Sequence record: MH791411.1
Strand: one strand, 5' to 3'
Length of the DNA: 64,000 nucleotides
DNA from: Escherichia phage Ecwhy_1
Shown: positions 1 to 64,000 of the stretch, in pieces
Layout: the number at the start of each line of letters is the position of its first letter
How positions within the stretch are numbered: the first letter of the stretch is position 1
Program-made: the position numbers and the translations under genes
The notes under the pieces: generated by a model
What the model saw: only the letters and a program-made list of their open reading frames with translations
Database searches by the model: none
Told to the model about the DNA's origin: nothing

Positions 1-53
1 AGTACTACGTTGTCGTATACGTGTGCATTGATAGTGATTTCGATAGTGTTCAT
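1..53 (-). CDS. hypothetical protein, N-terminal part only (gene runs off window start)
   Basis: ATG at 53 with AGGAG SD upstream; reads MNTIEITINAHVYDNVV; PeSL-like cassette upstream. Confidence 0.4.
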   Translation of the reverse strand, partial: MNTIEITINAHVYDNVV

Positions 54-140
54 GGTGTATCTCCTGGACTTGAGGGGAAACCATTTCCCCCTCTCGATAT
101 AAAACATTATACGTTAATCTAACTACAATGCAAGTACTTT
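54..140 (-). promoter_or_regulatory. PeSL-like cassette: early promoter + stem-loop + SD
   Basis: minus strand TTGCAT/TTGACA -35, TATAAT -10, then GGGGGAAATGGTTTCCCC hairpin just upstream of ATG. Confidence 0.6.
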
Positions 141-332
141 TTAAATTTTATTTCCGATATAGTCCGGCATGTTCTTTTCAGTCATACGCTTTGCTAATGT
201 CTGCATATGGCTTATAGCGTTCAAGGTGTCTTCCTCCAGGGATGAATCGAGATAATCAGGATCATTCTTCACCTTGCAATGATTATGATAGCGTAGTACT
301 GCCAGTACTTTTTTAACTTCTTCTACTGTCAT
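141..332 (-). CDS. hypothetical protein (63 aa)
   Basis: ORF track; ATG overlaps stop of upstream gene (ATGA coupling). Confidence 0.6.
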   Translation of the reverse strand: MTVEEVKKVLAVLRYHNHCKVKNDPDYLDSSLEEDTLNAISHMQTLAKRMTEKNMPDYIGNKI

Positions 333-601
333 AATAAGTACCCCACTTCGTTAGCTTTCAGGTTAGTATCAATCATCAGTGGATTTTTGTAGTTCACAAA
401 ACGAGTAGTTTTCTCGATAGCGAATCCCATATAATCCAGCTTACTAACAGTACATTCATTCTTAAAAACTTCTTTCGCTGCATCGATGGCTGATTGCATG
501 GATAACCGACCATCTAAATTAATGTTTCCAAATGATCCACCAGCAGAAGTAGGATTACCGTTCATATCTTTAATGATCATAGTAGCGGAGTAGCTGGACA
601 T
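329..601 (-). CDS. hypothetical protein (90 aa)
   Basis: ORF track; ATG preceded by AAAGGAAAC SD and PeSL-like cassette. Confidence 0.65.
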   Translation of the reverse strand: MSSYSATMIIKDMNGNPTSAGGSFGNINLDGRLSMQSAIDAAKEVFKNECTVSKLDYMGFAIEKTTRFVNYKNPLMIDTNLKANEVGYLL

Positions 602-690
602 AATTTTGTTTCCTTTTATTGGTGTGGGGAGAACTATTCTCCCCTTGATGTAAACTATTATACAGTACTAAAATACTTTGTCAAATACTT
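602..690 (-). promoter_or_regulatory. PeSL-like cassette
   Basis: TTGACA-17-TATAAT then GGGGAGAATAGTTCTCCCC hairpin (minus strand). Confidence 0.65.
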
Positions 691-1098
691 TTATTCGCCC
701 ATATAGATTAGATTATCATCGCCTACATAGGGATCGCAAACGTTGATTTCTTCACAGTACTTCGTGAATACATCGCCATAGTGACCTAAACCACGATCCC
801 AAAAACCAGTTCCGTGACCTTCGCGGGTAAGGAACAGATCATGACCAGCTTGCTCATAACCGTAATCAATAAACATACCGCGAACTACTTCCAGATCATT
901 ACCGTGTTTCTCAATGAAGCGAGAACATGCAATCACCGCCGCTTGACGTGCTTCATCAGATAACTCATAATCTTCCAGGTAATCGCCGTTATCATTATGT
1001 ACAGTACTGAATTGCATAGCTTCAATGTAAGCTACAACCATTGCAGCATGATTTTTATCGTTAGTGATGTTCCGAGCGAGATTAGTAGTAGTAGACAT
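691..1098 (-). CDS. hypothetical protein (135 aa)
   Basis: ORF track; ATG start; PeSL-like cassette upstream. Confidence 0.65.
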   Translation of the reverse strand: MSTTTNLARNITNDKNHAAMVVAYIEAMQFSTVHNDNGDYLEDYELSDEARQAAVIACSRFIEKHGNDLEVVRGMFIDYGYEQAGHDLFLTREGHGTGFWDRGLGHYGDVFTKYCEEINVCDPYVGDDNLIYMGE

Positions 1099-1181
1099 GA
1101 TTTTATTCCTTATTGTATTGGGGAGAACTATTCTCCCCTTGATGTAAACTATTATACAGTACTGATATACTTTGTCAATAC
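1099..1181 (-). promoter_or_regulatory. PeSL-like cassette
   Basis: TTGACA-17-TATAAT + GGGGAGAA..TTCTCCCC hairpin. Confidence 0.65.
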
Positions 1182-1403
1182 TTAATTACGTTTAAAATGA
1201 TATGTGCCTTTATCATCCTGTACGCCCCATACTGATTTACCATCAACACCAGTGAAGCCGGATTGTAATTCAATATGGAAACCATTATTATCAACTACAA
1301 AAACTTTTTTATTTTCATCCCGATAACATTGATATTCTGAATCAACATTAAAGGCCGCATCATTCAGACGATTGGAAGCGTAAATGCAAGTCATTGTAGT
1401 CAT
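1182..1403 (-). CDS. hypothetical protein (73 aa)
   Basis: track ORF trimmed: first 11 codons are read-through of the hairpin; start MTTMTC after SD. Confidence 0.55.
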   Translation of the reverse strand: MTTMTCIYASNRLNDAAFNVDSEYQCYRDENKKVFVVDNNGFHIELQSGFTGVDGKSVWGVQDDKGTYHFKRN

Positions 1404-1500
1404 GATTTTATTCCTTAATATACCAGGGAGAACCATTCCCCCTCTCGATATAAAACATTATACTTGATTCTAAGTACAATGCAAGTACTTTTTTAAAAAT
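1404..1500 (-). promoter_or_regulatory. PeSL-like cassette
   Basis: TTGCAT-N17-TATAAT + GGGGGAATGGTTCTCCC hairpin. Confidence 0.6.
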
Positions 1501-1504
1501 AGTT

Positions 1505-1627
1505 TTCAGTACTGAATACTTATATAATAGATACACTTCCGCACCCTATGGGTCAGTGAGTTATCTCTCAATGGATATATAATAGCAAAGGGACTGACCG
1601 GAGTCAATCCCTTTTTTTAATCTTTTT
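1505..1627. repeat. conserved ~120-bp intergenic element, copy 1
   Basis: shares AGATACACTnnnGCACCCTRTGGG box and GGGACTGACCGGAGTCAATCCC hairpin + T7 run with copies at 4785 and 8785. Confidence 0.6.
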
Positions 1628-2212
1628 TTATCGTGTTACCTTACTTGCTGCCACATCACGCTTTTTATAGTACTGATTCCAGATATTGCTGGTTAAACCG
1701 TAATCAAGTACTTTAATAAGTCCATTACGATCCTGGCCGATATTCTGTTTTCTGATATCTCTTATCGTTAGTGTTGATAATGTATCATCAACGTGTTGTA
1801 GTGCATCAGCAAAGCGGTGCTGGCGTTCGATTGCATTACGTTTAATATTGTACTTTAATTCATTGCACGCGTTTACGTGCTTCACACTGCCTTTGCTTGC
1901 AGTACTCAACCGATCCATAACGATAAACATATTATCAGGATCGCATAAATGCATATGCACCTTTGCAAAGTACTGTTTCAATTGAGGGCGGTCATAGTCT
2001 AAAAAATTCCATACCTTACATTCAGTTTCATTTTGTTCTACACCCGCATCACAATTCGCGACCTTAATCACTAACCGATCATTTAAAGCGAAAACTATAC
2101 GGGAAGAACCAGCACCGATGATCTCCAGGCCAGCTAACCGACAAGCTGAAAGGATCTCTTTGTTGGTTTCCATTTCTGACAGTGTACGGATGAATTTAGT
2201 ATAATTACGCAT
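1628..2212 (-). CDS. protein kinase-like protein (194 aa)
   Basis: track ORF starts at TTG inside promoter; ATG (MRNYTKF) follows AAGGAG; IGAGSSRIVF..VIKVA and RDIRKQN..VLDYG resemble kinase G-loop/Lys/catalytic loop/DFG. Confidence 0.5.
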   Translation of the reverse strand: MRNYTKFIRTLSEMETNKEILSACRLAGLEIIGAGSSRIVFALNDRLVIKVANCDAGVEQNETECKVWNFLDYDRPQLKQYFAKVHMHLCDPDNMFIVMDRLSTASKGSVKHVNACNELKYNIKRNAIERQHRFADALQHVDDTLSTLTIRDIRKQNIGQDRNGLIKVLDYGLTSNIWNQYYKKRDVAASKVTR

Positions 2213-2243
2213 TGCATGTTCTCCTTGAGTTAATGAAACTATA

Positions 2244-2486
2244 TTACAGTACTTTACTATCAATGGCAACTACTTTTTTAACATTAACGGCGTGGATCAC
2301 TTCCTTCGTGTTTTTAGTACTGAATACTTTCGCCGCTCCTTGTTCGACCGTGATACGATAGCGACCATTAACATCAACCATATTAATAAAGTCCGGCGTG
2401 CTGAATGGTGTTGTTTTACATTTGAGTACTGTTAACAGTTCCACCAGCGATGTAGTTTCTTTGATACGTTTTTCTAAAGTAATCAT
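2244..2486 (-). CDS. hypothetical protein (80 aa)
   Basis: track ORF trimmed to MITLEKR; upstream 19 codons are promoter read-through. Confidence 0.5.
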   Translation of the reverse strand: MITLEKRIKETTSLVELLTVLKCKTTPFSTPDFINMVDVNGRYRITVEQGAAKVFSTKNTKEVIHAVNVKKVVAIDSKVL

Positions 2487-2543
2487 TTTGTTTCCCCCGT
2501 GTTGGTATGTACATATAGTACTAAAACATTTGAGTACTGTCAA

Positions 2544-2762
2544 TTAGATAATATTATATTTCTTAAAATAAAATGCGTCCTGTGTTGGTTGATACTCGAT
2601 ACCGTTACCGTTATTGACTTCAACTAATAAACCTTTGTCAATTAGTTTTTTAATAGTACGATACCCTTGTTGAAAATTGGTAAAATGTGAATCATTACGA
2701 AAGGTATAACCGTGCTTAACTGCTTCATCAATAGTTTTCTTTTCGATTTTAGATAATTTCAT
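2544..2762 (-). CDS. hypothetical protein (72 aa)
   Basis: track ORF trimmed to MKLSKIEK; promoter-leader duplicated from the 2244 gene. Confidence 0.5.
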   Translation of the reverse strand: MKLSKIEKKTIDEAVKHGYTFRNDSHFTNFQQGYRTIKKLIDKGLLVEVNNGNGIEYQPTQDAFYFKKYNII

Positions 2763-2815
2763 TTTGTTTCTCCCGTGTTGGTATGTGTACATAGTACTAA
2801 AACAATTGAGTACTG

Positions 2816-3070
2816 TCAACGTGATATTAGTTTTATTTTCTTATTGTATTGTTGATGCTCATAAAGGTTTATCTTTCCTGTGTTCTCGATTACTATCCTG
2901 TTGTTAGTGTCCACGTCGATTACACGCAGTTTCCCGTTGCTTAACTTCCTAGGTAATAGGTTACCATTAATAAACTCATTAGCAAGCTGTACGGCCTTTG
3001 TGATGATTCTCTGAGGTGCTTTATAGTGTACCCGTAAGATGTTATCTTTATATAGTTGAACCTTAATCAT
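2816..3070 (-). CDS. hypothetical protein (84 aa)
   Basis: ORF track; ATG after AGGACAAACAAA. Confidence 0.55.
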   Translation of the reverse strand: MIKVQLYKDNILRVHYKAPQRIITKAVQLANEFINGNLLPRKLSNGKLRVIDVDTNNRIVIENTGKINLYEHQQYNKKIKLISR

Positions 3071-3084
3071 TTTGTTTGTCCTAT

Positions 3085-3115
3085 AAAAAAGGCGGGAACT
3101 GATCCCGCCGTGTTG
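3085..3115 (-). terminator. rho-independent terminator candidate
   Basis: GGCGGGATCAGTTCCCGCC hairpin followed by TTTTTT on minus strand after stop of 3132 gene. Confidence 0.6.
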
Positions 3116-3131
3116 TTAGTACTGCAAGTTA

Positions 3132-3527
3132 TTAGATAACCTGGCGGCGTTTACTGTATACTGTTACACGATTACCCTTACGATCATGTCGGATCTCTTT
3201 CTGGTTGCGAATCAGTTCACTTGGACGCTTAAGGTTTGCCAGGTGATCCGCGTGAGTCCATGCGGTGTGGTTTACCTGTACTTTGATATCAGAATCAGCG
3301 ATAAACTCATCTTGTGCGTCAAGTATTGCCGCCAGCATATCCGCTCGTTTTAGTTCTGCTGCTGTCAGTACTGGCTCAGGTGAATTCACAATATCAGAGA
3401 TTTCTTTGAACTGTACGGCCCAGCGTTGACCTTTCGTTGCATCTTTGCCCATGTCTTTAAATGCTGCTCCTTCCTCGCGTGCAACAATACGGGCAGCTTC
3501 ACGGGTAGCGTAGAATTTAGTAATCAT
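3132..3527 (-). CDS. hypothetical protein; paralog of 16542-16808
   Basis: shared KYFATREQARIAAR..GATFKDMG..DRKGNRVTVY; start set at MITKF after AGGA. Confidence 0.6.
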   Translation of the reverse strand: MITKFYATREAARIVAREEGAAFKDMGKDATKGQRWAVQFKEISDIVNSPEPVLTAAELKRADMLAAILDAQDEFIADSDIKVQVNHTAWTHADHLANLKRPSELIRNQKEIRHDRKGNRVTVYSKRRQVI

Positions 3528-3622
3528 GGTATACATCCTATTAGTTGAGTTAGTACTACAAGTTAGAGTCTATTATAAAGTACTATCTGGGCAATGTCAA
3601 ATAGTACTTTAAATGGATTCTA

Positions 3623-3946
3623 TTACATGTCTTTCTTACGTTTTACATCGTGGTAGCGAACTGTTATTTCTTTGTTGATCTCTTCCTCGATGCGATGAAT
3701 AACTTTTTCTTTCGGGTTGAAACCTATAACGGTTTCTTTAATGATCTCCAAGCCCGTGTATTCGCCTTGTGTACCGTAACCGTATGTAAAGGTTTCGTGT
3801 CCCAGGTCTTCCCAGCGGTCGCCAATTAACGCAGACACGTAGCAAGAGTGGTAAGTATTGCCGTGTGAATCAGTCCACCGATTAACGTTAATGTCAAAGG
3901 AGGTTACAATTTTCAATTCTACTTTCTGGGCAAGGATCATAGCCAT
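3623..3946 (-). CDS. hypothetical protein; paralog of 10466-10789
   Basis: shared RWTDSxGNTYHSCxVS..TYGY..VKRKKD; ATG start. Confidence 0.65.
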   Translation of the reverse strand: MAMILAQKVELKIVTSFDINVNRWTDSHGNTYHSCYVSALIGDRWEDLGHETFTYGYGTQGEYTGLEIIKETVIGFNPKEKVIHRIEEEINKEITVRYHDVKRKKDM

Positions 3947-4033
3947 TTTTATTTCTCTCTCTTTGTTAGGAGGGGAACCATTCCCCTCGCTTGATGTAAA
4001 CTATTATACAGTACTAAGATACTTTGTCAATAC
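3947..4033 (-). promoter_or_regulatory. PeSL-like cassette
   Basis: TTGACA-17-TATAAT + GGGGAATGGTTCCCC hairpin. Confidence 0.65.
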
Positions 4034-4216
4034 TTATTTTTTGGAAAGTTTACGCATTAATTCTACGCTTTCTTGTGAACGTTTTGCTACCTGGCAAGCT
4101 GTATGGGCAGTAAACATTTTTGTATAGTCTGACGCTTTGCCACCGAACCGAGCGGCACGTTCACGGGCACTTGGAACTAATACTATTTCTTTATTACAGA
4201 TAGTGCACTTAGCCAT
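4034..4216 (-). CDS. hypothetical small Cys-containing protein (60 aa)
   Basis: trimmed to MAKCTICNK; CxxC near N-terminus. Confidence 0.55.
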   Translation of the reverse strand: MAKCTICNKEIVLVPSARERAARFGGKASDYTKMFTAHTACQVAKRSQESVELMRKLSKK

Positions 4217-4304
4217 TTTTATTTCTCTCTCTTTGTTAGGAGGGGAACCGTTTCCCCTCACTTGATGTAAACTATTATACAGTACTAAGATACTTTGTCA
4301 ATAC
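4217..4304 (-). promoter_or_regulatory. PeSL-like cassette
   Basis: TTGACA-17-TATAAT + GGGGAAACGGTTCCCC hairpin. Confidence 0.65.
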
Positions 4305-4580
4305 TTAAGTATTGTAAATGTCGTGAATAGTGATAAAGTTTTTACGACCGTAAACATGTAAATCAGTATCAATGTAGTGCTTATCAAGTACATCCTCGAC
4401 GCTTAAAGACGTGTCGTGAATATCTTCATAAAATTGTGGATCAACAATCGTGCTTAAGTCATCTGGCGTTAACTTATCGTTAAGGCATTGAACCGCCTGG
4501 ATATCTGCTTCACGTTTCCATTGTTCCAGATTAGTAGTCAGTACTTGCTCGATTTCGTTAGCTGTAAGTAAAGTCCGCAT
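4305..4580 (-). CDS. hypothetical protein (91 aa)
   Basis: ORF track; ATG after AAGGAAAC. Confidence 0.6.
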   Translation of the reverse strand: MRTLLTANEIEQVLTTNLEQWKREADIQAVQCLNDKLTPDDLSTIVDPQFYEDIHDTSLSVEDVLDKHYIDTDLHVYGRKNFITIHDIYNT

Positions 4581-4600
4581 TTTAATGTTTCCTTATCAGT

Positions 4601-4740
4601 GGTTGATGTAAGTATTATACTCGTTTACTTTCTATTGTCAAACTATTTTATCAGGGGAGTTTTTCGTATGTCTTACTCCTGGACTACTTAACGGGGTTAC
4701 TTATTTCGTTCCCCGTCCTGATGTAAAACATTATACTTGA
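4601..4740 (-). repeat. duplicated structured leader, copy A (copy B at 15826-15960)
   Basis: ~140 bp near-identical; two hairpins (ACGGGG..CCCCGT; CAGGAGT..ACTCCCCTG) between tandem promoters. Confidence 0.6.
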
Positions 4741-4784
4741 TTCTAAGTACAATGCAAGTACTTTTTTAAAAATAGTTTTCAGTA

Positions 4785-4895
4785 CTAGCCACCAGCAAAC
4801 AATAGATACATTTATGCACCCTGTGGGCTAATTTGTTTCTATGCGTATATAATAGCAAAGGGACTGACCGGAGTCAATCCCTTTTTCAAATATTT
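4785..4895. repeat. conserved ~120-bp intergenic element, copy 2
   Basis: GCACCCTGTGGGC box + GGGACTGACCGGAGTCAATCCC hairpin + T-run. Confidence 0.6.
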
Positions 4896-5045
4896 TTAAA
4901 CTTCTTTCGGGTTGCGATATGTGATAGCGTTCGGGTACATTTGTTTAATGTTATTCCATGCCTGGTTAACATTATAACCACTTGATCGAATCAGTTGGTT
5001 ATTACCGACACCTTGAAACACTACTTCAAATAAGAATTCTTTCAT
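4896..5045 (-). CDS. hypothetical small protein (49 aa; below track cutoff)
   Basis: ATG overlaps stop of 5042 gene (ATGA); reads MKEFLFEVVFQGVGNNQLIR. Confidence 0.4.
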   Translation of the reverse strand: MKEFLFEVVFQGVGNNQLIRSSGYNVNQAWNNIKQMYPNAITYRNPKEV

Positions 5046-5215
5046 GCTTTCACCTCTCGATCTGCTTTGCCTTTACGCCAGGCCGTTGCTAATTGTTCGC
5101 GTTGCCATAAGTCGAGTGATACGTAAAGTTTTGCATTATCACCCTTCGGATATTCGCCAGTAGTACCAATCCGATAAAACAGATCTTTCAGTACTGTTAA
5201 TTCTACCTGGACCAT
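5042..5215 (-). CDS. hypothetical protein (57 aa)
   Basis: trimmed to MVQVELT after hairpin read-through. Confidence 0.5.
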   Translation of the reverse strand: MVQVELTVLKDLFYRIGTTGEYPKGDNAKLYVSLDLWQREQLATAWRKGKADREVKA

Positions 5216-5302
5216 TATACTTTCCTCTTTGTTAGGAGGGGAACTATTCCCCTTCCGATATAAAACATTATACACTTTATTCAGTACTGTGCAAGTACTT
5301 TT
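5216..5302 (-). promoter_or_regulatory. PeSL-like cassette
   Basis: promoter + GGGGAATAGTTCCCC hairpin. Confidence 0.6.
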
Positions 5303-5515
5303 TTAATCTTTCAGCCAATGATCCTGAATGAATTTTTCACCGGAACCTTGCTGCATTGATTGTAACAGACGTTCGCGATGAGCGGCGGCGAATTGCTCAG
5401 TACTATGCGTTACACCTGGTTGATATCTGGATTCACCATTTGGGGCGATGTATTGTACATCCCACGGTTTTTCGTTAGTATCAGACCATTTACGAACGAT
5501 TAGTTGACCTTGCAT
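5303..5515 (-). CDS. hypothetical protein (70 aa)
   Basis: ORF track; ATG start. Confidence 0.6.
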   Translation of the reverse strand: MQGQLIVRKWSDTNEKPWDVQYIAPNGESRYQPGVTHSTEQFAAAHRERLLQSMQQGSGEKFIQDHWLKD

Positions 5516-5598
5516 TTTTCTTTCCTCTTAGTGGGGAGAATCATTTCTCCCCTTCATGTAAACTATTATACAGTACTGGATTGCATTGTCAATAGTTT
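5516..5598 (-). promoter_or_regulatory. PeSL-like cassette
   Basis: TTGACA-17-TATAAT + GGGGAGAAATGATTCTCCCC hairpin. Confidence 0.65.
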
Positions 5599-5922
5599 TT
5601 ATTCACCTTGTTTGAATATAGTTTTCTCCATTGATTCCATGATTGCAACCAATACAGCATGGATCTCACTTAACGCGGCATCACTAAAAGCATTAATGAA
5701 TAGGCAATCATTCTCGCGAATATTTTTAATGTACTTATCAGCAGTGGTTGCGAATTCATTCAACGGCAGATCAAATGCTTTATCCCATAATGGATGGCGT
5801 AACTGTAACAGTACTGGATTATCACGATCACCAGGGGAAAACGTACCAGTGATGAAACATACGCCCGGAATACTTTCGAACTGGCAACGGACTTCCTTTG
5901 TGATAGTAGTATGAATGTACAT
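5599..5922 (-). CDS. hypothetical protein (107 aa)
   Basis: ORF track; GAGGA SD. Confidence 0.6.
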   Translation of the reverse strand: MYIHTTITKEVRCQFESIPGVCFITGTFSPGDRDNPVLLQLRHPLWDKAFDLPLNEFATTADKYIKNIRENDCLFINAFSDAALSEIHAVLVAIMESMEKTIFKQGE

Positions 5923-5949
5923 TTATTGTTATCCTCTATTAAATTAATA

Positions 5950-6138
5950 TTACAGTTTATGAATTAATTCTTTATCTAAGCGATAGCGTACATTATTAAT
6001 GGTAACAGCATTATTTTTAATGCTACGCTGTACGGGTCCACCAGCAATAACAAACGTTGCTTTATTGCCCCGAACAATGATAGCACTTCCAGGATTACCG
6101 AAATCATCTTGTACTAAAATACTTGATAAGTTTTCCAT
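5950..6138 (-). CDS. hypothetical protein (62 aa)
   Basis: ORF track. Confidence 0.55.
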   Translation of the reverse strand: MENLSSILVQDDFGNPGSAIIVRGNKATFVIAGGPVQRSIKNNAVTINNVRYRLDKELIHKL

Positions 6139-6216
6139 TTTTATTTCCTCTTAGTAGGGGAAGATGTTTCCCCTTGATGCAAGTACTATAACAGTACTGA
6201 AAACTAAATGCAAGTA
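6139..6216 (-). promoter_or_regulatory. PeSL-like cassette
   Basis: promoter + GGGGAAACATCTTCCCC hairpin. Confidence 0.6.
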
Positions 6217-6573
6217 CTATGATAAAATCATGATAGGATATTCACTATCTATCAATACCTCGAATCCGAAACCTTCGTACCATTCTTTAAGATTAAAGGC
6301 GTTATCTTCTCCCGTATCGCATTCTAAGATGATACAATCTGAATCATCGGCGGCATCAATAAAGGCATTCATTAATTCGTTACCTTCACCATTGCCCCGA
6401 CTATCAGGATCAACATAAAGAGAATCAATAAACGCTACACGGTCATAATCAAGATCCGGTGCAATGATTCCACGTTTAACAAACCAGTACTGCAATTGTG
6501 CTACTTTGCCCTGTACTTGATAGCCAGTGATCTCGCCATTGTCAGTAGTACGCGTGATATGTTGTATTCCCAT
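6217..6573 (-). CDS. hypothetical protein (118 aa)
   Basis: ORF track; TTGACA-17-TATAAT promoter and GAGGAT SD upstream. Confidence 0.6.
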   Translation of the reverse strand: MGIQHITRTTDNGEITGYQVQGKVAQLQYWFVKRGIIAPDLDYDRVAFIDSLYVDPDSRGNGEGNELMNAFIDAADDSDCIILECDTGEDNAFNLKEWYEGFGFEVLIDSEYPIMILS

Positions 6574-6636
6574 GATTACTATCCTCAGTTAAGATATAAA
6601 ACATTATACACTATCTTTCAGTACTGTCAATACTTT

Positions 6637-6894
6637 TTATCTCATAGATCTATGCCAACAATTACGCGGATCTCTTTTAAAAGTACTATCATGATCCTCC
6701 TGGCAAGTAATACAATACATGCACCCTATAACGGCCTGGCGTCGATTCTCAGGGATTTTATCGCCGCAGTCGAGGCAATGTACAAGTGATTCTCTTTGTG
6801 CGTTAATTTGCTTTCTAGCGTGGTTAACGGCGGCCTGAATCACTGCATGAATCTCGTCTTGTTCGGCCCCGTCTTTCGCGTATCCTACTGCCAT
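6637..6894 (-). CDS. TraR/DksA-family C4 zinc-finger protein (85 aa)
   Basis: CLDCGDKIPENRRQAVIGCMYCITC = CxxC-x17-CxxC with conserved IPxxRR. Confidence 0.65.
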   Translation of the reverse strand: MAVGYAKDGAEQDEIHAVIQAAVNHARKQINAQRESLVHCLDCGDKIPENRRQAVIGCMYCITCQEDHDSTFKRDPRNCWHRSMR

Positions 6895-7056
6895 TATTTT
6901 AACCTCATTATAAAAATACTATAGTACTGTAATGCTACAATAATACTACTAGTGTTTATCTTATTCAAACCATATGATACTACATATCCACCAGCATTAC
7001 CACGAATAGTAACGCCTTTGTACTGTCTATATAAATTCAACTGCGTATATTGCCTT

Positions 7057-7129
7057 TGATCAAGAATTGATCAGAATTATACGCCTTATGCTAAATTGAT
7101 CCAGTACTTTTTTGATCATTTATTGATCG
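7057..7129. promoter_or_regulatory. cluster of five TGATC(A) / GATC sites
   Basis: five GATC within ~73 bp in an intergenic region. Confidence 0.5.
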
Positions 7130-7223
7130 ATATTATATAGTTACATTTGTGCACCCTATGGGTTAGTGACGTTCTCGTCTTGATGTAAGTATTATGCCAG
7201 TACTGGAGGATATTGTCAATAGA

Positions 7224-7421
7224 TTATTTTAATTTTTTTCTGTCATTGATTAATGCTTTCAGTACTATACTAATAACTTGCAATGATTCATCAATGACAA
7301 TGAAATTATTCTCTTTCATTAGATGATAGTTACCATTGATTGTATATTCTAACGAGTACTGTTTACGTTTAATTTTTGATAATGTTTCTATTTGTTTTTG
7401 TACTGATTTCATGCTAATCAT
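7224..7421 (-). CDS. hypothetical protein (65 aa)
   Basis: track ORF starts at TTG; ATG (MISMKS) two codons downstream. Confidence 0.5.
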   Translation of the reverse strand: MISMKSVQKQIETLSKIKRKQYSLEYTINGNYHLMKENNFIVIDESLQVISIVLKALINDRKKLK

Positions 7422-7489
7422 TGTCAAACGTCCTGTAACGCATTCTAACGAGATAAACGGTTTAGTACTGGCATTGTATAGGGTAAATG

Positions 7490-7527
7490 ATTAAAGCCCA
7501 CCAGCGTTAACCAGTGGGCTATAATAT
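7490..7527 (-). terminator. rho-independent terminator candidate
   Basis: AGCCCACTGG..CTGGTGGGCT hairpin + T-run (minus). Confidence 0.5.
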
Positions 7528-8023
7528 TACATCTTGCGGATAATCTTAACAGTATCTTTCACCGATTTACCGTTTTGCTGACATTGCTCGATCATCGCGT
7601 ATTGTTCTGCGGTCAGATCCTCGCCAGTTTTTGCCAGTACTGCGTCGATGAATGAATCCAGTGCGATCATTTTATTTCTCTCTTAGGTTAAGTTAACTAC
7701 TGTTTATAAAACTTATTATACAGTACTATCAATCTATGTCAATAGTACTGGTAATATATTTTAGCGGTAGTCGTCGTATGCTTTATTCACCTGGCGAATA
7801 TAACTTTCAAAGGCTTCGTCTACCGTTTCATACTCCCGAACATAATCACCATATGAAACTACATACATACCTTTTTGATCTTCAAACGTCATGATGATAG
7901 AATCCAGACCAACGATTTCAGTTTTTGCGATGATAGCCATTTTTTAATTCCTTAGTAGTGTAGTTGATAAAAGTTATTATGTCAGTACTATCAAACTATG
8001 TCAATAGTACTGTGATAATATTT

Positions 8024-8236
8024 TTAGTTAATGATAGTCAGTGTAAAATTGTAATCACCGCAGCGATATAGCACGTTATTCCCAAATGTCCCAACTAATC
8101 GCACATCACACAAAACGCCGGTTTTTTCTTTTACTTCCTTGATACTTGTAACTCCTGTAATATCTTTATTAAAGTATTCATGATCTGAAAATAAAACTTG
8201 TTTTGCATTTTTTAATTTCGACCGGATATTAGCCAT
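8024..8236 (-). CDS. hypothetical protein (70 aa)
   Basis: ORF track; PeSL-like cassette upstream. Confidence 0.6.
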   Translation of the reverse strand: MANIRSKLKNAKQVLFSDHEYFNKDITGVTSIKEVKEKTGVLCDVRLVGTFGNNVLYRCGDYNFTLTIIN

Positions 8237-8332
8237 TTTGTTTTCTCTCTCTGTTAGTGGGGAGAAGTTTTTCTCCCCTTGATGTAAACTATTATACAGT
8301 ACTATAATCTATTGTCAAACTATTTTTTTATA
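8237..8332 (-). promoter_or_regulatory. PeSL-like cassette
   Basis: TTGACA-17-TATAAT + GGGGAGAAAAACTTCTCCCC hairpin. Confidence 0.65.
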
Positions 8333-8674
8333 TTATTCGAAATCTTCTGGACCGGACTGATAATCATCTTCACCGTATGCACTTTCTAACCGCTCGCCAG
8401 TGTGATCATCAGTTAGTGAGTCATCCTCATAGTTCACGTCTACGCCAGTGATGTAAAACTGGCTATCGTCTGGATCATTGAAATTAATTTTCTGTATGTT
8501 TACAATAACTGTATTGATGCCCAGGACACCGCCATCAGCCGTTACAAAGTACTGATAGTTTTCGCAACCGCCTGAATTGAAACCGTAATTAATTTCGGCC
8601 CGACCATCATTTAAACGCAGTGCCTGGGCGATGATTTCGTTTTCAAAGTTAGATTGAGCAATTGAGATAGTCAT
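8333..8674 (-). CDS. hypothetical protein (113 aa)
   Basis: trimmed to MTISIAQ after hairpin read-through. Confidence 0.55.
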   Translation of the reverse strand: MTISIAQSNFENEIIAQALRLNDGRAEINYGFNSGGCENYQYFVTADGGVLGINTVIVNIQKINFNDPDDSQFYITGVDVNYEDDSLTDDHTGERLESAYGEDDYQSGPEDFE

Positions 8675-8760
8675 GATTTGTTTCCTTATTACCAGGGGAA
8701 ACCGTTTCCCCCTCTCGATGTAAAACATTATACGCTTATTGAGATAGTTTGCAAGTACTT
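8675..8760 (-). promoter_or_regulatory. PeSL-like cassette
   Basis: promoter + GGGGGAAACGGTTTCCCC hairpin. Confidence 0.6.
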
Positions 8761-8784
8761 TCTACAAATACTTTTAAAATAGTT

Positions 8785-8905
8785 TTCAGTACTCAATACT
8801 CATATAATAGATACACTTATGCACCCTGTGGGCTAGTGAGCTATCTCTCAATGAATATATAATAGCAAAATGGCTGACCGGAGTCAACCACTTTTTTCAT
8901 TTATT
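8785..8905. repeat. conserved ~120-bp intergenic element, copy 3
   Basis: GCACCCTGTGGGC box + TGGCTGACCGGAGTCAACCA hairpin + T6. Confidence 0.6.
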
Positions 8906-9126
8906 TTTAGCTTTTAGAATCGCCGCCTTTCGCGTCATGCCTTGCTTGATGTATTCTTGTACTTTCGCTTTACGTGCATTCGCTTTATTTGCTTTCGTAA
9001 ATGCCGAACAACTTTTATAGTTTAAACCTGTTGGATTCATTTAAATCACCATAAAGAATAGATAGGTTACTAACAACGCCGCGATCAATGCACCGACCAG
9101 GGCCGAACTATAGTAAGCTAATGTTT

Positions 9127-9279
9127 TCATTTTTTAGCCTGAAAGTAATGTTTAATTTGAGCGGCGGTCAGTGCACAATTACGCAGGAAGTTTTCTGTAT
9201 AACTGCGGCGAGTACTGAAAGAGAATTGACCTTTGCCGTTACCGATAGTAACATCAAACCGAGCGTTGTATTGTTTCAT
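9127..9279 (-). CDS. hypothetical protein (50 aa)
   Basis: trimmed to MKQYNARFD. Confidence 0.45.
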   Translation of the reverse strand: MKQYNARFDVTIGNGKGQFSFSTRRSYTENFLRNCALTAAQIKHYFQAKK

Positions 9280-9363
9280 TTTGATTCTCCTGTTATTGGG
9301 GAGAATCATTTCTCCCCTTCATGTAAAACATTATACAGTACTAAAAACTAATTGCAAGTACTA
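9280..9363 (-). promoter_or_regulatory. PeSL-like cassette
   Basis: promoter + GGGGAGAAATGATTCTCCCC hairpin. Confidence 0.6.
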
Positions 9364-9507
9364 TTTTTTAGATTTACGCAAACTTTCTACCATCTCAGGA
9401 GTAAGGCCCGGCGGGTAGGAAACTACTTCATCAACGAAACGTAAAGGGAATACCCCAGCGAAAGGTGAACGTGCTTTCTTAGTATTACTCTTTTTTGATG
9501 CTTTCAT

Positions 9508-9576
9508 TTCATATTCCTTAATTAGTGGGGAGAATCATTTCTCCCCTTCATGTAAAACATTATACGCGTTTAAAAA
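9508..9576 (-). promoter_or_regulatory. PeSL-like cassette
   Basis: same hairpin as 9280 cassette; precedes an unannotated ~48-aa ORF (MKASKKSN..) at ~9364-9507. Confidence 0.5.
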
Positions 9577-9786
9577 CTAATTGCAAGTACTATTTGAAAG
9601 TAAATGCTCATACGCTGCATTAACTACGTTTTCAATAACCGACTGTACAGAAAGATCCCCCACGTCCTGGCTATAGTAGAAATCGCTTACAGTGGTGTCA
9701 TCGTATGCAAATACTTTACCAGGTACTGCATCAATCACATACATATTAACCTTTAAGATGTCGATCTTATCCTGTACAGTAAGCAT
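9577..9786 (-). CDS. hypothetical protein (69 aa)
   Basis: ORF track. Confidence 0.55.
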   Translation of the reverse strand: MLTVQDKIDILKVNMYVIDAVPGKVFAYDDTTVSDFYYSQDVGDLSVQSVIENVVNAAYEHLLSNSTCN

Positions 9787-9791
9787 ATTAA

Positions 9792-10064
9792 TTAACCTTT
9801 TAAGTACTGGCTTAAGTAGTCTTGTTGATCTTCGGTGATTGCAGCCATCTTCCCTAGTACTGGATTAATGATATAATCCCCTGTAACGTCCTGTAACGCA
9901 TTCTCAGGCGGTTTAACGGCTGGGGTAGCCATAGCCATCGCCTGGACTTGTTCGACGCTATAACGCTCATATAGGCGGCATTCTTCCGGTGTTAACATAG
10001 CATCAATGCGTTTCATTGGTTTAATGATGCTTTCAACTTCATTCAGTACTTGATTAACGTTCAT
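9792..10064 (-). CDS. hypothetical protein (90 aa)
   Basis: ORF track; ATG. Confidence 0.6.
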   Translation of the reverse strand: MNVNQVLNEVESIIKPMKRIDAMLTPEECRLYERYSVEQVQAMAMATPAVKPPENALQDVTGDYIINPVLGKMAAITEDQQDYLSQYLKG

Positions 10065-10115
10065 GGTATAATCCCCAATATAAGCGGCCTGAATCGACCG
10101 CTAACGATGTTTTGA

Positions 10116-10385
10116 TTAATAGGTGTATGGTTGACGTTCAAACAATGATTGCACGTTGTACGCCCCACTAATGGGCTTTGCTGGTAAATCAATTTTATAT
10201 TGCTCACGCTTAAAGATAATAAAACGGCAATTGTTTTTAACATCAAAATTGATTGAACGTTCCAGTAGTTTACCATCGTGCACAAATACAAGATAACCGC
10301 TCGCTACTTGTTTTGTAGTACTGGTTGCAACCATAGACCGCCGAACATGTGTACCTGCGTCGATTAAAGTACTGATATTTTTCAT
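10116..10385 (-). CDS. hypothetical protein (89 aa)
   Basis: ORF track; AAGAGGAA SD; preferred over overlapping 10061-10291. Confidence 0.55.
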   Translation of the reverse strand: MKNISTLIDAGTHVRRSMVATSTTKQVASGYLVFVHDGKLLERSINFDVKNNCRFIIFKREQYKIDLPAKPISGAYNVQSLFERQPYTY

Positions 10386-10465
10386 TATACGTTCCTCTTA
10401 AGTTAATTTAATTTCTTTCCCCTATGCAGACACTATATCAAAGTATCTGCATAAAGTAAAGCTAA

Positions 10466-10789
10466 TTAAAGATCTTTTTTGCGTTTAACATTCTGTACAG
10501 TACAATGCAACGGGATATTAAGATCATTGCACAAACGAGTAAGGGAGGTTTCATCAGTATTAAGCCCGTCTACTGATTCCTTTAATAGATCTAACGCCGT
10601 TTGTTGATATGCATCTTCATAGCCATAAGTAAATGATTCAACCGCCAGATCATTCAAACCGTTATCCAGTTCGACGCTTACATGACAAGAATGATAAGTA
10701 TTGCCATATGAATCAGTCCAACGTTTACCGTCAACATTGATTGCACGGATTGCAGCCAGGGAAACGGTGTTAATGATAGTTTTAGCCAT
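10466..10789 (-). CDS. hypothetical protein; paralog of 3623-3946
   Basis: shared RWTDSYGNTYHSC..TYGY..VKRKKD. Confidence 0.65.
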   Translation of the reverse strand: MAKTIINTVSLAAIRAINVDGKRWTDSYGNTYHSCHVSVELDNGLNDLAVESFTYGYEDAYQQTALDLLKESVDGLNTDETSLTRLCNDLNIPLHCTVQNVKRKKDL

Positions 10790-10878
10790 TTTTGTATTCC
10801 TTAAATTAATATGTTGTCTTGATAAAATCTATTATGCCAGTACTATCAAACTATGTCAATAGTACTGTGATAATATTT

Positions 10879-11091
10879 TTACTTACTTTCTTTCGCTGCT
10901 TTGTGCGTTGCCACTGCCATAACCACATCAGCACGAACAAAGTTTTTAACCGTGTCGCTGTAATAATTGATCGCTTCATCAATATCTGCGAACATCCGAT
11001 ACATACCGCACCACGATACTTTATAACCTGCTTTCACTTCTTCCAGCTTAACCAGTGATTTGTTAACTTTGATTTTAGTAATGATAGCCAT
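10879..11091 (-). CDS. hypothetical protein (70 aa)
   Basis: ORF track; upstream promoter cassette identical to the one at 10790-10878. Confidence 0.6.
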   Translation of the reverse strand: MAIITKIKVNKSLVKLEEVKAGYKVSWCGMYRMFADIDEAINYYSDTVKNFVRADVVMAVATHKAAKESK

Positions 11092-11319
11092 TTTATTTTC
11101 CTCAGTTGTCTTGATAAAATCTATTATGCCAGTACTATCAAACTATGTCAATAGCACTGTGATAATATTTTTACTTACTTTTTGCTTTCTTGATTGCTTC
11201 CACCTGGTCGGCCCATTCTTTACCCCATACTTGTAAATTATAATGGTACTGGCAAAGAGCAACGCCCCGCTTTAAACCCGTAATAGATTTCTGACCACAT
11301 TGACAAGTTTTCATTTTAG

Positions 11320-11400
11320 TTTCCTTGTAGTGGGGAGAACCATTTTCTCCCCTTGATGTAATGTATTATACTTTATTCGATTTACTTTGCAAGTACTTTT
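11320..11400 (-). promoter_or_regulatory. PeSL-like cassette
   Basis: promoter + GGGGAGAAAATGGTTCTCCCC hairpin; precedes unannotated ~47-aa Cys-containing ORF (MKTCQCGQK..) at ~11176-11319. Confidence 0.5.
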
Positions 11401-11628
11401 TTAATTTAATTCATCAAGGCAAAGGATACGCTCAACGCCCAAATCAGTTAAACTAATCGACGGCACTTGATAGGTTTCAATGTATGCTACACTTGCCCAC
11501 TGACCGAACTCATTAACGGCCCAGGTATTCATTGCATTTTGCAATTCCGCACCTTCCTTGTTGGTAATGACTGCAACTACTTGTTCGTTGCCAGTAGTAC
11601 CAGATACGCGAGTAATGATAATAGCCAT
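11401..11628 (-). CDS. hypothetical protein (75 aa)
   Basis: trimmed to MAIIITRV. Confidence 0.55.
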   Translation of the reverse strand: MAIIITRVSGTTGNEQVVAVITNKEGAELQNAMNTWAVNEFGQWASVAYIETYQVPSISLTDLGVERILCLDELN

Positions 11629-11720
11629 TGTTTTGATTCCTTTGATTTGGAAGGAGAACCGTTTCCCCCTCTCGATGTAAAACATTATACGCTAATCTCT
11701 TAATCGTGCAAGTACTTTTT
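11629..11720 (-). promoter_or_regulatory. PeSL-like cassette
   Basis: promoter + GGGGGAAACGGTTCTCC hairpin. Confidence 0.6.
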
Positions 11721-11869
11721 ATTACTTTTTGCAAAATACTTTAAACGCTCTCAATCGCGTTCTTACAGCCTTAACGCCACCAGCTAGGGCAATGCATCAG
11801 ATAATCAGTTTAATGCGTTAGAATCGTTTCTAGGCGGTGCTGGTGGCATGGTAAACGATAAACACAAAA

Positions 11870-11913
11870 AAGCCCACCGTTTAAGGTGGGCTAGTGATTC
11901 AGTACTTTAATTG
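11870..11913 (-). terminator. rho-independent terminator
   Basis: GCCCACC-TTAAAC-GGTGGGC hairpin + TTTTTT on minus strand after stop. Confidence 0.7.
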
Positions 11914-12396
11914 TTATGCTTCAACTTTGCGATGAGATTCGATCCATTCCTCGCGAGTCATACCGCTGGCGTTAATCGCGTCCAGTACTACCGCAATGCA
12001 GTTACCACGCACCGGAATCAGATATTCTTCCCCGTTGTCCAGTACTACCGCTACGCGTTCCTGAATCCATTTTTTGGCTTTTACTTCTGGCTTGTCTTCC
12101 CCATACTTAACCGCCAGGGCTTTTTGTGCCATCTCTGTAACTACTTCCAGATCCAATCCAACTACTGCCGCCTGAATACTTTCGATTGTTGCTTGTAGTT
12201 CTGCTTCACGGGCCGCCTTTGCCGCTTCAATTTCTGCCGCTTTATTTGCTTGTAGTTCTTTCGCAGTACTGTACGCGATGTTAAAATTATTGCGTACCGC
12301 TTTCATGGTATCGTTATCCAGTTCAGCCAGGATCTCAGCCGCGACGTTAGTTTCATTTGCTACCAGTGCTTTGATGAATGATTTTACATTAGCCAT
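11914..12396 (-). CDS. hypothetical protein (160 aa), Ala/Glu-rich
   Basis: track ORF starts at TTG; ATG (MANVKSF) follows GAGGA SD. Confidence 0.6.
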   Translation of the reverse strand: MANVKSFIKALVANETNVAAEILAELDNDTMKAVRNNFNIAYSTAKELQANKAAEIEAAKAAREAELQATIESIQAAVVGLDLEVVTEMAQKALAVKYGEDKPEVKAKKWIQERVAVVLDNGEEYLIPVRGNCIAVVLDAINASGMTREEWIESHRKVEA

Positions 12397-12599
12397 TTTA
12401 TAAATCCTCAATTAAAGTTTAGTTTACGTTTATTAGTGTATCAAAGTTTTCTCGACGTGTCCAGTTTTTCGTTCGACTTACTGGCGGTCTACTTAGTGCT
12501 CCCCGTCTTGATGTAATACATTCTACGCTTTTCTGCGGTAATGTCAACTACTTTCTTAAAACTATTTTCAAAGTATCTCAGTACTACGATACTACAAAA

Positions 12600-12629
12600 A
12601 CAAAAAAGCCCACCAGGTGGGCTATGTAC
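12600..12629 (-). terminator. rho-independent terminator
   Basis: GCCCACC-TGGTGGGC hairpin + T-run (minus). Confidence 0.65.
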
Positions 12630-12860
12630 TTAATCAGTGAGTAAAATATTAAACACTTTACCATTTAACGTTATTGGTGCACTGCTACCAGGCACAAGAT
12701 CCGTTAGTATACCTGCAATCGCTTTATCATTGGCTACCTTTCCAGTGTCCAACAGTACTACAGTACTGATAAGATTAACGCTCGTTTCAATATCATAATG
12801 CACGGCGTTAAGTAGTTGTGTAGTACTGCTTTCGTTAAGTAAAACAATTCGCTTAGTCAT
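12630..12860 (-). CDS. hypothetical protein (76 aa)
   Basis: ORF track. Confidence 0.55.
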   Translation of the reverse strand: MTKRIVLLNESSTTQLLNAVHYDIETSVNLISTVVLLDTGKVANDKAIAGILTDLVPGSSAPITLNGKVFNILLTD

Positions 12861-12881
12861 GATGTTACCCCGTAGTATCTA

Positions 12882-13181
12882 TCAACGGCAATTAATAACG
12901 CCGGTATGAGTTACTTTCTCGGTATCCATTACAGTGACCGAACCGCGTTTAGCACTGGCATCATAATAAATTGTCGTGCTACCGTTTTCGTCTTCTTCAT
13001 GGAACGGGCCGTTTTTAAATGCTTCCGGCTGGATCTCTAAATCCTTTAATACAATCTCGCCAGTTCTTTCATCGGTCATTGCAACAGTGCACTGAATGAA
13101 TTTTTCACTACTTACATCTAATGACGCATTAACAGCGAAAGAGGAAACAGATAAAGCCAGGGCGATGATTGCAATTTTCAT
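12882..13181 (-). CDS. secreted hypothetical protein (99 aa)
   Basis: N-terminal signal-peptide-like MKIAIIALALSVSSFAVNAS. Confidence 0.6.
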   Translation of the reverse strand: MKIAIIALALSVSSFAVNASLDVSSEKFIQCTVAMTDERTGEIVLKDLEIQPEAFKNGPFHEEDENGSTTIYYDASAKRGSVTVMDTEKVTHTGVINCR

Positions 13182-13265
13182 TTGATTATCCTTAGTTACC
13201 AGGGGAAACCGTTTCCCCTTGCGATGTAAAATATTATACAGTACTAAAAACTAATTGCAAGTACT
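13182..13265 (-). promoter_or_regulatory. PeSL-like cassette
   Basis: promoter + GGGGAAACGGTTTCCCC hairpin. Confidence 0.6.
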
Positions 13266-13502
13266 TTATGATTTTTTATAAAACATTTCAGCAGTGATAT
13301 TTTTACCCGTTGGCTGTACTTTATCCAGAATTTTTTGATGCCCTGGTCGTCCAAAGGAATATGATCCGTAAACAGTAAACCAGTAGTTACCCTCAGTGTT
13401 TACATGTACAGCACAATAAGGAACACCACGCGATTCATCACTAGTAAAGTGTGATACCGTTCCCGTTACATTCGCAGACGTTGATTTGATTTGTTCGACC
13501 AT
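13266..13502 (-). CDS. hypothetical protein (78 aa)
   Basis: ORF track. Confidence 0.6.
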   Translation of the reverse strand: MVEQIKSTSANVTGTVSHFTSDESRGVPYCAVHVNTEGNYWFTVYGSYSFGRPGHQKILDKVQPTGKNITAEMFYKKS

Positions 13503-13580
13503 TTTCTTATTCCTTAGTTACCAGGGGAACCGCTCCCCCTATGCAAAACATTATACGCGTTTAAAAACTAATTGCAAGTA
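13503..13580 (-). promoter_or_regulatory. PeSL-like cassette
   Basis: promoter + GGGGGAGCGGTTCCCC hairpin. Confidence 0.6.
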
Positions 13581-13610
13581 TTTTAATAAAAAGTATTTGA
13601 AAAATAGTTG

Positions 13611-13680
13611 TTGACAAGTGCATCCAGTACTGGCATAATTACTACATCAAGACGAAACAGTCACTAACCCACCGGGTGCC
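13611..13680 (+). promoter_or_regulatory. plus-strand sigma70-type promoter + conserved box
   Basis: TTGACA-N17-CATAAT on plus strand, ACCCACCGGGTGC box ~30 nt downstream. Confidence 0.5.
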
Positions 13681-13745
13681 GAGATCCGTCTATTAAATGA
13701 TTCAGTACTGAAAAAGTAACGGGGAGTTATTATCTCCCCGTGTTG

Positions 13746-13967
13746 TTATTTTGTAAGGTATAAACAGAAGTCGCCTTTATTTGCTACGCCGCCAGTGTAA
13801 CGCGAGGAATAGTTAGAAACGTCCTGGACTTCTGCTATTACCAGGGTATCATCATTCAATTCGTCGCAGAAGCAAACGGCTGGATCTTGTACGCCGATTT
13901 TGTCGGCATGTTCCCGCATAGATTTAACCAGTGCTTCCAGTTGGGAAAGAGTAGTGATATTAGCCAT
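13746..13967 (-). CDS. hypothetical protein (73 aa)
   Basis: trimmed to MANITTL. Confidence 0.55.
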   Translation of the reverse strand: MANITTLSQLEALVKSMREHADKIGVQDPAVCFCDELNDDTLVIAEVQDVSNYSSRYTGGVANKGDFCLYLTK

Positions 13968-14051
13968 TTTATTTTCCTCATTACCAGGGAGAACCATTTC
14001 TCCCTTTGATGTAAACCATTATACAGTACTGAAAACTAATTGCAAGTACTT
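13968..14051 (-). promoter_or_regulatory. PeSL-like cassette
   Basis: promoter + GGGAGAAATGGTTCTCCC hairpin. Confidence 0.6.
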
Positions 14052-14240
14052 TTAATTAAATTCCATAAAATCATTTTCAACGTGCACAACAATCTGATTA
14101 TTTTTAAAGGACGCAGAAAACTCTATACAATCATAAACCGCTTTTTCTGTTACCAGACTATGAGCACCAATCGGATTAATTGGGGATTGAATTGTTTCAA
14201 TCTCGTTACCTTGTTCATTAACGATTAAAATATTAAACAT
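14052..14240 (-). CDS. hypothetical protein (62 aa)
   Basis: ORF track. Confidence 0.5.
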   Translation of the reverse strand: MFNILIVNEQGNEIETIQSPINPIGAHSLVTEKAVYDCIEFSASFKNNQIVVHVENDFMEFN

Positions 14241-14279
14241 TGCCGTTACTCCTGGATAGTGTTAACTCGATATAAAGTA

Positions 14280-14462
14280 TTATACGCCTTTATTGCTTAG
14301 TGTCCAGTGATCACGCATCATACGCCCCGCACGATCCCAGCTAGTAGGCATGGGTATGCCTTGCAATTCGTTAGGGGAGATCTCGACCTCGATCCCTACA
14401 TCAATAACAGTCATTCCAGCTTTCGCAGCTTGCTCGCGGATAACCTCAGATAATGTTGTCAT
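14280..14462 (-). CDS. hypothetical protein (60 aa)
   Basis: ORF track; leader duplicated from the 14052 gene. Confidence 0.5.
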   Translation of the reverse strand: MTTLSEVIREQAAKAGMTVIDVGIEVEISPNELQGIPMPTSWDRAGRMMRDHWTLSNKGV

Positions 14463-14536
14463 GATTAAAGCTCCTGGATAGTGTTAACTCGATATAAAGT
14501 ATTATACAGTACTGAAAACTAATTGCAAGTACTTTT

Positions 14537-14797
14537 TTAATATTGTTTGTCGTCGTCTTCCTCGATGAATTGACCGACGAAATGATCTACTTTCGCTTTG
14601 AGGCTTTTATAATCTTCTTCTACTTCCGTTAAACGTTCCTGGTAGTATTCCAATGCTTCAAGATACGCCGCCTCAGCAGTTTTTGCACGCATAGCTAAAT
14701 TCATTCCACGCGTTTCATCAAATAGCCAATAACCATCGGTGCACTGGCTAATAGATAATGACTTGCTTAGTACTGTATAGCTAATTACTTTACTCAT
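14537..14797 (-). CDS. hypothetical protein (86 aa)
   Basis: ORF track; GAGGG SD after GGCGGGTAATAGTTCCCGCC hairpin. Confidence 0.6.
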   Translation of the reverse strand: MSKVISYTVLSKSLSISQCTDGYWLFDETRGMNLAMRAKTAEAAYLEALEYYQERLTEVEEDYKSLKAKVDHFVGQFIEEDDDKQY

Positions 14798-14854
14798 TAG
14801 ATAACCCTCAGTAAAGGCGGGAACTATTACCCGCCATTATCTCAGTACTGAATA

Positions 14855-15094
14855 TTACATTCCAACCATTGCAGCACGGATCGCAGTAGTGCTATACTTA
14901 AAGCCGTCCGGCGTTGTAGTAGTACCGTTGGCTTTTAATCTGCGGTACATACATTCCGCAGCAATATCTTTAGTTCTACTTTGTGCGATGCAACTTTGAG
15001 CAAGCCGATACAATGACTCACCGTTATTAATCCAAAGGCTTACATTCCAATGAGTTTTGTTTTTGTGTCCGTTGTAAGTTTTAGTACTAGCCAT
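14855..15094 (-). CDS. hypothetical protein; paralog of 16895-17134
   Basis: shared HKNKTHWNVSLWINN..PDGFKYSTTAIRAAMVGM; trimmed to MASTK. Confidence 0.6.
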   Translation of the reverse strand: MASTKTYNGHKNKTHWNVSLWINNGESLYRLAQSCIAQSRTKDIAAECMYRRLKANGTTTTPDGFKYSTTAIRAAMVGM

Positions 15095-15184
15095 TTTTAA
15101 ATCCTCGTTTGAGCGGGGAACCACTCCCCGCCTCGATATAAAGTATTATACGCTTTTAAACTTAGTTTGCAAGTACTTTTTAAA
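15095..15184 (-). promoter_or_regulatory. PeSL-like cassette
   Basis: promoter + CGGGGAGTGGTTCCCCG hairpin. Confidence 0.6.
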
Positions 15185-15796
15185 TTAATATTCGATTGAT
15201 TCCACTACGCCATCAATAACATTGAATTGATACTCGTTACCCTCAATCAGTGCCGTAATGTTTTCAGTAGTGAATTGATCCTCATATGCATTCTCTAAAT
15301 CACGGTACAACTTGCGGGACAATTCACGAATAGTTTCAGTGAGTAGTTCCTCAAGCTCATTAACTAACGTTTCTTGTTTTGCGGTTAAATCAGTGTAAGC
15401 CGATTCAATGTACCCGCTTACAGTATTCTCATGCGAGTAGTGGGAGTGCGAACGTTTTACACTCATCGCCAAATCATCTTCATTCAGCAAGTGACGGATT
15501 GAGCGATACTTAGTTAATGCTCTTACCTTGCGTAAAAACTTCACTGCGTCAACGTGGTCAGTACTGATTGATGCACCGTCACCCTGGGACCAAAAACCAC
15601 TGAATTGTATTTCAGCGTCATTAATGCCATATTCCGGTAGTACTGTTTCTTTATAGTATTCAATTTCACTTTCAGAAAAATAATTGTCGTTTGAGTTTTT
15701 TTCACGTTCCCGAACCAGTTCGATAGCTGACGTTTGTTGTTCTGCGTTCAATTCAGAAAAAGCCATAACATAAGTAGTAGTAGTGATAGTTTTCAT
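15185..15796 (-). CDS. hypothetical protein (203 aa)
   Basis: ORF track; ATG after GAGGGT SD. Confidence 0.65.
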   Translation of the reverse strand: MKTITTTTYVMAFSELNAEQQTSAIELVREREKNSNDNYFSESEIEYYKETVLPEYGINDAEIQFSGFWSQGDGASISTDHVDAVKFLRKVRALTKYRSIRHLLNEDDLAMSVKRSHSHYSHENTVSGYIESAYTDLTAKQETLVNELEELLTETIRELSRKLYRDLENAYEDQFTTENITALIEGNEYQFNVIDGVVESIEY

Positions 15797-15825
15797 TTTG
15801 TAACCCTCATTCAGTAGTTGATGTA

Positions 15826-15960
15826 AGTATTATACGCTTTTAAAAACATTTGTCAAACTATTTTATCAGGGGAGTTTTTCGTGTGCCTTACTCCTGGGCT
15901 ACTTAACGGGAAGTTACTTATTTCGTTCCCCGTCCTGATGTAAAACATTATACGCCTTTA
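15826..15960 (-). repeat. duplicated structured leader, copy B
   Basis: near-identical to 4601-4740. Confidence 0.6.
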
Positions 15961-16020
15961 AACATAGTTTGCAAGTACTTTTTAAAAATAGTTTTCAGTA
16001 CTGAATAGTAAAAAAAAGTA

Positions 16021-16081
16021 TTGACAGCATTATCAAGTACTGGTATAATATACCCCATGACAACAGCTAACCCACCGGGTG
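16021..16081 (+). promoter_or_regulatory. plus-strand consensus sigma70 promoter + conserved box
   Basis: TTGACA-N17-TATAAT (perfect consensus), ACCCACCGGGTGC box downstream. Confidence 0.6.
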
Positions 16082-16223
16082 CACAATTGTAACTATACTA
16101 AACTAATTTTTCTATAGATACACTCCCGCACCCTATGGGCTACGGCTTATCTGCCAATGAATACATTATGCCAGTACTGACAAAATAAGTCAATACCGGC
16201 AATTGTAAAGATTTGTAAACTGC

Positions 16224-16460
16224 TTATACTGCAATCGCGTCCAGGCTATAATAATAATAAGTGCCGTATTGGTGTACTTTATTACCTTTTATTTCAGTAC
16301 TGAATGAATCCGAACGGTTTGCATATGATGTTAATTTAAAGTACTTTGATTTGCTGATACGTTGCCATACACCACAGATCCGCTGTAAGTAAGTAGTTTT
16401 ATTCGTGGTAGTATCTTTTACGGTTTTAACTTCAGTCATATACATATTAGTCATTTTCAT
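16224..16460 (-). CDS. hypothetical protein (78 aa)
   Basis: ORF track; GGAG SD. Confidence 0.55.
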   Translation of the reverse strand: MKMTNMYMTEVKTVKDTTTNKTTYLQRICGVWQRISKSKYFKLTSYANRSDSFSTEIKGNKVHQYGTYYYYSLDAIAV

Positions 16461-16541
16461 TACTCCAGGTTATAGGCGGGAAGAGTTCCCGCTCTCGATG
16501 TAAAACATTATACGCCATTAAACATAGTTTGCAAGTACTTT
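16461..16541 (-). promoter_or_regulatory. PeSL-like cassette
   Basis: promoter + GCGGGAACTCTTCCCGC hairpin. Confidence 0.6.
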
Positions 16542-16808
16542 TTATTCAAGTACTGCAATCTTTTTAGTACGGTACACGGTCACGCGGTTGCCCTTTCGGT
16601 CGAGCTTTATTTCTACCACTCGACGCGATACACTATCGGGACTTTTTAAGGCCGCTAACCAGTACTGTAATGATCTGGCGGTACTACGCTTTACAATGGC
16701 CCAACGTTTACCACGTTCCGATTGTACGCCCATATCTTTAAACGTTGCCCCGTCCTGGCGTGCGGCGATCCGAGCTTGTTCACGCGTCGCAAAATACTTA
16801 ATTTTCAT
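16542..16808 (-). CDS. hypothetical protein; paralog of 3132-3527
   Basis: trimmed to MKIKYFATREQ. Confidence 0.6.
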   Translation of the reverse strand: MKIKYFATREQARIAARQDGATFKDMGVQSERGKRWAIVKRSTARSLQYWLAALKSPDSVSRRVVEIKLDRKGNRVTVYRTKKIAVLE

Positions 16809-16894
16809 GCTGTTGCCCTTATCGTTGGTGTATGAATAAAACACTATTATAAAGTACTATCGCAAAAAAATGATAGTACTTTAAATAAATTCTA

Positions 16895-17134
16895 TTACAT
16901 TCCAACCATCGCCGCACGGATCGCAGTAGTGCTATATTTGAATCCGTCCGGTGTTTTATCTTGTCCAGTCTGTTCTAAAAATAACATCATATGACGGGCC
17001 GCATCATTGCGATTAGTGCTATCGTTAATAAAGTCCTGGGCCAACCGATACAATCCCTCATCGTTATTAATCCAAAGGCTTACATTCCAATGAGTTTTGT
17101 TTTTGTGACCTAAGAACATTTTTGATTTAGCCAT
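16895..17134 (-). CDS. hypothetical protein; paralog of 14855-15094
   Basis: trimmed to MAKSKMF. Confidence 0.6.
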   Translation of the reverse strand: MAKSKMFLGHKNKTHWNVSLWINNDEGLYRLAQDFINDSTNRNDAARHMMLFLEQTGQDKTPDGFKYSTTAIRAAMVGM

Positions 17135-17227
17135 TTTTTTAATCCTCTTATATAGTGGGGAACTATTCCCCACCTGATGTAAAACATTATACGCCATTAA
17201 ACATAGTTTGCAAGTACTTTATTAAAC
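17135..17227 (-). promoter_or_regulatory. PeSL-like cassette
   Basis: promoter + GGGGAATAGTTCCCC hairpin. Confidence 0.6.
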
Positions 17228-17590
17228 TTATTTGTAAATTTTGCCACTGTCAGCCCATACCAGGAAACGAGGCATATTATCCCATGCATCTTGTTTTAAG
17301 TTTAAGCCGTGCAATTCCTCAGTTGTTGCCATCCCTGGTACTGGCTTACTACACACCGCGAAATTTTCGCCCATATACTGATAAACCATCGTCAAATCAT
17401 TTGAGATCATTATATGGATCATTGAATCCAGCATCAAAGTAGCGGCGTATTGTTCACGCTTAAGCGGCAACATTGCAATAAGTTCCCGATAAGCTGCAAT
17501 GTGAATTTTTACAGTTTCAGCCGGAAGACCTTTCATCTCATCGCGGAAGTTTACCAGGTTAAGCATGATTTTATTGATTTGAGTCGCCAT
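17228..17590 (-). CDS. hypothetical protein (120 aa)
   Basis: trimmed to MATQINK. Confidence 0.6.
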   Translation of the reverse strand: MATQINKIMLNLVNFRDEMKGLPAETVKIHIAAYRELIAMLPLKREQYAATLMLDSMIHIMISNDLTMVYQYMGENFAVCSKPVPGMATTEELHGLNLKQDAWDNMPRFLVWADSGKIYK

Positions 17591-17650
17591 CGTTTTAATC
17601 TCTCTTAATGTGTAGCGGGAAGTGTTCCCGCTCTCGATGTAAAACATTAT
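17591..17650 (-). promoter_or_regulatory. PeSL-like cassette
   Basis: promoter + GCGGGAACACTTCCCGC hairpin. Confidence 0.6.
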
Positions 17651-17702
17651 ACGCTTTTATCAGTACGGTGCAAGTACTTTCTACAAATACTTTTAAAATA
17701 GT

Positions 17703-17795
17703 TTTCTTTCTATATAGGAGTACTATTATTCAGTACTGCAATCATCCAGGGGAACTATCTTTCTATATAGGAGTACTATTATTCAGTACTGAATC
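17703..17795. repeat. two tandem copies of a ~33-bp direct repeat
   Basis: CTTTCTATATAGGAGTACTATTATTCAGTACTG repeated with ~53-bp period. Confidence 0.7.
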
Positions 17796-17953
17796 AATCC
17801 ACTAAATCATCCCTATACCCCGTAAAACGTCCTCAGACGCATTCTAACGCATTAATACACATAAGCTATACATTTGCACCATTCCAATCATTCCAGGGCT
17901 TTACAGGCCGTTTAAACGCGTTAAATTATTTTCAATTATTTTGTTTTTAGGTA

Positions 17954-18025
17954 TTGACTTGATCCTGAAAAAGCGTATAATTACTACATAGACGCGAGAA
18001 AGCGGATACCCCAGGGGGTGGGAAG
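17954..18025 (+). promoter_or_regulatory. plus-strand sigma70-type promoter
   Basis: TTGACT-N16/17-TATAAT. Confidence 0.5.
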
Positions 18026-18169
18026 ATCCGTCCAAAATTCAAGATATAAAAAAAGGATACACTCCCGCACCCTAGCAGGTAAACGCACTTTCTCAGTACT
18101 GAAATATAGTACCATAGTCCGGCCCAGGATAGCAAGCAAATTAATTAAAACTTTTTTGCTTCCAGGGTA

Positions 18170-18237
18170 TTGCTTTATTTTTCCAGTACTGTATAATAGT
18201 TCCATCAAGTCGAGAAAGACTCAAGCCCACCGGGTGC
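18170..18237 (+). promoter_or_regulatory. plus-strand sigma70-type promoter + conserved box
   Basis: TTGCTT-N16-TATAAT, GCCCACCGGGTGC box downstream. Confidence 0.5.
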
Positions 18238-18294
18238 ATAGTTACGCCCAAAATTCAGTACTGAAAAAATTTTTAAAAATATCCGGCCAGGCCG

Positions 18295-18323
18295 TTGACA
18301 TTGCCCCCAGTTTATAAGATAAT
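18295..18323 (+). promoter_or_regulatory. plus-strand sigma70-type promoter
   Basis: TTGACA-N17-GATAAT. Confidence 0.45.
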
Positions 18324-18420
18324 GATTCCAGATTCAGAAAAATCTAACACCAGATACTGCGGGGAAACTATCCCCACGCGGTAGGGGAACTATTGGAAAA
18401 AACAAAATAAAATTTTGATT

Positions 18421-18612
18421 TAGCCGTCTATACTTCCAGACGTGTAACCATCTAGCCGTTTAGCCGTCCAAACGTCTAGCCATCCAGCCATCCAGAAATC
18501 TAGCCGTTTAGCCGTCTAGATGGATAGCCATCTTTACTTCCAGACTTCTGGAGGGCTAGACATATCTACGCCCAAAATCCATCCAGGGTAACTACGCCCA
18601 AAATCCGTCAGT
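18421..18612. repeat. iteron-like array of interleaved short direct repeats
   Basis: TAGCCGT x5, CCATCCAG x3, CTACGCCCAAAATCC x2, ACTTCCAGAC x2; locally GC-richer. Confidence 0.65.
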
Positions 18613-19629
18613 ACTATACCATAGATCTATCTTTTGAAAGGGAGTATTCAGTACTGCCATCATAGCCCTCACTATGTTACCCTAGGAGGATGAAGACCAT
18701 CATGTAGTACTGAATACTGTTAGAGGGAATCCACCAGCTTGTGCTGGTGGCATAATGCTTTAGATTAAAATCAGTACTGACACCATTCTGTTAATATCAG
18801 TACTGTTATTACGATTTTCATATGAGGTTCAAAAAGATGTACCACCACAGGAGGAACTATCTTTTCTGTACTGTCTCACGACAGGAGGTAGAGTAAATGA
18901 ATTGTTCGCAGCAACTCATCACCCTATGTAGAACATTATACAGTACTGAATCATAAAGTCAATAACTTTCTTTCATCTTTCAGTACTGATATTCTTGAGA
19001 ACTACCCGACTACAAACATCATTATATCCCACAAATCATAAACGTCCCAACGTAAATTTCAACTTTCGAAGATCCAACTTTTATTTCATAGGTACTCCAA
19101 AATTTTTAGGATCGAGATTTAGGATGGAGTACTAACCAACTTTTTGCTGGAGCCTCAAGGGGTAATGGAATTTTACCCCGAAGGGTAAAGGGGTAATTGA
19201 AATTAAGGTGAAAGTAATAATTCAGTACTAATCATTGCGTGATTACTTTTGATTACATTTGATGTAATTTGCAAAATGGAAAAGGAGCTTGGAAACTACA
19301 AAGTACGGCAGACTTCCTCTGCCTACTTAGTGGGATATCGCCACCTTCAGTACTGAATACTTTTAGGGCAGTACTGAATCCTTCCCTAGCATTCTTGAGT
19401 AATCTTGTCTATAATAATCAGTACTGAATCATATATAATCATTCTGTGATTCTACGGTGCTCATATAAATGTTTATATATGATTACTTATGACTACATAT
19501 GATTACGGGGTTTAGCCTGGGGAGAATCCTAGTGATCGCATTTGTCCAGGCTGAATTTTAACAATTCTTCTAATTGTTAAAGCCTGTCCAATGCTTTCCC
19601 TGCGGAGCTTCCCCTGTCTATATGTTGAA

Positions 19630-19836
19630 TTACTTCCTATATATAAGCATTAACATATAGTAGTACTGATTATGCTGTACATTCTCTTTAATATTATAAG
19701 GGTCTATAGCAATCTCGGTACATCTGTTAAATGCATATCTATTAAATGCCAGTACTATTATAGATCTAATCCATGCTTGGTCAGTCGGTGGTAGTTTACT
19801 TATATAGTACTCTTTATAGTTTTTTATGTTCTGCAT
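19630..19836 (-). CDS. small paralog family member (68 aa)
   Basis: family: N-term M-N-x-K-E-(F/Y)-Y, C-term hydrophobic ..LIYR-like. Confidence 0.6.
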   Translation of the reverse strand: MQNIKNYKEYYISKLPPTDQAWIRSIIVLAFNRYAFNRCTEIAIDPYNIKENVQHNQYYYMLMLIYRK

Positions 19837-19847
19837 AGTATACCTTA

Positions 19848-20039
19848 TTATTTCAAAGTACCATATAGTACTCTTAATAGGAAGTAGTACGTATTAGAGA
19901 TATCATTAGTAGTTAAAACAATCTTTGTACACATATTAAATTCGTATTGAGTCATTGCCAGGGGGATTAAATTGTTAACCCATGCTTGTTCGTTTTCTTT
20001 TAGTTTACTTATATAGAAATCTTTATGTTCTTTATTCAT
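19848..20039 (-). CDS. small paralog family member (63 aa)
   Basis: MNKEHKDFY..; tightly packed with neighbours. Confidence 0.6.
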   Translation of the reverse strand: MNKEHKDFYISKLKENEQAWVNNLIPLAMTQYEFNMCTKIVLTTNDISNTYYFLLRVLYGTLK

Positions 20040-20241
20040 ATAGGAATAGTATACCTATGATGCCGGAGTACATATTAGTACTGTTATTATTGTCGTTTGC
20101 GTTTAAAGTCATTTGAATACAATTATTGTAGCATACTCTGCCGAAATAAGTATCAGTACTTAAAGGTGCTGTAGTCCTTAGAAACATTTGTTCTGTGGGG
20201 CTGAGGTGTTTGGAGTAGAATTCTTTATGTTCTTTATTCAT
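20032..20241 (-). CDS. small paralog family member (69 aa)
   Basis: MNKEHKEFY.. Confidence 0.6.
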   Translation of the reverse strand: MNKEHKEFYSKHLSPTEQMFLRTTAPLSTDTYFGRVCYNNCIQMTLNANDNNNSTNMYSGIIGILFLYE

Positions 20242-20246
20242 ATTAG

Positions 20247-20432
20247 TTAGTGTCTGTATATAAGTAATAGTAAGAATACGTACTGCACCTGTTCATCTTT
20301 AGTATTGAGTACTGTACGTATTGCGTCATGGAACAAGAATATAGTACTTGGGTCATTAGAATTTAAGGGGTTTACGGGGACGGCGTGTTTGTAGTTCCCT
20401 TTAACAAATTGTGTGTAGTATTCTCTATGCAT
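20247..20432 (-). CDS. small paralog family member (61 aa)
   Basis: MHREYYTQF.. Confidence 0.6.
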   Translation of the reverse strand: MHREYYTQFVKGNYKHAVPVNPLNSNDPSTIFLFHDAIRTVLNTKDEQVQYVFLLLLIYRH

Positions 20433-20433
20433 A

Positions 20434-20622
20434 TCAGTACCTATATATTAGGGCGAGAATGTAGTACAGTTTATATGTATTATAATCTGGGTTGATAGCA
20501 CATAGTGTGTGGTAGTGGAATTGTTTGGTATTTTTCTTATCCTTGATATCTATTGGGTTTAGTGGTATAAGCATTTGGGAGTTTAGTTCCAGATGGTTTA
20601 AGTAGAATTCTTTGTTATTCAT
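20434..20622 (-). CDS. small paralog family member (62 aa)
   Basis: MNNKEFYLNHL.. Confidence 0.6.
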   Translation of the reverse strand: MNNKEFYLNHLELNSQMLIPLNPIDIKDKKNTKQFHYHTLCAINPDYNTYKLYYILALIYRY

Positions 20623-20821
20623 AGAAGAATATTAGTCCCATTACGCCTGAGTACTGAATATTTTTGTTATTGTTTTCTAAAGCTTCTAGAGTAATACGTA
20701 TACAATTATTAAAGCAATCTCTGGCGTGTGGTGTATCTAAACTTAAAGGTGATACACTCCTTAGAAACATTTGTTCTGATGCACTGAGGTGTTTGGTGTA
20801 AAATTCTTTCTGTTCGTTCAT
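20615..20821 (-). CDS. small paralog family member (68 aa)
   Basis: MNEQKEFYTKHL.. close paralog of 20032 gene. Confidence 0.6.
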   Translation of the reverse strand: MNEQKEFYTKHLSASEQMFLRSVSPLSLDTPHARDCFNNCIRITLEALENNNKNIQYSGVMGLIFFYE

Positions 20822-20831
20822 ATTGGCCTCT

Positions 20832-21020
20832 TTAGTACACGAAAGCTAGGTACAGGGTATGATACAGTACTCGATGATAGCTATCAAAATCTAGTATACA
20901 TGCTTTAGTGCACATAGTAAAGTACACTTTATCGTTTTGAGCATTGATACCGCGAGGTTTATCTAATAGATTAGTACTGAGGTACATTGGGAAATATTTT
21001 GTGTAGTATTCTTTATGCAT
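20832..21020 (-). CDS. small paralog family member (62 aa)
   Basis: trimmed to MHKEYYTKYF. Confidence 0.55.
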   Translation of the reverse strand: MHKEYYTKYFPMYLSTNLLDKPRGINAQNDKVYFTMCTKACILDFDSYHRVLYHTLYLAFVY

Positions 21021-21021
21021 A

Positions 21022-21210
21022 TTAGTACCTGAATATAAGTAGGATAGTGTTATATAATTGGTCATAGCTACTACTATTTTCTATACTGCGTTCTATGCAA
21101 TTATTGAATCCCAGTACTGCCAAATCGTTATCCAGGGGGACTTTATATCTGGCGTAGTGTTCAAAAATACTGGGGAGAAATTGTGTGTAGTATTCTTTGT
21201 GGTTGTTCAT
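21022..21210 (-). CDS. small paralog family member (62 aa)
   Basis: MNNHKEYYTQF.. Confidence 0.6.
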   Translation of the reverse strand: MNNHKEYYTQFLPSIFEHYARYKVPLDNDLAVLGFNNCIERSIENSSSYDQLYNTILLIFRY

Positions 21211-21211
21211 A

Positions 21212-21403
21212 TTAGTACTTATATATTAGTAAAAGGATGTGATACAGTACTCTATTATAGTCCTCAATATCTATCGAGGATTTAGTGCACTTAATGAAAT
21301 AGTCTTTTTCGTAGTCTTTTTCTATACTCAATTGTTTTGTTGGTACAAGGTGTTGGAGATACATTGGGAGTTTCTCTATGTAGTATTCTTTGTGGTTATT
21401 CAT
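21212..21403 (-). CDS. small paralog family member (63 aa)
   Basis: MNNHKEYYIEKL.. Confidence 0.6.
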   Translation of the reverse strand: MNNHKEYYIEKLPMYLQHLVPTKQLSIEKDYEKDYFIKCTKSSIDIEDYNRVLYHILLLIYKY

Positions 21404-21411
21404 ATTATGTG

Positions 21412-21585
21412 TTATTTCGTGAAAACAAGGGTTAGTACTGCATAGTACAAGTCATACGTATCTTTAGGGTTAATAGCACCTTTAATACATTCTTTCATTA
21501 CTTCATTATAGATAATTTTAGTACTGAATGTATTGGATGTTACTATATCGGAATTAAGGTACGAGAGGTAGAATTCTTTATACAT
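21412..21585 (-). CDS. small paralog family member (57 aa)
   Basis: trimmed to MYKEFYLSYL. Confidence 0.5.
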   Translation of the reverse strand: MYKEFYLSYLNSDIVTSNTFSTKIIYNEVMKECIKGAINPKDTYDLYYAVLTLVFTK

Positions 21586-22237
21586 AGTTTGTAATATACG
21601 TAATGAGGTGATGAAATTTCTTATCAGTACTGATAAGTTCCTGTACATGTTTTGTTAGTTTGTACGCGTTTTTATAGAGTCCTGGATTATCGATTACAGT
21701 ACTGTACATGAATTCTTCTTCCTCGGATAATTCTTTGTGTTCTAGTTCTTTGAGGAATTGCAGTACTGTATCAGTTTCGTTAGTACGTTGCTTTTGGAAG
21801 AAGTGCATGTTATCGTGTATTTTTTCTGAACCCATGCAGTACATATCGCCGATTTGGAATTGTGCAGTACTGATATCATGGGTGCTATTACAATTCCCGA
21901 AGAAGTATACATTCCCGAAAGATAGAATTATAGTGCACGGGATATTATCCATGTGTATATAGATAGATGCATTCTTTAGTGCTTTTGTGCTGGTATTAGT
22001 ACTCAATACTTTTAAATCAGTATTATAGATATTAATAAAAGCAAGAGCTATATTATTTTTCTTCAAGTACGATTTGAGGTTCTTAGATACGAGAACATTT
22101 CTGGATTTTTTCTTTTTATTTCGTTTCTTTAGTACATTTGGGTCGTAAGTATATACTGGTGTAAAAGATTCTGCTTGAATACTGTTGAGGTATTTAAAGT
22201 GCTTAAGGTATTGTTTACTGTGTGCATTAAGTTTCAT
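21578..22237 (-). CDS. hypothetical protein (219 aa) embedded in small-paralog array
   Basis: ORF track; no recognisable motif. Confidence 0.55.
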   Translation of the reverse strand: MKLNAHSKQYLKHFKYLNSIQAESFTPVYTYDPNVLKKRNKKKKSRNVLVSKNLKSYLKKNNIALAFINIYNTDLKVLSTNTSTKALKNASIYIHMDNIPCTIILSFGNVYFFGNCNSTHDISTAQFQIGDMYCMGSEKIHDNMHFFQKQRTNETDTVLQFLKELEHKELSEEEEFMYSTVIDNPGLYKNAYKLTKHVQELISTDKKFHHLITYITNYV

Positions 22238-22248
22238 TTGGTTTTCCT

Positions 22249-22428
22249 TTATACAGATGCGAGAGCGAGGATTTCCCTGAAGGGATTATCTTTTGTTAGT
22301 GCGTGATGAATGCAGCTATTGAGATTAATATTTTTAGTACTGTTAGTTGCCAGGTTGTAGTACTTCACGAAGGTGTCGTACATGAAACGGTCTTTAATGC
22401 TTATGTGTTCTATATAGTATTCTTGCAT
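22249..22428 (-). CDS. small paralog family member (59 aa; below track cutoff)
   Basis: MQEYYIEHISIKDRF..; AAGGA SD; coordinates anchored to neighbouring ORF. Confidence 0.45.
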   Translation of the reverse strand: MQEYYIEHISIKDRFMYDTFVKYYNLATNSTKNINLNSCIHHALTKDNPFREILALASV

Positions 22429-22436
22429 ATTATTCC

Positions 22437-22625
22437 TTACATAGAGATGAGTTTCAGTACATCAATATACATATAACGTTCAGATGACATTACACGGGTA
22501 GTGATAATCTCAATCGATATATTTTTAATTCCATGTGCAGATGATTGATGGTGCTGAATAAATGAGTTGTGCATACTTTGTTCTATGTGGTTTAGTTTAT
22601 TGAAGTAGTACTCAAAAGTGTTCAT
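22437..22625 (-). CDS. small paralog family member (62 aa)
   Basis: MNTFEYYFNKL..YIDVLKLISM. Confidence 0.6.
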   Translation of the reverse strand: MNTFEYYFNKLNHIEQSMHNSFIQHHQSSAHGIKNISIEIITTRVMSSERYMYIDVLKLISM

Positions 22626-22632
22626 GTCTACC

Positions 22633-22812
22633 TTAGATTGAGATTAGTTTAAGTACTTCTCTGTACGTGTACTTTTCGTTTTGTGCTTCTACTGTACATG
22701 ATAGTAGGTATCGTTTTTTATCTCTTTTGTTCCCGACTGTGTAGTACCTTTGGAATTTATTATAGTTGTATCTATCTTTGTGCTGGAGGTTATAGATATA
22801 GAATTCTTGCAT
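22633..22812 (-). CDS. small paralog family member (59 aa; below track cutoff)
   Basis: MQEFYIYNLQHKDRY..YREVLKLISI. Confidence 0.45.
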   Translation of the reverse strand: MQEFYIYNLQHKDRYNYNKFQRYYTVGNKRDKKRYLLSCTVEAQNEKYTYREVLKLISI

Positions 22813-22820
22813 AGAGTACC

Positions 22821-23006
22821 TTATATTGCTATCAGTTTGAGTACTTCAATATATGTGCGGTACTCTGCTTTAATTAAATTTGTACACACTGTAAGGGAAT
22901 TTCTTTGTATAAGTTTATTGCCGCTTTTATACGCATTTCTCCACACATAGAGATGAGATCTTTCAGGCATAGATAGTTTATTTGTATAGTACTCAAATGT
23001 ATTCAT
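22821..23006 (-). CDS. small paralog family member (61 aa)
   Basis: MNTFEYYTNKL..YIEVLKLIAI. Confidence 0.6.
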   Translation of the reverse strand: MNTFEYYTNKLSMPERSHLYVWRNAYKSGNKLIQRNSLTVCTNLIKAEYRTYIEVLKLIAI

Positions 23007-23014
23007 ATATTACC

Positions 23015-23197
23015 TCAAATAGAGATTAGTTTAAGTACTTCTCTGTATGTGTACTTTTCGTTTTGTGCATCTCTTGTGCTTGTATATAGGTATCCTCGAC
23101 GATATTTGTTGCTCCCGTTCTTGTAGTTGAATTCGAACTTATTGTAGATGAATCTATCGCCAGGCTGTAATTTACTTAAGTACAATTCAATGCTCAT
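23015..23197 (-). CDS. small paralog family member (60 aa)
   Basis: trimmed to MSIELYLSKL; ..YREVLKLISI. Confidence 0.55.
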   Translation of the reverse strand: MSIELYLSKLQPGDRFIYNKFEFNYKNGSNKYRRGYLYTSTRDAQNEKYTYREVLKLISI

Positions 23198-23207
23198 AGT
23201 ATTCTCT

Positions 23208-23393
23208 TTACATATCAATAAGTTTCAGTACTGCTCTGTACGTGTACTTAGTTGTTAGTGCTTCTTTTATAGCAATACAGAAGTAATGTTGTTTGTCTCT
23301 TATACTACCGCGTTTGTAGTACCATACATTGGAGTTGTGGGTGTACTTGTCCCTGTCGGATAGATTTAGGTAATAGTATAATATATGATTCAT
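23208..23393 (-). CDS. small paralog family member (61 aa)
   Basis: ..YTYRAVLKLIDM. Confidence 0.6.
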   Translation of the reverse strand: MNHILYYYLNLSDRDKYTHNSNVWYYKRGSIRDKQHYFCIAIKEALTTKYTYRAVLKLIDM

Positions 23394-23602
23394 GGTAATG
23401 TAATTAGCCTTATTATGTTAAAGTACTCGGTCCCTGGTACACCTTGTAGAATATTATCAACTACATTTTCTTGGTGCAGGATTAATACATTCGGTGCGGT
23501 TCTTTTAAGGTTTTTTAAAGTACTGTATTCTTGTTTAAGGATGAACTGTACATCTTTAGGGAGAATATCTAAGTAGTACTGGTGTATGTTCATAGTTTTC
23601 AT
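23390..23602 (-). CDS. small paralog family member (70 aa)
   Basis: MKTMNIHQYY.. Confidence 0.55.
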   Translation of the reverse strand: MKTMNIHQYYLDILPKDVQFILKQEYSTLKNLKRTAPNVLILHQENVVDNILQGVPGTEYFNIIRLITLP

Positions 23603-23613
23603 ATAGTACTCTT

Positions 23614-23799
23614 TTAGAACTTAAAGATGAGGTTCATGATAGATAAGTACTTAGTTTCAGGAAATTGATGTTCTATTGCATAACGTGTCTCCAGTCTGAA
23701 GTCAAATTTATAAAAGGGACTATTCATATCCATAGGTTCATTGGGAAATGAATCTCTGTATTGTTTGTGCAGCTTACTACAGTAGAATTCTTTATACAT
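23614..23799 (-). CDS. small paralog family member (61 aa)
   Basis: MYKEFYCSKL.. Confidence 0.6.
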   Translation of the reverse strand: MYKEFYCSKLHKQYRDSFPNEPMDMNSPFYKFDFRLETRYAIEHQFPETKYLSIMNLIFKF

Positions 23800-23800
23800 A

Positions 23801-24013
23801 TTAGTGCTCGATTAAAAGGGTTAGGATGTAATAGTATTGCATACTTTCTACCCCTTGTACAGCATTTCTTATTTTATTATTCCTGTACGAGTTCAAGAGT
23901 TTAGGACAATGTTTGAAGTTTATATAATTATTTTGTGTATACAGTAGGCTTTCTCGTAGACCTTTTGTTGGTAGTGCATCGATGTAGTACTGTTCAATGT
24001 TCATAGTGTTCAT
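23801..24013 (-). CDS. small paralog family member (70 aa)
   Basis: MNTMNIEQYY.. Confidence 0.6.
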   Translation of the reverse strand: MNTMNIEQYYIDALPTKGLRESLLYTQNNYINFKHCPKLLNSYRNNKIRNAVQGVESMQYYYILTLLIEH

Positions 24014-24237
24014 AGAGCTACCAGTACTAAGATTTTTGATAATTGTTTGTTTCTATCCCCGCAGATGTTGTTGTGTAAAATGCTCACTACAAGGGTATCA
24101 AGTGCATTGTTCAGCATAAGGTTACATCCAGTACTGTTATATTTTTTTAGCTCAATTAGCCACGAACAATCCGCGAGAAATTTCCCGTACTCTAGTTCAT
24201 TTAGCGTATTAATGTAGTACTTAAGTGTAGTTGTCAT
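24010..24237 (-). CDS. small paralog family member (75 aa), first gene of array
   Basis: MTTTLKYYINTL..; AAGGAG SD; early-type promoter upstream. Confidence 0.6.
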   Translation of the reverse strand: MTTTLKYYINTLNELEYGKFLADCSWLIELKKYNSTGCNLMLNNALDTLVVSILHNNICGDRNKQLSKILVLVAL

Positions 24238-24300
24238 GTGTAGTTCTCCTTATATTCCTTCTATAGTACACCAGTACTGAAAGGATGTCAAGGGTTTTGT
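24238..24300 (-). promoter_or_regulatory. early-type promoter of small-paralog array
   Basis: minus strand TTGACA-N17-TACTAT then AAGGAG. Confidence 0.55.
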
Positions 24301-24343
24301 TTATGGGGTATAAATATGATATAATGAATAAAGGAGAAGAAAT
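24301..24343 (+). promoter_or_regulatory. late-type promoter candidate of RCC1-like array
   Basis: TATAAATA (T4 late -10 consensus) ~28 nt before ATG, then AAGGAG. Confidence 0.5.
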
Positions 24344-25492
24344 ATGTTACCTTTTGTTAGAATGTTTGATTATGGGAATGAAGCACCTACCAACTCTGGG
24401 CGTTTTAAAATATATTCCAGTGATTCTATGTATCTTCATGATACTTATACTGACAAGTTGTATGCATCTTCTGCGACGAATTGGGGTACTGGTACAGGTG
24501 TAGCATCGAGTAAATTTATTCTTTGTGCGGAGAATGTTAAACGAGTTCTATTGGAAGATAACAGTAGTGATTGTCAATTGTATGAAGAGAAAGGTACTGG
24601 AAAAGTTTTTATCACTGGTAACACGAAGGCATTCACTGGTGTAACTGATAGAAAAACTTTGTGGACGGACTGTACTACGTGGATAACATCAAGTGGTATT
24701 AATGTTTCTGATATAAAATACATGAGTAGTTTTTATGATATGAAGGTGAATTTGATAACAAACGATGGTACATTGTATTGTTGTGGAGCTAACAATATAT
24801 CGAACATATCATCATTTGGTGATGGCACAAACATTAATTCTTTTAACACATTCAAAAGAGTAGATACTATAACTTCGGTTAAAAAGGCAGTTGGTAACAT
24901 TTATTTGCGAGAAGATAATACTTTATGGGGTTGTGGTTTTAACTATTACTACCAGTTGGGCACGGGTAATCAAACTTCTATTACTGGGGTGACGATGATT
25001 TCTTCGGATGTTATAGATTTTAATGTAAGTTATCAGAGTACATTTTTTATCAAATCGGATAATAATTTGTACGCTTGTGGTAAACAGTTCGGTGCACAAT
25101 ATGGGAACGAATTTGGTACAGGTGGTACTTCTACATCTACAGATATACAATATAAAACTCCCACATTATTGAGTGCAGGTGTTTATAGTTTATATACTTG
25201 TGTTGGTAACATGGCATCACATATAGTTAAAGGTGATGAAGTACTTTATGCATCTGGAAGCAACTCGTCTGGTCAATTAGGTGTTGGTAATAATAATAAT
25301 CAGTACTCCTATACTCCTTCATATACTTCGTTTAATACCTCTTGTAATTTGGTACGCACCCCATCTGGTTCACTTATACTTACTGATACTGGAAAATTAT
25401 ATTATTGTGGCCTTGCAATAGTAGTAATGGGTGGTATTTCTGGACAGAACGTTCTTAATTATACAGAAGTCGATATGTCATTTTTGCAGTAA
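24344..25492 (+). CDS. RCC1-like beta-propeller repeat protein, array member 1
   Basis: N-term MLPFVRMFDYGN; YYYQLGTGN and GQLGVGNN blade motifs. Confidence 0.85.
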   Translation: MLPFVRMFDYGNEAPTNSGRFKIYSSDSMYLHDTYTDKLYASSATNWGTGTGVASSKFILCAENVKRVLLEDNSSDCQLYEEKGTGKVFITGNTKAFTGVTDRKTLWTDCTTWITSSGINVSDIKYMSSFYDMKVNLITNDGTLYCCGANNISNISSFGDGTNINSFNTFKRVDTITSVKKAVGNIYLREDNTLWGCGFNYYYQLGTGNQTSITGVTMISSDVIDFNVSYQSTFFIKSDNNLYACGKQFGAQYGNEFGTGGTSTSTDIQYKTPTLLSAGVYSLYTCVGNMASHIVKGDEVLYASGSNSSGQLGVGNNNNQYSYTPSYTSFNTSCNLVRTPSGSLILTDTGKLYYCGLAIVVMGGISGQNVLNYTEVDMSFLQ

Positions 25493-25559
25493 ATTAATAT
25501 GCCAGTACTTGATACTGGCTTTTTTGATTAAATATAGTATAATGAATAAAGGAGGAAAT
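25493..25559 (+). promoter_or_regulatory. array intergenic cassette: terminator hairpin + TATAAT + AGGAGG
   Basis: GCCAGTAC-TTGA-TACTGGC + T-run, TTGATTAAATATAGTATAAT, AAAGGAGG. Confidence 0.65.
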
Positions 25560-36577: not shown

Positions 36578-37714
36578 ATGTTACCTTTTGCAAGAATGGT
36601 TAAGTACGGGAATATAAAAGTAAAGAGTACTATACAAAAAGTTATACTTGGTGGTGGTGGTCAATGTGTGGTAACATTACTCAGTGATGGTAGAGTGTAT
36701 GGACGTGGTTACAACACTACACATGGGTTAGGTACTGGTACAACAACATTCGTAAGTGATTGGGTATTAATGGGAGATAATATTGTTGATATCCATTCAA
36801 ATGGTGTTACTGGAACATTCCTTATTACCAAAGAAAATAGAATATTGTATTCTGGTTTTGCGACACCAATCAATGGCACAACATCACATTATACACGTTT
36901 CACTGATTTAACATCAACTGTATTTGCTGCGGTGGATGTTAGTAATATTAAAACAATTACGGGAAATGGTAATGTTACAATGGTTCTTTTGAATGATGGT
37001 TCACTTTATGGGAGTGGTGCAAATATAGGGGTTATAGGTAATGGTAGTAACGTTGCATTATCAACACAAACATATGTGACTAATGATGTGCGTGATGTGA
37101 AAACATATCCATCAATGAACACTATAACAAAAAATAATAATCAAATATTGGCTAGTGGTATTTTATACCAAGGCGTGAACGGTACAAATTCATCAATAAA
37201 CACGTCTTCATATACATTACTGTACACATTACCGAGTTCTGATTGTTTTCAATTTGCATTTGATACATATACATTTGGATATGTTGACCCTAGTACTAAC
37301 ACTTCTTATATAAGAGGTATACCAATAAATGGTTCATTAGGTAATGGCGTTACTAATAATACAGCAGTTACAACATGGGTTACTAAAGTTTGGAATACAC
37401 CAATTGATAGTTCTATACCTAATAAATCATATACAACTAACCATGTCTCCTTGTTCAATGATGGAAACTTATGGACAACTGGTGCATCTAGTGTAGGTTA
37501 TTCCAATGGTACAAATAGCACAACAGCTAATACATGGACCAGTTCATCTAATTTACCATTCAACACTAATAACATAACAGACTATGCTTTTGGTGGTAGT
37601 ATTACTGTAGTGGTAATCGACTACAGGACTATGTACATACTAGCTAACAACGCCATTGCTGGTACTGCTACGACAACTTATAAATTTGAGCCATATAATT
37701 CTCCACCAGTTTAA
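36578..37714 (+). CDS. RCC1-like repeat protein, array member 11
   Basis: MLPFARMVKYGN. Confidence 0.8.
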   Translation: MLPFARMVKYGNIKVKSTIQKVILGGGGQCVVTLLSDGRVYGRGYNTTHGLGTGTTTFVSDWVLMGDNIVDIHSNGVTGTFLITKENRILYSGFATPINGTTSHYTRFTDLTSTVFAAVDVSNIKTITGNGNVTMVLLNDGSLYGSGANIGVIGNGSNVALSTQTYVTNDVRDVKTYPSMNTITKNNNQILASGILYQGVNGTNSSINTSSYTLLYTLPSSDCFQFAFDTYTFGYVDPSTNTSYIRGIPINGSLGNGVTNNTAVTTWVTKVWNTPIDSSIPNKSYTTNHVSLFNDGNLWTTGASSVGYSNGTNSTTANTWTSSSNLPFNTNNITDYAFGGSITVVVIDYRTMYILANNAIAGTATTTYKFEPYNSPPV

Positions 37715-37746
37715 TATAATGCCAGTACTATGTACTGGCTTTTCTT
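37715..37746. terminator. terminator hairpin between convergent genes
   Basis: GCCAGTACTATGTACTGGC + T-run. Confidence 0.6.
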
Positions 37747-38397
37747 TTACATATTATATAATGTGAATGCAGTCACTTTACCAGTTGTTGTTAGTTCATT
37801 ATAAAGATACTCCAAGATTCTCGCACACTCTAAGTATATCTCGATATCATCATGAATAAGTGAGTACTGAAATAGCTGTTCTTCAGGTAATTTGTATTGA
37901 CTTCCTTTTAATGAATTGAGAATATCTTTCACATCATCAAGTACTGGGTAAAGTACGAAATCTTCATCATATTTTGAAGCAATAAATTCAAATCCACCAC
38001 CATCAGTACTAGATATACCAATCAGTACTTTATCAATCAAGTTAATGTTTATATAACGGTTGTGATTTGGGTGAATTGAAATCTCAAACATAAGAGTACT
38101 GTTACAATCAACATCAATATACAAATATACATCATTGAATTTATAAGTTAAGCAACCGTACTCAAGAAAATCAGAGCAAATAATTGATGAGTTTTTTCTC
38201 GTCTCTGCGTAATGCATCTTGATATTCTTTTCACGCATAAGTAATTCGAACTTTGCACTAAACTTGCCACCAGCAAGATAGTTAGTATTAGGACGTTTGT
38301 AACTTGCAACTGGTCGGTGGGATGATGTAAAGTATTTTTTTGTGAATCGTTTATGTTTAGTGAAATATTCTTGATAGAACTTACTTCTTTTATTCAT
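37747..38397 (-). CDS. hypothetical protein (216 aa), opposite strand inside array
   Basis: ORF track; GAGGT SD; divergent from array member 12. Confidence 0.6.
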   Translation of the reverse strand: MNKRSKFYQEYFTKHKRFTKKYFTSSHRPVASYKRPNTNYLAGGKFSAKFELLMREKNIKMHYAETRKNSSIICSDFLEYGCLTYKFNDVYLYIDVDCNSTLMFEISIHPNHNRYININLIDKVLIGISSTDGGGFEFIASKYDEDFVLYPVLDDVKDILNSLKGSQYKLPEEQLFQYSLIHDDIEIYLECARILEYLYNELTTTGKVTAFTLYNM

Positions 38398-38474
38398 GAG
38401 TACCTCAATTAAATCGCTGTAAAATTGTACATTATAAAATGATTAAATAAAGTATAACACAAGGAGATTTTATC

Positions 38475-39599
38475 ATGTTACCTTTCGTATTGTTATTTGA
38501 TTATGGGAACGAAAAACAAGAAAGTTCTTATGATGTTAGTGTATATGGAAACAATAACTACATTTTAAATAAACAAACTGGAAACCTTTTTGCATCCGGT
38601 GCTGCGGCATTCATGGGTGATAACACAGTTAAGTATTATATTACCCAAATAGAATCAAATGTTCATAGCTGTGAGATAGGTTTCCTATCATCATGGATAA
38701 TTAAGAAGGACAAAACTGTTTTCATTTTAGGAAACAAAAGCAGTATAGGATTAACTGGTTCGACAACATCATGGTTCGAAATTACAAATTTATTTTCTGC
38801 TGTTCCTGAAATATGGGACAACCTATTTGAATGTAAAGTTCAATTGGGATATAACTGTATACGTGTTATGACACCACTAGGATCAATCTATGCGATTGGT
38901 ACAAACACTTATGGTGCATTGGGTACTGGTACTACATCCTCATCAACTTCGTTCGTTAAAAGTGGTGCTGTGGATGCTGTACGCATGGAATCAACAGAAC
39001 GTTCAGTGTTCTATCAAAACAGTTCTGGACAATGGTTTGGATGTGGTGATAACACATATGGTATACTAGGTCTAGGAACTACCGCGAGTCGTGTAAACTC
39101 ATACACCGCACCAGTATGGACTAATGCAGAAGCTGTTAGCTTCTCTAACCGTGGGATCATATACAGCCTCAATGGTACTCTATACTCATGTGGTGACAAA
39201 GTTAATGGTCAGCTAGGGGATGGATATACACAAAGCATAGACGCTGCCAGGAGCACACCATACACCATAGGAACCGCATTCCAAATTGGTAAGGCAATAA
39301 CATCAGCTACACAAGCATCAGCCAACGTATTCATTGGTAAAGATAATAAGTTCTATGGTACTGGTAGTATTGCTGCTGGTATAAATGGTAGTGCTAGTGC
39401 TGCATTAAGTAAAGTTACTGCGTTATCAGCATCACTACCACCTGACATTACATACAATGATATTATAACATTTAATACAGGGACCGTAACTTTTATTCAA
39501 GCAAAAGGACAACTATATTATGTTGGTAGAAGAACTTACATAGATAATAGTTCAGACGTTACCACACAGTTCAGTGTAATTGGTGGCTTAGATAATTAA
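38475..39599 (+). CDS. RCC1-like repeat protein, array member 12
   Basis: MLPFVLLFDYGN; NTYGALGTGTT, NTYGILGLGTT, VNGQLGDGY. Confidence 0.85.
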   Translation: MLPFVLLFDYGNEKQESSYDVSVYGNNNYILNKQTGNLFASGAAAFMGDNTVKYYITQIESNVHSCEIGFLSSWIIKKDKTVFILGNKSSIGLTGSTTSWFEITNLFSAVPEIWDNLFECKVQLGYNCIRVMTPLGSIYAIGTNTYGALGTGTTSSSTSFVKSGAVDAVRMESTERSVFYQNSSGQWFGCGDNTYGILGLGTTASRVNSYTAPVWTNAEAVSFSNRGIIYSLNGTLYSCGDKVNGQLGDGYTQSIDAARSTPYTIGTAFQIGKAITSATQASANVFIGKDNKFYGTGSIAAGINGSASAALSKVTALSASLPPDITYNDIITFNTGTVTFIQAKGQLYYVGRRTYIDNSSDVTTQFSVIGGLDN

Positions 39600-39635
39600 A
39601 ATTAATCCAGTACTATTATAGTACTGGATTTTTTA
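39600..39635. terminator. bidirectional terminator candidate
   Basis: TCCAGTACTATTATAGTACTGGA hairpin flanked by T-runs between convergent genes. Confidence 0.6.
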
Positions 39636-40007
39636 TTATAACATACGTTTTTTACGAATAGTATTGTGGATATTTTTTAAGTAGTTCACACCTTTACACA
39701 ACCCATAAAATACACCAGCACATACACCAAATGCAGGTATCATACATGCAAACATCGTTATCAATTCCCACATCTCCATGCCATCTTGATTCGGTCCAAG
39801 GTCAAAGATAACAACCGAAACCAAACCTGTGATACTTAGCATATAATATGCCATGAAGATAATAAAAGAAACAATACCAACGTCAGATTTTACTGAATTT
39901 AGCATATTATATACTGGGGTTACACAGAAGTAATACAATAACCAAATCAAAGAACCTAAACTAAACACAATAATAGTAATGATTGAAAATATTTCACGAT
40001 AACTCAT
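39636..40007 (-). CDS. small polytopic membrane protein family, member (123 aa)
   Basis: 3-4 hydrophobic segments; basic C-terminus. Confidence 0.65.
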   Translation of the reverse strand: MSYREIFSIITIIVFSLGSLIWLLYYFCVTPVYNMLNSVKSDVGIVSFIIFMAYYMLSITGLVSVVIFDLGPNQDGMEMWELITMFACMIPAFGVCAGVFYGLCKGVNYLKNIHNTIRKKRML

Positions 40008-40008
40008 T

Positions 40009-40371
40009 TTAGTCCCTCGTGCCTAAACGCTCATGGATTTCGGAAATCTTATGATACATCCACGCCAGCAACTCAACGGATGCACAGAGAATAACCACAC
40101 ACAGTGTTAGTGAACATACCATAATACCAAATGTTATAAAATTCGAACTCGATGTTAATAATGCAACCAGCATTAGAATAAAACCAAAATTGAATGCTGT
40201 ACTCAACACAGTATATGCTGGACTATATCTCCTTTGTATTACATCATATATATTTGATAATGGTCGCTTATGGAAGTACTTCCCAATGCACACGAATGCA
40301 TTCAGTGAGAAGATAAATGTATACGCCATTACCATTAATTGACCAATAAAAGATAATTCAATATTATTCAT
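40009..40371 (-). CDS. small membrane protein family member (120 aa)
   Basis: hydrophobic segments; tightly coupled. Confidence 0.65.
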   Translation of the reverse strand: MNNIELSFIGQLMVMAYTFIFSLNAFVCIGKYFHKRPLSNIYDVIQRRYSPAYTVLSTAFNFGFILMLVALLTSSSNFITFGIMVCSLTLCVVILCASVELLAWMYHKISEIHERLGTRD

Positions 40372-40372
40372 G

Positions 40373-40744
40373 TTATCCTCGTTTGCGGTATTTGATGCTT
40401 TGGTGCATTCTCTGAAAATGTGGAACTAATACATATTGTACGGTTTGCCAAATTACCATCAGATTATGGACAGCACCACCGAGTAGACCAAACACTACAC
40501 AGATAATTGCCAGTACTGGATCACCATCTACCATACCCCATTTGAATATATGTAAAATCCATACAGTGATAAGTAGTAATAAACTAATCCAATACGTAGT
40601 AAAAAATCCTGCATGTAATTCATAGTCATCAGCAATTTCATCGTATACGGTTTCCAAGAAGGATACACAGAAGAACTTGCCAATAATAACAATTGTACTA
40701 ATAAACAACATAGCAGTTAATATAATAAGTGCAATTTCCATCAC
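40373..40744 (-). CDS. small membrane protein family member (123 aa)
   Basis: hydrophobic segments; tightly coupled. Confidence 0.65.
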   Translation of the reverse strand: MMEIALIILTAMLFISTIVIIGKFFCVSFLETVYDEIADDYELHAGFFTTYWISLLLLITVWILHIFKWGMVDGDPVLAIICVVFGLLGGAVHNLMVIWQTVQYVLVPHFQRMHQSIKYRKRG

Positions 40745-41055
40745 ATCCCTCGTTTACGCTTTTGATTGCGTCTAAATTCGGTTAGCCCACGAGTAATCGG
40801 TGGCATCAGACTACATAAAAAAATAACAGTTGTTGGTAATAACATGAAGTCAATCATTGCTGTATTAACAGGTGGTTCACATATCAAATAATACAAGCAA
40901 GTAATACTAATTATGGTTGACCCAATAAAAGGAATACAAAATTCTTTTATCTGTTTTTCAACATAATCAAACATCTTCAGTACAAATAAAAATCCAACCC
41001 AACACATAATAAAATAGAATGAATAAAGCGTGTAAATCAATGTTACGATATCCAT
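40741..41055 (-). CDS. small membrane protein family member (104 aa)
   Basis: hydrophobic segments; overlapping stop/start. Confidence 0.65.
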   Translation of the reverse strand: MDIVTLIYTLYSFYFIMCWVGFLFVLKMFDYVEKQIKEFCIPFIGSTIISITCLYYLICEPPVNTAMIDFMLLPTTVIFLCSLMPPITRGLTEFRRNQKRKRGM

Positions 41056-41393
41056 TAGTACCTCGCATCAGGAACTTTAGCACGTAATTTATGAACGACT
41101 GGGAACAACAACAAACTTACATATGCAATAGTTGAACCCCAATAGAATACTAATATAATTGGTTCACCATTGGAACGGAACCCTCTACTAATCATTGAGT
41201 AGTGAATAATTGGCATAATCATCGCCATACCAAACCATGCGTGTAATTTTAATTGCAACAGGTGTTCAGAGATGAATACTGAAATTGGTCGTTTGAAGAA
41301 CCACATAAGAAAGTAGAATCCAGCACTAAGAATATAGTACATAATACTAACTTTCATATACCACGGCAGTAAGTGTAAAAAATATTCCATCAT
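41055..41393 (-). CDS. small membrane protein family member (112 aa)
   Basis: C-term LRAKVPDARY. Confidence 0.65.
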   Translation of the reverse strand: MMEYFLHLLPWYMKVSIMYYILSAGFYFLMWFFKRPISVFISEHLLQLKLHAWFGMAMIMPIIHYSMISRGFRSNGEPIILVFYWGSTIAYVSLLLFPVVHKLRAKVPDARY

Positions 41394-41737
41394 TCCTCCG
41401 GTATCTTGTTTCGAAGTTCAATCATAACACAACAAATTTTAATGGTCAAGTAAAAAACTACACATATCATACCCAATGTACCGTAAACTGCGGAGAATGC
41501 TGGCAGTACCTTTCCTGTGAGTGTTGCTACAATACATGCTATCAATGTTGATGCAAACAACGATTGATTAATGAAAGAATTCATAAAATCTTCACCATTA
41601 CGCTTATAGAATTGTCGTTTAAAATACCATCCTAGAAACATAACTACCCAAAATGTTACATAACCTGTTAGAATAATCCCTGCAATTGAATGTGCAACAG
41701 AACTACTCTTTAAAAACTCAAGATAAGATTCAAACAT
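41390..41737 (-). CDS. small membrane protein family member (115 aa)
   Basis: C-term LRNKIPEE. Confidence 0.65.
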   Translation of the reverse strand: MFESYLEFLKSSSVAHSIAGIILTGYVTFWVVMFLGWYFKRQFYKRNGEDFMNSFINQSLFASTLIACIVATLTGKVLPAFSAVYGTLGMICVVFYLTIKICCVMIELRNKIPEE

Positions 41738-42075
41738 TAGAAGTCCCCACGAATTTTTGCTCTACCATTAATGATGAGATTAAACAAGTATATCAGCACC
41801 CAAATTAGTAATCCAAGGAATACAATATATTGTGATATTGAGTTCAACTGTGGATTAGCACAATAAATTAAGTGTGCGATAAGACCAACAATTGCAAACA
41901 TACCTTGGATAATAGTGAAAAGAAGTAGTGAAATGTTTCCATCAGGATACAGTTTGAAAACGATTTTCTTTTTAAAATACCATAGTACTACAACTAGTGC
42001 ATGATAAAAGAAAAAACCAAACAGATAAATCAAAGTAATACTAAGCATTGTATCTGAATTAAAAAACTCAAGCAT
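41737..42075 (-). CDS. small membrane protein family member (112 aa), first of operon
   Basis: AGGAG SD; TTGACA..TATAAC promoter upstream. Confidence 0.65.
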   Translation of the reverse strand: MLEFFNSDTMLSITLIYLFGFFFYHALVVVLWYFKKKIVFKLYPDGNISLLLFTIIQGMFAIVGLIAHLIYCANPQLNSISQYIVFLGLLIWVLIYLFNLIINGRAKIRGDF

Positions 42076-42142
42076 ATCGTATCTCCTGTGGTGAATATTA
42101 AGTTATAGTACTACACTATGGTAGTACTGTCAATACATGTAA
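42076..42142 (-). promoter_or_regulatory. promoter of membrane-protein operon
   Basis: minus strand TTGACA ~N19 TATAAC + AGGAG. Confidence 0.5.
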
Positions 42143-42913
42143 TTAAATTTTCTCAAGGAACAAGTTTTCGCACTGCTCTTCCCAATCATACGGATTGTTG
42201 TTGTATACTGCTGAAATCAACAGAGGCATACGCAGTGAAGGAGCACGAAGTGCATCTTCATGTTTCAGCATCCAATTCAGGATTGCTTTGCTACCATTAC
42301 TATTAACACCTTTAGTTGACAGGATGTTGGTCTTGTTCATTACGTTTTCAATGTGAATCATGATATCGCTTTTAGTCTGGATCTGTAAGTCAACATACAC
42401 AGAGCGAGACATAAGAGCAGCATAGTGAGCAGACATTTTGGTTTTAGCTTTAGCATTCAGTGCTAAATCTTTGTTAGTAATGAATACGATACGACCGTTA
42501 AAATCAAAGCTGTTAGGGATACCGTTGGTAGTTAAGTACTTAGAGCTAGTCATGTAAGACACAGTACGTTTACCGCTGTCCAGTACAGCTTTGAGCAGGT
42601 TCATACCGTCTTCTGAATCAAAGATGCTGTCCATATCATCCAGTACTAATACGTTGGTGCTGTGACGATTCTTGTACAGAACTTCATACAGAGCAAGAGT
42701 AGTCATCTTACCACTGATAGTAGCTACGTTCCATTCTGCTGCGTCATGAGCTTTCTGGAGGCGTTGTGACAGGGTGTAAGTCTTACCAACACCAGGTGCA
42801 CCGCTGACAACCATACTTTTTACAGTACTGTTATCGTCGAGCAAACACTCAAGAGCAACCATCATGGAGTTGAAGTTTTTCTGAATTTGAATGCTACGTG
42901 CTTCTCTGGTCAT
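42143..42913 (-). CDS. P-loop NTPase (AAA-type ATPase-like), 256 aa
   Basis: Walker A GAPGVGKT; Walker B-like VLVLDDMD. Confidence 0.75.
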   Translation of the reverse strand: MTREARSIQIQKNFNSMMVALECLLDDNSTVKSMVVSGAPGVGKTYTLSQRLQKAHDAAEWNVATISGKMTTLALYEVLYKNRHSTNVLVLDDMDSIFDSEDGMNLLKAVLDSGKRTVSYMTSSKYLTTNGIPNSFDFNGRIVFITNKDLALNAKAKTKMSAHYAALMSRSVYVDLQIQTKSDIMIHIENVMNKTNILSTKGVNSNGSKAILNWMLKHEDALRAPSLRMPLLISAVYNNNPYDWEEQCENLFLEKI

Positions 42914-42980
42914 TTCGTTATCCTCATCAATTGATGAAATAATTATAGCAAAAAGGGCTGACCTAAGTCAACCCTTTTGT
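42914..42980 (-). promoter_or_regulatory. class-B cassette: terminator hairpin overlapping promoter
   Basis: GGGTTGAC-loop-GTCAGCCC hairpin + T-run; TTGACT (in stem) ~N18 TATAAT; GAGGA SD. Confidence 0.6.
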
Positions 42981-44324
42981 TTAGTTTTGTTTCACCCCAC
43001 CCCATTTTTCATAGATGGCAATAATTTTATCTATGTTGTTTGGTGTAGTTGTTTCTGTATACCCATCCCCCACCTCTCTTTTAGTGAAGATTGGACAAAA
43101 CTGCCTTTTACATTCATTTTCTGCGTTAGTACAATTTCCAACACTTGGAAAGCGATACGAATACATTGGTTTTATATCAAAAATACTATTCAAATTTTGT
43201 TTTGAAACTCGATTGCCCTTTACTGTTTCTTTTCCATATTTCACACCAACACATACCCCGCTGTCCATTATTACATGAATATATGTATATGTTGCACACT
43301 TTCCGGCATCATATGGGTTACCTTGATGTTTATCTAAAAAGTTCGTTATAGATGTTTTATATGGTAAATTATTACTACTCCCCATCAACATTATGTTAGT
43401 TTTCTGATTTGGTTTTTCTGGATTGTGTTCAAACCCTATAAATTTATCATTTGAATTACGAAATTCTAATTCCTTTTTTATACGATATACATACTGTGAT
43501 TTAGTCCAGTGGAAATTAGTTGAACACCTACACGGTATAATATGTGCAGATGATAAATCATTTAGTGTTGCGTAGAATACACCATCACATACACCAGCTT
43601 GTACATATTCATCATAACTACACTTCGCACACACAAATTTGTATAAACGATAATTTCCCCTCATCTTTTCTGATGGTTGAATTGTAAATTCATTAGTTAA
43701 ATGACCATTATTATTAATTTTATCTATATGATATTGTAGTGGTTTAGAGTTAGTTTTAGTTATTGACTCTTTTTTACATTTCATACAACCAAATGTTTTA
43801 TTTTTTGATGTTAACGTATTAATATTAGAAATCGAACAAAACACATTATGTTTGTTACAATAAATTAGTATCTCAGTGTTGGTAGCATTAATTTTATCAT
43901 AAGAACCAAGACCCAATAATGTATATATCCCACCACTGAATTTTTTGAATTGTTCAATAATAGTCATAATATGTTGTGTATTTGTTTTCTTTGTCCACTT
44001 TGTTGCAGATTTCTTTTTAGTAATATGTATGGAGTTTATTCCCAATCCATATATTAAACCATTCGGGACATCATATTTTTTAAGATAGTGTTTACTATTA
44101 TTGTAAATGAAATATCCCAAAATCGAGTTATCATTATTGGAAAAATCATCTTGGGGTAATTTATTAAAATCCATATGGTTGAAATCTTTTGTTGGATGGC
44201 GTTCTGATAAAATAATACGAGTTATTTTATCAGAATCGACCATTTTTGAACAAATTGTAATTCTAACATCTTGTATGAAATTCAATTTGGTACATTTAAA
44301 AGGTACTTTAATATCAACACGCAT
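42981..44324 (-). CDS. Cys-rich hypothetical protein (447 aa)
   Basis: ORF track; several CxxC/CxC pairs; no confident family assignment. Confidence 0.65.
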   Translation of the reverse strand: MRVDIKVPFKCTKLNFIQDVRITICSKMVDSDKITRIILSERHPTKDFNHMDFNKLPQDDFSNNDNSILGYFIYNNSKHYLKKYDVPNGLIYGLGINSIHITKKKSATKWTKKTNTQHIMTIIEQFKKFSGGIYTLLGLGSYDKINATNTEILIYCNKHNVFCSISNINTLTSKNKTFGCMKCKKESITKTNSKPLQYHIDKINNNGHLTNEFTIQPSEKMRGNYRLYKFVCAKCSYDEYVQAGVCDGVFYATLNDLSSAHIIPCRCSTNFHWTKSQYVYRIKKELEFRNSNDKFIGFEHNPEKPNQKTNIMLMGSSNNLPYKTSITNFLDKHQGNPYDAGKCATYTYIHVIMDSGVCVGVKYGKETVKGNRVSKQNLNSIFDIKPMYSYRFPSVGNCTNAENECKRQFCPIFTKREVGDGYTETTTPNNIDKIIAIYEKWGGVKQN

Positions 44325-44553
44325 TACTTAAAACTCCTTTCCAGTACTGAACCCGTCCAGCACCATTAATCTTAGCTTGAATCTTATCTTTTTCGACAAG
44401 ACCTTCTTTGTAATCGATGGAAGTATTATCGCACTGAATTACATCTAAGTCAAGTACTTCTTGTGTACTTAATGAAGTATTGTCTGCAATTTGTTGTAAT
44501 GTAATGATATCAGTACCGAAGAATTCTGCTAAACGTATAAAAGATAGTTTCAT
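44314..44553 (-). CDS. hypothetical protein (79 aa)
   Basis: ORF track; overlaps start of 447-aa gene. Confidence 0.55.
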   Translation of the reverse strand: MKLSFIRLAEFFGTDIITLQQIADNTSLSTQEVLDLDVIQCDNTSIDYKEGLVEKDKIQAKINGAGRVQYWKGVLSNAC

Positions 44554-44673
44554 GTATTGCCTCTTGAGATGATGAAATAATTATAGCAAAAAGGGCTGAC
44601 CTAAGTCAACCCTGTTTTAAAGTTTTTTTAATATGTTGATAACGACGGTATGTATTCACCATCTGTCATCATT
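44554..44673 (-). promoter_or_regulatory. class-B cassette
   Basis: same ~45 bp as 42925-42975. Confidence 0.6.
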
Positions 44674-45411
44674 TCACACGATATCCCCATATGGTTTAAT
44701 TGTTTTTAGACACCAAGGAATAGGAATCCCATATTCAGAACCCCATAAATCTGAATAAGAATTATAGAGTTCACCAAGTTCTTTCATCTGTTCATAGTTG
44801 TTCAACAACTGATATTGAAAGTCTAAGCCTTCATCCCCAACTGGTACAAACTTATTACCAAGTAGGTTATTTTTTACTTTACCTATATGTATGCCATGTG
44901 TCGCATCAGATATCGTCCCATCACTTTCTAACCAAAACGATCCATCATATGATCCACTACCTCTACGAATATAAATTCTTTCTCCATATGGAACAATAGC
45001 TGGAGTTGTCATATCATGCAATGCATTATTGTACTTATTATCTTTATCAAAAGTATTAATACTACCTTCAGAAAAAGATTTATTATTAGAAAGAATAAAG
45101 TATGCCATATCATTTATTAATTGTGATGGAACCCATCCATGCGAATCACCATCAGAACCTACGTTGTAATAAGTAATTTCGTTTCCTAATTTATCAACTG
45201 TAATATCAATATCATATACAGGAAATGACCCACTATAACGTTCATAACCATGAGCATCGAATGTTAAATATCCATTATTATCTAATATCATACTATAAGT
45301 ACTATTATTAATAACAATAGTAAGTTCTTTTTGTTTTCCACATTTTAAGGTAGTTCGCGAATAAGTTAATTCATAATATGTTTTGTATAAGTAATGTTCT
45401 TCTATCAACAT
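44674..45411 (-). CDS. hypothetical protein (245 aa)
   Basis: ORF track. Confidence 0.6.
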   Translation of the reverse strand: MLIEEHYLYKTYYELTYSRTTLKCGKQKELTIVINNSTYSMILDNNGYLTFDAHGYERYSGSFPVYDIDITVDKLGNEITYYNVGSDGDSHGWVPSQLINDMAYFILSNNKSFSEGSINTFDKDNKYNNALHDMTTPAIVPYGERIYIRRGSGSYDGSFWLESDGTISDATHGIHIGKVKNNLLGNKFVPVGDEGLDFQYQLLNNYEQMKELGELYNSYSDLWGSEYGIPIPWCLKTIKPYGDIV

Positions 45412-45609
45412 TTAAATATCCTTGTTGGATAATCATAACGTTAGTTCGTTAATGATTATTATATAAAGGATGATAACTAACTATTTTTCAAGTTAATATA
45501 TTCACCCCATAAATTATATATATTGTTTTCAACACAATCATCATCGCTTAATTCTATCATTGACGATATAAGTACTGAATAGTTCATTACACATCTGTCA
45601 CTACATCAA

Positions 45610-45804
45610 CTAATCCTCACTGAAAACAACAATAAGGAATGACACGAACAATGCCGCATAACAAGGAGCTATCTTCATGTACCACGGGACTTCATAATAC
45701 CATGTACCCAATTCATCCCACGAAAAGAGTATACTCACACCGAAGCCGATTAGCGATAGTACAATAAAAGAAATCCAGAAACGCTTTGAATATACTAATA
45801 ACAT
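45610..45804 (-). CDS. small membrane peptide (64 aa)
   Basis: two hydrophobic segments. Confidence 0.5.
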   Translation of the reverse strand: MLLVYSKRFWISFIVLSLIGFGVSILFSWDELGTWYYEVPWYMKIAPCYAALFVSFLIVVFSED

Positions 45805-45842
45805 GTTATGTTCCTTTGTGTGACCGAAGTTAACCCTTACCT

Positions 45843-46358
45843 TTAATAATTATTCATTTCATCTTTGATTTGTTCTTCAATTTCGTCGAACATATCAGTA
45901 CTAGATTCTATATTACTACTTACGTCCTGCATATCTTTAACGTACTGTGGGCGTTCAACGTCAGTAAATTTATACCACATAGGCTTCATATGGAGCTTCT
46001 CAATCAAACGCTCACGAGACATTTTAATCTCTGACTCCGATGGTACGTAGTCATTACAAAACTCAGCAGGGAAGCCGCTAATGTCGTTTACTTCAGTGTT
46101 TTGAATCTTCATCCCACGACGCAAACATTCGTTAACAATATCAATATGACGCTTCTGTAAGTACAATAACTTGTTGTAGAAGAATGTTACATGACCTGAA
46201 CCTAACAGGTAAGTACTGTTAATTTTGAAATCACGGACTCGCTTACGTGCTTGAACATGTTTTTGTACAGCACCAAACACACGTGGGAGTTCACGATATT
46301 CAGCCATCAGATGTTGGTCAGCAAGTTCTTTAACGTGTACTAAGTTAATGCGTGTCAT
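45843..46358 (-). CDS. denV: endonuclease V (pyrimidine-dimer DNA glycosylase), T4 DenV homolog
   Basis: [42 protein letters not shown] recalled T4 DenV signature; extra ~33-aa acidic C-terminus. Confidence 0.85.
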
Positions 46359-46430
46359 GTATTCATCCTCTCGTTTCGATGAAATGATTATAGCAAAAAG
46401 GGCTGACCGAAGTCAACCCGTTTTGAAAGG
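46359..46430 (-). promoter_or_regulatory. class-B cassette
   Basis: GGGTTGACTTCGGTCAGCCC hairpin + T-run + TATAAT. Confidence 0.6.
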
Positions 46431-46700
46431 ATTTTTTAATGGTTTTCGTACTGTATGTATTTTGCTTTGTAGTTCTTCTTCCCACAAAACATTTATATTA
46501 TAAACTAAATCATTGTAGTCACTGTTCACAAAGATAAAATCATACTTCTCATTAAAAGTATGAGAAATCAATTGCATTTTCATAAGTATTATTGAACTTT
46601 TAAATTTATATGTTTCTTTTTCTTCTCCAGTTTTTGAACTTTGTATATTTTTTATAAATTCCATGAATTCATCATTGGTCATTGTTTCAGCATCCAACAA
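46413..46700 (-). CDS. hypothetical protein (95 aa)
   Basis: ORF track; 3-prime end runs into cassette hairpin. Confidence 0.5.
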   Translation of the reverse strand: MLDAETMTNDEFMEFIKNIQSSKTGEEKETYKFKSSIILMKMQLISHTFNEKYDFIFVNSDYNDLVYNINVLWEEELQSKIHTVRKPLKNPFKTG

Positions 46701-46977
46701 TACCCAACTTCACAATCTCATACCCATCCAAATATCCATATGAACACTCAGGCGTTTCATAAGATGAACCATCATGGATGCCCTGGCATTGACTTTTGGA
46801 ATTCTCAAGCAATCGTTGCAGTACTGATACGTCATCAAGAACGTAATACAAGTTAGCATATAGGTCCGTTACAATACAGTACTCCAACATGTCAAATGTA
46901 TCAATCGAAATTTCAACCTTAGCAAATTGTTTCTTTTCTTTATTATACAGTGCGTACATATTAATCTCCATAATCAA
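46687..46977 (-). CDS. hypothetical protein (96 aa)
   Basis: ORF track. Confidence 0.5.
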   Translation of the reverse strand: MIMEINMYALYNKEKKQFAKVEISIDTFDMLEYCIVTDLYANLYYVLDDVSVLQRLLENSKSQCQGIHDGSSYETPECSYGYLDGYEIVKLGIVGC

Positions 46978-47332
46978 GTTTAACTAACTTACCACCCAGA
47001 TACCCAAAGTTTTCTGGCTTCGCATCTGAATAGAAGAAGTCAGTACTCAACTCTGAATCCAATGCTAAAGCACACAACTCCACCCAAAATAAACCCCTAT
47101 GTTGTACTGGCTTACAACGTTTCTGTACAGTTACTAGTCCAGTACATGATGACCACAACGTAGGGCAGATACCACTATCACTACGCTTGGAGTACTGCAT
47201 CCAAGAACGTTCATTGAGGTTAGCTATCATCCCTGTTAAGAATAGCTTCCAACTTTTAAAGGTTGGAATCTTGATAGCATATTCCCCAATGAGTATGACA
47301 GTTCGTGTTGCACCTTTCAAATCTATATTCAT
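46961..47332 (-). CDS. hypothetical protein with kinase-like catalytic motifs (123 aa)
   Basis: DAKPENFGY..KLVKLDYGD resembles kinase catalytic loop + DFG; too short for full kinase. Confidence 0.45.
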   Translation of the reverse strand: MNIDLKGATRTVILIGEYAIKIPTFKSWKLFLTGMIANLNERSWMQYSKRSDSGICPTLWSSCTGLVTVQKRCKPVQHRGLFWVELCALALDSELSTDFFYSDAKPENFGYLGGKLVKLDYGD

Positions 47333-47341
47333 ATTTTTTAA

Positions 47342-47593
47342 TTAGAAGAACACAAACCAAGTCCAGAATAAATTCCACACTACAAATAAAGACATAGTGG
47401 TTTTATGTACAATATCAGCAGTACTGGTCCATCCTCCACCGTGTCCTATTCCATTTATGAATAGAACTAAGAACAAGATACCATTTACTACAATAGTACA
47501 TAGTAAGTACACAAACACATTCCATGCAAGTTCAGGGGATACTAACGTAAATGGTAAAACAATTAGTAGTATTAGAACTAATAAAATTTTCAT
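47342..47593 (-). CDS. small membrane protein (83 aa)
   Basis: hydrophobic throughout. Confidence 0.55.
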   Translation of the reverse strand: MKILLVLILLIVLPFTLVSPELAWNVFVYLLCTIVVNGILFLVLFINGIGHGGGWTSTADIVHKTTMSLFVVWNLFWTWFVFF

Positions 47594-47809
47594 TTATCGC
47601 CTCACTTAATTAACGTGACAATTAGTACGAATCAGATTCCCAGTACTCGATTGCTTCTTTCAGCAATTCTTTAGCACGTTGTTTTGCAATGCGAGCGGGT
47701 AACAGATATGTGTACATTAACTGACGCTTCACTTCATTCAGTGAAAGCTGTTCATGGTACAGTGCATCCATCAGTCGATTACGAGTACGTAGTTTCATAT
47801 AAGTTATCC

Positions 47810-48364
47810 TTATTTCAAAGAATCATAGTAAGCAGTGTCAAAGATTGGAGTCATAATAACATAGTCAATACGGTCAATGTAAGTTGAACTCCACATTTCT
47901 GGTTTGTCATAAAATTGACGCTCGCGTTCATTCATACGAGTCAGTACTTCTTCCAATTTACTACGTGAAGCCATCAATGTATTACGCGATCCATAAGTGA
48001 AGTACTCAGTCCATTGATATTCATATTCAGTACTGATAGATTGAATAGTACCATCTTTGAAATGAGCTAAGGCATATCCTTTCTCTACAAAGTTATCAGG
48101 TGGAAGAACACTATCTGGATTAGTTTTCAATGCTTTGGTTAACTTTTCTTTAATTTCAGTTAACGTGCATACTGAACGAATGTTCTTCAGGTTTGATACT
48201 TGAAAATCACTGTACTTTCCAAAGAAAAATACACGCCAATCTTTAGGTTCATTATCAGATACGGTAATATTCGGATGATGGGCGAGTAAACGAAGAAGGC
48301 CAGCTTTGTGACCGTTAATGTAGATCTCATGGATGTGGTTAGCAGTTTTCTTAAAAGTAATCAT
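47810..48364 (-). CDS. hypothetical protein (184 aa)
   Basis: ORF track. Confidence 0.6.
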   Translation of the reverse strand: MITFKKTANHIHEIYINGHKAGLLRLLAHHPNITVSDNEPKDWRVFFFGKYSDFQVSNLKNIRSVCTLTEIKEKLTKALKTNPDSVLPPDNFVEKGYALAHFKDGTIQSISTEYEYQWTEYFTYGSRNTLMASRSKLEEVLTRMNERERQFYDKPEMWSSTYIDRIDYVIMTPIFDTAYYDSLK

Positions 48365-48440
48365 GACAATTCCTCGATTGTGGGGATGAGAAGTTCATCC
48401 CCTTGATAAACATTATACAGTACTGAATGAGTTTGTCAAC

Positions 48441-48821
48441 TCAAAATAAATTCATTTCATGTGCGTATTGTGGTTCAAGATGCGATAAGTTTTTGAAGCT
48501 TTCTTTCAACTCAGCATCATCTACATACACCGTGCCTGGTACATTCCCCATAGTGAAACCTACCCACACAGTCATGTCACCAGTCCCTAAGCGTGGCATT
48601 GATAGCGAACCATCAGGTGAAACATCAAACGCTACACTGAAGTCATCAGTAACAACGTCAGAACCATTTTCGAGAATAATACATCCACTATCTTTAAGCT
48701 TCTGAATGTGGATAGCAGCCTCTACAGCACGTTTGAAGTTATAGTAAGACTCTTTATCCTCAAACATTGATTGTTTAATCAGACGCTTGTTTAGCTCGGT
48801 TACTTTGTGCATTTGACGCAT
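48441..48821 (-). CDS. hypothetical protein (126 aa)
   Basis: ORF track. Confidence 0.55.
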   Translation of the reverse strand: MRQMHKVTELNKRLIKQSMFEDKESYYNFKRAVEAAIHIQKLKDSGCIILENGSDVVTDDFSVAFDVSPDGSLSMPRLGTGDMTVWVGFTMGNVPGTVYVDDAELKESFKNLSHLEPQYAHEMNLF

Positions 48822-49078
48822 TACTTATCCATCTCCCACAGTTGTAGAATTTCATAAGAGCCTGGTGGTGCAGGATTCCTGATCTCAGGGAATTGAGTAC
48901 TTTTAGGATTTCCACCAGCATTAAATTCGTCAAGTAATGATTCCAGTTCGCGACGATCCTGAACAACATAAACACAATCACCTGAACCTTCTTCGAGAAT
49001 CATTTCACTTCCTGCACAATCCCATACTATTGAGATACATAGAATCTCTTTTGTATTTTTATTACGCAATGCAAACAT
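48821..49078 (-). CDS. hypothetical protein (85 aa)
   Basis: ORF track. Confidence 0.55.
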   Translation of the reverse strand: MFALRNKNTKEILCISIVWDCAGSEMILEEGSGDCVYVVQDRRELESLLDEFNAGGNPKSTQFPEIRNPAPPGSYEILQLWEMDK

Positions 49079-49087
49079 AGCAATCCC

Positions 49088-49456
49088 CTATCGATTTGGC
49101 ATTTTATCTCGTAATTTCACAAGATAATCAATCACGGTACATCCTGAAATAAAGGTAATATAAGTACTGAAAAATCCTACCAGAATAAAGGCAACAAGCG
49201 TACTCCCATTTGGTTCTTCAGCTTTAATACCAATGATACCATCAGATGCAGTGAAAAATGTAGACATAAACGTTAGACAGATGTACATCACTAATAAGAA
49301 TTCATGTTCTAATGACGGATAAAAACGGTCAAAGAGTTTATAAAATTTAAAGTACAGTAGGAGTATACCAACAAAGGCATAGAAAGTAAACAGTGTTGTT
49401 ATGATATATGATATTAAATTTAAATTATACATCTCAACGCTCCGGTAGATTATCAC
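49088..49456 (-). CDS. small membrane protein family member (122 aa)
   Basis: same family as 39636-42075; C-term LRDKMPNR. Confidence 0.65.
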   Translation of the reverse strand: MIIYRSVEMYNLNLISYIITTLFTFYAFVGILLLYFKFYKLFDRFYPSLEHEFLLVMYICLTFMSTFFTASDGIIGIKAEEPNGSTLVAFILVGFFSTYITFISGCTVIDYLVKLRDKMPNR

Positions 49457-49781
49457 GTAATGTTTTGATTCGATTATACAATTTCATTGCTACATTTCCA
49501 AATAAACCAAAACCCATTACTAAAATGTATGCGATGAACATAGTAATAATCACAATAGTACCTAGACTGTAATGTACTGCACTAATACCCATTATTGTTT
49601 CTACAATGATGTGAGCAACAGAAATAATCAAAAGTACTACTACAATTGGATGATTTGGATACATTCGGTTAAACAATGTTTTGTACTTAAAGAAGTACAG
49701 TACTCCACCAAATAAGAAGTACACAATGTAGATTGATGCAATAGCATAAGCAAAAGCATTAGTGTAGAAAATCATTATCAA
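49434..49781 (-). CDS. small membrane protein family member (115 aa)
   Basis: C-term LRDNLPER. Confidence 0.65.
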   Translation of the reverse strand: MIMIFYTNAFAYAIASIYIVYFLFGGVLYFFKYKTLFNRMYPNHPIVVVLLIISVAHIIVETIMGISAVHYSLGTIVIITMFIAYILVMGFGLFGNVAMKLYNRIKTLRDNLPER

Positions 49782-49784
49782 TCC

Positions 49785-50123
49785 TTACTTTTCAGGGATT
49801 TTATCACGCCACTCATCAATACGATGAAGCAGTTTAAAGAGCAAAAATATCGGAACAGTAGCTATCATAATGGCAATTGTTAGTAATGTCAACCCCGATA
49901 CGAGATTTAATTCGTCAGTACTATATCCACATACCAGTGCTTCAATTATCCCCCACGTACATGCACAGAACATCATAAATGAAATGGGTGCATCGTAGTA
50001 TATGCGTTGATACAAGGTTGTGTATCGGAAGAATGCAATAATGTAACAAAACATGTAATACACCCAAATTAACGATACTACATAAAATGATACCTTATTA
50101 ATTAATTCAAAATGTTGTTCCAT
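49785..50123 (-). CDS. small membrane protein family member (112 aa)
   Basis: C-term WRDKIPEK. Confidence 0.65.
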   Translation of the reverse strand: MEQHFELINKVSFYVVSLIWVYYMFCYIIAFFRYTTLYQRIYYDAPISFMMFCACTWGIIEALVCGYSTDELNLVSGLTLLTIAIMIATVPIFLLFKLLHRIDEWRDKIPEK

Positions 50124-50133
50124 TTTTTTACCC

Positions 50134-50436
50134 CTACATATATTCTAAGAATAATGTATTAGCTTCGTCTATGTTCTTAAGATAATACATGTAATACAGA
50201 TTTGGTTGTCCGTCTTTTGAACTCAAATCAAAGTACTTTAAACTATGCACCTTCATGACAAAAACAAATAATGACTTAAAACCAATCTCACCGTACTTAA
50301 TAAACAGTTCATCTAAATGAATGTAACTCTTAGTTTCAGATAATTCCTTCACATCAGCTTCAATTTCTTGTAAGCGAAGTTTACCGATTAAGTTTTCAAA
50401 TGAACGCATGATGTTGTTCCTTATGCTGGTACACAA
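50134..50436 (-). CDS. hypothetical protein (100 aa)
   Basis: ORF track. Confidence 0.55.
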   Translation of the reverse strand: MCTSIRNNIMRSFENLIGKLRLQEIEADVKELSETKSYIHLDELFIKYGEIGFKSLFVFVMKVHSLKYFDLSSKDGQPNLYYMYYLKNIDEANTLFLEYM

Positions 50437-50834
50437 TTTTTTATAATGAATACACGTTTCATGAATGAACTTTCATATACGTACTTCAGTTTACCATTTT
50501 CACGCATACGATGAAACACATCTTTACCACTAGTACTCCATGTTGAACCAGTCTCTGCATCAACATTGTTCATTACACCAGATGTTACGTTCACCCCGTA
50601 CTTGAAGCTAAAGGTACTGCCTTCTTCTACTAGAGGGATTGGTGTACTACGTTCATGTTCCAGTACAAGTTTACTGCCGATGATGTTGTACGAAGTTAGC
50701 TTGCATTTTAAAACACCCATCTCTTGTGCAGTTGGGTAATTCTTCTCAAATAAATCAGATACTTCATTTGCATAACAAACTGAACTAATCATAAGAAGTA
50801 ATGAACTGATAGAACGGAAAATAACTTTTAACAT
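50421..50834 (-). CDS. secreted hypothetical protein (137 aa)
   Basis: signal-peptide-like N-terminus. Confidence 0.6.
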   Translation of the reverse strand: MLKVIFRSISSLLLMISSVCYANEVSDLFEKNYPTAQEMGVLKCKLTSYNIIGSKLVLEHERSTPIPLVEEGSTFSFKYGVNVTSGVMNNVDAETGSTWSTSGKDVFHRMRENGKLKYVYESSFMKRVFIIKNCVPA

Positions 50835-50900
50835 GTTTGCCTCCAGTAGTTGATGAAATGATTATAGCAAAAAGGGCCGACCGAAGTCAACCCTTTTCTT
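50835..50900 (-). promoter_or_regulatory. class-B cassette
   Basis: GGGTTGACTTCGGTCGGCCC hairpin + T-run + TATAAT. Confidence 0.6.
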
Positions 50901-51251
50901 TTATATTTTACATGTCATGTCTGGTTTTGGCTTTTCATTCTTTGGCTTTTCAAATGGATTTGGCTTAGGGGACTTTTTATCTTTGTCATCTTTAGCTTTC
51001 TTTTTGTTTTCTTTTTTATCCGATTTGTCAGCTTTGTCTTTCTTATCTTTTGAATCTTTGTCAGCTTTAGATTGTGGTTCCTCACATACAGCAGTTTTTG
51101 GCTCCGGCATATCACATGAGTTATCCACAGGTTTAATGAACTCTTTACAGTTGTAGAAGTATAAACTTTCATTGGTAGTAAGATTGTGGAATCTAAAAGT
51201 ATTTTCACCATTAGTATATACTTTCTTAGTACTCTCAATATCATTACACAT
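50901..51251 (-). CDS. Lys/Asp-rich Cys-containing protein; possibly C-terminal part of a frameshifted secreted protein
   Basis: track ORF starts at GTG; first ATG at 51251; no own signal peptide; upstream ORF with signal peptide ends 13 nt away in another frame. Confidence 0.4.
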   Translation of the reverse strand: MCNDIESTKKVYTNGENTFRFHNLTTNESLYFYNCKEFIKPVDNSCDMPEPKTAVCEEPQSKADKDSKDKKDKADKSDKKENKKKAKDDKDKKSPKPNPFEKPKNEKPKPDMTCKI

Positions 51252-51261
51252 TGCAACCGTG

Positions 51262-51513
51262 TCACCGGAATTCACGCTCGATACCTAGTATATCCGACTT
51301 ACGTTCAGATAGTATTCCAGACGTATATCGATCTTTGTTATCAAATGCATTGAACCCTATAGTTTTATAATTGTCATGTACCAATCCTCTAGTGTAAGAC
51401 TTGGTATAGAACTCACCGTTTCTAAACTCCTGTCTAGCAATGGAGCACTGGTATTCAGTACTATAAACTATATCAGTAAACAATACAAGTGAAAATAAAA
51501 CATATTTAAACAT
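51262..51513 (-). CDS. secreted hypothetical protein (83 aa)
   Basis: signal peptide MFKYVLFSLVLFTDIVYS. Confidence 0.55.
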   Translation of the reverse strand: MFKYVLFSLVLFTDIVYSTEYQCSIARQEFRNGEFYTKSYTRGLVHDNYKTIGFNAFDNKDRYTSGILSERKSDILGIEREFR

Positions 51514-51584
51514 TGCATTACCTCTTATAAAACCCTCTACAATATTTACAAAAAAAGGTTGACCGAAGTCAACCTTTTAAATGT
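51514..51584 (-). promoter_or_regulatory. class-B cassette
   Basis: perfect GGTTGAC-TTCG-GTCAACC hairpin + T7. Confidence 0.6.
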
Positions 51585-53096
51585 TTATTTTTTATCCTTT
51601 CCAACACCACGGTCGTACTCTTTGAATGAGTTATCAAGTGTAGTTAGTGCATACTCATATGCTTCTGGTGATTCAATGTCAACATCATCTGCACCATTTA
51701 CTAAATCAGCCCAAGCCTTTTGAAGTTTACGAGCATTGTTACCAACATTATCTTTAATCCAACTAATGTTTTTGTTGATACTTTTACTATCAGCACCTGC
51801 TTTTTTACCAATCTCGGATATCCACATCATTAGCTTTTGAAGTTCATGAATTGATTTATCGGTCATTTCAAGATGTTCTTCTTCCATACCTTCGGAATCA
51901 GATGAACCAACGTCAATTCCATGTTTAGCTAATAGTTTACCAAGTTCAAAGAATGCAGCTTCAGCAGGGAAGTCATAACCTTTGTCTTTATAGTTATTCC
52001 ATGCACTATCAAACTCGTCAACAAAACGGTTAGCATAATCTGGATTTTTAACTAATGCTTTATATACTGCCATTGCATGTTCAAAACCTTCTTTATCTGA
52101 CCCAAACTCTTCCATCTCAGGACGATGAATGTATCCATCCATATCAACGGTATCAGGTAGATCTTCTTGCTCAGGCTCAACATCTTTCTGTTCAACTGCA
52201 CCTTCTTCATCTTTACGTAGTAGATATCCATCAGGTGTCACTTTCTCACCATGTTCTGCTTCATACTTTTTCATAGTGTTGAATGCAGCATCCATAGCTG
52301 TTACGAAGCGACTTTTCTCACCTTGTACATAAGATTTAAGTGCACTGTTAACTGCATCTGATACGAGCTTAACCTTATCATCTTTACCTTCTAAACGGTT
52401 TTCAAGTTTAGCCAGTACATTCTTGACTTGCTGGGCATTAGCACGTTCTGCTTTACCAATACTATCAAAAATTTTAAGAATACCATCAAGACTTGCTTCA
52501 CCCTGTTCAGGTTCTTTGGAATCTTCTTTGTGTGTACCTTCAAGTGCACGCATGATAGTACTGAATACTTCAGTAGGTTCAGTGCTCTTATTACCTTTCA
52601 TTGCATCAAGTACAGCTTGTGCTTTACCTTTGAGTTCTTCTTTAGGAACTGCCTGTAGTGCTTTGACAATACCCTGAATCAACTGTGGTTTGTTAGCAAA
52701 GATCTTACCTAAGTTATCAGATAACTCTTTAACAGGGTTAGCAGCTTTAGGAGCTTCTGGTTTTGGTTCTTCTTTAGGAACTGCTTGTTCTTTCTCAGCA
52801 CGTTCCATATCAGCAAGGCGTTGTTTCTGTGTTGCGTTAAGAAGACCTAATGAGTTAACATAACGTAGCTTTTCTAGCTCAGTCATGTTCTCAGTACTCT
52901 TAACTTCACCTGCTTCTGCGTTTGCCTTACCAGCTAAACCTGTCCCTTGATTACGTGAACCACGTGACCCCTGTCCTGCTTGGTAGCTATTTTGACGACG
53001 ATTGCGTTCACTCCATTTATCAGAGTGACCTGCCATGTTCCCGCCATTTTTATCAGTAAATTGACCTGGCATTTGATTTCTCTCCATAGATTTCAT
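51585..53096 (-). CDS. hypothetical 503-aa protein, candidate late/virion protein
   Basis: TATAAATA ~27 nt upstream; shares N-terminal domain with 53944-54327. Confidence 0.7.
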   Translation of the reverse strand: MKSMERNQMPGQFTDKNGGNMAGHSDKWSERNRRQNSYQAGQGSRGSRNQGTGLAGKANAEAGEVKSTENMTELEKLRYVNSLGLLNATQKQRLADMERAEKEQAVPKEEPKPEAPKAANPVKELSDNLGKIFANKPQLIQGIVKALQAVPKEELKGKAQAVLDAMKGNKSTEPTEVFSTIMRALEGTHKEDSKEPEQGEASLDGILKIFDSIGKAERANAQQVKNVLAKLENRLEGKDDKVKLVSDAVNSALKSYVQGEKSRFVTAMDAAFNTMKKYEAEHGEKVTPDGYLLRKDEEGAVEQKDVEPEQEDLPDTVDMDGYIHRPEMEEFGSDKEGFEHAMAVYKALVKNPDYANRFVDEFDSAWNNYKDKGYDFPAEAAFFELGKLLAKHGIDVGSSDSEGMEEEHLEMTDKSIHELQKLMMWISEIGKKAGADSKSINKNISWIKDNVGNNARKLQKAWADLVNGADDVDIESPEAYEYALTTLDNSFKEYDRGVGKDKK

Positions 53097-53177
53097 ATTG
53101 TTTATTCTCTATGACTATATTTATAGTATAAAGAAAAGGTTGACCGAAGTCAACCCTATTTTCACTGTACTATACCA
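53097..53177 (-). promoter_or_regulatory. class-B hairpin + late-type promoter
   Basis: GGGTTGACTTCGGTCAACC hairpin then TATAAATA on minus strand. Confidence 0.6.
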
Positions 53178-53474
53178 TTAGTAGTTACAGTCAGCTTTCG
53201 CTGTGAATGTTTTACTTTCACCTCGTTGTGTGGTGATTCGTCCGAGTAAAGTAGTTTTGTCAATAGTCATTGTAGTTAGTACTGGAACATTACCTTCAAA
53301 GTCAATAGCTTTGAAATTGTAGGTGGTTTCATTCTCCACTACACTTGGACCAAAGAGTTCATATGTGTTGATTTCAAGTGTGTCACCATCTGAACGCAAC
53401 AGTGTGCAGTCCAGATTAGGAGTAGCCAGTACTGGGAAAGCCAAAAACATCATCATTACAATAATTAATTTCAT
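53178..53474 (-). CDS. secreted hypothetical protein (98 aa)
   Basis: signal peptide MKLIIVMMMFLAFPVLATP. Confidence 0.6.
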   Translation of the reverse strand: MKLIIVMMMFLAFPVLATPNLDCTLLRSDGDTLEINTYELFGPSVVENETTYNFKAIDFEGNVPVLTTMTIDKTTLLGRITTQRGESKTFTAKADCNY

Positions 53475-53734
53475 TTCACTTCTCCTGTTTTTTTCTTAGG
53501 ATCAACCAATGACCAAATGAAGAATCCGAGAATTACAAGTACCCACAGAATCATGATAAAGAAAGCGAACAGTACAATAGTGTTTGTCAAAAAGAAATAC
53601 AATAGAATGTTCGACCCAATACTACATACAATCAATGCAGCTTCATGTTTAACAACACGAATGGCTGTAATGAGTGCAGGAAGAAATCCGACAAATAACA
53701 GTACTAACGCATATAGTGATAATGTTTCAGCCAT
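53471..53734 (-). CDS. small membrane protein (87 aa)
   Basis: two hydrophobic segments. Confidence 0.6.
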   Translation of the reverse strand: MAETLSLYALVLLFVGFLPALITAIRVVKHEAALIVCSIGSNILLYFFLTNTIVLFAFFIMILWVLVILGFFIWSLVDPKKKTGEVK

Positions 53735-53860
53735 GATATCCCTTATTTGGTTTGTTCAAAACTAGGTGTATTGATATAGGTGTCAATTGAATAACATACT
53801 GTACCCACTACAACAGCAGCGATTAGGGCAGCGATGATGAATTTAGTACCTTGCATAATT

Positions 53861-53943
53861 TAATACCTCACGTTGTTTGTATTTTGTATCACTTGATGAA
53901 AATATTATACGACAAAGGGCTGACTGAAGTCAACCCCTTTTAA
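53861..53943 (-). promoter_or_regulatory. class-B cassette
   Basis: GGGGTTGACTTCAGTCAGCCC hairpin + TATAAT. Confidence 0.6.
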
Positions 53944-54327
53944 TTATTTTTTAAACTTATGTTTTTCGCCTTCAATAGAGTTCACGATGTCATCATGAAT
54001 CTTGCGAAGGTTATGAGTTTTCTTTAGTGCTTCATGTAGTGCACGGAATGCTGCGTGTACTGTTGCCTTGAAGTGCTCTTTAGGAGTCACTTTAAGTTTC
54101 TCAATGATATCACGTACATAAATTGGATGATCTTCAAATACACGATTCAATTCATGGCCTAGTGATTCTAAACTGAAAGCTTTTTCGCGTGAAGGACGAT
54201 CATGTGCAAGACTTTGGTCAGGCTTTAGTAGACCTAGTGAATCAAGATACTTATGCTTATGTGCATTATCAATTCCAGAAATATCCACATCATGCGATGG
54301 ATCTTTCTTATTCCATTTATCAACCAT
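53944..54327 (-). CDS. hypothetical 127-aa protein, paralog of N-terminal part of 503-aa protein
   Basis: KYLDSLGLLKPDQS vs RYVNSLGLLNATQK; TATAAATA + AAGGAG upstream. Confidence 0.65.
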   Translation of the reverse strand: MVDKWNKKDPSHDVDISGIDNAHKHKYLDSLGLLKPDQSLAHDRPSREKAFSLESLGHELNRVFEDHPIYVRDIIEKLKVTPKEHFKATVHAAFRALHEALKKTHNLRKIHDDIVNSIEGEKHKFKK

Positions 54328-54375
54328 TTCATACTCCTTAAAGAGATAAATTACTTTAATATTTATACTTCATGT
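54328..54375 (-). promoter_or_regulatory. late-type promoter candidate
   Basis: TATAAATA ~30 nt upstream of ATG on minus strand. Confidence 0.5.
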
Positions 54376-54438
54376 GCTGTTTATTTCAACAGACACTTAA
54401 GATTATATCACATATGAAATGGTTGTTCCAAAGTCAAA

Positions 54439-54882
54439 TCAGTACTGTTTAAGTTCTGAACTGAAGATAAAGGAATCCATATCTTCTAGTGTTAACTTCA
54501 AGTTCGGTGTGTACTTTAATATCACACATTCAGGTTTCTTAATGGCAGCTTGATAGGCAGCAATTGCCAACTGTTGAAGCTGCTCTGGTGTGTAGTTCAT
54601 GCGTTCTGCATTGAATACGATGTTCTTAATATCACCACCTGGCAGCTTCTCAAACTCACGCATAACAGCAGCCATCACATCATCAGATGTATTCTTATAA
54701 GCCCAATGAGGTAGTTGCATAACGTCATAAATCTCGCCATTGTCGTTCATAAGAGAGATCCATTTTTTACCGTCCGATGAACTAAACAGACGACCTTTAA
54801 TAGCAATGTTCTCTACCAAATTAACAAAGGCAAATATGTCTTGCTCATTTAGTTCAATGCTATTAACGTTAATCCAACCCAT
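54439..54882 (-). CDS. hypothetical protein (147 aa)
   Basis: trimmed to MGWINVN after GGAG SD. Confidence 0.55.
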   Translation of the reverse strand: MGWINVNSIELNEQDIFAFVNLVENIAIKGRLFSSSDGKKWISLMNDNGEIYDVMQLPHWAYKNTSDDVMAAVMREFEKLPGGDIKNIVFNAERMNYTPEQLQQLAIAAYQAAIKKPECVILKYTPNLKLTLEDMDSFIFSSELKQY

Positions 54883-54895
54883 ACTACATCTCCAG

Positions 54896-55468
54896 TTATA
54901 AATCACGAACGACATTCATTAAACACAATTTGGGCTTTATCGCATTCAAAACCCATATGCATTCTTTGTAAGTTGCTATTATAGCATCTAAATGCTCAGT
55001 TACAATGCTTTCTTGAAAATATTCTTCTTCATTGAGCTTTGCTAAATTAGTCACATCACATGTAGGTACTATAGGTCTGGATTGTACACCCATTCCATTA
55101 TTGATATTGGTAAAATGTAAAAAATTGTACTTCACCACACCGTTATCTACACTTATGATACATGTCAAATGTTCCAACTCAGTTAGTTCGGTATTACAAG
55201 TGACATGAATGAATCCAGCATTATAGGCTCTATAATCATCTACTAATATCTCAAAATCATTACGTTTAAATATAAGTGAAATGAGTTTGTCTTGTGGTTT
55301 AACCTTCTGAAATTTTACCGAATTTACGTATGATACTTTAATCTTAGATGAAATTATCTTTTTACTAAGTGCAGTTAATTCTTCTTTAGCCTTAAAAGTT
55401 AAAGTTATAGGTCTAAATCTAGAACTTTTGTTCTTCTTTGATACTTTGAACTTACCTTTTCTATTCAT
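54896..55468 (-). CDS. hypothetical protein (190 aa)
   Basis: ORF track. Confidence 0.6.
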   Translation of the reverse strand: MNRKGKFKVSKKNKSSRFRPITLTFKAKEELTALSKKIISSKIKVSYVNSVKFQKVKPQDKLISLIFKRNDFEILVDDYRAYNAGFIHVTCNTELTELEHLTCIISVDNGVVKYNFLHFTNINNGMGVQSRPIVPTCDVTNLAKLNEEEYFQESIVTEHLDAIIATYKECIWVLNAIKPKLCLMNVVRDL

Positions 55469-55522
55469 TAATTAAACCCCACATAAAGTAAAAGGGTTGG
55501 AATAATACCAACCCTATATCTT

Positions 55523-55759
55523 TTATTTTTTAATAGATTCATAAAGCAGAAACAACCAAATAAACATTGATGAACAAACTACTACTGGGATTAATGTAAA
55601 TTCAGTAAAGAATAAAAGTATTCCATAAGTTAGTATGCAACATAAGTTTACGTACATAATTGCTTCTGCATTTTTATTTTTCATTTTATATGCAATGAAT
55701 GTTGGTGACCACATTACCAAAAATGCAAACAACGCACATATGATGATTATAGTTTCCAT
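55523..55759 (-). CDS. small membrane protein (78 aa)
   Basis: hydrophobic segments. Confidence 0.55.
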   Translation of the reverse strand: METIIIICALFAFLVMWSPTFIAYKMKNKNAEAIMYVNLCCILTYGILLFFTEFTLIPVVVCSSMFIWLFLLYESIKK

Positions 55760-55829
55760 ATTACACCTCCGTAAAATAATGTTCTGTACTGCTATTATTT
55801 ACAGAGAATATCTGAAAAATTGATCTAGA

Positions 55830-56054
55830 TCAATTTTTAGTCACTTTACAATTTGAATCTTTTTTGTACTGAACAATCACATTGTTCTTAAGGAAGATGA
55901 TGGTCCCATAGGAACCTTGGGCTGCAACTTCAACAATATGGTTCTTATATGTTTCAGTATATCCTTCCATCTCGTTGATACACACTACATGATACTTTGG
56001 TTTAGCACATACAACAGTACTCAAGAATAGCAGTACTAGTACTAGATATTTCAT
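55830..56054 (-). CDS. secreted hypothetical protein (74 aa)
   Basis: signal peptide MKYLVLVLLFLSTVVCA. Confidence 0.6.
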   Translation of the reverse strand: MKYLVLVLLFLSTVVCAKPKYHVVCINEMEGYTETYKNHIVEVAAQGSYGTIIFLKNNVIVQYKKDSNCKVTKN

Positions 56055-56104
56055 TTTATTACCTTATAAACAAGAACAGGAATCCTTTTACGGATTCCTA
56101 TAAT

Positions 56105-56398
56105 TTAGTCCTTTAATGTACCATTGTGTAAACGATTATACACATCATTGCGACGCAACTCAACAATATCTTCAGCGTACTTCATTGTAAACGCCCATGC
56201 TTTTGGATGCACATTAAGCTTCATACGAATGCGATTCTTCATCAATTCACCGCTTAGGCGAACAAACTCATGAACACCACGACTTCCGTACTCTGAAATC
56301 AAATCATTGATGTACATGTTGCGAAGGGTTTCGTCTGTACATTCTTTAACCATTTCTACGTCTGCCACGATGCTTGCATTTACTGAAGTACTGATCAT
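56105..56398 (-). CDS. hypothetical protein (97 aa)
   Basis: ORF track. Confidence 0.55.
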   Translation of the reverse strand: MISTSVNASIVADVEMVKECTDETLRNMYINDLISEYGSRGVHEFVRLSGELMKNRIRMKLNVHPKAWAFTMKYAEDIVELRRNDVYNRLHNGTLKD

Positions 56399-56409
56399 TT
56401 TAAGTTACC

Positions 56410-56676
56410 TTATTTGAATTGGACTGTAATTTTATCACCTTCAACTACGAACTTACAGTCGTAGCGACGGGCCATATCCATATACATATGCTCAGAATAC
56501 CACGGAACATCAATAACTGGATGCTCTGCGTATTGTAGCACTTCACGGTCACCAACAGTAGTGATGACGAAAGGAATGTTCATCTCTCGCAAAAACAACT
56601 CGGCACCTGGTGAACGATTGACAAACTCAGTGTCGTTACGCAAAGTAAAACCATTGTATTGTAATTTAAGCTTCAT
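56410..56676 (-). CDS. hypothetical protein (88 aa)
   Basis: ORF track. Confidence 0.55.
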   Translation of the reverse strand: MKLKLQYNGFTLRNDTEFVNRSPGAELFLREMNIPFVITTVGDREVLQYAEHPVIDVPWYSEHMYMDMARRYDCKFVVEGDKITVQFK

Positions 56677-56690
56677 GATTATCCTCTAAG

Positions 56691-57047
56691 TTAATACCAT
56701 TCTTTTAAACCATCAAGTTCGGCTATGTGAGTAATTATAACACAGATAACACTCAGGTCAAGCATTATTTGCTCATAATTTAATTTTATTCTATCATCAC
56801 TGTATGCTCTAAAAACAACATCAAAGTCAAAGTAGTTATCGTTTTCATCATTCATTGGAATGATTCTATATCTACGTCTACCATCATCATTGAATACAGT
56901 CAAACATTGTTTGAATTTCTTCATTAACTGTGTAGTCAATGCATTGTAATATGCAACATCATATTGTGTACAACGTGGGTCATTGGGTAGATAAAACGAT
57001 ACAAATTTTTTTAATTCTATTTGAGTCTTATCCATATACAGCCTCAT
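56691..57047 (-). CDS. hypothetical protein (118 aa)
   Basis: ORF track. Confidence 0.55.
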   Translation of the reverse strand: MRLYMDKTQIELKKFVSFYLPNDPRCTQYDVAYYNALTTQLMKKFKQCLTVFNDDGRRRYRIIPMNDENDNYFDFDVVFRAYSDDRIKLNYEQIMLDLSVICVIITHIAELDGLKEWY

Positions 57048-57468
57048 GTATTACTCTTTTACTTTGGCGGTACTCATCCTTTGCTTCTCTCACTGACATG
57101 ATACGAACCAGATTGGCACTACCACAATAGTACTGAACCTGACTACGACCAATGTCAACATGATTATCAGGAACTTCATATACTGATACAGCAAACCCTG
57201 CACGATGTAATTTACCCAAGTCCATAGTAAAGAACTTAAACAAATCATTCAAACTCTGACAGCCAAATGCCCAGCCACGTTTGATTGAATAGATTCCATC
57301 TTCAGTTGGTTCTGGTTGGAATTGCGAAGGCGTGGTCATGCACAAACGGTCAAATCCATTTTTAGTACTGTATCGTGAAGAGTACCGTGCGAACGGCCCT
57401 ACTGTTTTTGCTGGATCTAAGTTAGGTTCAATATAACTGAATTTAAGTTCAAAACGATATACGTACAT
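57028..57468 (-). CDS. hypothetical protein (146 aa)
   Basis: ORF track. Confidence 0.6.
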   Translation of the reverse strand: MYVYRFELKFSYIEPNLDPAKTVGPFARYSSRYSTKNGFDRLCMTTPSQFQPEPTEDGIYSIKRGWAFGCQSLNDLFKFFTMDLGKLHRAGFAVSVYEVPDNHVDIGRSQVQYYCGSANLVRIMSVREAKDEYRQSKRVIHEAVYG

Positions 57469-57523
57469 AATTAAAATCCCCAGTAGTTGATGAAATAATT
57501 ATAACAAAAAAGGTTGACCGAAG
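57469..57523 (-). promoter_or_regulatory. class-B cassette
   Basis: GGTTGACTTCGGTCAACC hairpin + T7 + TATAAT. Confidence 0.6.
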
Positions 57524-57745
57524 TCAACCTTTATTTTGAAGTTCTTGAACTAATTGTCGTACTTCTTTGATGTTATGACACTGCTTTACAGTGAAGTAAT
57601 CATACTTACGACCATAGGTTCTTGGATCATCACCTTCCATATACTGCTGCACATCAAAGATTTGTAAGTAGGGATGCTGCATAACACGAATGTTACCACA
57701 TTGATAAATCAACATATGTTTAGTCCTCATATTTACACAAGCCAC
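57524..57745 (-). CDS. hypothetical protein (73 aa)
   Basis: ORF track. Confidence 0.5.
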   Translation of the reverse strand: MACVNMRTKHMLIYQCGNIRVMQHPYLQIFDVQQYMEGDDPRTYGRKYDYFTVKQCHNIKEVRQLVQELQNKG

Positions 57746-58070
57746 CGAATGTTGCCTGTTTTGCTGCCTTACGCATCATCACAAGTTTAACATACTGTTC
57801 GCCATTACTTTCTTCATATACATCAACTTGAAGAAATGCAAGCATATTGGGATCAGTATCGTTCGAGTACTGCGTAAAACTAATGTCACCTACAGTATGT
57901 TCTTTAACAAAATTATACACTTCACCATCGATATAAACGATAGTATGGTCATCGCTATCACCTTGGTAAATGTGTTTAATATCACCTTCAGTACAGACTA
58001 GTCCAGGTAATGGTTCTGCATAAGACATACCACATATAATCATACAAACAAAAAACAAAATTACTTTCAT
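57720..58070 (-). CDS. secreted hypothetical protein (116 aa)
   Basis: signal peptide MKVILFFVCMIICGMSYA. Confidence 0.6.
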   Translation of the reverse strand: MKVILFFVCMIICGMSYAEPLPGLVCTEGDIKHIYQGDSDDHTIVYIDGEVYNFVKEHTVGDISFTQYSNDTDPNMLAFLQVDVYEESNGEQYVKLVMMRKAAKQATFGGLCKYED

Positions 58071-58450
58071 GATTTGTTTCCTTTGGATAAAATGGATTTC
58101 TTCACTTTGTACTGCTTGTAGTTATTATACCAAACATCGATTACATAAATCAAGTACCAAAGTGATGGATATAATGATAGACCAATAAAAACTGAAAAAA
58201 TACTTGTATTAATAAAACCAATACAGTGCAGTGTAAATGCAACGATTAGAATACCAATCGTAATCATACTAGCTGAATATGGTACGCTATCAGATGCGAA
58301 CCATGAATCAACCTTACTAATTAAAGTATACTTCCCAGTACTAACAGCATAAACAATTGCTACTATACCAAATAATGCCATTGAAATAGTTATTACTGAG
58401 TTAATAAGAATCGGAGTAATTAATACATAAAGCATTACATCGTTTATCAT
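58067..58450 (-). CDS. membrane protein (127 aa)
   Basis: multiple hydrophobic segments. Confidence 0.6.
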   Translation of the reverse strand: MINDVMLYVLITPILINSVITISMALFGIVAIVYAVSTGKYTLISKVDSWFASDSVPYSASMITIGILIVAFTLHCIGFINTSIFSVFIGLSLYPSLWYLIYVIDVWYNNYKQYKVKKSILSKGNKS

Positions 58451-58460
58451 TTGTTATACC

Positions 58461-58826
58461 TTAAAGTTCACAATGAATATTCAATTTATCAATATCCTGA
58501 TCGCGTTTGTTCGACGAATCTTGATAAATGACTATGTAAATATCCCCATCCTTTGTCTTGGGGTCCACTATCAATATTACATTTGCTATTATACCAGCAT
58601 CTGATTTATATGTCGATACCTTTTTATTCCCAATCAAACTCTCGGCCCTGAAACGGTAAACCTCATTATCTACGACAATATTGTTTCCATTTTGTGGGTC
58701 ATTAGAAAGTACATGCCATGTTCCATCGTTTCCCATACAATCAAGGTAAGCAGGTACGGCTGTACTGAACCTTGAATAAAGCATGAATACTACAAACACC
58801 ATTATCATTCTTATATATTTTTTCAT
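58461..58826 (-). CDS. secreted hypothetical protein (121 aa)
   Basis: trimmed to MKKYIRMIMVFVVFML after AGAGG SD. Confidence 0.55.
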   Translation of the reverse strand: MKKYIRMIMVFVVFMLYSRFSTAVPAYLDCMGNDGTWHVLSNDPQNGNNIVVDNEVYRFRAESLIGNKKVSTYKSDAGIIANVILIVDPKTKDGDIYIVIYQDSSNKRDQDIDKLNIHCEL

Positions 58827-58904
58827 TATAACCTCTAACGAGCAATACTTCTGCACATATTATTTGTACAGAAGTATTTAATACTATTAGAGACTTTTTG
58901 AACG

Positions 58905-59231
58905 TTACTTCTTACTAGTTAGTTTATCTTTCAAGATATCAAACCAAATGGAAACTTTACCAGCAAACAATGCATTAGTAAACCACACAATACCAACAAT
59001 GTTCTCAACTAAATTCATAATTGAAACAAATGGTCCAATTGGTAATACAAAACTTACTAACCATGACAGTACTGAAATAAGTACTACAACGAAGAAGATT
59101 CGTACAATGGGTGAGTCTAACATAAACAACTCACGAAACTCATCACGCTCGGTTTCGTCTTTAATGAAGAATTCGAAAACCATAACCCATAACAGAATTA
59201 GAGCAGGAATTGAAATTAGAACTGATAACAT
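58905..59231 (-). CDS. membrane protein (108 aa)
   Basis: hydrophobic segments. Confidence 0.6.
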   Translation of the reverse strand: MLSVLISIPALILLWVMVFEFFIKDETERDEFRELFMLDSPIVRIFFVVVLISVLSWLVSFVLPIGPFVSIMNLVENIVGIVWFTNALFAGKVSIWFDILKDKLTSKK

Positions 59232-59289
59232 GTTTTATATCCTCAAGTTTAAGTGTTAAGTTTCAGACTACAAGAACCATTATACAGTA

Positions 59290-59532
59290 CTACAAACGTT
59301 TGTCAACAGGTTTTTCTTCAATAAGCATAAGATAACTGAAGACGAATAGTAATACAGATGCCATATCAATAACCGTAAAGCTCACGGGAATGATAATAGA
59401 CACTAGAATGAGTGCCACGTTTAGCAAGAATACAGTAGTGATATCCACCAGCTTTCGTTTAGTGGCTACTGCTACTAGTGTAGGGTAGAACATAAACAAT
59501 AATGCAACTACAAAACTCAATACTAGATACAT
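59290..59532 (-). CDS. small membrane protein (80 aa)
   Basis: hydrophobic segments. Confidence 0.55.
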   Translation of the reverse strand: MYLVLSFVVALLFMFYPTLVAVATKRKLVDITTVFLLNVALILVSIIIPVSFTVIDMASVLLFVFSYLMLIEEKPVDKRL

Positions 59533-60185
59533 TTCTTTTTCACCTTAAGAAAATTATAACATAAAACAACCTCAACATCTGGCTCATCATACAAGTACTC
59601 AAAGCGTTCTTTACTACGCTTAGTACCGATGTACTCACCATTCTTATGCCAACGCCACCCACCACTCTCTGGTTGGTCAGACTTCAGTACTGGATGATAG
59701 CACATGACAATTTCTTCTGGACCTTCAATAAGGTTCTTGTACTTCGTCAAAATCTGTTCAAGCGTATCTGCTACACCATAAGACGAGTGCATAAGATAAG
59801 ACTCAGGACGTGGACGACCACTTGGTAGAATGTCATCAGTACTATTAAAGATAGCACGGAAGTCTTCTGACGTGTATAAACTTCCATCTTCATGGATCAT
59901 TGGATACTCATCTACTACATCATAATCAGTGAAGTGTTCAATCGCATGTCCTGGTCTGTAACCTGCGAGGATACCTGTATGTTTCGTCTGTACAATAGTC
60001 ATAACAGATGTACTATTGTTTACATTAGGATCATGAATTTCAGCCCAAAAAGGATGATGAGGATCAAATTTAGCATTAACTAAAGTACAATCACCAATGT
60101 AGTCGAAATTAGTTTCTTTAAAGTTCAAAGAAACACCACGCAATGCCCAATCAGGAGAAGTGATGAAATTAAGATTAACTAACAT
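59523..60185 (-). CDS. hypothetical protein (220 aa)
   Basis: ORF track; ATG verified. Confidence 0.65.
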   Translation of the reverse strand: MLVNLNFITSPDWALRGVSLNFKETNFDYIGDCTLVNAKFDPHHPFWAEIHDPNVNNSTSVMTIVQTKHTGILAGYRPGHAIEHFTDYDVVDEYPMIHEDGSLYTSEDFRAIFNSTDDILPSGRPRPESYLMHSSYGVADTLEQILTKYKNLIEGPEEIVMCYHPVLKSDQPESGGWRWHKNGEYIGTKRSKERFEYLYDEPDVEVVLCYNFLKVKKKCI

Positions 60186-60219
60186 AGTATCCTCAGTTGC
60201 GGTTGTTTTGATACAGTTA

Positions 60220-60540
60220 TTATATCAAAGACGTGTCAATTTGTACAACATTTATTGTAACTATTTCGTACATAAAATCAATTGCATTGAACTCTGCATA
60301 CCACTCTACAATCTCACAAGCAGCATCAACTTGGTTTTTCGCATTAACACGTCTGGCATAGGTGCTGCTCATTTTGAATCTACCATATTCATAGACATTG
60401 TAGACACCATGACACCACCACATCTTAGTCATTAATGCTAGGCCATACAGTGAATTGTAAGTCTTGGTATTCAAATTTACCAATATCATTCTTCTTACGG
60501 AATGATTCTTCAACCTGAATTTCTGCGTCGTACTGACCAT
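60220..60540 (-). CDS. hypothetical protein; start uncertain
   Basis: overlaps 60425-60643 in another frame; internal ATGs at 60432/60423 possible. Confidence 0.35.
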   Translation of the reverse strand: MVSTTQKFRLKNHSVRRMILVNLNTKTYNSLYGLALMTKMWWCHGVYNVYEYGRFKMSSTYARRVNAKNQVDAACEIVEWYAEFNAIDFMYEIVTINVVQIDTSLI

Positions 60541-60643
60541 CGGCCTTTACTACGTACTTAAAATATTCTACATGTGAAAAACGATACCCTTCTCCGTCTT
60601 GCTTGGATACTTGTACTGACCCTTCAACTAGATATAAATTCAT
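60425..60643 (-). CDS. hypothetical protein (72 aa)
   Basis: ORF track. Confidence 0.5.
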   Translation of the reverse strand: MNLYLVEGSVQVSKQDGEGYRFSHVEYFKYVVKADGQYDAEIQVEESFRKKNDIGKFEYQDLQFTVWPSIND

Positions 60644-60646
60644 TTG

Positions 60647-60868
60647 TCATTCTCCATCATATTCAGTGAGTATTACACTATGTACTGTTTCAATATAGCG
60701 TTGTGTTTTTGGTGTGTTGTACTTAGTTACTTCATCAAACAATTTAAATAGTGCATGTGTTGGACTTAATGCACGAACAAATACATCAATCTTCTGTACT
60801 TCTTTCTTATAACCACGTACATTATTAAACTCAGATACATGCTCATACACAATGTAGTAACGATTCAT
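60647..60868 (-). CDS. hypothetical protein (73 aa)
   Basis: ORF track. Confidence 0.55.
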   Translation of the reverse strand: MNRYYIVYEHVSEFNNVRGYKKEVQKIDVFVRALSPTHALFKLFDEVTKYNTPKTQRYIETVHSVILTEYDGE

Positions 60869-61380
60869 ATATTAAGTAGTTCCATAAATTCATCGATCAA
60901 GGAAGTTCTAATGCACATAACAAATTCAAAATCAACATCGATAGTATCGAGTAGTTTGAACAACTTTGGTACATTTGGATCATTCAACTGGAAGTTATGA
61001 ATCAAGCTCTGTTGAAACACACTTTCTTCAGTACTGTAATCAATAACAAAATATTCAGCTACACCTGGAGGTGAATAAACATCATATAATATCTGACGTT
61101 TATTGTGTGTTTCTGAACCAGGACAATATATAAGTTCTATTTCATACGAACCTGCCGAGGATCTATCATAAAACACAATCTCAGTACTAGTTATTTCACT
61201 ACCATCACTTCTTTCATAAAAACATACATCGGCATATCGTTTACCATTGGGCTTCAAGATCTCATGAGTTGTTTTACCATAACATTTATCAGTTTCAATG
61301 TGTACTTTGCCTTGATATTCAGAACGTCTTACATCATTTCCACGATTAAACAATATGTTCAACAACTCATTAATATCCAT
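60865..61380 (-). CDS. hypothetical protein (171 aa)
   Basis: ORF track. Confidence 0.6.
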   Translation of the reverse strand: MDINELLNILFNRGNDVRRSEYQGKVHIETDKCYGKTTHEILKPNGKRYADVCFYERSDGSEITSTEIVFYDRSSAGSYEIELIYCPGSETHNKRQILYDVYSPPGVAEYFVIDYSTEESVFQQSLIHNFQLNDPNVPKLFKLLDTIDVDFEFVMCIRTSLIDEFMELLNI

Positions 61381-61619
61381 TATTTCGCCTCGATAACCTT
61401 AAGGTTAACAAAATCACCTTTTACTTTCATACATTTGAATTCAGTGCGTGTTTCATCACCACTATCACGAGGCCAATGAGTTGCAGAGTAGCACTGGTCT
61501 GGTGTTTTATATACACCTTCACCAATAGTACGAATGATTTCACCATTCGTGAGAACTACTGCAAGATATAAAGTAAACATGATATTCGCCTCAGAATAAT
61601 TTATTAATAATAATAGCAC
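61380..61619 (-). CDS. hypothetical protein (79 aa)
   Basis: ORF track. Confidence 0.55.
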   Translation of the reverse strand: MLLLLINYSEANIMFTLYLAVVLTNGEIIRTIGEGVYKTPDQCYSATHWPRDSGDETRTEFKCMKVKGDFVNLKVIEAK

Positions 61620-61733
61620 CTAACGCAAGAACTGCAATAATTACAGATACCCACATTACTGCATTCACTGTACCAGTTAGTTCTTTATCAAACTCCCTGC
61701 ACTTCTTACGGTACTCTTCCCACTCTTTGTTAT

Positions 61734-61949
61734 TCACACTGCCGCTCCTAATAGGTCGGTAGCTTTCTTCAGTACTACGTCAATTGTTTCCAGTACTGCA
61801 CCTTTGTGTTCAATTGATACAATATTATTATAAGTATCAAGGTCCAAGTACTCCATATATTCAGTTTTGAATACACGAACATCAGTACTGGTGATTTTAA
61901 GATCGCAACCTTTATCCCAAATAACCTGCATCATTTCATTGGTAGTCAT
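61734..61949 (-). CDS. hypothetical protein (71 aa)
   Basis: ORF track. Confidence 0.55.
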   Translation of the reverse strand: MTTNEMMQVIWDKGCDLKITSTDVRVFKTEYMEYLDLDTYNNIVSIEHKGAVLETIDVVLKKATDLLGAAV

Positions 61950-62224
61950 TATTCAACCTTATCATAAACAAGTTTGTGTGTGCTTAGTACTTTGTTGAGA
62001 TGACCAGGGCATTCATATACATACAATCGCTCCTGACGTTTTTCCCAACCACCACAGATACGGCCTGATTGTGTACATACCTCATACTCGTTAATAAAAG
62101 ACTTACCTGTGAATGTACAATCCTGACGAACTAAGTCTTTTGCACTAAACCTGCCGTCATCATTACATGCTGTAAGAAACATTGTACAGAATACAAAGAC
62201 AACTGTCAATAGTTTTTTAATCAT
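61949..62224 (-). CDS. putative lipoprotein (91 aa)
   Basis: signal peptide with LTAC lipobox-like motif. Confidence 0.6.
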   Translation of the reverse strand: MIKKLLTVVFVFCTMFLTACNDDGRFSAKDLVRQDCTFTGKSFINEYEVCTQSGRICGGWEKRQERLYVYECPGHLNKVLSTHKLVYDKVE

Positions 62225-62589
62225 TTAACATCACCCCAACGGAAACCTTTCATATAATTCAAATTCACCTCAACGAGTTCATGTGTTTTTGTACACCAAA
62301 TGGAGAGAGTTTTTGTAACATCACCAGGTTCAGATTCATAATTCACACAATAACCTTCAATGCGTAGAGTTTTGTTAGTCCATGACTCCCACTCAATCCA
62401 AATTTCATTTGGATAATAAACCATATCTTCGTTGAACGTATGGAATTGGTCCATTGGTAAGTGACCTTCAACTTCAATTACTTCAGCACTTCGTGCCAGT
62501 TTTTCAAGCTTGTACTTTATTTCAGCAAGAAATTCTTCATTATTCATACGAGTTAATAAATCTGTTGCACGGGTTGTATCAAGGCTCAT
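62221..62589 (-). CDS. hypothetical protein (122 aa)
   Basis: ORF track. Confidence 0.6.
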   Translation of the reverse strand: MSLDTTRATDLLTRMNNEEFLAEIKYKLEKLARSAEVIEVEGHLPMDQFHTFNEDMVYYPNEIWIEWESWTNKTLRIEGYCVNYESEPGDVTKTLSIWCTKTHELVEVNLNYMKGFRWGDVK

Positions 62590-62837
62590 TGTTGTACTCC
62601 ATTAATCACTGAAGTATTGATTCGTGTTTTACCGCTGCTGTATCCAGTACTGGTATTTGCATTAGGGCAATAAACTGTATACAAGGTTACACCAGCACCG
62701 TCCTTTTGCATACGATAAATCTTACATCCTGCTTCTTGTAATTCAATAGGGAGAATAAAATCACTTGTGCGTTCTTTTGTTGAAGCGTCACATGCAGTGA
62801 GTAAAAATGCAACGAGTACTGCTACGATATATTTCAT
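62586..62837 (-). CDS. putative lipoprotein (83 aa)
   Basis: MKYIVAVLVAFLLTAC lipobox-like. Confidence 0.6.
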   Translation of the reverse strand: MKYIVAVLVAFLLTACDASTKERTSDFILPIELQEAGCKIYRMQKDGAGVTLYTVYCPNANTSTGYSSGKTRINTSVINGVQQ

Positions 62838-63145
62838 TAACGAACCTCCACTTCTTGAGAAAGAGCATGAGTCAGTGCATTTGAATTCGAACTATTCATT
62901 TCACGCTGACATACAAACATAATGGCATCTTGTACTGAACCTGCGATTTCATACTCACGACCTTCTGGATCAGTTACCAGATGTTCAACGATACAACCAC
63001 CACGCAGTACAGAAGCACCAGTACTTACACTAATCCTGTAACCTAAAAAATCAAACTGCATACATGCGTCAGTAGGTTTCATCCAATAACCGCTGTTTTG
63101 GTTCAAATCGATGATTACAAAACCTTGAGTGTTAGTTTGAAACAT
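62837..63145 (-). CDS. hypothetical protein (102 aa)
   Basis: ORF track. Confidence 0.55.
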   Translation of the reverse strand: MFQTNTQGFVIIDLNQNSGYWMKPTDACMQFDFLGYRISVSTGASVLRGGCIVEHLVTDPEGREYEIAGSVQDAIMFVCQREMNSSNSNALTHALSQEVEVR

Positions 63146-63363
63146 AGTTAATTCCTCATTTAATTTAAAAGGGTGGAAACGCAGTGACGAGTACGATTAT
63201 GCTGTCTTTCCTTTCACTGCATTCCCTTTTATATAAAACATAATACAGTACTGATATCTTATGTCAAGTATTAATCACCAAAAATCATCAGATACCCAAA
63301 CCAACCCACACAGACGACTAAGCTAACAATACCAAAGACAATCTCTAAAGTCATGTTGCATCC

Positions 63364-63564
63364 TTAATCAATGATTTTATATTCACGATGACCATAGAAT
63401 CCAGCCTCAAGGATGCGATTACCATCAGCATCTTCCAAATCCCACCCACGGGATGTTTCGGCAATAATAGTCATGATGTGACCTCTTGGGAAAATTCCAC
63501 TCAAGGTGGATACATCCTCAAGTAATTGAACCTTCTTACCAACATTTGTATTTGATTTAAACAT
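63364..63564 (-). CDS. hypothetical protein (66 aa)
   Basis: ORF track. Confidence 0.5.
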   Translation of the reverse strand: MFKSNTNVGKKVQLLEDVSTLSGIFPRGHIMTIIAETSRGWDLEDADGNRILEAGFYGHREYKIID

Positions 63565-63573
63565 ACTTTACCC

Positions 63574-63756
63574 TTATTCGTTGATTACGTCAAGTACTTT
63601 GTCCAGTTTCTTACCAATACTATCCTTTGGTTTCTCACCATTCTGGAATACATTAGTACTGCAATACTCAGGACGGGTATTAGGGAACTTCTCGTTCATC
63701 CAGGAGTGACCATATACACCAAGAATGATACCTACGATAAGAATGATGATTTGCAT
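63574..63756 (-). CDS. small membrane protein (60 aa)
   Basis: N-terminal hydrophobic segment. Confidence 0.5.
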   Translation of the reverse strand: MQIIILIVGIILGVYGHSWMNEKFPNTRPEYCSTNVFQNGEKPKDSIGKKLDKVLDVINE

Positions 63757-63770
63757 GATATATCCTCTAA

Positions 63771-63980
63771 TTAAATTACATATGGTTTATAGTAATGAAT
63801 CTCGTTTGATATTACAGCGAAGACTTTGTTATTAAATCTTTCACCATAATCACGAAGAGATTCACCTTCTTCGCTTTCAATAAAGTAATTATATACTGGT
63901 AGACGTGCGGTGTCAACACCTACAAATGATTTCATGTAAATTTGTACTAAACGATTCATTCCTTCATTTAAGCATTGCAC
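63771..63980 (-). CDS. hypothetical protein (69 aa or longer; start near window end)
   Basis: ORF track. Confidence 0.45.
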   Translation of the reverse strand: MQCLNEGMNRLVQIYMKSFVGVDTARLPVYNYFIESEEGESLRDYGERFNNKVFAVISNEIHYYKPYVI

Positions 63981-64000
63981 CTCAAAGTGCTTGATACCTT

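Follow-up and report, generated by a model that had tools for sequence, protein, structure and literature searches.

Integron gene cassettes recombine at attC x attI through the IntI integrase. Bacillus phage SPO1 carries a host-takeover module in its terminal redundancy, and coliphage T5 has its pre-early genes in terminal repeats; to our knowledge these two have been described as expression modules, without cassette-mediated gene flux as a defining feature. Promoter-early stem-loops (PeSLs) have been described in the T4-type phages RB49/phi1, T4/PST and KVP40/nt-1 (Arbiol et al. 2010, PMC2839356; Comeau et al. 2014, PMC4122927). The Rak2-like phage CBB has RpoD-like promoters with UP elements in its early region and terminal repeat (PMC5259590), and in the related phage PA5oct the genes of the direct terminal repeat (DTR) form an early, highly transcribed class that depends on host RNA polymerase, and the DTR also yields abundant non-coding RNAs (PMC7318152).

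The window analysed here is a 64,000-nt stretch of Escherichia phage Ecwhy_1 (MH791411.1), an Asteriusvirus (PBECO4/121Q-like jumbo coliphage), and its positions 1-19327 (minus strand) are part of a ~21-kb DTR. The junction with unique sequence, 19327/19328, was mapped via positions 351571-354268 of the fEgEco12 record; the DTR part of the window is collinear with positions 1-19373 of that record, whose DTR is 20,993 bp, and the annotated ‘Direct Terminal Repeats’ of vB_Ec-M-J (1-21525) enclose the window's early array. That array holds ~49 small minus-strand genes (141-17647), with 73% of the region coding. Positions 1-19327 are probably an early (‘host-takeover’) gene array within the long DTR, its early timing being predicted.

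The minus strand has 11 sigma-70 promoters that match the consensus perfectly (12/12) and ~40 predicted at 10/12 or better, most of which belong to a single family of 90-100-nt cassettes with at least 26 copies in register; a profile search returned ~30 strong matches, on the minus strand only and within 1-19000 only. The repeat is more extensive than the initial annotation indicated. The cassette runs from the upstream gene's stop codon through an A/T-rich tract, a -35 hexamer (TTGCAA or TTGACA), a 16-17-nt spacer and TATAAT to a conserved initial transcribed sequence (GTTTTACATCRAG), an 8-9-bp hairpin, a Shine-Dalgarno sequence (SD) and ATG, and it precedes nearly every small gene or gene pair in the array. 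Over 50-100 nt, identity among its copies is 60-100%. The functional constraint that acts on any strong promoter explains this in part, but the similarity reaches beyond the -35 and -10 hexamers into the spacers, the initial transcribed sequence, the hairpin loops and the upstream stop codon. For 13 of 30 cassettes the closest relative is a physically adjacent one (null mean 2.0, P about 0.0005). The twelve most similar pairs all front unrelated genes, so near-identical leaders mark the insertion or deletion of a single gene and not a duplication. The cassettes are predicted to be active as promoters, and early.

The leader hairpin is present in 22 of the 27 leaders, beginning 11-14 nt past the -10, and has a G/C stem with one purine and one pyrimidine arm; no T-run follows it in any hairpin-bearing leader among the 27. 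There are 15 distinct stems, and compensatory changes are seen at four stem positions; the hairpin would sit at the mRNA's 5' end, and we infer a functional role for it. In three copies (1614-1587, 4884-4857 and 8894-8867) a 12-bp stem lies over the -35, and the cassette classes of 2544 and 10879 have no hairpin, yet take part in gene-content events. The palindrome AGTACT is ~13-fold over-represented, with no explanation offered here; it lies at fixed positions within cassettes and is under purifying selection.

Genes 2244-2486 and 2544-2762 had been described as sharing an almost identical promoter-leader in front of differing coding bodies, and they do. Both leaders read TTGACA-N17-TACTAT, then ...ACATACCAACACGGG(A/G)GAAACAAAATG, and agree without gaps at 55 of 60 nt (2819-2760 versus 2543-2484); by local alignment score, the upstream flanks rank 15th of 1176 gene pairs, above what chance would give. 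The two proteins show no similarity, the sole blastp match between long versions of the ORFs being the translated leader, and 2544-2762 has no match in Pfam or PHROG. In phage E9.1 exactly gene 2544-2762 is missing, and a single chimeric copy stands in place of the two leaders. A gene lying between two near-identical cassettes, such as this one, is the trace left by a recent insertion or, just as well, a substrate on which deletion can act.

Gene-content differences were scored between this one window sequence and seven relatives, several of which share events by descent, and 18 of 18 insertion, deletion or replacement events have their ends inside a promoter-leader cassette or no more than 30 nt from a gene end, a count that overstates targeting because breakpoints at gene ends would be enriched anyway by selection against truncated genes. 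Nine events are flanked by a direct cassette repeat with 46-108 nt of overlap; the other nine, with 0-14 nt, could be illegitimate, or older with decayed homology. In the four events aligned base by base the relative has a single chimeric cassette, and the crossover site varies within it: at the -35 for 2544, upstream of that element for 10879, between the spacer and a point past the hairpin for 691, and between -35 and -10 for 14052. The block 14059..15091 has one boundary immediately upstream of a -35 and the other at the ATG that starts 14855, and vB_Ec-M-J has an additional gene inserted at cassette 17135..17231. Genes inserted in relatives are unrelated ORFans missing from the window, not copies of window genes, and the slot taken by the family of EcMJ_002 and fEgEco12 g07 varies between phages. 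The swapping of early genes through cassettes, suggested by the initial annotation, is thus well supported by these alignments (18/18 boundaries, nine repeat-flanked events and four chimeric junctions), and comparison with related phages finds gene gain and loss at cassettes, including the loss of 2544-2762 in E9.1.

Table 1. Coordinates of the genes, cassettes and variable segments discussed in the text (window positions)
Feature	Position	Strand	Details
Promoter-leader of 2544-2762	2760..2819	-	TTGACA 2819-2814, N17, TACTAT 2796-2791, SD GGGAGA, ATG at 2762
72-aa ORFan, variable gene	2544..2762	-	between near-identical leaders; absent from E9.1
Promoter-leader of 2244-2486	2484..2543	-	TTGACA 2543-2538, N17, TACTAT 2520-2515, ATG at 2486
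80-aa ORFan	2244..2486	-	3' of second leader copy
Main cassette, reference copy	9277..9385	-	A/T tract, AGTAC-TTGCAA, N16 with AGTACTG, TATAAT, GTTTTACATGAA
Main cassette, reference copy (continued)	9277..9385	-	hairpin GGGGAGAA-ATGA-TTCTCCCC, then SD, ATG
Variable gene	691..1098	-	cassettes 602-695, 1096-1189; absent from E9.1, phAPEC6
Variable gene	4034..4216	-	cassettes 3948-4041, 4219-4312; absent from phAPEC6
Variable gene	10879..11091	-	95-nt direct cassette repeat 10807-10901/11105-11199; absent from fEgEco12, JNE01, G17
Two variable genes (14052-14240, 14280-14462)	14052..14462	-	cassettes 14009-14063, 14492-14546; absent from JNE01, vB_Ec-M-J, phAPEC6
Four-gene block	14059..15091	-	one unrelated 165-nt gene (g07) instead in fEgEco12 and E9.1
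Paralog 1a, 131 aa	3132..3527	-	phrog_8127
Upstream module of 3132	3528..3632	-	block ATGTAATAGAAT..ATTTAAAGTACTAT, perfect promoter TTGACA-N17-TATAAT (3600-3572), hairpin absent
Paralog 1b, 88 aa	16542..16808	-	phrog_8127
Upstream module of 16542	16809..16905	-	ATGTAATAGAAT..ATTTAAAGTACTAT + GATAGTACTTTATAATAG (-10 at 16851-16846); -35 lost, 2-nt deletion
Paralog 2a, 107 aa	3623..3946	-	phrog_6246; cassette 3947-4048, promoter 4030-4003, hairpin 3988-3970
Paralog 2b, 107 aa	10466..10789	-	phrog_6246; cassette 10790-10889, TTGACA-N17-CATAAT 10859-10831, hairpin absent
Paralog 3a, 79 aa	14855..15094	-	DUF7249, phrog_871; accessory, absent from fEgEco12, E9.1
Cassette of 14855	15095..15190	-	TTGCAA-N16-TATAAT 15172-15145, hairpin 15132-15112
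Paralog 3b, 79 aa	16895..17134	-	DUF7249
Cassette of 16895	17135..17231	-	TTGCAA-N16-TATAAT 17213-17186, hairpin 17174-17154

Whole modules of gene plus cassette are shared beyond the genus, with rV5-like phages. The rV5-like phage W70 (Vequintavirinae) has eight segments in common with the window at 69-88% nucleotide identity and in a different order, including a nearly identical stretch of >100 nt across an intergenic cassette; the cassette-gene-cassette unit of 10879..11091 is 84.6% identical to a unit in W70. In phiWec190 (Phapecoctavirus) the 16895 gene is found at ~90-100% nucleotide identity per 30-80-nt segment, with a different leader in front. Throughout the Rak2-like clade the cassette is conserved at 75-84%, inside terminal repeats.

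Paralogs were sought by comparing every minus-strand ORF with every other by blastp and by an all-against-all search over the whole window. The three pairs noted initially are real, with E values from 1e-17 to 6e-36 and one PHROG per pair: 14855-15094 and 16895-17134 (66% over 80 aa, E=6e-36; both phrog_871, Pfam DUF7249), 3623-3946 and 10466-10789 (39% over 107 aa, E=3e-28; both phrog_6246), and 3132-3527 and 16542-16808 (35% over 125 columns of a gapped alignment, E=1e-17; both phrog_8127). The whole-window search gave no further paralogs within 1-19327. For 3132/16542, the shared upstream block begins at the upstream gene's stop codon and the two are mutual best matches; the family has two copies across Asteriusvirus and one in RaK2-like phages. 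The 14855/16895 pair has promoter and hairpin in common (upstream-flank rank 13 of 1176), and nucleotide identity is 89-90% at both ends and 39% mid-gene; it is a mosaic rather than a simple duplicate. For 3623/10466 no flank similarity rises above the family background (rank 214 of 1176), and the cassettes resemble those of their physical neighbours: that of 3623 (3947-4048) is closest to 4217-4312, and that of 10466 matches its next neighbour, 11105-11181, at ~99% over 77 nt. A shared downstream flank is absent in all three pairs, and all three duplications are old. The four statements of the initial annotation are correct where it placed them, with some start codons to refine, but its proposal that early genes were duplicated as promoter-plus-gene modules stands in part: nucleotide alignment recovers conserved upstream flanks for 3132/16542 and 14855/16895, but none for 3623/10466 and no downstream flank in any pair, and the duplications are old and one pair is a mosaic.

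We consider it likely that the cassettes are both early regulatory units and portable homology, and that recombination between them shuffles whole genes. They would drive strong transcription by host RNA polymerase and, given the length and level of their identity, would double as portable stretches of homology. Where two cassettes undergo ordinary homologous recombination, by presumed recombination enzymes, whole genes would be looped out, inserted, replaced or relocated with their regulation intact, whether within one genome, between the two DTR copies or between co-infecting phages with the same cassettes, including rV5-like phages; the three paralog pairs would be old by-products. It is unlikely that the leaders instead resemble each other merely as strong sigma-70 promoters, with paralogs arising independently of cassettes through ancient duplication and with illegitimate recombination filtered for intact genes. 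The background-level flanks of 3623/10466, the 35-66% identity of the paralogs, the genus-wide duplications and the overlap of at most 14 nt in half of the events would fit such a history, but it accounts poorly for likeness in spacers, initial transcribed sequence, hairpin loops and upstream stop codon, for the nine long direct repeats and four directly checked chimeric cassettes, for adjacent cassettes being far more alike than expected, or for entire cassette-gene-cassette units in common with an unrelated genus.

A hairpin kept at a fixed position by compensatory changes, AGTACT at its fixed and selected positions, and genes that behave as discrete units in differing slots might suggest an integron-like site-specific system in which the hairpin or AGTACT is the recombination site where a recombinase or nuclease encoded by the phage captures gene cassettes and cuts them out, as the PeSL authors speculated for GGGG...CCCC stems (PMC2839356). 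This we regard as very unlikely: crossovers fall in different parts of the cassette in the 2544, 10879, 691 and 14052 events, the 2544 and 10879 cassettes have no hairpin at all, and no recombinase was identified, short of a systematic scan of the window's proteins. Collapsed or mis-assembled repeats in short-read assemblies are a concern in a region rich in 50-100-nt repeats, since many public genomes are short-read and DTRs are often collapsed; such an artefact is nevertheless extremely improbable as the source of the indels, which recur in independently sequenced phages (10879 missing in three, 14054-14490 in three others) with clean junctions and intact reading frames and cassettes, while the repeats (at most 110 nt) are below typical read length and the replacements carry novel ORFs with proper starts.

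Among the known systems, SPO1 and T5 resemble the window in clustering small genes, their functions unknown, within a long terminal repeat; each unit has strong promoters of host type together with ribosome-binding sites, and these genes are the first to be expressed after infection, as is predicted here. Integrons likewise gain, lose and reorder single promoter-adjacent genes and have a folded imperfect palindrome per unit; the window's units, by contrast, each have their own promoter, and their crossovers are spread along the homology and not confined to one site; no integrase was identified, again short of a systematic protein scan. General homologous recombination appears to be at work, unlike in integrons. 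CBB and PA5oct share clade and genome location with the window and have RpoD-like promoters with UP elements before short hypothetical genes; the respective papers list promoters and paralogs but describe no repeated promoter-hairpin cassette family, no role at indel junctions and no rV5-like exchange (PMC5259590, PMC7318152). As for the PeSLs, no nucleotide similarity to T4-type phages was detected, and the window differs in belonging to the Rak2-like jumbo phage lineage, with the array in a 21-kb terminal repeat; its main-class hairpin is found in the transcribed leader, downstream of the -10, and has no T-run, whereas in PeSLs the hairpin mostly overlaps the -35 and -10 or lies between them, and it has been shown to terminate transcription. 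Yet the three window copies with a stem over the -35 are arranged as classic PeSLs, and both kinds of unit are intergenic composites that extend from the stop codon upstream to the SD/ATG downstream. In both, an A/T-rich tract is combined with a sigma-70 consensus early promoter and a stem-loop of the GGGG...CCCC type; both are dense in plastic regions of small ORFans, border indels or replacements between close relatives and contain the crossovers. The cassette shuffling found here matches PeSL modular shuffling, a mechanism already described for T4-type phages.

The region between 2244 and 17134, where the initial annotation proposed that early genes are duplicated and swapped as promoter-plus-gene modules, lies within the direct terminal repeat (DTR) of an Asteriusvirus genome. 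About 40 jumbo myophages of Escherichia coli and Salmonella (350-385 kb), members of the genus Asteriusvirus such as PBECO4, 121Q, G17, phAPEC6, fEgEco12, and E9.1, match window 2000-17500 at 91-98% identity and only 30-86% coverage, in many pieces. The region is collinear with positions 1-19373 of the record of fEgEco12, whose physical ends were determined experimentally and whose direct terminal repeats measure 20,993 bp (PMC13070987). It is also enclosed by the annotated 'Direct Terminal Repeats' (1-21525) of vB_Ec-M-J, and repeat gives way to unique sequence at window 19327/19328, so that the region falls entirely inside the repeat. The early array comprises about 49 genes (a list curated against the annotations of relatives), all small (47-203 aa), all on the minus strand, and mostly hypothetical. 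In PA5oct, a related phage, the terminal-repeat genes form a highly transcribed early class and infection requires host RNA polymerase (PMC7318152); by this precedent, and from the promoters described below, the Ecwhy_1 array would likewise be expressed early.

The near-identical promoter-leaders noticed before genes 2544-2762 and 2244-2486 are borne out, with 55 of 60 nt the same, TTGACA-N17-TACTAT in both, and unrelated proteins downstream; they prove to be one small class of a large repeat family. Repeat finding recovers at least 26 cassette copies in register, and a profile built from these gives about 30 strong sites, none of them on the plus strand or outside 1-19000. The sigma-70 promoters of the minus strand include 11 perfect 12/12 matches and about 40 that match at 10/12 or better, preceded by AAAAA(G)TAC tracts. 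Read in gene sense, the main cassette runs from the upstream gene's stop codon through an A/T tract to AGTAC-TTGCAA (or TTGACA), then through a 16-17 nt spacer, often ending in AGTACTG, to TATAAT and GTTTTACATCRAG, and finally through an 8-9 bp hairpin (e.g. GGGGAGAA-N3-5-TTCTCCCC) to the Shine-Dalgarno (SD) sequence and ATG. It fills intergenic spacers of 80-100 nt, between the stop codon upstream and the downstream SD or start. In several unrelated genes (see table) the similarity runs on into the first 5-6 codons (ATGGCTAATATCACTACT-like, M-A-N/I-I-T-T), so crossovers can land just within coding sequence; it is also the cause of spurious N-terminal blastp matches. A comparison of 1-20000 with Rfam, at an E cutoff of 1, returned just two chance-level matches (mir-1000 and an S15 leader), placing neither the cassettes nor the non-coding units described below in a known RNA family.

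A hairpin is present in 22 of 27 leaders, starting 11-14 nt past the -10, with stems of the GGGGAGAA/TTCTCCCC type; the 2544/2244 and 10466/10879 cassette classes have none. Compensatory changes distinguish the 15 different stems: GC/AT in pair 4, GC/CG in pair 6, and others in pairs 7 and 8. The hairpin structure is therefore under selection. By the canonical sequence rule these hairpins would not be intrinsic terminators: none of the 22 in the leaders has a T-run after it, and a terminator scan calls none of them, finding four or five ordinary terminators elsewhere on the minus strand. We therefore read the hairpin as an mRNA 5'-end structure, for which we infer a role most likely as a stabilizer, with attenuation of read-through as the alternative.

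Synteny in related phages, suggested as a check in the initial annotation, provides the clearest view of what the cassettes do. Window 1-19600 was aligned by blastn with its counterparts in seven relatives (fEgEco12, E9.1, JNE01, WPEC3, G17, vB_Ec-M-J, and phAPEC6), and chaining of the alignments yielded 18 distinct events of insertion, deletion, or replacement. The boundaries of all 18 lie in an intergenic cassette or no more than 30 nt from a gene end, in a region that is 73% coding. In nine events the flanking alignments overlap by 46-108 nt, meaning that the variable segment is bracketed by a direct cassette repeat. For four of the events (see table), three-way alignment reveals that the shorter genome has a single, chimeric cassette, which follows the upstream copy in its upstream part and the downstream copy in its downstream part. 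The event in E9.1 that removes gene 2544-2762 makes the two flagged leaders the recombination substrates on either side of a gene that only some isolates carry. Each of the four events has its crossover point in another part of the cassette, and such dispersed switch points are the signature of homologous rather than site-specific recombination; an integron-like system, with one fixed crossover position, is contradicted by the four differing intervals. In addition, 13 of 30 cassettes are most similar to that of their physical neighbor, compared to 2.0 expected (P about 0.0005), as single-crossover insertion or local conversion would produce. Genes exclusive to the relatives are ORFans lacking a homolog in the window, and the family of EcMJ_002 and fEgEco12 g07 occupies different slots in different phages. 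Separately, the vB_Ec-M-J homolog of gene 15185-15796 carries an in-frame 63-nt tandem duplication at its 5' end (675 nt compared to 612 nt).

Coordinates of features in and beside the terminal repeat (window positions)
Feature	Position	Strand	Remark
Paralog pair 3132/16542	3132-3527; 16542-16808	-	
Paralog pair 3623/10466	3623-3946; 10466-10789	-	
Paralog pair 14855/16895	14855-15094; 16895-17134	-	
Cassette-like gene start	13950-13982		
Cassette-like gene start	11074-11106		
Cassette-like gene start	11611-11643		
Cassette-like gene start	15077-15109		
Cassette-like gene start	15779-15811		
Cassette-like gene start	10368-10400		
Chimeric event	gene 2544-2762		absent from E9.1
Chimeric event	gene 10879-11091		absent from fEgEco12
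Chimeric event	gene 691-1098		absent from E9.1
Chimeric event	genes 14052-14462		absent from JNE01
63-nt duplication	15747-15813		14375-14424 in vB_Ec-M-J
Non-coding unit	1437-1627	-	
Non-coding unit	4581-4895	-	
Non-coding unit	7041-7223	-	
Non-coding unit	8675-8896	-	
Non-coding unit	15797-16223	-	
Non-coding unit	about 17950-18140	-	
8-bp tandem array	18421-18519		about 12 degenerate copies
Tandem paralog array	19630-24013	-	17 genes of about 60-70 aa
Tandem paralog array	24344-39599	+	twelve consecutive genes of about 380 aa

The three paralog pairs (named by the lower coordinate of each gene) are genuine: 14855/16895 shares 66% identity over 80 aa (E=6e-36; DUF7249), 3623/10466 shares 39% over 107 aa (E=3e-28), and 3132/16542 shares 35% (E=1e-17). 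Each pair falls within one PHROG (871, 6246, or 8127), and the repeat holds no further paralogs. For the eight proteins of the paralog pairs and the two flagged leaders, Pfam and PHROG assignments comprise DUF7249 and these three PHROGs, all of unknown function, and give no functional lead. The duplications are old: the 3132 family is present twice throughout Asteriusvirus and once in RaK2-like Klebsiella phages, and the 3623 family is restricted to Asteriusvirus.

Whether the paralogs share flanks as well was judged from nucleotide alignments with 260-nt flanks, from an all-against-all scoring of the 110 nt upstream of the 49 genes (1176 pairs), and from a comparison of 60 nt downstream. The answer differs by pair. 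Sharing beyond the promoter-family background is found for 14855/16895, which have promoter and hairpin in common (rank 13 of 1176). It is weak for 3132/16542, whose upstream block, ATGTAATAGAAT..ATTTAAAGTACTAT...GATAGTACTTTATAATAG, starts at the stop codon of upstream genes that are themselves unrelated, and is more conserved than the coding sequence; the two blocks are mutual best matches, yet rank only 112 of 1176, and the 16542 copy has lost its -35. It is absent for 3623/10466 (rank 214 of 1176), whose cassettes are closest to those of the physical neighbors 4034 and 10879. The top twelve upstream-flank pairs all precede unrelated genes, and the 60-nt downstream flank is common to no paralog pair. 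Of the proposed cassette-mediated duplication and swapping, then, only part is supported: swapping, gain, and loss through cassettes stand, on the 18 events and the chimeric cassettes, while duplication of promoter-plus-gene modules is reduced to a minor and old outcome of that process. Genes inserted in relatives were tested as copies of window genes and are not, which further counts against duplication as the main outcome. Within the coding sequence, the 14855/16895 pair is a mosaic, with 89-90% nucleotide identity at nt 31-100 and 181-240, compared to 39% at nt 101-180. The two DUF7249 proteins have conserved ends, GHKNKTHWNVSLWINN... and ...TPDGFKYSTTAIRAAMVGM (about 90% at the nucleotide level), around a center of about 26 aa that is unrelated in nucleotide sequence (39%), which suggests segment replacement or diversifying selection in a fixed frame.

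Exchange extends beyond the genus. Megablast also matches rV5-like and phi92-like coliphages of 135-150 kb. W70 (Vequintavirinae) carries eight window segments at 69-88% nucleotide identity in a different order, several with flanking cassettes; one stretch of more than 100 nt is nearly identical, beginning at the close of a gene and crossing promoter and hairpin to enter the following gene. The 16895 gene is also present in phiWec190 (Phapecoctavirus), at about 90-100% nucleotide identity per 30-80-nt segment; this similarity ends about 10 nt short of the ATG, and the two leaders differ. The cassette itself recurs at 75-84% identity in terminal repeats across the Rak2-like clade (RaK2, K64-1, Muenster, Munch, Serratia BF, Erwinia pEa_SNUABM_47, and Yersinia fHe-Yen9). 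We consider it very improbable that the Rak2-like DTR is a dedicated cross-genus gene-capture platform in which a phage-encoded factor stimulates cassette recombination by recognizing the leader hairpin and/or the palindrome AGTACT; if it were, the array would be a targeted exchange system and not a passive substrate of general recombination.

AGTACT is 5-20-fold enriched in regions sampled from the Rak2-like clade and is selectively maintained. It is the commonest hexamer in window 1-64000 (280 copies compared to 22 +/- 5 expected from dinucleotide shuffles), densest in 1-24000 and often within CAGTACTG (67 copies). Intergenic DNA of the early regions has 12-15 per kb, and coding DNA, in all three frames, 2.7-3.8 per kb compared to about 0.35 expected. 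In early promoters the hexamer abuts the -35 and -10 at fixed positions, and it is kept in 92-100% of cases across four relatives, compared to 73-84% for other hexamers. Its enrichment is 4.7-fold in PBECO4 core genes, 9.8-fold in RaK2, and 20-fold in GAP32, and much less in rV5-like phages (1.3- to 2.6-fold). We found no mention of it in the open-access literature on the jumbo phages RaK2, GAP32, PA5oct, and 121Q.

Also in the repeat is a non-coding unit of about 190 nt that occurs six times and lacks an ORF. Each copy is equipped with a promoter of its own, either TTGACT-N17-TATTAT or TTGACA-N17-CATAAT, after which comes an invariant CCCAYAGGGTGC..A.TGTATCTAT; a 12-bp hairpin, AAAGGGATTGACTCCGGTCAGTCCCTTT, encloses the -35 of three copies. 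A consensus fold of all six yields just a weak 7-bp stem with no covariation, and there is no Rfam match. These units may be small early RNAs or protein-binding sites; abundant ncRNAs are reported from the PA5oct DTR (PMC7318152). Some 800-900 bp inside the repeat boundary, in an almost gene-free 1.6 kb (17650-19327), is a tandem array of a degenerate 8-bp unit (TAGCCGTC / CATCCAGC), which could be a binding array tied to the genome end, packaging, or replication. Just outside the repeat are two tandem paralog arrays, the one on the minus strand falling into three related groups (of 9, 6, and 2 genes). Paralogy there contrasts with the mere three pairs among the 49 genes inside.

Cassette-mediated gene flux explains the gene-by-gene differences in DTR content among Asteriusvirus isolates that are otherwise 95-99% identical, which is relevant because many such isolates are proposed for therapy. 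The variable single-gene units are candidates for host-range or anti-defense functions, and the cassette offers a defined, portable promoter-leader of predicted high strength. The general picture of phage mosaicism is unchanged, and a phage genomicist will not be surprised.

For Rak2-like phages, RpoD-like promoters and paralogs have been reported in the early region (PMC5259590); in the open-access literature we found neither the cassette family nor its part in gene flux described for Rak2-like phages, and no mention of promoters in the Asteriusvirus papers (fEgEco12, Sharanji, UE-S1, and phAPEC6). The closest known system is the promoter-early stem-loop (PeSL) of T4-type phages, a repeated early sigma-70 promoter plus stem-loop that bounds ORFans in hyperplastic regions and serves as a crossover point (PMC2839356, PMC4122927). 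Its stem-loop, typically a G-tract pairing with a C-tract, varies in where it sits relative to the promoter, with five subclasses, including one downstream of the -10 (PMC2839356). Termination or attenuation of transcription by the stem-loop, and excised mini-circles of gene plus cassette, are further features of PeSLs. Like PeSLs, the cassettes have near-consensus sigma-70 promoters with A/T tracts upstream, an adjacent G/C stem-loop (in the 22 leaders, and as a 12-bp stem over the -35 in three copies), and a unit with the upstream stop codon at one end and the downstream SD or start codon at the other. They too are concentrated in a hyperplastic region of small ORFans, to which all strong copies are confined, with indel and replacement borders at the units (18 of 18 at cassettes or gene ends) and crossovers inside them. 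All the PeSL-defining features that can be checked in sequence are shared, except homology and the placement of the hairpin and its T-run: cassettes and T4-type units have no sequence homology, blastn with a cassette retrieves no T4-type phage, its matches being confined to Rak2-like jumbo phages plus a few that are rV5-like, and the main cassette hairpin lies in the transcribed leader without a T-run. Judged by sequence, the cassettes are an analogue, or at most a very distant relative, of the PeSLs and belong to another repeat family. That regulatory cassettes allow modular shuffling was already known from T4-type phages; what is new, and well supported, is the occurrence of such shuffling in jumbo-phage terminal repeats, with evidence of exchange between genera. 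The mechanism is now seen in giant phages of a distinct group, within the terminal repeat that carries their presumed first-expressed genes, and the same cassettes connect these phages to rV5-like phages of the same host.

Follow-up and report, generated by a model that had tools for sequence, protein, structure and literature searches.

A structured motif between tandem early promoters of Escherichia phage Ecwhy_1 and its relation to the T7 A1–A2 segment

Escherichia phage Ecwhy_1 (MH791411.1) carries a duplicated non-coding leader in which a small structured element lies between two sigma-70-type promoters. Comparison of sequences indicates that this element is homologous to the A1–A2 inter-promoter segment of the T7 group and that its structure has been conserved through compensatory changes. 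Most likely the element acts in cis, as an RNA domain within the first transcripts that host polymerase makes. The duplicated leader as a whole may be a portable non-coding module, i.e. a sigma-70 early promoter together with a structured RNA of ~55–80 nt, which is placed before another promoter–gene cassette and works in cis as RNA; we hold this reading with slightly less than even confidence.

The window analysed is a stretch of 64,000 nucleotides from an Asteriusvirus jumbo coliphage of the PBECO4/121Q type. Positions 1–19,327 lie within the terminal repeat and contain ~30 small early-gene cassettes, in each of which a sigma-70 promoter is followed by a 5′ hairpin, then a Shine-Dalgarno (SD) sequence and an open reading frame. 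Position 19,327 is the counterpart of the terminal-repeat boundary annotated in vB_Ec-M-J, and the early array reads inward from it. Each cassette pairs a strong sigma-70-type promoter, with an A/T-rich tract upstream of it, with an adjacent GC-rich stem-loop; such cassettes recur many times between small orphan genes, and they are common to Asteriusvirus and rV5-like phages at 70–90% nucleotide identity. About 16 gene promoters of the array are of the form TTGCAA-N16-TATAAT. Promoters here are consensus matches only, and transcription starts and RNA ends are predicted. Exchangeable promoter cassettes thus form one large array in this jumbo-phage terminal repeat, with some parts in common with much smaller phages.

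The duplicated segments

A first-pass annotation of this DNA described near-identical minus-strand segments of ~140 bp before two unrelated genes, each with an upstream TATAAT and a second, TTGACA-N16-TATAAT promoter. The repeat is found where it was placed. The two copies, termed A and B, show 86% mean column identity across 261 nt and 94.7% across a 95-nt core, and core sub-patterns of 25 and 40 nt have exactly two matches each in the window, with none expected (100 shuffles). The repeated block is longer than ~140 bp, adding the −35 hexamer of the first promoter (P1) and the A/T-rich tract upstream of it. Both second promoters (P2) match the consensus perfectly, and the genes belong to separate PHROG families. 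The common layout is P1, an element of ~75 nt, a complete P2 and an unrelated gene:

4730..4757, minus strand: P1-A, TTGCAT (4757-4752), 16-nt spacer, TATAAT (4735-4730); sigma-70-type by sequence reading
4650..4724, minus strand: element copy A, covariance-model match of 97 bits
4722-4717 with 4655-4650, minus strand: copy A, closing helix
4716-4691, minus strand: copy A, hairpin 1, ACGGGG..CCCCGT
4690-4680, minus strand: copy A, linker, UAAGUAGUCCA
4679-4656, minus strand: copy A, hairpin 2, GGAGU, 14-nt loop, ACUCC
4614..4641, minus strand: P2-A, TTGACA-N16-TATAAT, perfect consensus (12/12)
4305..4580, minus strand: gene downstream of copy A, 91 aa, phrog_14947, no Pfam match
15947..15974, minus strand: P1-B, TTGCAA-N16-TATAAT
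15865..15941, minus strand: element copy B, covariance-model match of 88.2 bits, aligned with copy A
15939-15934 with 15870-15865, minus strand: copy B, closing helix
15933-15906, minus strand: copy B, hairpin 1
15905-15895, minus strand: copy B, linker
15894-15871, minus strand: copy B, hairpin 2
15829..15856, minus strand: P2-B, TTGACA-N16-TATAAT, perfect consensus (12/12)
15185..15796, minus strand: gene downstream of copy B, 203 aa, phrog_5162

P1-A belongs to the class of TTGCAA-N16-TATAAT array promoters, and a near-identical relative at 1436-1513 (family D1) heads an ordinary gene cassette. Phage muut has the element, P2 and the 91-aa gene together in a single block, with a nucleotide identity of 91.4%. 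By eye, the P2-A spacer, TTGACAATAGAAAGTAAACG, is like that of the post-motif promoter of Klebsiella phage P1010 and that of T7 promoter A3.

A third, diverged copy

Two copies had been noted at first, and there is a third, copy C; the three sit 3.4–14.6 kb from the boundary at 19,327:

12520..12547, minus strand: P1-C, TTGACA-N16-TAGAAT (11/12)
12454..12514, minus strand: element copy C, diverged, covariance-model match of 57.8 bits (E = 4e-11)
12495-12489, minus strand: copy C, linker UAAGUAG
12484-12481 with 12464-12461, minus strand: copy C, hairpin 2, CCAG with CUGG

The local hairpin 1 is absent from copy C, where modelling suggests that GACG (12507-12504) could pair with CGUC (12457-12454). 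The copy runs straight into the gene at 11914-12396, with only a weak promoter-like site downstream and no strong P2, and it is kept in all Asteriusviruses examined. With neither hairpin 1 nor a strong P2 in copy C, a layout of two hairpins and tandem promoters cannot be obligatory.

Structure and covariation

Three parts make up the element: a GC-rich hairpin, the linker UAAGUAG, which is invariant, and a short hairpin whose 4-bp stem closes a conserved, purine-rich loop of 16 nt (UAAGnCnnAnGAAmAA). A further predicted helix, AUCAGG/CCUGAU, probably encloses both hairpins, and all three helices are present in the minimum-free-energy fold of copy A (z = −3.4). Of the two hairpins drawn in the first-pass annotation, ACGGGG..CCCCGT stands; the second was given as CAGGAGT..ACTCCCCTG, and comparison puts its stem at GGAG(U)/(A)CUCC instead.

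Both hairpins support the first-pass suggestion of a shared, conserved RNA structure. Hairpin 2 keeps its 4-bp stem paired in all 14 distinct sequences from four phage groups, and three of the four pairs show compensatory changes (GGAG/CUCC, CCAG/CUGG, CUUG/CAAG and CCUG/CAGG). These changes derive from a handful of lineage splits, and the observed covariation score is reached in none of 500 shuffles, though symmetric Watson–Crick covariation of this kind fits RNA and single-stranded or cruciform DNA equally. A hairpin 1 is predicted for each of the lineages, and its stem sequence differs between them; its loop changes in sequence and in length (12–16 nt) while the stem persists, and the two stem changes observed produce G-U pairs solely on the gene-sense strand.

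No Rfam covariance model matched at the element coordinates at E ≤ 1 in the 20 kb scanned, and the element alone gave only noise at E ≤ 10.

Relation to the T7 A1–A2 segment

A covariance model that drew on jumbo and rV5-like copies alone, with no T7-like sequence, matches T7 at 533-586 (28.9 bits, E = 4e-5), between promoters A1 at 498 and A2 at 626, and scores 39–48 bits on other T7-like contigs. The T3 match is located between the −10 of A1 and the −35 of A2. T7-type sequences align with the jumbo/rV5-like motif with few gaps, in keeping with homology. The A1–A2 segment is found in 489 T7-like records of several genera, and the motif is its best-conserved part. The motif also occurs in another jumbo contig and, sporadically, in rV5-like phages (nine records plus two of type D). 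Tandem promoters of the host-RNA-polymerase type flank the motif in nearly all of these phages, T7-like, rV5-like and jumbo, and 2–45 nt separate it from the −35 hexamer of the second promoter across four phage groups.

The resemblance extends to the surroundings. The non-coding T7-group A1-A2-A3 (‘internalisation signal’) region also has strong same-strand sigma-70 promoters in tandem near a genome terminus, reading inward, as the predicted promoters of Ecwhy_1 do from the annotated boundary, with an inter-promoter hairpin, UAAGUAG and a 4-bp hairpin whose loop is (A)UAAGUCnnACGAAAAA. The stem sequences of the motif are not the same in the two phages. T7 has one copy ~0.5 kb from the end, whereas Ecwhy_1 has three per terminal repeat among ~30 other promoter cassettes. 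In jumbo and rV5-like copies, those of Ecwhy_1 included, the motif starts at ~+3 of the predicted P1 transcript, at a constant offset from the −10 hexamer, in contrast to ~+35 in T7 and ~+35 to +55 in T7-like phages. This variable distance argues against a mechanism that depends on a fixed 5′ end.

The tandem early promoters of T7 power transcription-coupled genome entry (PMC11863960, PMC5569994). T7 A1–A3 is a textbook template, yet no role for the A1–A2 segment was found in the literature searched, and the segment has no Rfam family. The same structured motif, kept with compensatory changes in what is probably the first-transcribed DNA of T7-like, rV5-like and jumbo phages, suggests a common requirement very early in infection; polymerase behaviour, transcript fate, genome entry and host-factor evasion are candidates.

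Possible roles

In the reading we favour, the motif would work at the RNA level and in cis, on the first transcripts made by host polymerase. The conserved linker and loop may serve as the recognition site of a host component, whether the transcribing polymerase itself or a factor that binds RNA, and complexes or transcripts initiated at P1 would then differ from those initiated at P2 in elongation, pausing or stability. Portability speaks for this reading, as at least five different P1 promoters and six different downstream cassettes flank the motif, and so does the terminal-repeat setting: in the related jumbo phage PA5oct this repeat is transcribed early and gives abundant ncRNAs (PMC7318152). 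A broader proposal, which we put forward tentatively and with clearly less confidence than the portable module, is that hairpin-UAAGUAG-hairpin is a functional RNA of the first host-polymerase transcripts in at least three unrelated virulent enterobacterial lineages (T7-like, rV5-like and Asteriusvirus), either as a put-like polymerase modifier or as a host-factor site. If true, it would be a previously unrecognised regulatory element inside the much-used T7 A1–A2 promoter region, and the question is directly addressable in T7, where genetics is easy.

The putL and putR sites of HK022 are a parallel in layout: ~70-nt RNAs with two stem-loops, a few nucleotides from an early promoter start, in two similar copies per genome that precede unrelated early operons (PMC9378689). 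They differ in that terminators follow put, whereas another promoter follows the Ecwhy_1 motif, and a comparison of HK022 nucleotides 20,000–32,000 with the element sequence and model gave nothing better than E = 0.95. A lambda-type nut site was considered and rejected, as there is no boxA above chance in the window and none of the proteins encoded just downstream of the element is arginine-rich; most are acidic.

Among the alternatives, a role at the DNA level within the tandem promoter array is unlikely, though the least so. The motif could set spacing or a bend between polymerase-loading sites, bind a host nucleoid protein, or serve as a recombination linker like those proposed for PeSL (promoter-early stem-loop) cassettes of the T4-type phages RB49 and phi1 (Arbiol et al., 2010; PMC2839356). 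The almost constant presence of a second promoter just 3′ of the motif is in keeping with this. So is the mobility of the parts: as in PeSLs, promoter and stem-loop cassettes are swapped between Asteriusvirus and rV5-like phages. In phage 121Q the gene behind P2 has been replaced, with a breakpoint within the leader, and in A5-4 the promoters on both sides of the motif are near-duplicates, as would be expected if a circular cassette had inserted at a promoter already in place. PeSLs are likewise ~100-bp intergenic cassettes, present by the dozen, in which a GGGG..CCCC stem-loop accompanies a strong sigma-70 promoter with an A/T-rich tract upstream of it; they precede small orphan genes in a plastic region. 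For the Ecwhy_1 array the signs of a similar shuffling, with breakpoints inside cassettes, are comparative. PeSLs belong to other phage families, however, and most Ecwhy_1 stem-loops are part of the transcribed leader, 3′ of the −10 hexamer; the cargo of the Ecwhy_1 module, moreover, is a conserved non-coding motif and not an open reading frame. Compensatory and G-U-only stem variants are not expected of a duplex protein-binding site, the variation in loop length and in distance to P2 is a misfit with fixed DNA architecture, and a recombination linker has no need of a conserved loop sequence.

Somewhat less probable is a small trans-acting RNA gene, transcribed from P1 at the start of infection, whose product would be a regulator, or a decoy that titrates some host factor such as a ribonuclease, a protein that binds RNA or an RNA-sensing defence. 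The motif has its own strong predicted promoter and no open reading frame, its conserved linker and loop are single-stranded in the models, and it is portable among unrelated phages of the same hosts. There is also a precedent in PA5oct, of the same jumbo-phage clade, whose terminal repeat is transcribed early and has many small genes and two highly expressed ncRNAs (PMC7318152); these are 236 and 451 nt long, are RNA-seq finds without known promoters, and are likened to the present element by description only. Against this, an intrinsic terminator or U-tract is absent 3′ of the motif in all lineages, and with no terminator-like site between motif and P2 a classical terminator-ended small RNA was rejected; because no terminator follows, a discrete small RNA could arise only if the transcript were processed or if P2 acted as a roadblock. 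The motif of copy C and of T7 is simply one stretch within a long leader, nothing similar was found in E. coli genomes or plasmids, and a crude duplex scan of the window gave no convincing target.

It is improbable, slightly more so than a trans-acting RNA, that the element is a functionless hitch-hiker, a remnant in a successful mobile promoter cassette whose similarity reflects recent horizontal transfer and gene conversion. Gene conversion is visible: in 121Q, copies A and B both have an AAAACC variant, and the likeness of A and B inside one genome is therefore weak evidence of selection. The sporadic occurrence in rV5-like phages and the partial degeneracy of copy C are also as this explanation would have them. 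It does not sit well with the breadth and rank of conservation in the T7-like records, nor with stem pairing that is maintained despite sequence change in four lineages. The non-coding core is also better conserved than neighbouring reading frames; among Asteriusviruses copy A has 96–98% core identity vs. 90–92% for the adjacent gene.

The first-pass annotation suggested a translational operator or RNA-processing site for the two downstream genes, which we regard as very unlikely. Copy C does form the true 5′ UTR of the next gene, and hairpin 2 of type A sequesters an SD-like AGGAG. But AGGAG is missing from types C, D and T7, and in copies A and B, as in nearly every relative, P2 stands between motif and gene; because this P2 is a complete consensus promoter, the transcripts that start there do not include the element. 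The genes behind the element have no relation to each other and can be exchanged: which gene follows varies between phages, and in Vequintavirus, RaK2, Munch and Serratia phage BF the orthologue of the 203-aa gene is preceded by a single, ordinary promoter, with the element missing. The folds predict no long duplex suited to RNase III, and the element behaves as a portable, T7-homologous unit.

Hardly credible, finally, is a conserved 7-codon reading frame on the opposite strand (GGAG, 8-nt spacer, AUG/GUG UCU UAC UCC UGG ACU ACU UAA): its start is AUG or GUG throughout A/B-type variants and a common A-to-C change makes GGAGG of the GGAGU upstream, but it has no plausible plus-strand promoter and would face a pair of very strong convergent promoters, type C has neither the start codon nor the SD, the frame is lost in types D and T7, and the amino acid is altered at two of the three variable codons.

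Copies of the motif in the window

The duplicated leader represents two of three paralogous copies of a structured non-coding RNA motif of ~75 nt, which consists of a hairpin (hairpin 1), a UAAGUAG linker and a second hairpin (hairpin 2). Minus-strand alignment of 4540-4800 with 15760-16020 shows 86% mean column identity, and copies A and B are 94.7% identical across a 95-nt core. Two sub-patterns of this core have exactly two matches each in the window, with none expected from shuffles. Both copies are situated between two promoters, P1 ahead of the element and P2 between element and gene, and in both P2 is followed by a short leader, a Shine-Dalgarno (SD) sequence and a gene.

Promoters and copies of the motif
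4757-4730 (copy A) and 15974-15947 (copy B), minus strand: P1, TTGCAT or TTGCAA-N16-TATAAT
4650-4724 (copy A) and 15865-15941 (copy B), minus strand: conserved sequence of ~75 nt between P1 and P2
4641-4614 (copy A) and 15856-15829 (copy B), minus strand: P2, a perfect TTGACA-N16-TATAAT
12,454-12,514, minus strand: copy C, a third, diverged copy, behind TTGACA-N16-TAGAAT

A covariance model search found no copies other than A, B and C within the 64 kb. The genes downstream of copy A (4305-4580, 91 aa) and copy B (15185-15796, 203 aa) belong to different PHROG families of unknown function. The first-pass annotation, which described near-identical segments with tandem promoters upstream of unrelated genes, is thus correct. 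The 203-aa protein has no significant Pfam match; the homologue of its gene in Klebsiella phage K64-1 (NC_027399.1, 226963-227535) is annotated as a YeeU-like antitoxin.

The source is an Asteriusvirus jumbo coliphage; ph0011, fEgEco12 and WPEC3 match the query at 100% identity, and its relatives include PBECO4 and 121Q. Asteriusviruses agree at 96-98% in the non-coding core of copy A and at 90-92% in the gene that follows; 121Q shows clear gene conversion between copies A and B.

Conserved RNA structure

Comparison of homologues supports an RNA structure moderately well. The stem of hairpin 2 is GGAG/CUCC in types A/B, CCAG/CUGG in type C and a second jumbo contig, CUUG/CAAG in type D (the allele of the rV5-like phages UPEC06 and LTH01) and CCUG/CAGG in T7-like phages. 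Both sides change in three of the four pairs, and all 56 cells of the alignment (14 distinct sequences) are paired. None of 500 shuffles reached the covariation score, and slid registers are only 27-67% paired. The hairpin was also scored as a 5-bp version. The loop consensus (A)UAAGnCnnAnGAAmAA is kept, and the UAAGUAG linker upstream is invariant.

Hairpin 1 is predicted immediately 5' of the linker in all lineages but C and D, and its stems are unrelated in sequence (ACGGGG/CCCCGU, CCGG/CCGG, CCAG/CUGG, CCGGG/CCCGG and GGGA/UCCC). In type A its loop differs by substitutions and indels but the stem is preserved: just two stem changes are seen, and both give G-U pairs on the gene-sense strand. 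A closing helix, AUCAGG/CCUGAU, encloses both hairpins in types A and B; its place is taken in types C and D by pairing of the 5' GACG(G) with (C)CGUC 3' of hairpin 2. Fold energies are modest (z-scores -0.1 to -3.6). An apparent covariation of two loop positions (A/U, G/C, U/A) was discarded, since just 2 nt separate the positions and type D is U/U there.

Homology to the T7 A1-A2 spacer

Homology links the motif to the spacer between the A1 and A2 early promoters of phage T7. A covariance model trained only on jumbo and rV5-like copies matched T7 533-586 (28.9 bits, E = 4e-5), where A1 starts at 498 and A2 at 626; the other contigs described below scored 39-48 bits. The T3 match (515-579) is between the A1 -10 hexamer (467-472) and the A2 -35 hexamer (572-577). 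First pattern scans of IMG/VR and metagenomes were too strict and returned Asteriusvirus copies only, but a generalised pattern derived from types A, C and D, TAAGTAGNCNNNNNGTAAGNCNNANGAAAA, found two T7-like contigs and one further jumbo contig of 366 kb in IMG/VR. The single match from a scan of genome contigs, in an archaeal MAG, is attributed to chance.

BLAST with T7 520-600 shows the segment in 489 phage records, which include T7, T3, K1F and other Kayfunavirus, Drulisvirus and an Aeromonas phage. Among the listed matches, the most distant ones align only over the motif part of the query (T7 ~546-586). A TTGACA -35 hexamer is found 2-21 nt 3' of the motif in every T7-like example read, and at 45 nt in the 366-kb contig. 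The covariance model detects no second copy between A2 and A3.

The A1-A3 region has been termed a non-coding internalisation signal (PMC11863960), and the repressor Gp5.7 has been placed at the -35 regions (PMC5569994). No role for the A1-A2 spacer was found in the literature searched. Separately, the T7 early leader downstream of A3 has a perfect rrn-type boxA, GCTCTTTAACAA, at 812-823, and Kosakonia phage Kc166A has the same boxA.

The terminal repeat and its cassette array

The first 19 kb of the window (1-19327) is an array of small minus-strand genes. Upstream of ~30 of them come a near-consensus sigma-70 promoter, the initial transcribed sequence (A/G)TTTACATCAAG, a GC-rich hairpin (GGGGAGAA..TTCTCCCC or a variant of it) and an SD sequence. 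This array of promoter and stem-loop cassettes matches the PeSL (promoter-early stem-loop) cassettes described for the T4-type phages RB49 and phi1 (PMC2839356). The annotation of vB_Ec-M-J has a direct terminal repeat at 1-21,525, and its first base is window position 19,327 in reverse orientation. This puts the array within the terminal repeat, oriented inward from the terminus, with copy B at ~3.4 kb, copy C at ~6.8 kb and copy A at ~14.6 kb. Early transcription of the terminal repeat is known from PA5oct, a related jumbo phage, where two abundant ncRNAs arise from it (PMC7318152).

Two other features of the array can be mentioned. On the minus strand, 3091-3109 holds a strong terminator-like hairpin (GGCGGGATCAGTTCCCGCC, then T6), and 3' of it are four genes (2816-3070, 2544-2819, 2244-2543 and 1628-2269) without a consensus promoter of their own, which could be expressed only by read-through from promoters further upstream, those of copy A among them. 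Degenerate 8-bp repeats (CGTCTAGC, CATCCAGC and similar) run from 18425 to 18576, 0.75-0.9 kb from the terminal-repeat boundary, and recall the short repeat arrays near T7 genome ends.

A portable promoter-plus-motif module

Promoter and motif travel together as a module that is inserted in front of ordinary promoter-gene cassettes. Nine rV5-like phages of ~140 kb, among them muut, outra, EmilieFrey, A73, W70, A7_1 and A5-4, have the core at 88-94% identity, in every case right behind a promoter and ahead of another promoter-gene cassette. UPEC06 and LTH01 have the more diverged type D at the A73/A5-4 locus in the same arrangement. At least five different versions of P1 and six cassettes behind the element are found; in A5-4, P1 and P2 are near-duplicates of each other. 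The P1 of copy A has a near-identical counterpart at 1436-1513 that drives an ordinary cassette. Another gene has taken the place behind the P2 of copy A in 121Q, with the breakpoint within the leader. In Vequintavirus, RaK2, Munch and Serratia phage BF, the orthologue of the 203-aa gene is served by a single ordinary promoter, and the element is absent. Copies in CMSTMSU were left out, as the record is flagged unverified and several small deletions that no other genome shares suggest sequencing or assembly errors.

Many cassettes are common to the Asteriusvirus and rV5-like early arrays at 70-90% nucleotide identity, and exchange of such units is therefore common. The feature is real and varies a known arrangement, the T7-type tandem early promoters within a PeSL-like cassette array; the cross-family distribution of the motif is unexpected.

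Possible function

From these sequence comparisons we infer that the motif functions at the RNA level and in cis, on the first transcripts made by host polymerase. Pairing kept through sequence change, together with an invariant unpaired linker and loop, suggests that a trans factor recognises the motif and speaks against a simple stabilising hairpin. Candidates for such a factor are the polymerase itself, in a put-like manner, nucleases and other RNA-binding proteins. The chief alternative is a role at the DNA level within the tandem promoter array, given how consistently the motif is associated with a downstream promoter. The motif may also be a trans-acting RNA or a hitch-hiker with no function. 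The translational operator suggested in the first-pass annotation is unlikely, because P2 intervenes between element and gene and the genes are interchangeable.

Several identities were ruled out. The motif has no Rfam match (in a 20-kb scan or as the element alone), no tRNA was detected by tRNA scan, and E. coli genomes and plasmids show no similarity, so it was not copied from host sequence. Sense-strand coding is rejected by the lack of a start codon, frame-breaking indels and a nonsense variant in the PBECO4 copy C; on the antisense strand, types C, D and T7 do not preserve a 7-codon ORF. A terminator-ended small RNA was also ruled out for the element, as were CsrA-type GGA sites, which types C and D do not have. 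No boxA above chance was found in the jumbo-phage window, no N-like protein accompanies the motif, and there is no similarity to the HK022 put region. An RNA-target duplex scan of the window returned the element's own antisense strand only and is uninformative.

Other features of the window

Immediately upstream of copy B is an ORF-free stretch, 16018-16196, with convergent promoters.

Convergent promoters of the 16018-16196 stretch
16021-16049, plus strand: TTGACA-N17-TATAAT with TG
16193-16165, minus strand: TTGACT-N17-CATAAT

Between them is a 35-nt imperfect palindrome, whose arm motif, CCCAYMGGGTGC..TGTAWCTATA, recurs upstream of copy A (~4805-4835), at ~7135-7165 and at 18054-18073, and is also present in Serratia phage BF. 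The stretch may be another small non-coding unit.

A hairpin with a 12-bp stem, AAAGGGNTGACCNNAGTCAANCCCTTT, is present in twelve copies (1586-1626, 4856-4896, 8866-8906 and nine more between 42950 and 57546). On the minus strand the stem holds a -35 TTGACT, followed by TATTAT; the structure is a promoter with its -35 hexamer and spacer inside a stem-loop, and resembles the commonest PeSL subclass. Lastly, twelve tandem paralogous genes of ~360-415 aa are on the plus strand at 24344-39599, with a ~1.2 kb period; they have a common N-terminus, MLPFVRMFDYGN, and most have their own TATAAT-type promoter and SD sequence.

Follow-up and report, generated by a model that had tools for sequence, protein, structure and literature searches.

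Proteins of the TraR/DksA family bind RNA polymerase at its secondary channel. In TraR, three elements have been described. The first is a helix at the N terminus; its tip, which bears the DxxDxA motif, extends to the active site and places residue 2 at 4.3 Å from the Mg2+ (PMC9239242, PMC6970531). The second is the zinc-finger domain, whose residues P45, E46, R48, and R49 mediate docking on the β′ rim helices and Si3 (PMC9239242, PMC6970531). The third, a C-terminal helix, contacts the β lobe-Si1 and is needed for regulation (PMC9239242). Both aspartates of the DxxDxA motif have been reported to be required for the function of TraR and of its phage homologue Orf73.

Experiments on lambda Orf73 and four other phage homologues of TraR have demonstrated that these proteins reprogram host RNA polymerase (PMC9239242). 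All five of these proteins, namely, lambda Orf73, P2 Orf82, VP882 Orf61, VHML Orf8, and X. bovienii Gp34, bind RNA polymerase (PMC9239242), and lambda Orf73 slows host growth and raises the burst size (PMC9239242). Two of them depart from the TraR pattern at the N terminus. X. bovienii Gp34, which has no D3, equals TraR in RNA polymerase binding, with a 50% inhibitory concentration (IC50) at rrnB P1 of ∼415 nM versus 50 nM for TraR (PMC9239242), and VHML Orf8, which carries an N-terminal extension, is active but weaker (PMC9239242).

A literature search on the function of a further family member, YbiI, yielded only a single complementation remark and its membership in the sigma-S and Fur regulons. 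Overexpression of YbiI was stated to rescue dksA auxotrophy, as "data not shown" in that report (PMC2613031). The gene is sigma-S dependent, belongs to the Fur regulon, and lies in an iron-related cluster, and those who tested it favored an iron-related function.

The zinc-finger gene and its genome location

We analyzed a 64,000-nucleotide stretch of Escherichia phage Ecwhy_1 (MH791411.1), referred to here as the window. A sequence-only reading had pointed to a small zinc-finger gene, and its position and strand, together with the CxxC-x17-CxxC pattern and the IP-x-x-RR segment, proved accurate when compared with the open reading frame (ORF) listing and with the translation itself. The features of the gene are as follows.

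6637..6894 (stop codon included), minus strand: TraR/DksA-family (YbiI-like) C4 zinc-finger coding sequence, an ATG-start ORF of 85 aa
6903..6906, minus strand: GAGG Shine-Dalgarno sequence, 8 nt before the ATG
6859..6894, minus strand, codons 1-12: conserved N-terminal tip MAVGYAKDGAEQ, with Y/F-x-x-D-x-A where TraR has DxxDxA
6703..6777, minus strand, codons 40-64: C4 zinc-finger core CLDCGDKIPENRRQAVIGCMYCITC (C40, C43, C61, C64), from the translation and the profile
6739-6756, minus strand, codons 47-52: IPENRR within the zinc-finger core, R51/R52 corresponding to TraR R48/R49
6640..6669, minus strand, codons 76-85: C-terminal tail PRNCWHRSMR, found near-verbatim in the phage-type homologues inspected

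The translation of the ORF is MAVGYAKDGAEQDEIHAVIQAAVNHARKQINAQRESLVHCLDCGDKIPENRRQAVIGCMYCITCQEDHDSTFKRDPRNCWHRSMR. Read directly, it shows the cysteine arrangement C40-x2-C43-x17-C61-x2-C64, plus one extra, nonconserved cysteine (Cys58), and the IP-x-x-RR segment takes the form I47-P48-E-N-R51-R52. When the 64-kb window was searched by regular expression in each of its six frames, CxxC-x15-19-CxxC turned up only once, at 6777..6703, and no second copy or other TraR-like gene was detected in the window by this motif scan. An Rfam scan of the entire window at the gathering threshold returned zero matches. Since the predicted N terminus (MAVGY...) coincides with the family-wide MAxG[FWY]AKDGA, the start codon is assigned correctly. 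The 60 nt preceding the ATG contained one substitution across five Asteriusvirus genomes.

At positions 6000..7500, the window shares 100% identity with a jumbo phage of the genus Asteriusvirus, fEgEco12 (PP777464.1, 374,733 bp), and 92 to 99.7% identity with some 40 relatives, among them 121Q, SP27, and vB_Ec-M-J. The gene corresponds to g030 of fEgEco12 (XBS49112.1), annotated "DksA-like zinc-finger protein," and to gp294 of 121Q, which bears the same name. In this sense the gene is an ordinary find, being already annotated as DksA-like or TraR/DksA in fEgEco12, 121Q, and many relatives. In the fEgEco12 record, g030 occupies positions 11,479-11,736, inside a direct terminal repeat of 20,993 bp for which experimental support was presented in the fEgEco12 paper. 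The zinc-finger region matches two places in that record, and the vB_Ec-M-J homologue lies under an annotated "Direct Terminal Repeats" feature. Location within the direct terminal repeat implies that each virion genome carries two copies of the gene. Farther along, window positions 15103-24000 correspond to fEgEco12 positions 357,974-349,072 at 98.9% identity, and the window thus represents, in reverse orientation, the right end of the genome of a very close relative. By calculation, the terminal repeat would end near 19.3 kb of the window, in agreement with a reversal of GC skew at ∼20 kb. The reported annotation of fEgEco12 lists a phage sigma factor and no RNA polymerase, and its relative PA5oct has no RNA polymerase gene and is rifampicin sensitive. 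The fEgEco12 paper makes no mention of promoters or of DksA.

Given that the ORF is small and sits among many unannotated tiny ORFs, and that several records say "hypothetical protein" only, it might be a chance ORF or a decaying hitchhiker gene that serves no function in the phage. However, pairwise comparison with four related phages gave a dN/dS of 0.13 to 0.20, and the ORF was intact and full length in 41 related genomes. Homologues that are 62 to 72% identical and have the same termini are present in unrelated T4-like phages, and the protein matches curated profiles, just as its gene possesses a Shine-Dalgarno sequence and a conserved upstream region. We thus conclude that this is a real gene maintained by selection; the chance or nonfunctional reading is in effect excluded by the conservation data, and we assign it next to no probability.

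Family assignment and the determinants of TraR

Membership in the TraR/DksA family, proposed initially from the cysteine spacing and the IP-x-x-RR segment, was borne out by profile searches. The protein matched Pfam zf-dskA_traR (PF01258) over residues 39-68 with 36.9 bits against a gathering cutoff of 24.9 (E = 3.7e-9) and PHROG 54, "DksA-like zinc-finger protein," over residues 12-77 of its 85 aa (8e-19). The best-scoring model was NCBIfam NF008243 (YbiI), which covered residues 1-73 of 85 (E = 3.5e-22) with 78.6 bits, below the equivalog cutoff of 96. The TraR family model TIGR02419 reached 49.1 bits (E = 6e-13), below its curated cutoff of 59.7, and the TraR equivalog NF010268 reached 31.6 bits against a cutoff of 108, while the match to the DksA model NF033459 was insignificant (E = 0.04, 14 bits against a cutoff of 105). 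The similarity is therefore much greater than chance would give and not confined to the spacing of the cysteines, as the PHROG and YbiI profiles extend past the finger and the curated Pfam threshold is passed.

Structure-based comparisons gave a similar picture. Among sequences in the PDB, E. coli YbiI (2KGO) matched best, at 2.4e-11, followed by TraR in its RNA polymerase complexes (6N57/5W1S) at 5e-6. When a profile of 47 homologues was compared by hhalign, residues 21-71 aligned with residues 18-68 of F-plasmid TraR at 98.6% probability, and residues 33-69, which comprise the finger only, aligned with DksA at 86%. The AF2 model (pLDDT 71) predicts a long N-terminal helix that spans residues 6-28 and a zinc ribbon, together with two short helices (49-54 and 62-68) and a tail that is mainly coil; its top Foldseek matches were YbiI, in first place, RNA-polymerase-bound TraR, and DksA proteins. 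In the 47 homologues, all four zinc-finger cysteines are invariant, as are I47, P48, R51, R52, G57, and Q65, with E49 conserved in at least 90% of the sequences. The N terminus is similarly constrained, M1, A2, and G4 being invariant and A6, K7, D8, G9, A10, and Q12 being conserved in at least 90%.

When 1.84 billion cluster representatives were searched with a profile, 2,526 relatives were recovered at an E value of ≤1e-3, and the sole cluster below 1e-30 was the phage-type cluster. The phage-type homologues, 84 to 87 aa long and 62 to 96% identical, come from Asteriusvirus and from T4-like phages (Citrobacter phage Moon, SP18, Marfavirus, and Yersinia phages); in all of them the N terminus reads MAVGFAKDGAEQ and the C terminus PRNCWHRSMR or a close variant of it, with occasional substitutions at P76 or S83. 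The bacterial YbiI proteins are ∼88 aa long, start with MAGG[FW]AKDGAVQ, and end with [YF]NRRGSKDSQLR. E. coli YbiI is 37% identical to the phage protein, and other bacterial YbiI-type sequences aligned at 42 to 51%. The YbiI-type N-terminal consensus MAxG[FW]A-x-D-G-A-V-Q, which we defined in this analysis from 150 cluster representatives, is represented in the phage protein by the tip listed above; the YbiI tail, also defined in this analysis, is absent from it apart from R77 and the terminal [LM]R, which both have in common. A few sequences have intermediate tails, as in P0124 (...HNRKVWHRSMR) and P0139 (...YNRKANYHTQLR). PHROG 25948 matches residues 57-85 of the phage protein, tail included, and in the AF2 model the tail, predicted at low confidence (pLDDT 51 to 64), is largely coil and has a turn of four residues at 80-83. 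More widely, tblastn found family members in 953 of 50,697 phage records, including those of lambdoid and Stx phages with Orf73-type TraR homologues. Judged by its sequence, the protein is a member of the YbiI branch of the family and not of the TraR branch.

How far the protein retains the working parts of TraR can be read from the alignments. The docking element is fully conserved, since TraR P45, E46, R48, and R49 align with P48, E49, R51, and R52. The DxxDxA motif is not present; the corresponding segment reads Y5-A-K-D8-G-A10 (F5 in most homologues) and keeps D-x-A alone. In the ungapped register (offset 3), A6, G9, and E11 occupy the places of TraR D3, D6, and A8, and a shift of one residue is needed to place D8 and A10 on TraR D6 and A8, in which case the first Asp is replaced by Tyr or Phe. 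No hhalign alignment to TraR or DksA was obtained for residues 1-20, and the placement of the TraR N terminus by MAFFT was not relied on, as it involved an arbitrary 3-residue gap. As a counterpart of TraR's C-terminal helix (residues 58-73), AF2 gives only the helix at 62-68, followed by low-pLDDT coil, and the TraR alignment stops at residue 71. On this alignment evidence, the zinc-finger/RR element appears to be the only one of the three TraR determinants that is conserved, so that the phage protein should be regarded as a putative binder of RNA polymerase. The further suggestion that a phage-encoded copy could retune host transcription stands as an argument from homology, because neither the DxxDxA tip nor the C-terminal helix appears to be conserved as such. 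The precedents of Gp34, VHML Orf8, and YbiI soften these mismatches.

The protein could also be mainly a channel plug, a competitor that keeps DksA (with ppGpp), GreA/GreB, or Rnk out and thereby blunts the host's stringent or antibacktracking response, with no TraR-like reprogramming of initiation. Its docking parts are kept, namely, the long N-terminal helix and the zinc finger with P48, E49, R51, and R52, whereas the tip motif for the catalytic site and the C-terminal helix that contacts Si1 appear not to be, and Rnk exemplifies a protein that binds the channel and does no more than compete. Nevertheless, few parts of the family are as highly conserved as the MAxG[FWY]AKDGA N terminus, which argues for a specific role rather than a passive one, and the reported rescue of dksA auxotrophy by YbiI, even as data not shown, implies DksA-like activity. 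We therefore regard simple plugging as rather improbable.

Promoters, neighboring ORFs, and a proposed mechanism

The gene is one of a string of small minus-strand ORFs, between which lie perfect or near-perfect sigma-70 promoter-like sites. The neighboring features are the following.

7191..7219, minus strand: nearest strong promoter-like site upstream of the zinc-finger gene, TTGACA-N17-CATAAT with AGTACTG, conserved in five phages
6894..7040, minus strand: upstream 48-codon ORF with a TTG start (fEgEco12 g029, 121Q gp293)
6603..6630, minus strand: perfect promoter TTGACA-N16-TATAAT, which begins 7 nt past the zinc-finger stop codon and serves the GNAT gene
6217..6573: GNAT acetyltransferase gene, downstream of the zinc-finger gene

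The minus strand of the window contains 14 perfect TTGACA-N16-17-TATAAT sites, which lie mostly in the first 16 kb, and many further promoter-like sites are one mismatch from perfect. Most of the perfect or near-perfect sites have AGTACTG just before the -10 element, and many also have AGTTTACATCAA after it. In the 4- to 10-kb stretch we counted 39 promoter-like sites, compared with 23.3 ± 4.6 in shuffled sequences. The discriminators of these sites are A+T rich, with 1 to 3 G+C in seven positions. The site at 7191..7219 is the likely start of the transcript carrying the zinc-finger gene, which would then have a leader of ∼290 nt. No terminator-like site was seen between the zinc-finger and GNAT genes. 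We had considered the GNAT neighbor as a conserved partner and rejected it, as it is not kept in the T4-like phages. A literature search for expression data on Asteriusvirus or on DksA-like phage genes found none. Because of the host sigma-70 promoters, the terminal-repeat location, and the tiny accessory ORFs, the placement of the gene among early genes by the sequence-only reading is consistent with its context and can be considered a reasonable inference.

The TAA of the upstream 48-codon ORF overlaps the zinc-finger ATG (TAATG). This ORF stays open in diverged relatives, with a dN/dS of 0.13 to 0.33, and is restricted to Asteriusvirus, apart from one nonsignificant match in an Erwinia phage (E = 0.01). 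No similarity linked it to mobD.3, the ORF with which the SP18 homologue is coupled, or to the neighbor in Marfavirus. The ORF is putatively coding and possibly specifies a translationally coupled small protein.

Such start/stop coupling to a small ORF could also fit a YbiI-type role unrelated to RNA polymerase, in which the conserved N terminus and the basic C-terminal tail bind some other host or phage macromolecule (a nucleic acid, the ribosome, or a metal homeostasis or stress factor), possibly with a partner, and the zinc finger serves as a scaffold. VP882 TraR acts in complex with its partner QisA, the C4 TraR/DksA-like proteins RSP0166 and SMc00049 do not work like DksA, and the phage and bacterial branches both keep strongly conserved C-terminal tails that have no TraR counterpart. 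The sigma-S dependence of YbiI, its iron-related cluster, and the iron preference of its testers point in the same direction. Against this, the TraR docking residues are conserved (P48, R51, and R52 invariantly, E49 in at least 90%), and a long helix with a zinc ribbon in ∼85 aa is the build of the active TraR class, whereas the inactive proteins of intermediate length are without the helix features. Moreover, five of five TraR-sized phage homologues tested bind RNA polymerase. We consider a role away from the polymerase unlikely.

The reading that we prefer, at a probability of roughly 60%, is that the protein, expressed early, binds in the RNA polymerase secondary channel without need of ppGpp and would lower the activity of rRNA and ribosomal-protein promoters and spare those of the phage. 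The gene, its family, its conservation, and its context are observed, and from them we infer the timing of its expression, its binding to the polymerase, and its effect on transcription. At the start of infection, host sigma-70 RNA polymerase would transcribe the gene from a near-consensus early promoter. The single long N-terminal helix would then enter the secondary (NTP-entry) channel of the E. coli enzyme, and the zinc-finger domain would dock on the β′ rim helices and Si3 via the invariant IPExRR element. Once bound, the protein would alter open-complex kinetics without ppGpp. Promoters for rRNA and ribosomal proteins form short-lived open complexes. These promoters would be damped, and the phage consensus promoters with A+T-rich discriminators would be unaffected; in this proposal, polymerase and resources would shift to the phage as a result. 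Two of the proposed steps draw on established knowledge of DksA/TraR-sensitive promoters together with the assumed binding. The potency and promoter spectrum of the protein probably differ from those of TraR.

A more far-reaching idea is that the phage YbiI-type proteins, marked by their common start and the PRNCWHRSMR tail and spread over Asteriusvirus and several T4-like genera, form a distinct class of early host-takeover proteins. In one version they may be secondary-channel effectors that, through a longer tip without DxxDxA and a novel tail, affect RNA polymerase in a manner unlike that of TraR or DksA. In the other, RNA polymerase may not be the target, and the protein may have a partner, for example, the product of the coupled 48-codon ORF, by analogy with VP882 TraR-QisA. 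We hold this idea to be a long shot; were it true, solving the phage protein would give bacterial YbiI its first function. Since the copy in the window belongs to the YbiI branch and has a tip and tail unlike those of TraR, it bears on whether the whole branch, E. coli YbiI included, binds RNA polymerase. The terminal repeat of a jumbo phage that depends on the host polymerase and has very strong sigma-70 promoters is a natural setting for the question of how host transcription is redirected.

Comparison with known systems

DksA (151 aa, acting with ppGpp) has the same zinc-finger domain as the phage protein, and direct reading reveals a shared tip pattern D-x-A-x-Q-[DE], namely, D8-G-A-E-Q-D in the phage protein and D74-R-A-A-Q-E in DksA. 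In contrast to DksA, the phage protein, with 85 aa and a single helix, has neither the coiled-coil hairpin nor the N-terminal region nor the ppGpp-site residues.

F-plasmid TraR (73 aa; 5W1S, 6N57) resembles the phage protein in combining a single N-terminal helix with a C4 zinc finger and in being small and encoded by a mobile element. The predicted ∼23-residue N-terminal helix of the phage protein gives it a TraR-like architecture, and by analogy it would be expected to act without ppGpp. The two proteins differ at both ends, the phage protein having 2 to 3 extra N-terminal residues and, where TraR has a long C-terminal helix, a 17-residue tail that is mostly coil in the AF2 model.

The five tested phage homologues belong to the same Pfam family as the window protein and are likewise phage encoded and TraR sized. 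The window protein unites the features that set Gp34 and Orf8 apart, since it both lacks D3 and carries an N-terminal extension. Over the finger, the copies in lambdoid and Stx phages are 46 to 50% identical to it by tblastn. The logic attributed to the tested proteins, diversion of host transcription during lytic growth, is the same as that proposed here. However, they come from temperate phages, where they are encoded in lysis-lysogeny or replication regions, whereas the present gene lies in the terminal repeat of a virulent jumbo phage. They also belong to the TraR branch and have its C-terminal helix, and none has the PRNCWHRSMR tail, while the window protein is of the YbiI branch.

E. coli YbiI (88 aa; 2KGO; NF008243, "DksA/TraR family C4-type zinc finger protein"; PRK11019) is of the same length class. 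The N-terminal signature MAxG[FWY]A-x-D-x-A-x-Q is common to both proteins, and YbiI further resembles the phage protein in its CxxC-x17-CxxC with IPxARR, in the Asp after the finger, and in Arg77 and the C-terminal Arg. The differences include the tail, near-invariant in bacteria as YNRRGSKDSQLR and reading FKRDPRNCWHRSMR in the phage protein, and position 11, which is Glu in the phage protein and Val in YbiI; His25 is specific to the phage proteins.

The YbiI-type proteins that T4-like phages encode (for example, those of Shigella phage SP18, gp103, of Citrobacter phage Moon, and of Klebsiella Marfavirus, "ybiI") differ from the window protein in their setting, as they belong to another phage lineage and another locus, where neither a GNAT gene nor a g029-like ORF is found. 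Nevertheless, they are 62 to 72% identical to it over the full length, at 84 to 87 aa, and share the MAVGFAKDGAEQ start and the PRNCWHRSMR end, and their genes likewise lie among small accessory genes, in the early-type tk-mobD-nrdC region.

Leader and short ORF upstream of the zinc-finger gene

The TraR/DksA-family zinc-finger gene is preceded by a leader that contains a short ORF and a cluster of GATC sites:

6895..7185, minus strand: leader upstream of the zinc-finger gene, roughly 290 nt
6894..7040, minus strand: 48-codon ORF with a TTG start, corresponding to fEgEco12 g029 and 121Q gp293
7056..7128: GATC cluster, in the leader between the promoter at 7219..7191 and the 48-codon ORF

The TAA stop of the 48-codon ORF and the ATG start of the zinc-finger gene overlap as TAATG, and the ORF is still open and protein-like in the diverged relative SP27, at ∼60% DNA identity and with a dN/dS of 0.33. 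It is confined to Asteriusvirus, apart from one weak, nonsignificant match in an Erwinia phage (E = 0.01). Its product may be a coupled partner protein of the zinc-finger protein.

Only one substitution was observed in the first ∼95 nt of the leader across five Asteriusvirus genomes, including SP27. The leader has a more stable fold than its shuffled controls (minimum free energy of −66.1 kcal/mol, z = −3.3) and has no match in Rfam. Five GATC sites, each inside a GATCAA/TTGATC repeat, lie within 71 nt of the leader; this is the densest such cluster in the window, where the mean is 2 GATC per kb, and the bulk of it is kept in four of five relatives. These could be Dam/SeqA-type or operator-like sites.

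Promoter families

Near-identical, very strong sigma-70-type promoters in the window, mostly on the minus strand, share the extended consensus TTGACA-N9-AGTACTG-TATAAT-AGTTTACATCAA and have A+T-rich discriminators. Perfect (12/12) sites number 14 on the minus strand, with the majority in the terminal-repeat part. The family looks like the early-promoter class of the phage.

657..18962, mostly minus strand: sigma-70-type promoter family (e.g., 684..657, 4030..4003, 5592..5565, and 8318..8291)
4884..4849, 8894..8859, 42971, 44609, 46416, 50890, 53933, and 57527, minus strand: repeated composite element

In the composite element, a G+C-rich hairpin (AAAGGGnTTGACTyCGGTCAGyCCCTTT) carries a TTGACT −35 hexamer within its stem-loop, and either TTGCTATAAT or GCTATTAT comes after it. 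The element looks like a fusion of a terminator with the promoter that follows.

Comparison with fEgEco12

Identity of the window to the Asteriusvirus phage fEgEco12 is not complete throughout, and two regions are of note:

about 14000..15100: 14000 to 15102 is absent from the best alignment
about 19300..20000: inner end of the direct terminal repeat, placed near 19.3 kb by arithmetic, at a sign change in GC skew

Since 14000 to 15102 is missing from the alignment and 15103 to 24000 is 98.9% identical, we conclude that the window derives from a very close relative of fEgEco12. A second GC skew reversal lies near 39 to 40 kb.

Gene neighborhood in Asteriusvirus and T4-like phages

Directly downstream of the zinc-finger gene is a gene with a perfect promoter of its own:

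6217..6573, minus strand: GNAT-family N-acetyltransferase gene

No similarity was observed between the 48-codon ORF and the ORFs that precede the zinc-finger homologues in T4-like phages. Whereas the T4-like phages carrying such a homologue lack the zinc-finger/GNAT adjacency, it is kept in Asteriusvirus.

Follow-up and report, generated by a model that had tools for sequence, protein, structure and literature searches.

Dam-sensitive promoters such as IS10 pIN, P1 cre and dnaA P2 carry a GATC site within a core hexamer. For SeqA, the minimal binding geometry is a pair of GATC sites lying 11 bp apart on the same face of the helix, and PF05869-family members of phages T1, HP1 and 933W methylate GATC. 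Operator arrays phased by about 11 bp are known as well, as in the 7-4-7 design of the Pho box and in the parC/ParR iterons of R1 around the par promoter. In phage P1, the Dam-regulated pac site holds seven TGATCA/G hexamers in 161 bp (PMC10028697). Here, we describe a cluster of five GATC sites located in an optional early cassette of a jumbo coliphage, together with the alleles in which it occurs and the regulatory role that it may have.

The stretch of DNA that we analysed (64,000 nucleotides of Escherichia phage Ecwhy_1, MH791411.1; hereafter the window) comes from a jumbo coliphage of the genus Asteriusvirus (121Q/PBECO4 group), and phage WPEC3 is 99.7% identical to it over 6000-8500. In positions 1 to about 20000, small genes are densely packed on the minus strand, and this array falls in the direct terminal repeat annotated in vB_Ec-M-J (1-21525); in that phage, the cluster is found at about 12.1 kb of the 21,525 bp. 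A 329-bp intergenic query was 100% identical in fEgEco12. In that phage, the terminal repeat measures 20,993 bp, as PhageTerm and restriction digests confirmed (PMC13070987), and the cluster falls in its middle, about 11.3 kb in, and not at an end. Further along the window, about twelve consecutive ORFs of 358-414 aa at 24344-39599 (plus strand) look like a tandem paralogous gene family.

The window as a whole contains 129 GATC against about 167-200 expected. GATC is 2.6-fold depleted in 20001-64000 (45 observed, 118 expected), whereas 1-20000 has no such deficit (84 observed, 86 expected), and selection on Dam sites appears to differ between these two parts of the genome. It is worth mentioning that GCGC is absent from all 64 kb, with a Markov expectation of about 40 in 1-20000 and about 21 in 20001-64000, while CGCG, CCGG and GGCC are near expectation. 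Since one 4-mer is wholly avoided, pressure from a GCGC-specific nuclease, of the host or of the phage, is suggested; a literature search on GCGC avoidance returned nothing relevant. GTAC occurs more often than expected (199 times against 131 in 1-20000 and 420 against 288 in 20001-64000), and the early promoters have AGTACT(G) built in, both at the spacer end (..agtactgTATAAT) and as a GTAC just 5′ of the −35, for example at 6603-6630 and 7715-7742.

The original prediction, made from the letters of the window, was of five GATC sites within about 73 bp, four of them reading TTGATCA or TTGATCC. Both counts hold. GATC starts at 7058, 7069, 7098, 7114 and 7125; on the plus strand all five sites read TTGATC, with TTGATCA three times, TTGATCC once and TTGATCG as the fifth, and on the coding (minus) strand the repeat is read as GATCAAW (Table 1). 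The comparison of the GATC count with expectation, which had been proposed as a check, also came out in favour of the cluster, with a local density (5 per 72 bp) far above that of both window parts (4.2/kb in 1-20000 and 1.0/kb in 20001-64000). In fact, half of the intergenic GATCs in the annotated stretch 3000-11500 belong to it. Of 1000 dinucleotide-preserving shuffles of 1-20000, two gave five or more GATC in 72 bp, as did one of 300 shuffles of the whole window, and the Poisson expectation of five same-strand TTGATC in 73 bp is about 1e-8 for the window and 2e-7 for its terminal-repeat part.

The five-site cluster is real and non-random. These chance figures treat the sites as independent, though, and overstate the evidence for selection, because local duplication links four of the sites: TTTGATCAnnnATTGATCnnnATTATA, a 27-nt direct repeat found at 7055-7081 and 7111-7137, contains four of the five, and an internal 11-bp repeat is present besides it. 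Sites 1 and 2 together make up the 20-nt unit TTGATCAAGAATTGATCAGA. The GATC pairs 7058/7069 and 7114/7125 are each spaced by 11 bp and lie on the same helical face; the second pair directly follows a TATAAT-like hexamer (7137..7132, minus strand), which adjoins site 5.

Table 1. Sites of the GATC cluster, predicted promoters and neighbouring features (window positions; sites are numbered relative to the expected P2 start, +1 near 7069).
Feature	Position	Strand	Description
Optional cassette	6903..7232		330 bp; Pa, leader element, GATC cluster with P2, 48-aa ORF
Predicted promoter Pa	7191..7219	-	strong upstream promoter; TTGACA-17-(TG)CATAAT, 11/12 consensus
Leader element	7140..7185	-	promoter-proximal, repeated; CATCAAGACGAGAACGTCACTAACCCATAGGGTGCACAAATGTAAC; one of at least 8 such elements in the terminal repeat
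Site 5, TTGATCG	7123..7129 (GATC 7125-7128)	+	about -59..-56 of P2; 11 bp from site 4
Site 4, TTGATCA	7112..7118 (GATC 7114-7117)	+	about -48..-45 of P2
Site 3	7096..7103	-	TGGATC on the minus strand is the P2 -35 hexamer (7103..7098); -32..-29
Predicted promoter P2	7076..7103	-	aaaaaaGTAC-TGGATC-N16(..ggcg)-TATAAT
Site 2, TTGATCA	7067..7073 (GATC 7069-7072)	+	overlaps the predicted P2 start (-3..+1); allele A only
Site 1, TTGATCA	7056..7062 (GATC 7058-7061)	+	about +9..+12 of predicted P2; allele A only
48-aa ORF	7040..6894	-	phrog_38664; annotated in several records
DksA/TraR C4 zinc-finger gene	6637..6894	-	85 aa; PF01258, E 3.7e-9; phrog_54

No similar array was found elsewhere in the 64-kb window, a pattern scan of IMG/VR returned only 121Q plus single, probably chance, matches, and E. 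coli genomes searched with 7030-7145 gave nothing similar. Our literature search found no description of the cluster or of Asteriusvirus promoters, and the papers that it turned up on this phage group neither mention the cluster nor map such promoters. Two other places in the window have GATC in a noticeable arrangement. At 55815-55838, two inverted GATCAAT heptads form a perfect 24-nt palindrome, AAAAATTGATCTAGATCAATTTTT, at the end of the ORF 55830..56054 in the GATC-depleted part, at a locus found in only 9 phage records; this palindrome could bind the factor of the cluster, or else be a weak terminator. At 17405-17437 (minus strand), a promoter-like TTGATG-17-TATAAT has GATC on both sides of its −10 (aatGATCcaTATAATGATCtc).

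The terminal repeat is rich in sigma-70-type promoters, with 108 consensus matches against 68 expected and a dozen perfect TTGACA-16-TATAAT, and these promoters sort into recurring classes (class 1-4). The template of the class-2 early promoters is aaaaaGTAC-TTGCAA-N16-TATAAT, with 15 copies in 1-20000. When P2 is set against these 15 copies, the A-tract, the GTAC, the hexamer, the 16-nt spacer ending in GCG and the TATAAT align position by position. P2 is hence predicted to be a degenerate, weakened copy of a class-2 sigma-70 early promoter. Its core, aaaGTAC-TGGATC-N16(ggcg)-TATAAT, is followed by tct-GATCAAT-tctt-GATCAAA-GG, then by 12 nt and the TTG of the downstream ORF. The same alignment shows that P2 does not have the class-2 −35 (TTGCAA/TTGCAT) and carries TGGATC instead. 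Moreover, the P2 leader tctGATCAATtcttGATCAAAgg is without the class-2 GGGGAGA...TCTCCCC hairpin, and the two downstream GATCAAW repeats stand where this hairpin would be. A GATC is present in the −35 hexamer of the predicted P2 in both alleles that are described below, as TGGATC in allele A and TTGATC in allele B, 16 nt before TATAAT. The allele A hexamer is poor (3/6) and was missed by the promoter scan, while in allele B the scan reports TTGATC-16-TATAAT with 10/12. A candidate promoter on the plus strand (TTGATC-18-TATAGT, 7112-7141, 9/12) was not adopted because its register is not conserved in allele B.

P2 lies downstream of the stronger Pa, and a transcript from Pa would cross the cluster at about +56 to +127. 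From 5′ to 3′ on the minus strand, the order is Pa, the leader element CATCAAGACGAGAACGTCACTAACCCATAGGGTGC, cTATATAAT-atc-GATCAAT-aaat-GATCAAA and then P2. Elements of the leader family (..A(G/A)CCCAYMGGGTGC..GTAWCTAT..) are placed 25-45 nt 3′ of class-3/4 promoters (TTGACA/T-17-CATAAT or TATTAT), and at least eight copies occur, on both strands, at 1536, 4811, 7146, 8816, 16069(+), 16128, 13668(+) and 18054. For the CCCAYMGGGTGC family, there was no covariation and no Rfam match; the element may function as a leader RNA or bind a protein. At 13611-13752 (plus strand), a promoter TTGACA-17-CATAAT amid a minus-strand region is followed by a leader element and, about 100 nt on, by a bidirectional terminator (13719-13741), which makes this segment a candidate short non-coding RNA. 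The convergent promoters 16021(+), of 12/12 consensus, and 16193(−), each with a leader element, face each other across about 170 bp. At 1579-1614, 4849-4884 and 8859-8894 (minus strand), terminator and promoter are fused, because the −35 (TTGACT) of the promoter that follows, TTGACT-17-TATTAT, is part of a terminator-like hairpin, AAAGGGATTGACTCCGGTCAGTCCCTTT.

The cluster had been placed in the intergenic region between the TraR-like gene and the next gene. It does lie in a non-coding stretch (7041-7223), but a conserved 48-aa ORF, whose TTG is 17 bp downstream of the cluster, separates it from the DksA/TraR gene. Site 1 immediately precedes the AAAGG ribosome-binding site of this ORF. The start codon is TTG in allele A and GTG in allele B, at the same aligned codon, and the differences between the two alleles are distributed 11/9/19 over the three codon positions, where the third position dominates. 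Judged from this pattern and from its stop codon, which shares bases with the ATG of the DksA/TraR gene (TAATG), the 48-aa ORF is probably a real small gene. With this overlap, the two genes are probably translationally coupled, and a gene for a GNAT acetyltransferase comes after DksA/TraR. Homologues of the 48-aa ORF were found within the genus only, and it has a GxYVVSYG stretch in common with the neighbouring 59-aa gene at 7761..7940. A single-sequence AlphaFold model of the protein, one long helix at pLDDT 69.5, was uninformative. The idea of the 48-aa protein as a DNA-binding autoregulator was rejected, as it has no Pfam or PDB match. Similarly, a plus-strand CDS of 65 aa annotated over the cluster in some allele-B records was judged spurious, because a TGA at 7057 interrupts it in allele A.

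The whole cassette is flanked by a 10-bp direct repeat, ATTATTTTAA (6893-6902 and 7223-7232). The cassette is cleanly absent from phAPEC6, in which the DksA start directly overlaps the stop of the upstream gene; the 87% coverage pattern recurs in UE-S1. Because phAPEC6 does without the entire 330 bp, the GATC cluster is dispensable. The cassette may have come by insertion, or may have been lost elsewhere through deletion at a microhomology.

Among its carriers, the cassette occurs in different forms. Allele A (11 records with at least 95% identity and a partial match in EC.P1) has five GATC, except in phage Turkey5, which has four after losing site 1 (GATC to GAAC). Allele B (15 records, about 79% identity) has four GATC at 0, 11, 16 and 27, with CGTC and GCAT in place of sites 1 and 2 and an extra site 11 bp from site 3. 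A third form was obtained from an anchor scan of metagenomes, in the two contigs OERM01000014.1 and OERD01000139.1, and combines a B-type left half with an A-type right half, so that it carries sites 3-5 only. Sites 3-5 are invariant in 18 of the 18 sequences examined, yet they sit in a block that is nearly identical across all alleles anyway. Between sites 3 and 4, a run of T ranges in length from 4 to 7 nt, thus the upstream pair does not keep a constant phasing with the −35. A 20-nt two-site unit, TTGATCAAG(A/T)ATTGATCAGA, is found in both alleles, 3′ of the P2 −10 in allele A and over the P2 −35 in allele B. Alleles A and B each possess two 11-bp pairs, despite their diverged surroundings, and this conservation is the best hint of selection. 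Nonetheless, the two-pair picture would look the same if a short unit had been moved by gene conversion or template switching.

Regarding methylation, the genus encodes a 173-aa “Dam”-family adenine methyltransferase of PF05869 (Sharanji gp542), and the 121Q copy is 100% identical to it. Copies with at least 80% identity are present in 35 records, and the enzyme is about 32% identical to its Stx-phage homologues. Its gene (Sharanji 20316-20837, corresponding to 121Q 193985-194503) adjoins a ribonucleotide reductase gene.

We tentatively propose, with a probability of roughly 0.4, that the cluster is an operator-like, probably methylation-sensitive binding array that throttles the cassette. The GATCAAW array would serve as a protein-binding site extending over the −35, the start, the +10 and the −45/−57 UP-element zone of the predicted P2. 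A bound protein would block RNA polymerase at P2 and obstruct the read-through from Pa, and such a blockage would restrict or time the production of the small protein and of the TraR-like protein, which binds RNA polymerase. Binding, or the recognition of the −35, is probably sensitive to adenine methylation, since every site holds a Dam target and the genus encodes the PF05869 methylase. The original prediction had spoken of an operator array or a Dam/SeqA-type site. The association with a predicted promoter supports the regulatory side of this claim, while sequestration of the origin type is not supported, given that there is no DnaA box within 17 kb. Several observations count against the operator: two rounds of local duplication can explain four of the five sites, the site count varies (five in allele A, four in Turkey5, four in allele B and three in the metagenome form), and the cassette is missing in phAPEC6 and in other members of the genus.

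As local duplication can account for those four sites, the shared flanks and the re-used 20-nt unit could be the outcome of copying or gene conversion and not of selection. In that case, the cluster would have no dedicated function: slippage, duplication and gene conversion would have acted on a decaying, redundant promoter copy, where the GATCs are incidental. We regard this explanation as somewhat unlikely. The 27-nt direct repeat and the internal 11-bp repeat speak for it, the region stems from a common intergenic scaffold of the terminal repeat, and GATC is not counter-selected in 1-20000, where the observed count equals expectation closely, so that GATC-bearing repeats are free to arise there. 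The range of three to five sites, the variable homopolymer and the absence of the cassette from phAPEC6 fit this explanation too, as does the lack of a similar array elsewhere in the window or, beyond 121Q, in IMG/VR. However, copying accounts less easily for the two 11-bp pairs that both alleles keep though the intervening sequence is about 79% identical, for the 20-nt two-site unit at two different places relative to the promoter core, and for sites lying exactly on functional positions of the predicted promoter. Another alternative is a pure Dam/SeqA sensor, in which only the GATC cores matter and the cassette is switched with replication. Fully methylated incoming DNA would permit initiation at P2 and read-through from Pa; after replication, host SeqA would bind the hemimethylated 11-bp pairs, or methylation of the −35 adenine would alter recognition by sigma-70. 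By the SeqA geometry (at least two same-face GATC no more than about 31 bp apart), the cluster offers two 11-bp pairs, and allele B has its sites at 0/11/16/27; by density, its 5 GATC per 72 bp were reached in 0.2-0.3% of shuffles, and lie far above the local background. The GATCs that fall in the −35 hexamer and at the start site of the predicted promoter, the Dam+ enterobacterial hosts and the Dam-family methylase of the genus point in the same direction, and an involvement of Dam/SeqA at the cluster is plausible. Of the Dam/SeqA claim in the original prediction, GATC density and the 11-bp pairs agree with it, while the shared unit TTGATC is longer than GATC and the cluster is dispensable. 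In fact, TTGATC is kept in five of the five sites in one orientation, and Dam and SeqA need only less than that. This longer repeat unit would favour an operator, or copying, over a pure Dam target, and the operator is preferred over the pure Dam/SeqA target because the unit is both longer than GATC and directional. Taken with the low identity of the phage methylase to its Stx-phage homologues, with a site number and spacing that vary between isolates, and with the dozens of other early promoters that have no GATC in a lytic phage without evident need of such a switch, we consider the pure sensor unlikely. The operator and the Dam/SeqA readings are not mutually exclusive. Perhaps the PF05869 methylase acts together with SeqA, or with a TTGATC-binding phage protein, to sense how the array is methylated and toggle the TraR/DksA-like cassette after the terminal repeat has replicated, but such a replication-coupled epigenetic switch seems to us distinctly unlikely.

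An effect at the RNA level was considered as well. The inverted repeat I2, with 19-nt arms that are 84% complementary, would allow a GAUC stem (7058-7076 with 7110-7128) in the Pa transcript, to serve as an RNase III site or in translational control of the 48-aa ORF, and a ribosome-binding site is situated directly 3′ of the inverted repeat. Yet the minimum-free-energy fold skips the I2 stem, the z-scores are −1.8 (allele A) and −1.9 (allele B) with structures that differ, and allele B and the metagenome allele are without one arm. Rfam gave no match at gathering score in the window and, in 6800-7300, only a chance snoRNA (E = 4.9). With weak z-scores, differing folds and no Rfam match, RNA structure was rejected as the main explanation and is very improbable. 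We give the least credence to a packaging site similar to P1 pac or to a replication site similar to the AT-rich GATC clusters of oriC and P1 oriR, even though TGATCA/G, the hexamer of P1 pac, recurs in four of the five sites, the setting is AT-rich, and GATCATTTATTG may resemble an oriC 13-mer. The cluster lies mid-repeat, about 11.3 kb inside, and not at the packaging cut; its 2+1+2 sites in 73 bp are not the 4+3 in about 160 bp; and the cassette is missing from viable members of the genus. There is no DnaA box within 17 kb, the nearest match to TTWTNCACA being at 24072, and there are no iterons, as the only repeats near the cluster are the GATC-bearing ones. An essential pac site or origin is excluded because the cassette is an indel and its alleles carry 3, 4 or 5 sites. 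The position in the terminal repeat, the dispensability and the absence of a DnaA box led us to reject both.

If the operator-like array is functional, it would represent a compact case of a jumbo phage tuning one accessory early gene pair, which includes a TraR/DksA-type modulator of RNA polymerase. Such tuning would be separate from the dozens of neighbouring constitutive early promoters, and it might use adenine methylation. Natural alleles with 0, 3, 4 and 5 sites exist, which makes a test of function inexpensive. A non-functional array would instead illustrate that local copying in phage intergenic DNA makes motif clusters that look regulatory. Either way, the cluster is local and dispensable; it does not belong to the core mechanisms of the phage.

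Compared with the described systems, the cluster resembles IS10 pIN, P1 cre and dnaA P2 in having a GATC in the predicted −35 and another at the start site, in a phage of Dam+ hosts. Those promoters have one to three sites and a dam dependence that was shown experimentally, whereas the cluster has five sites, a longer motif and a predicted promoter. With the SeqA sequestration clusters of oriC, the dnaA promoter and P1 oriR, it has in common the dense GATC, the AT-rich DNA and the pairs one helical turn apart; unlike them, it contains no DnaA boxes or iterons, is dispensable and lies in the early-gene array of a lytic jumbo phage. The likeness to P1 pac consists of TGATCA three times and TGATCG once, the fifth hexamer being TGATCC. 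In P1, however, 4+3 hexamers extend over 161 bp around the cleavage site within pacA, at the packaging cut, while the cluster has 2+1+2 in 73 bp of an optional cassette about 11 kb from the genome ends.

In layout, the cluster is similar to the Pho box and R1 parC in its 7-nt direct repeats 4 nt apart, in the pairs on both sides of the −35/−10 and in the small ORF immediately downstream, but the 48-aa ORF of the cassette has no DNA-binding family or fold. The phage's own class 1-4 promoters, and the early regions of T4/T5 type, provide another comparison: P2 has the same template and the same tandem placing behind a stronger promoter, and differs from the class-2 promoters in that its −35 is replaced by a GATC-bearing hexamer and its leader hairpin by two GATCAAW repeats. 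Altogether, the cluster looks like a repeat-decorated, possibly methylation-sensitive promoter, that is, a local regulatory site, neither essential nor of a new kind.
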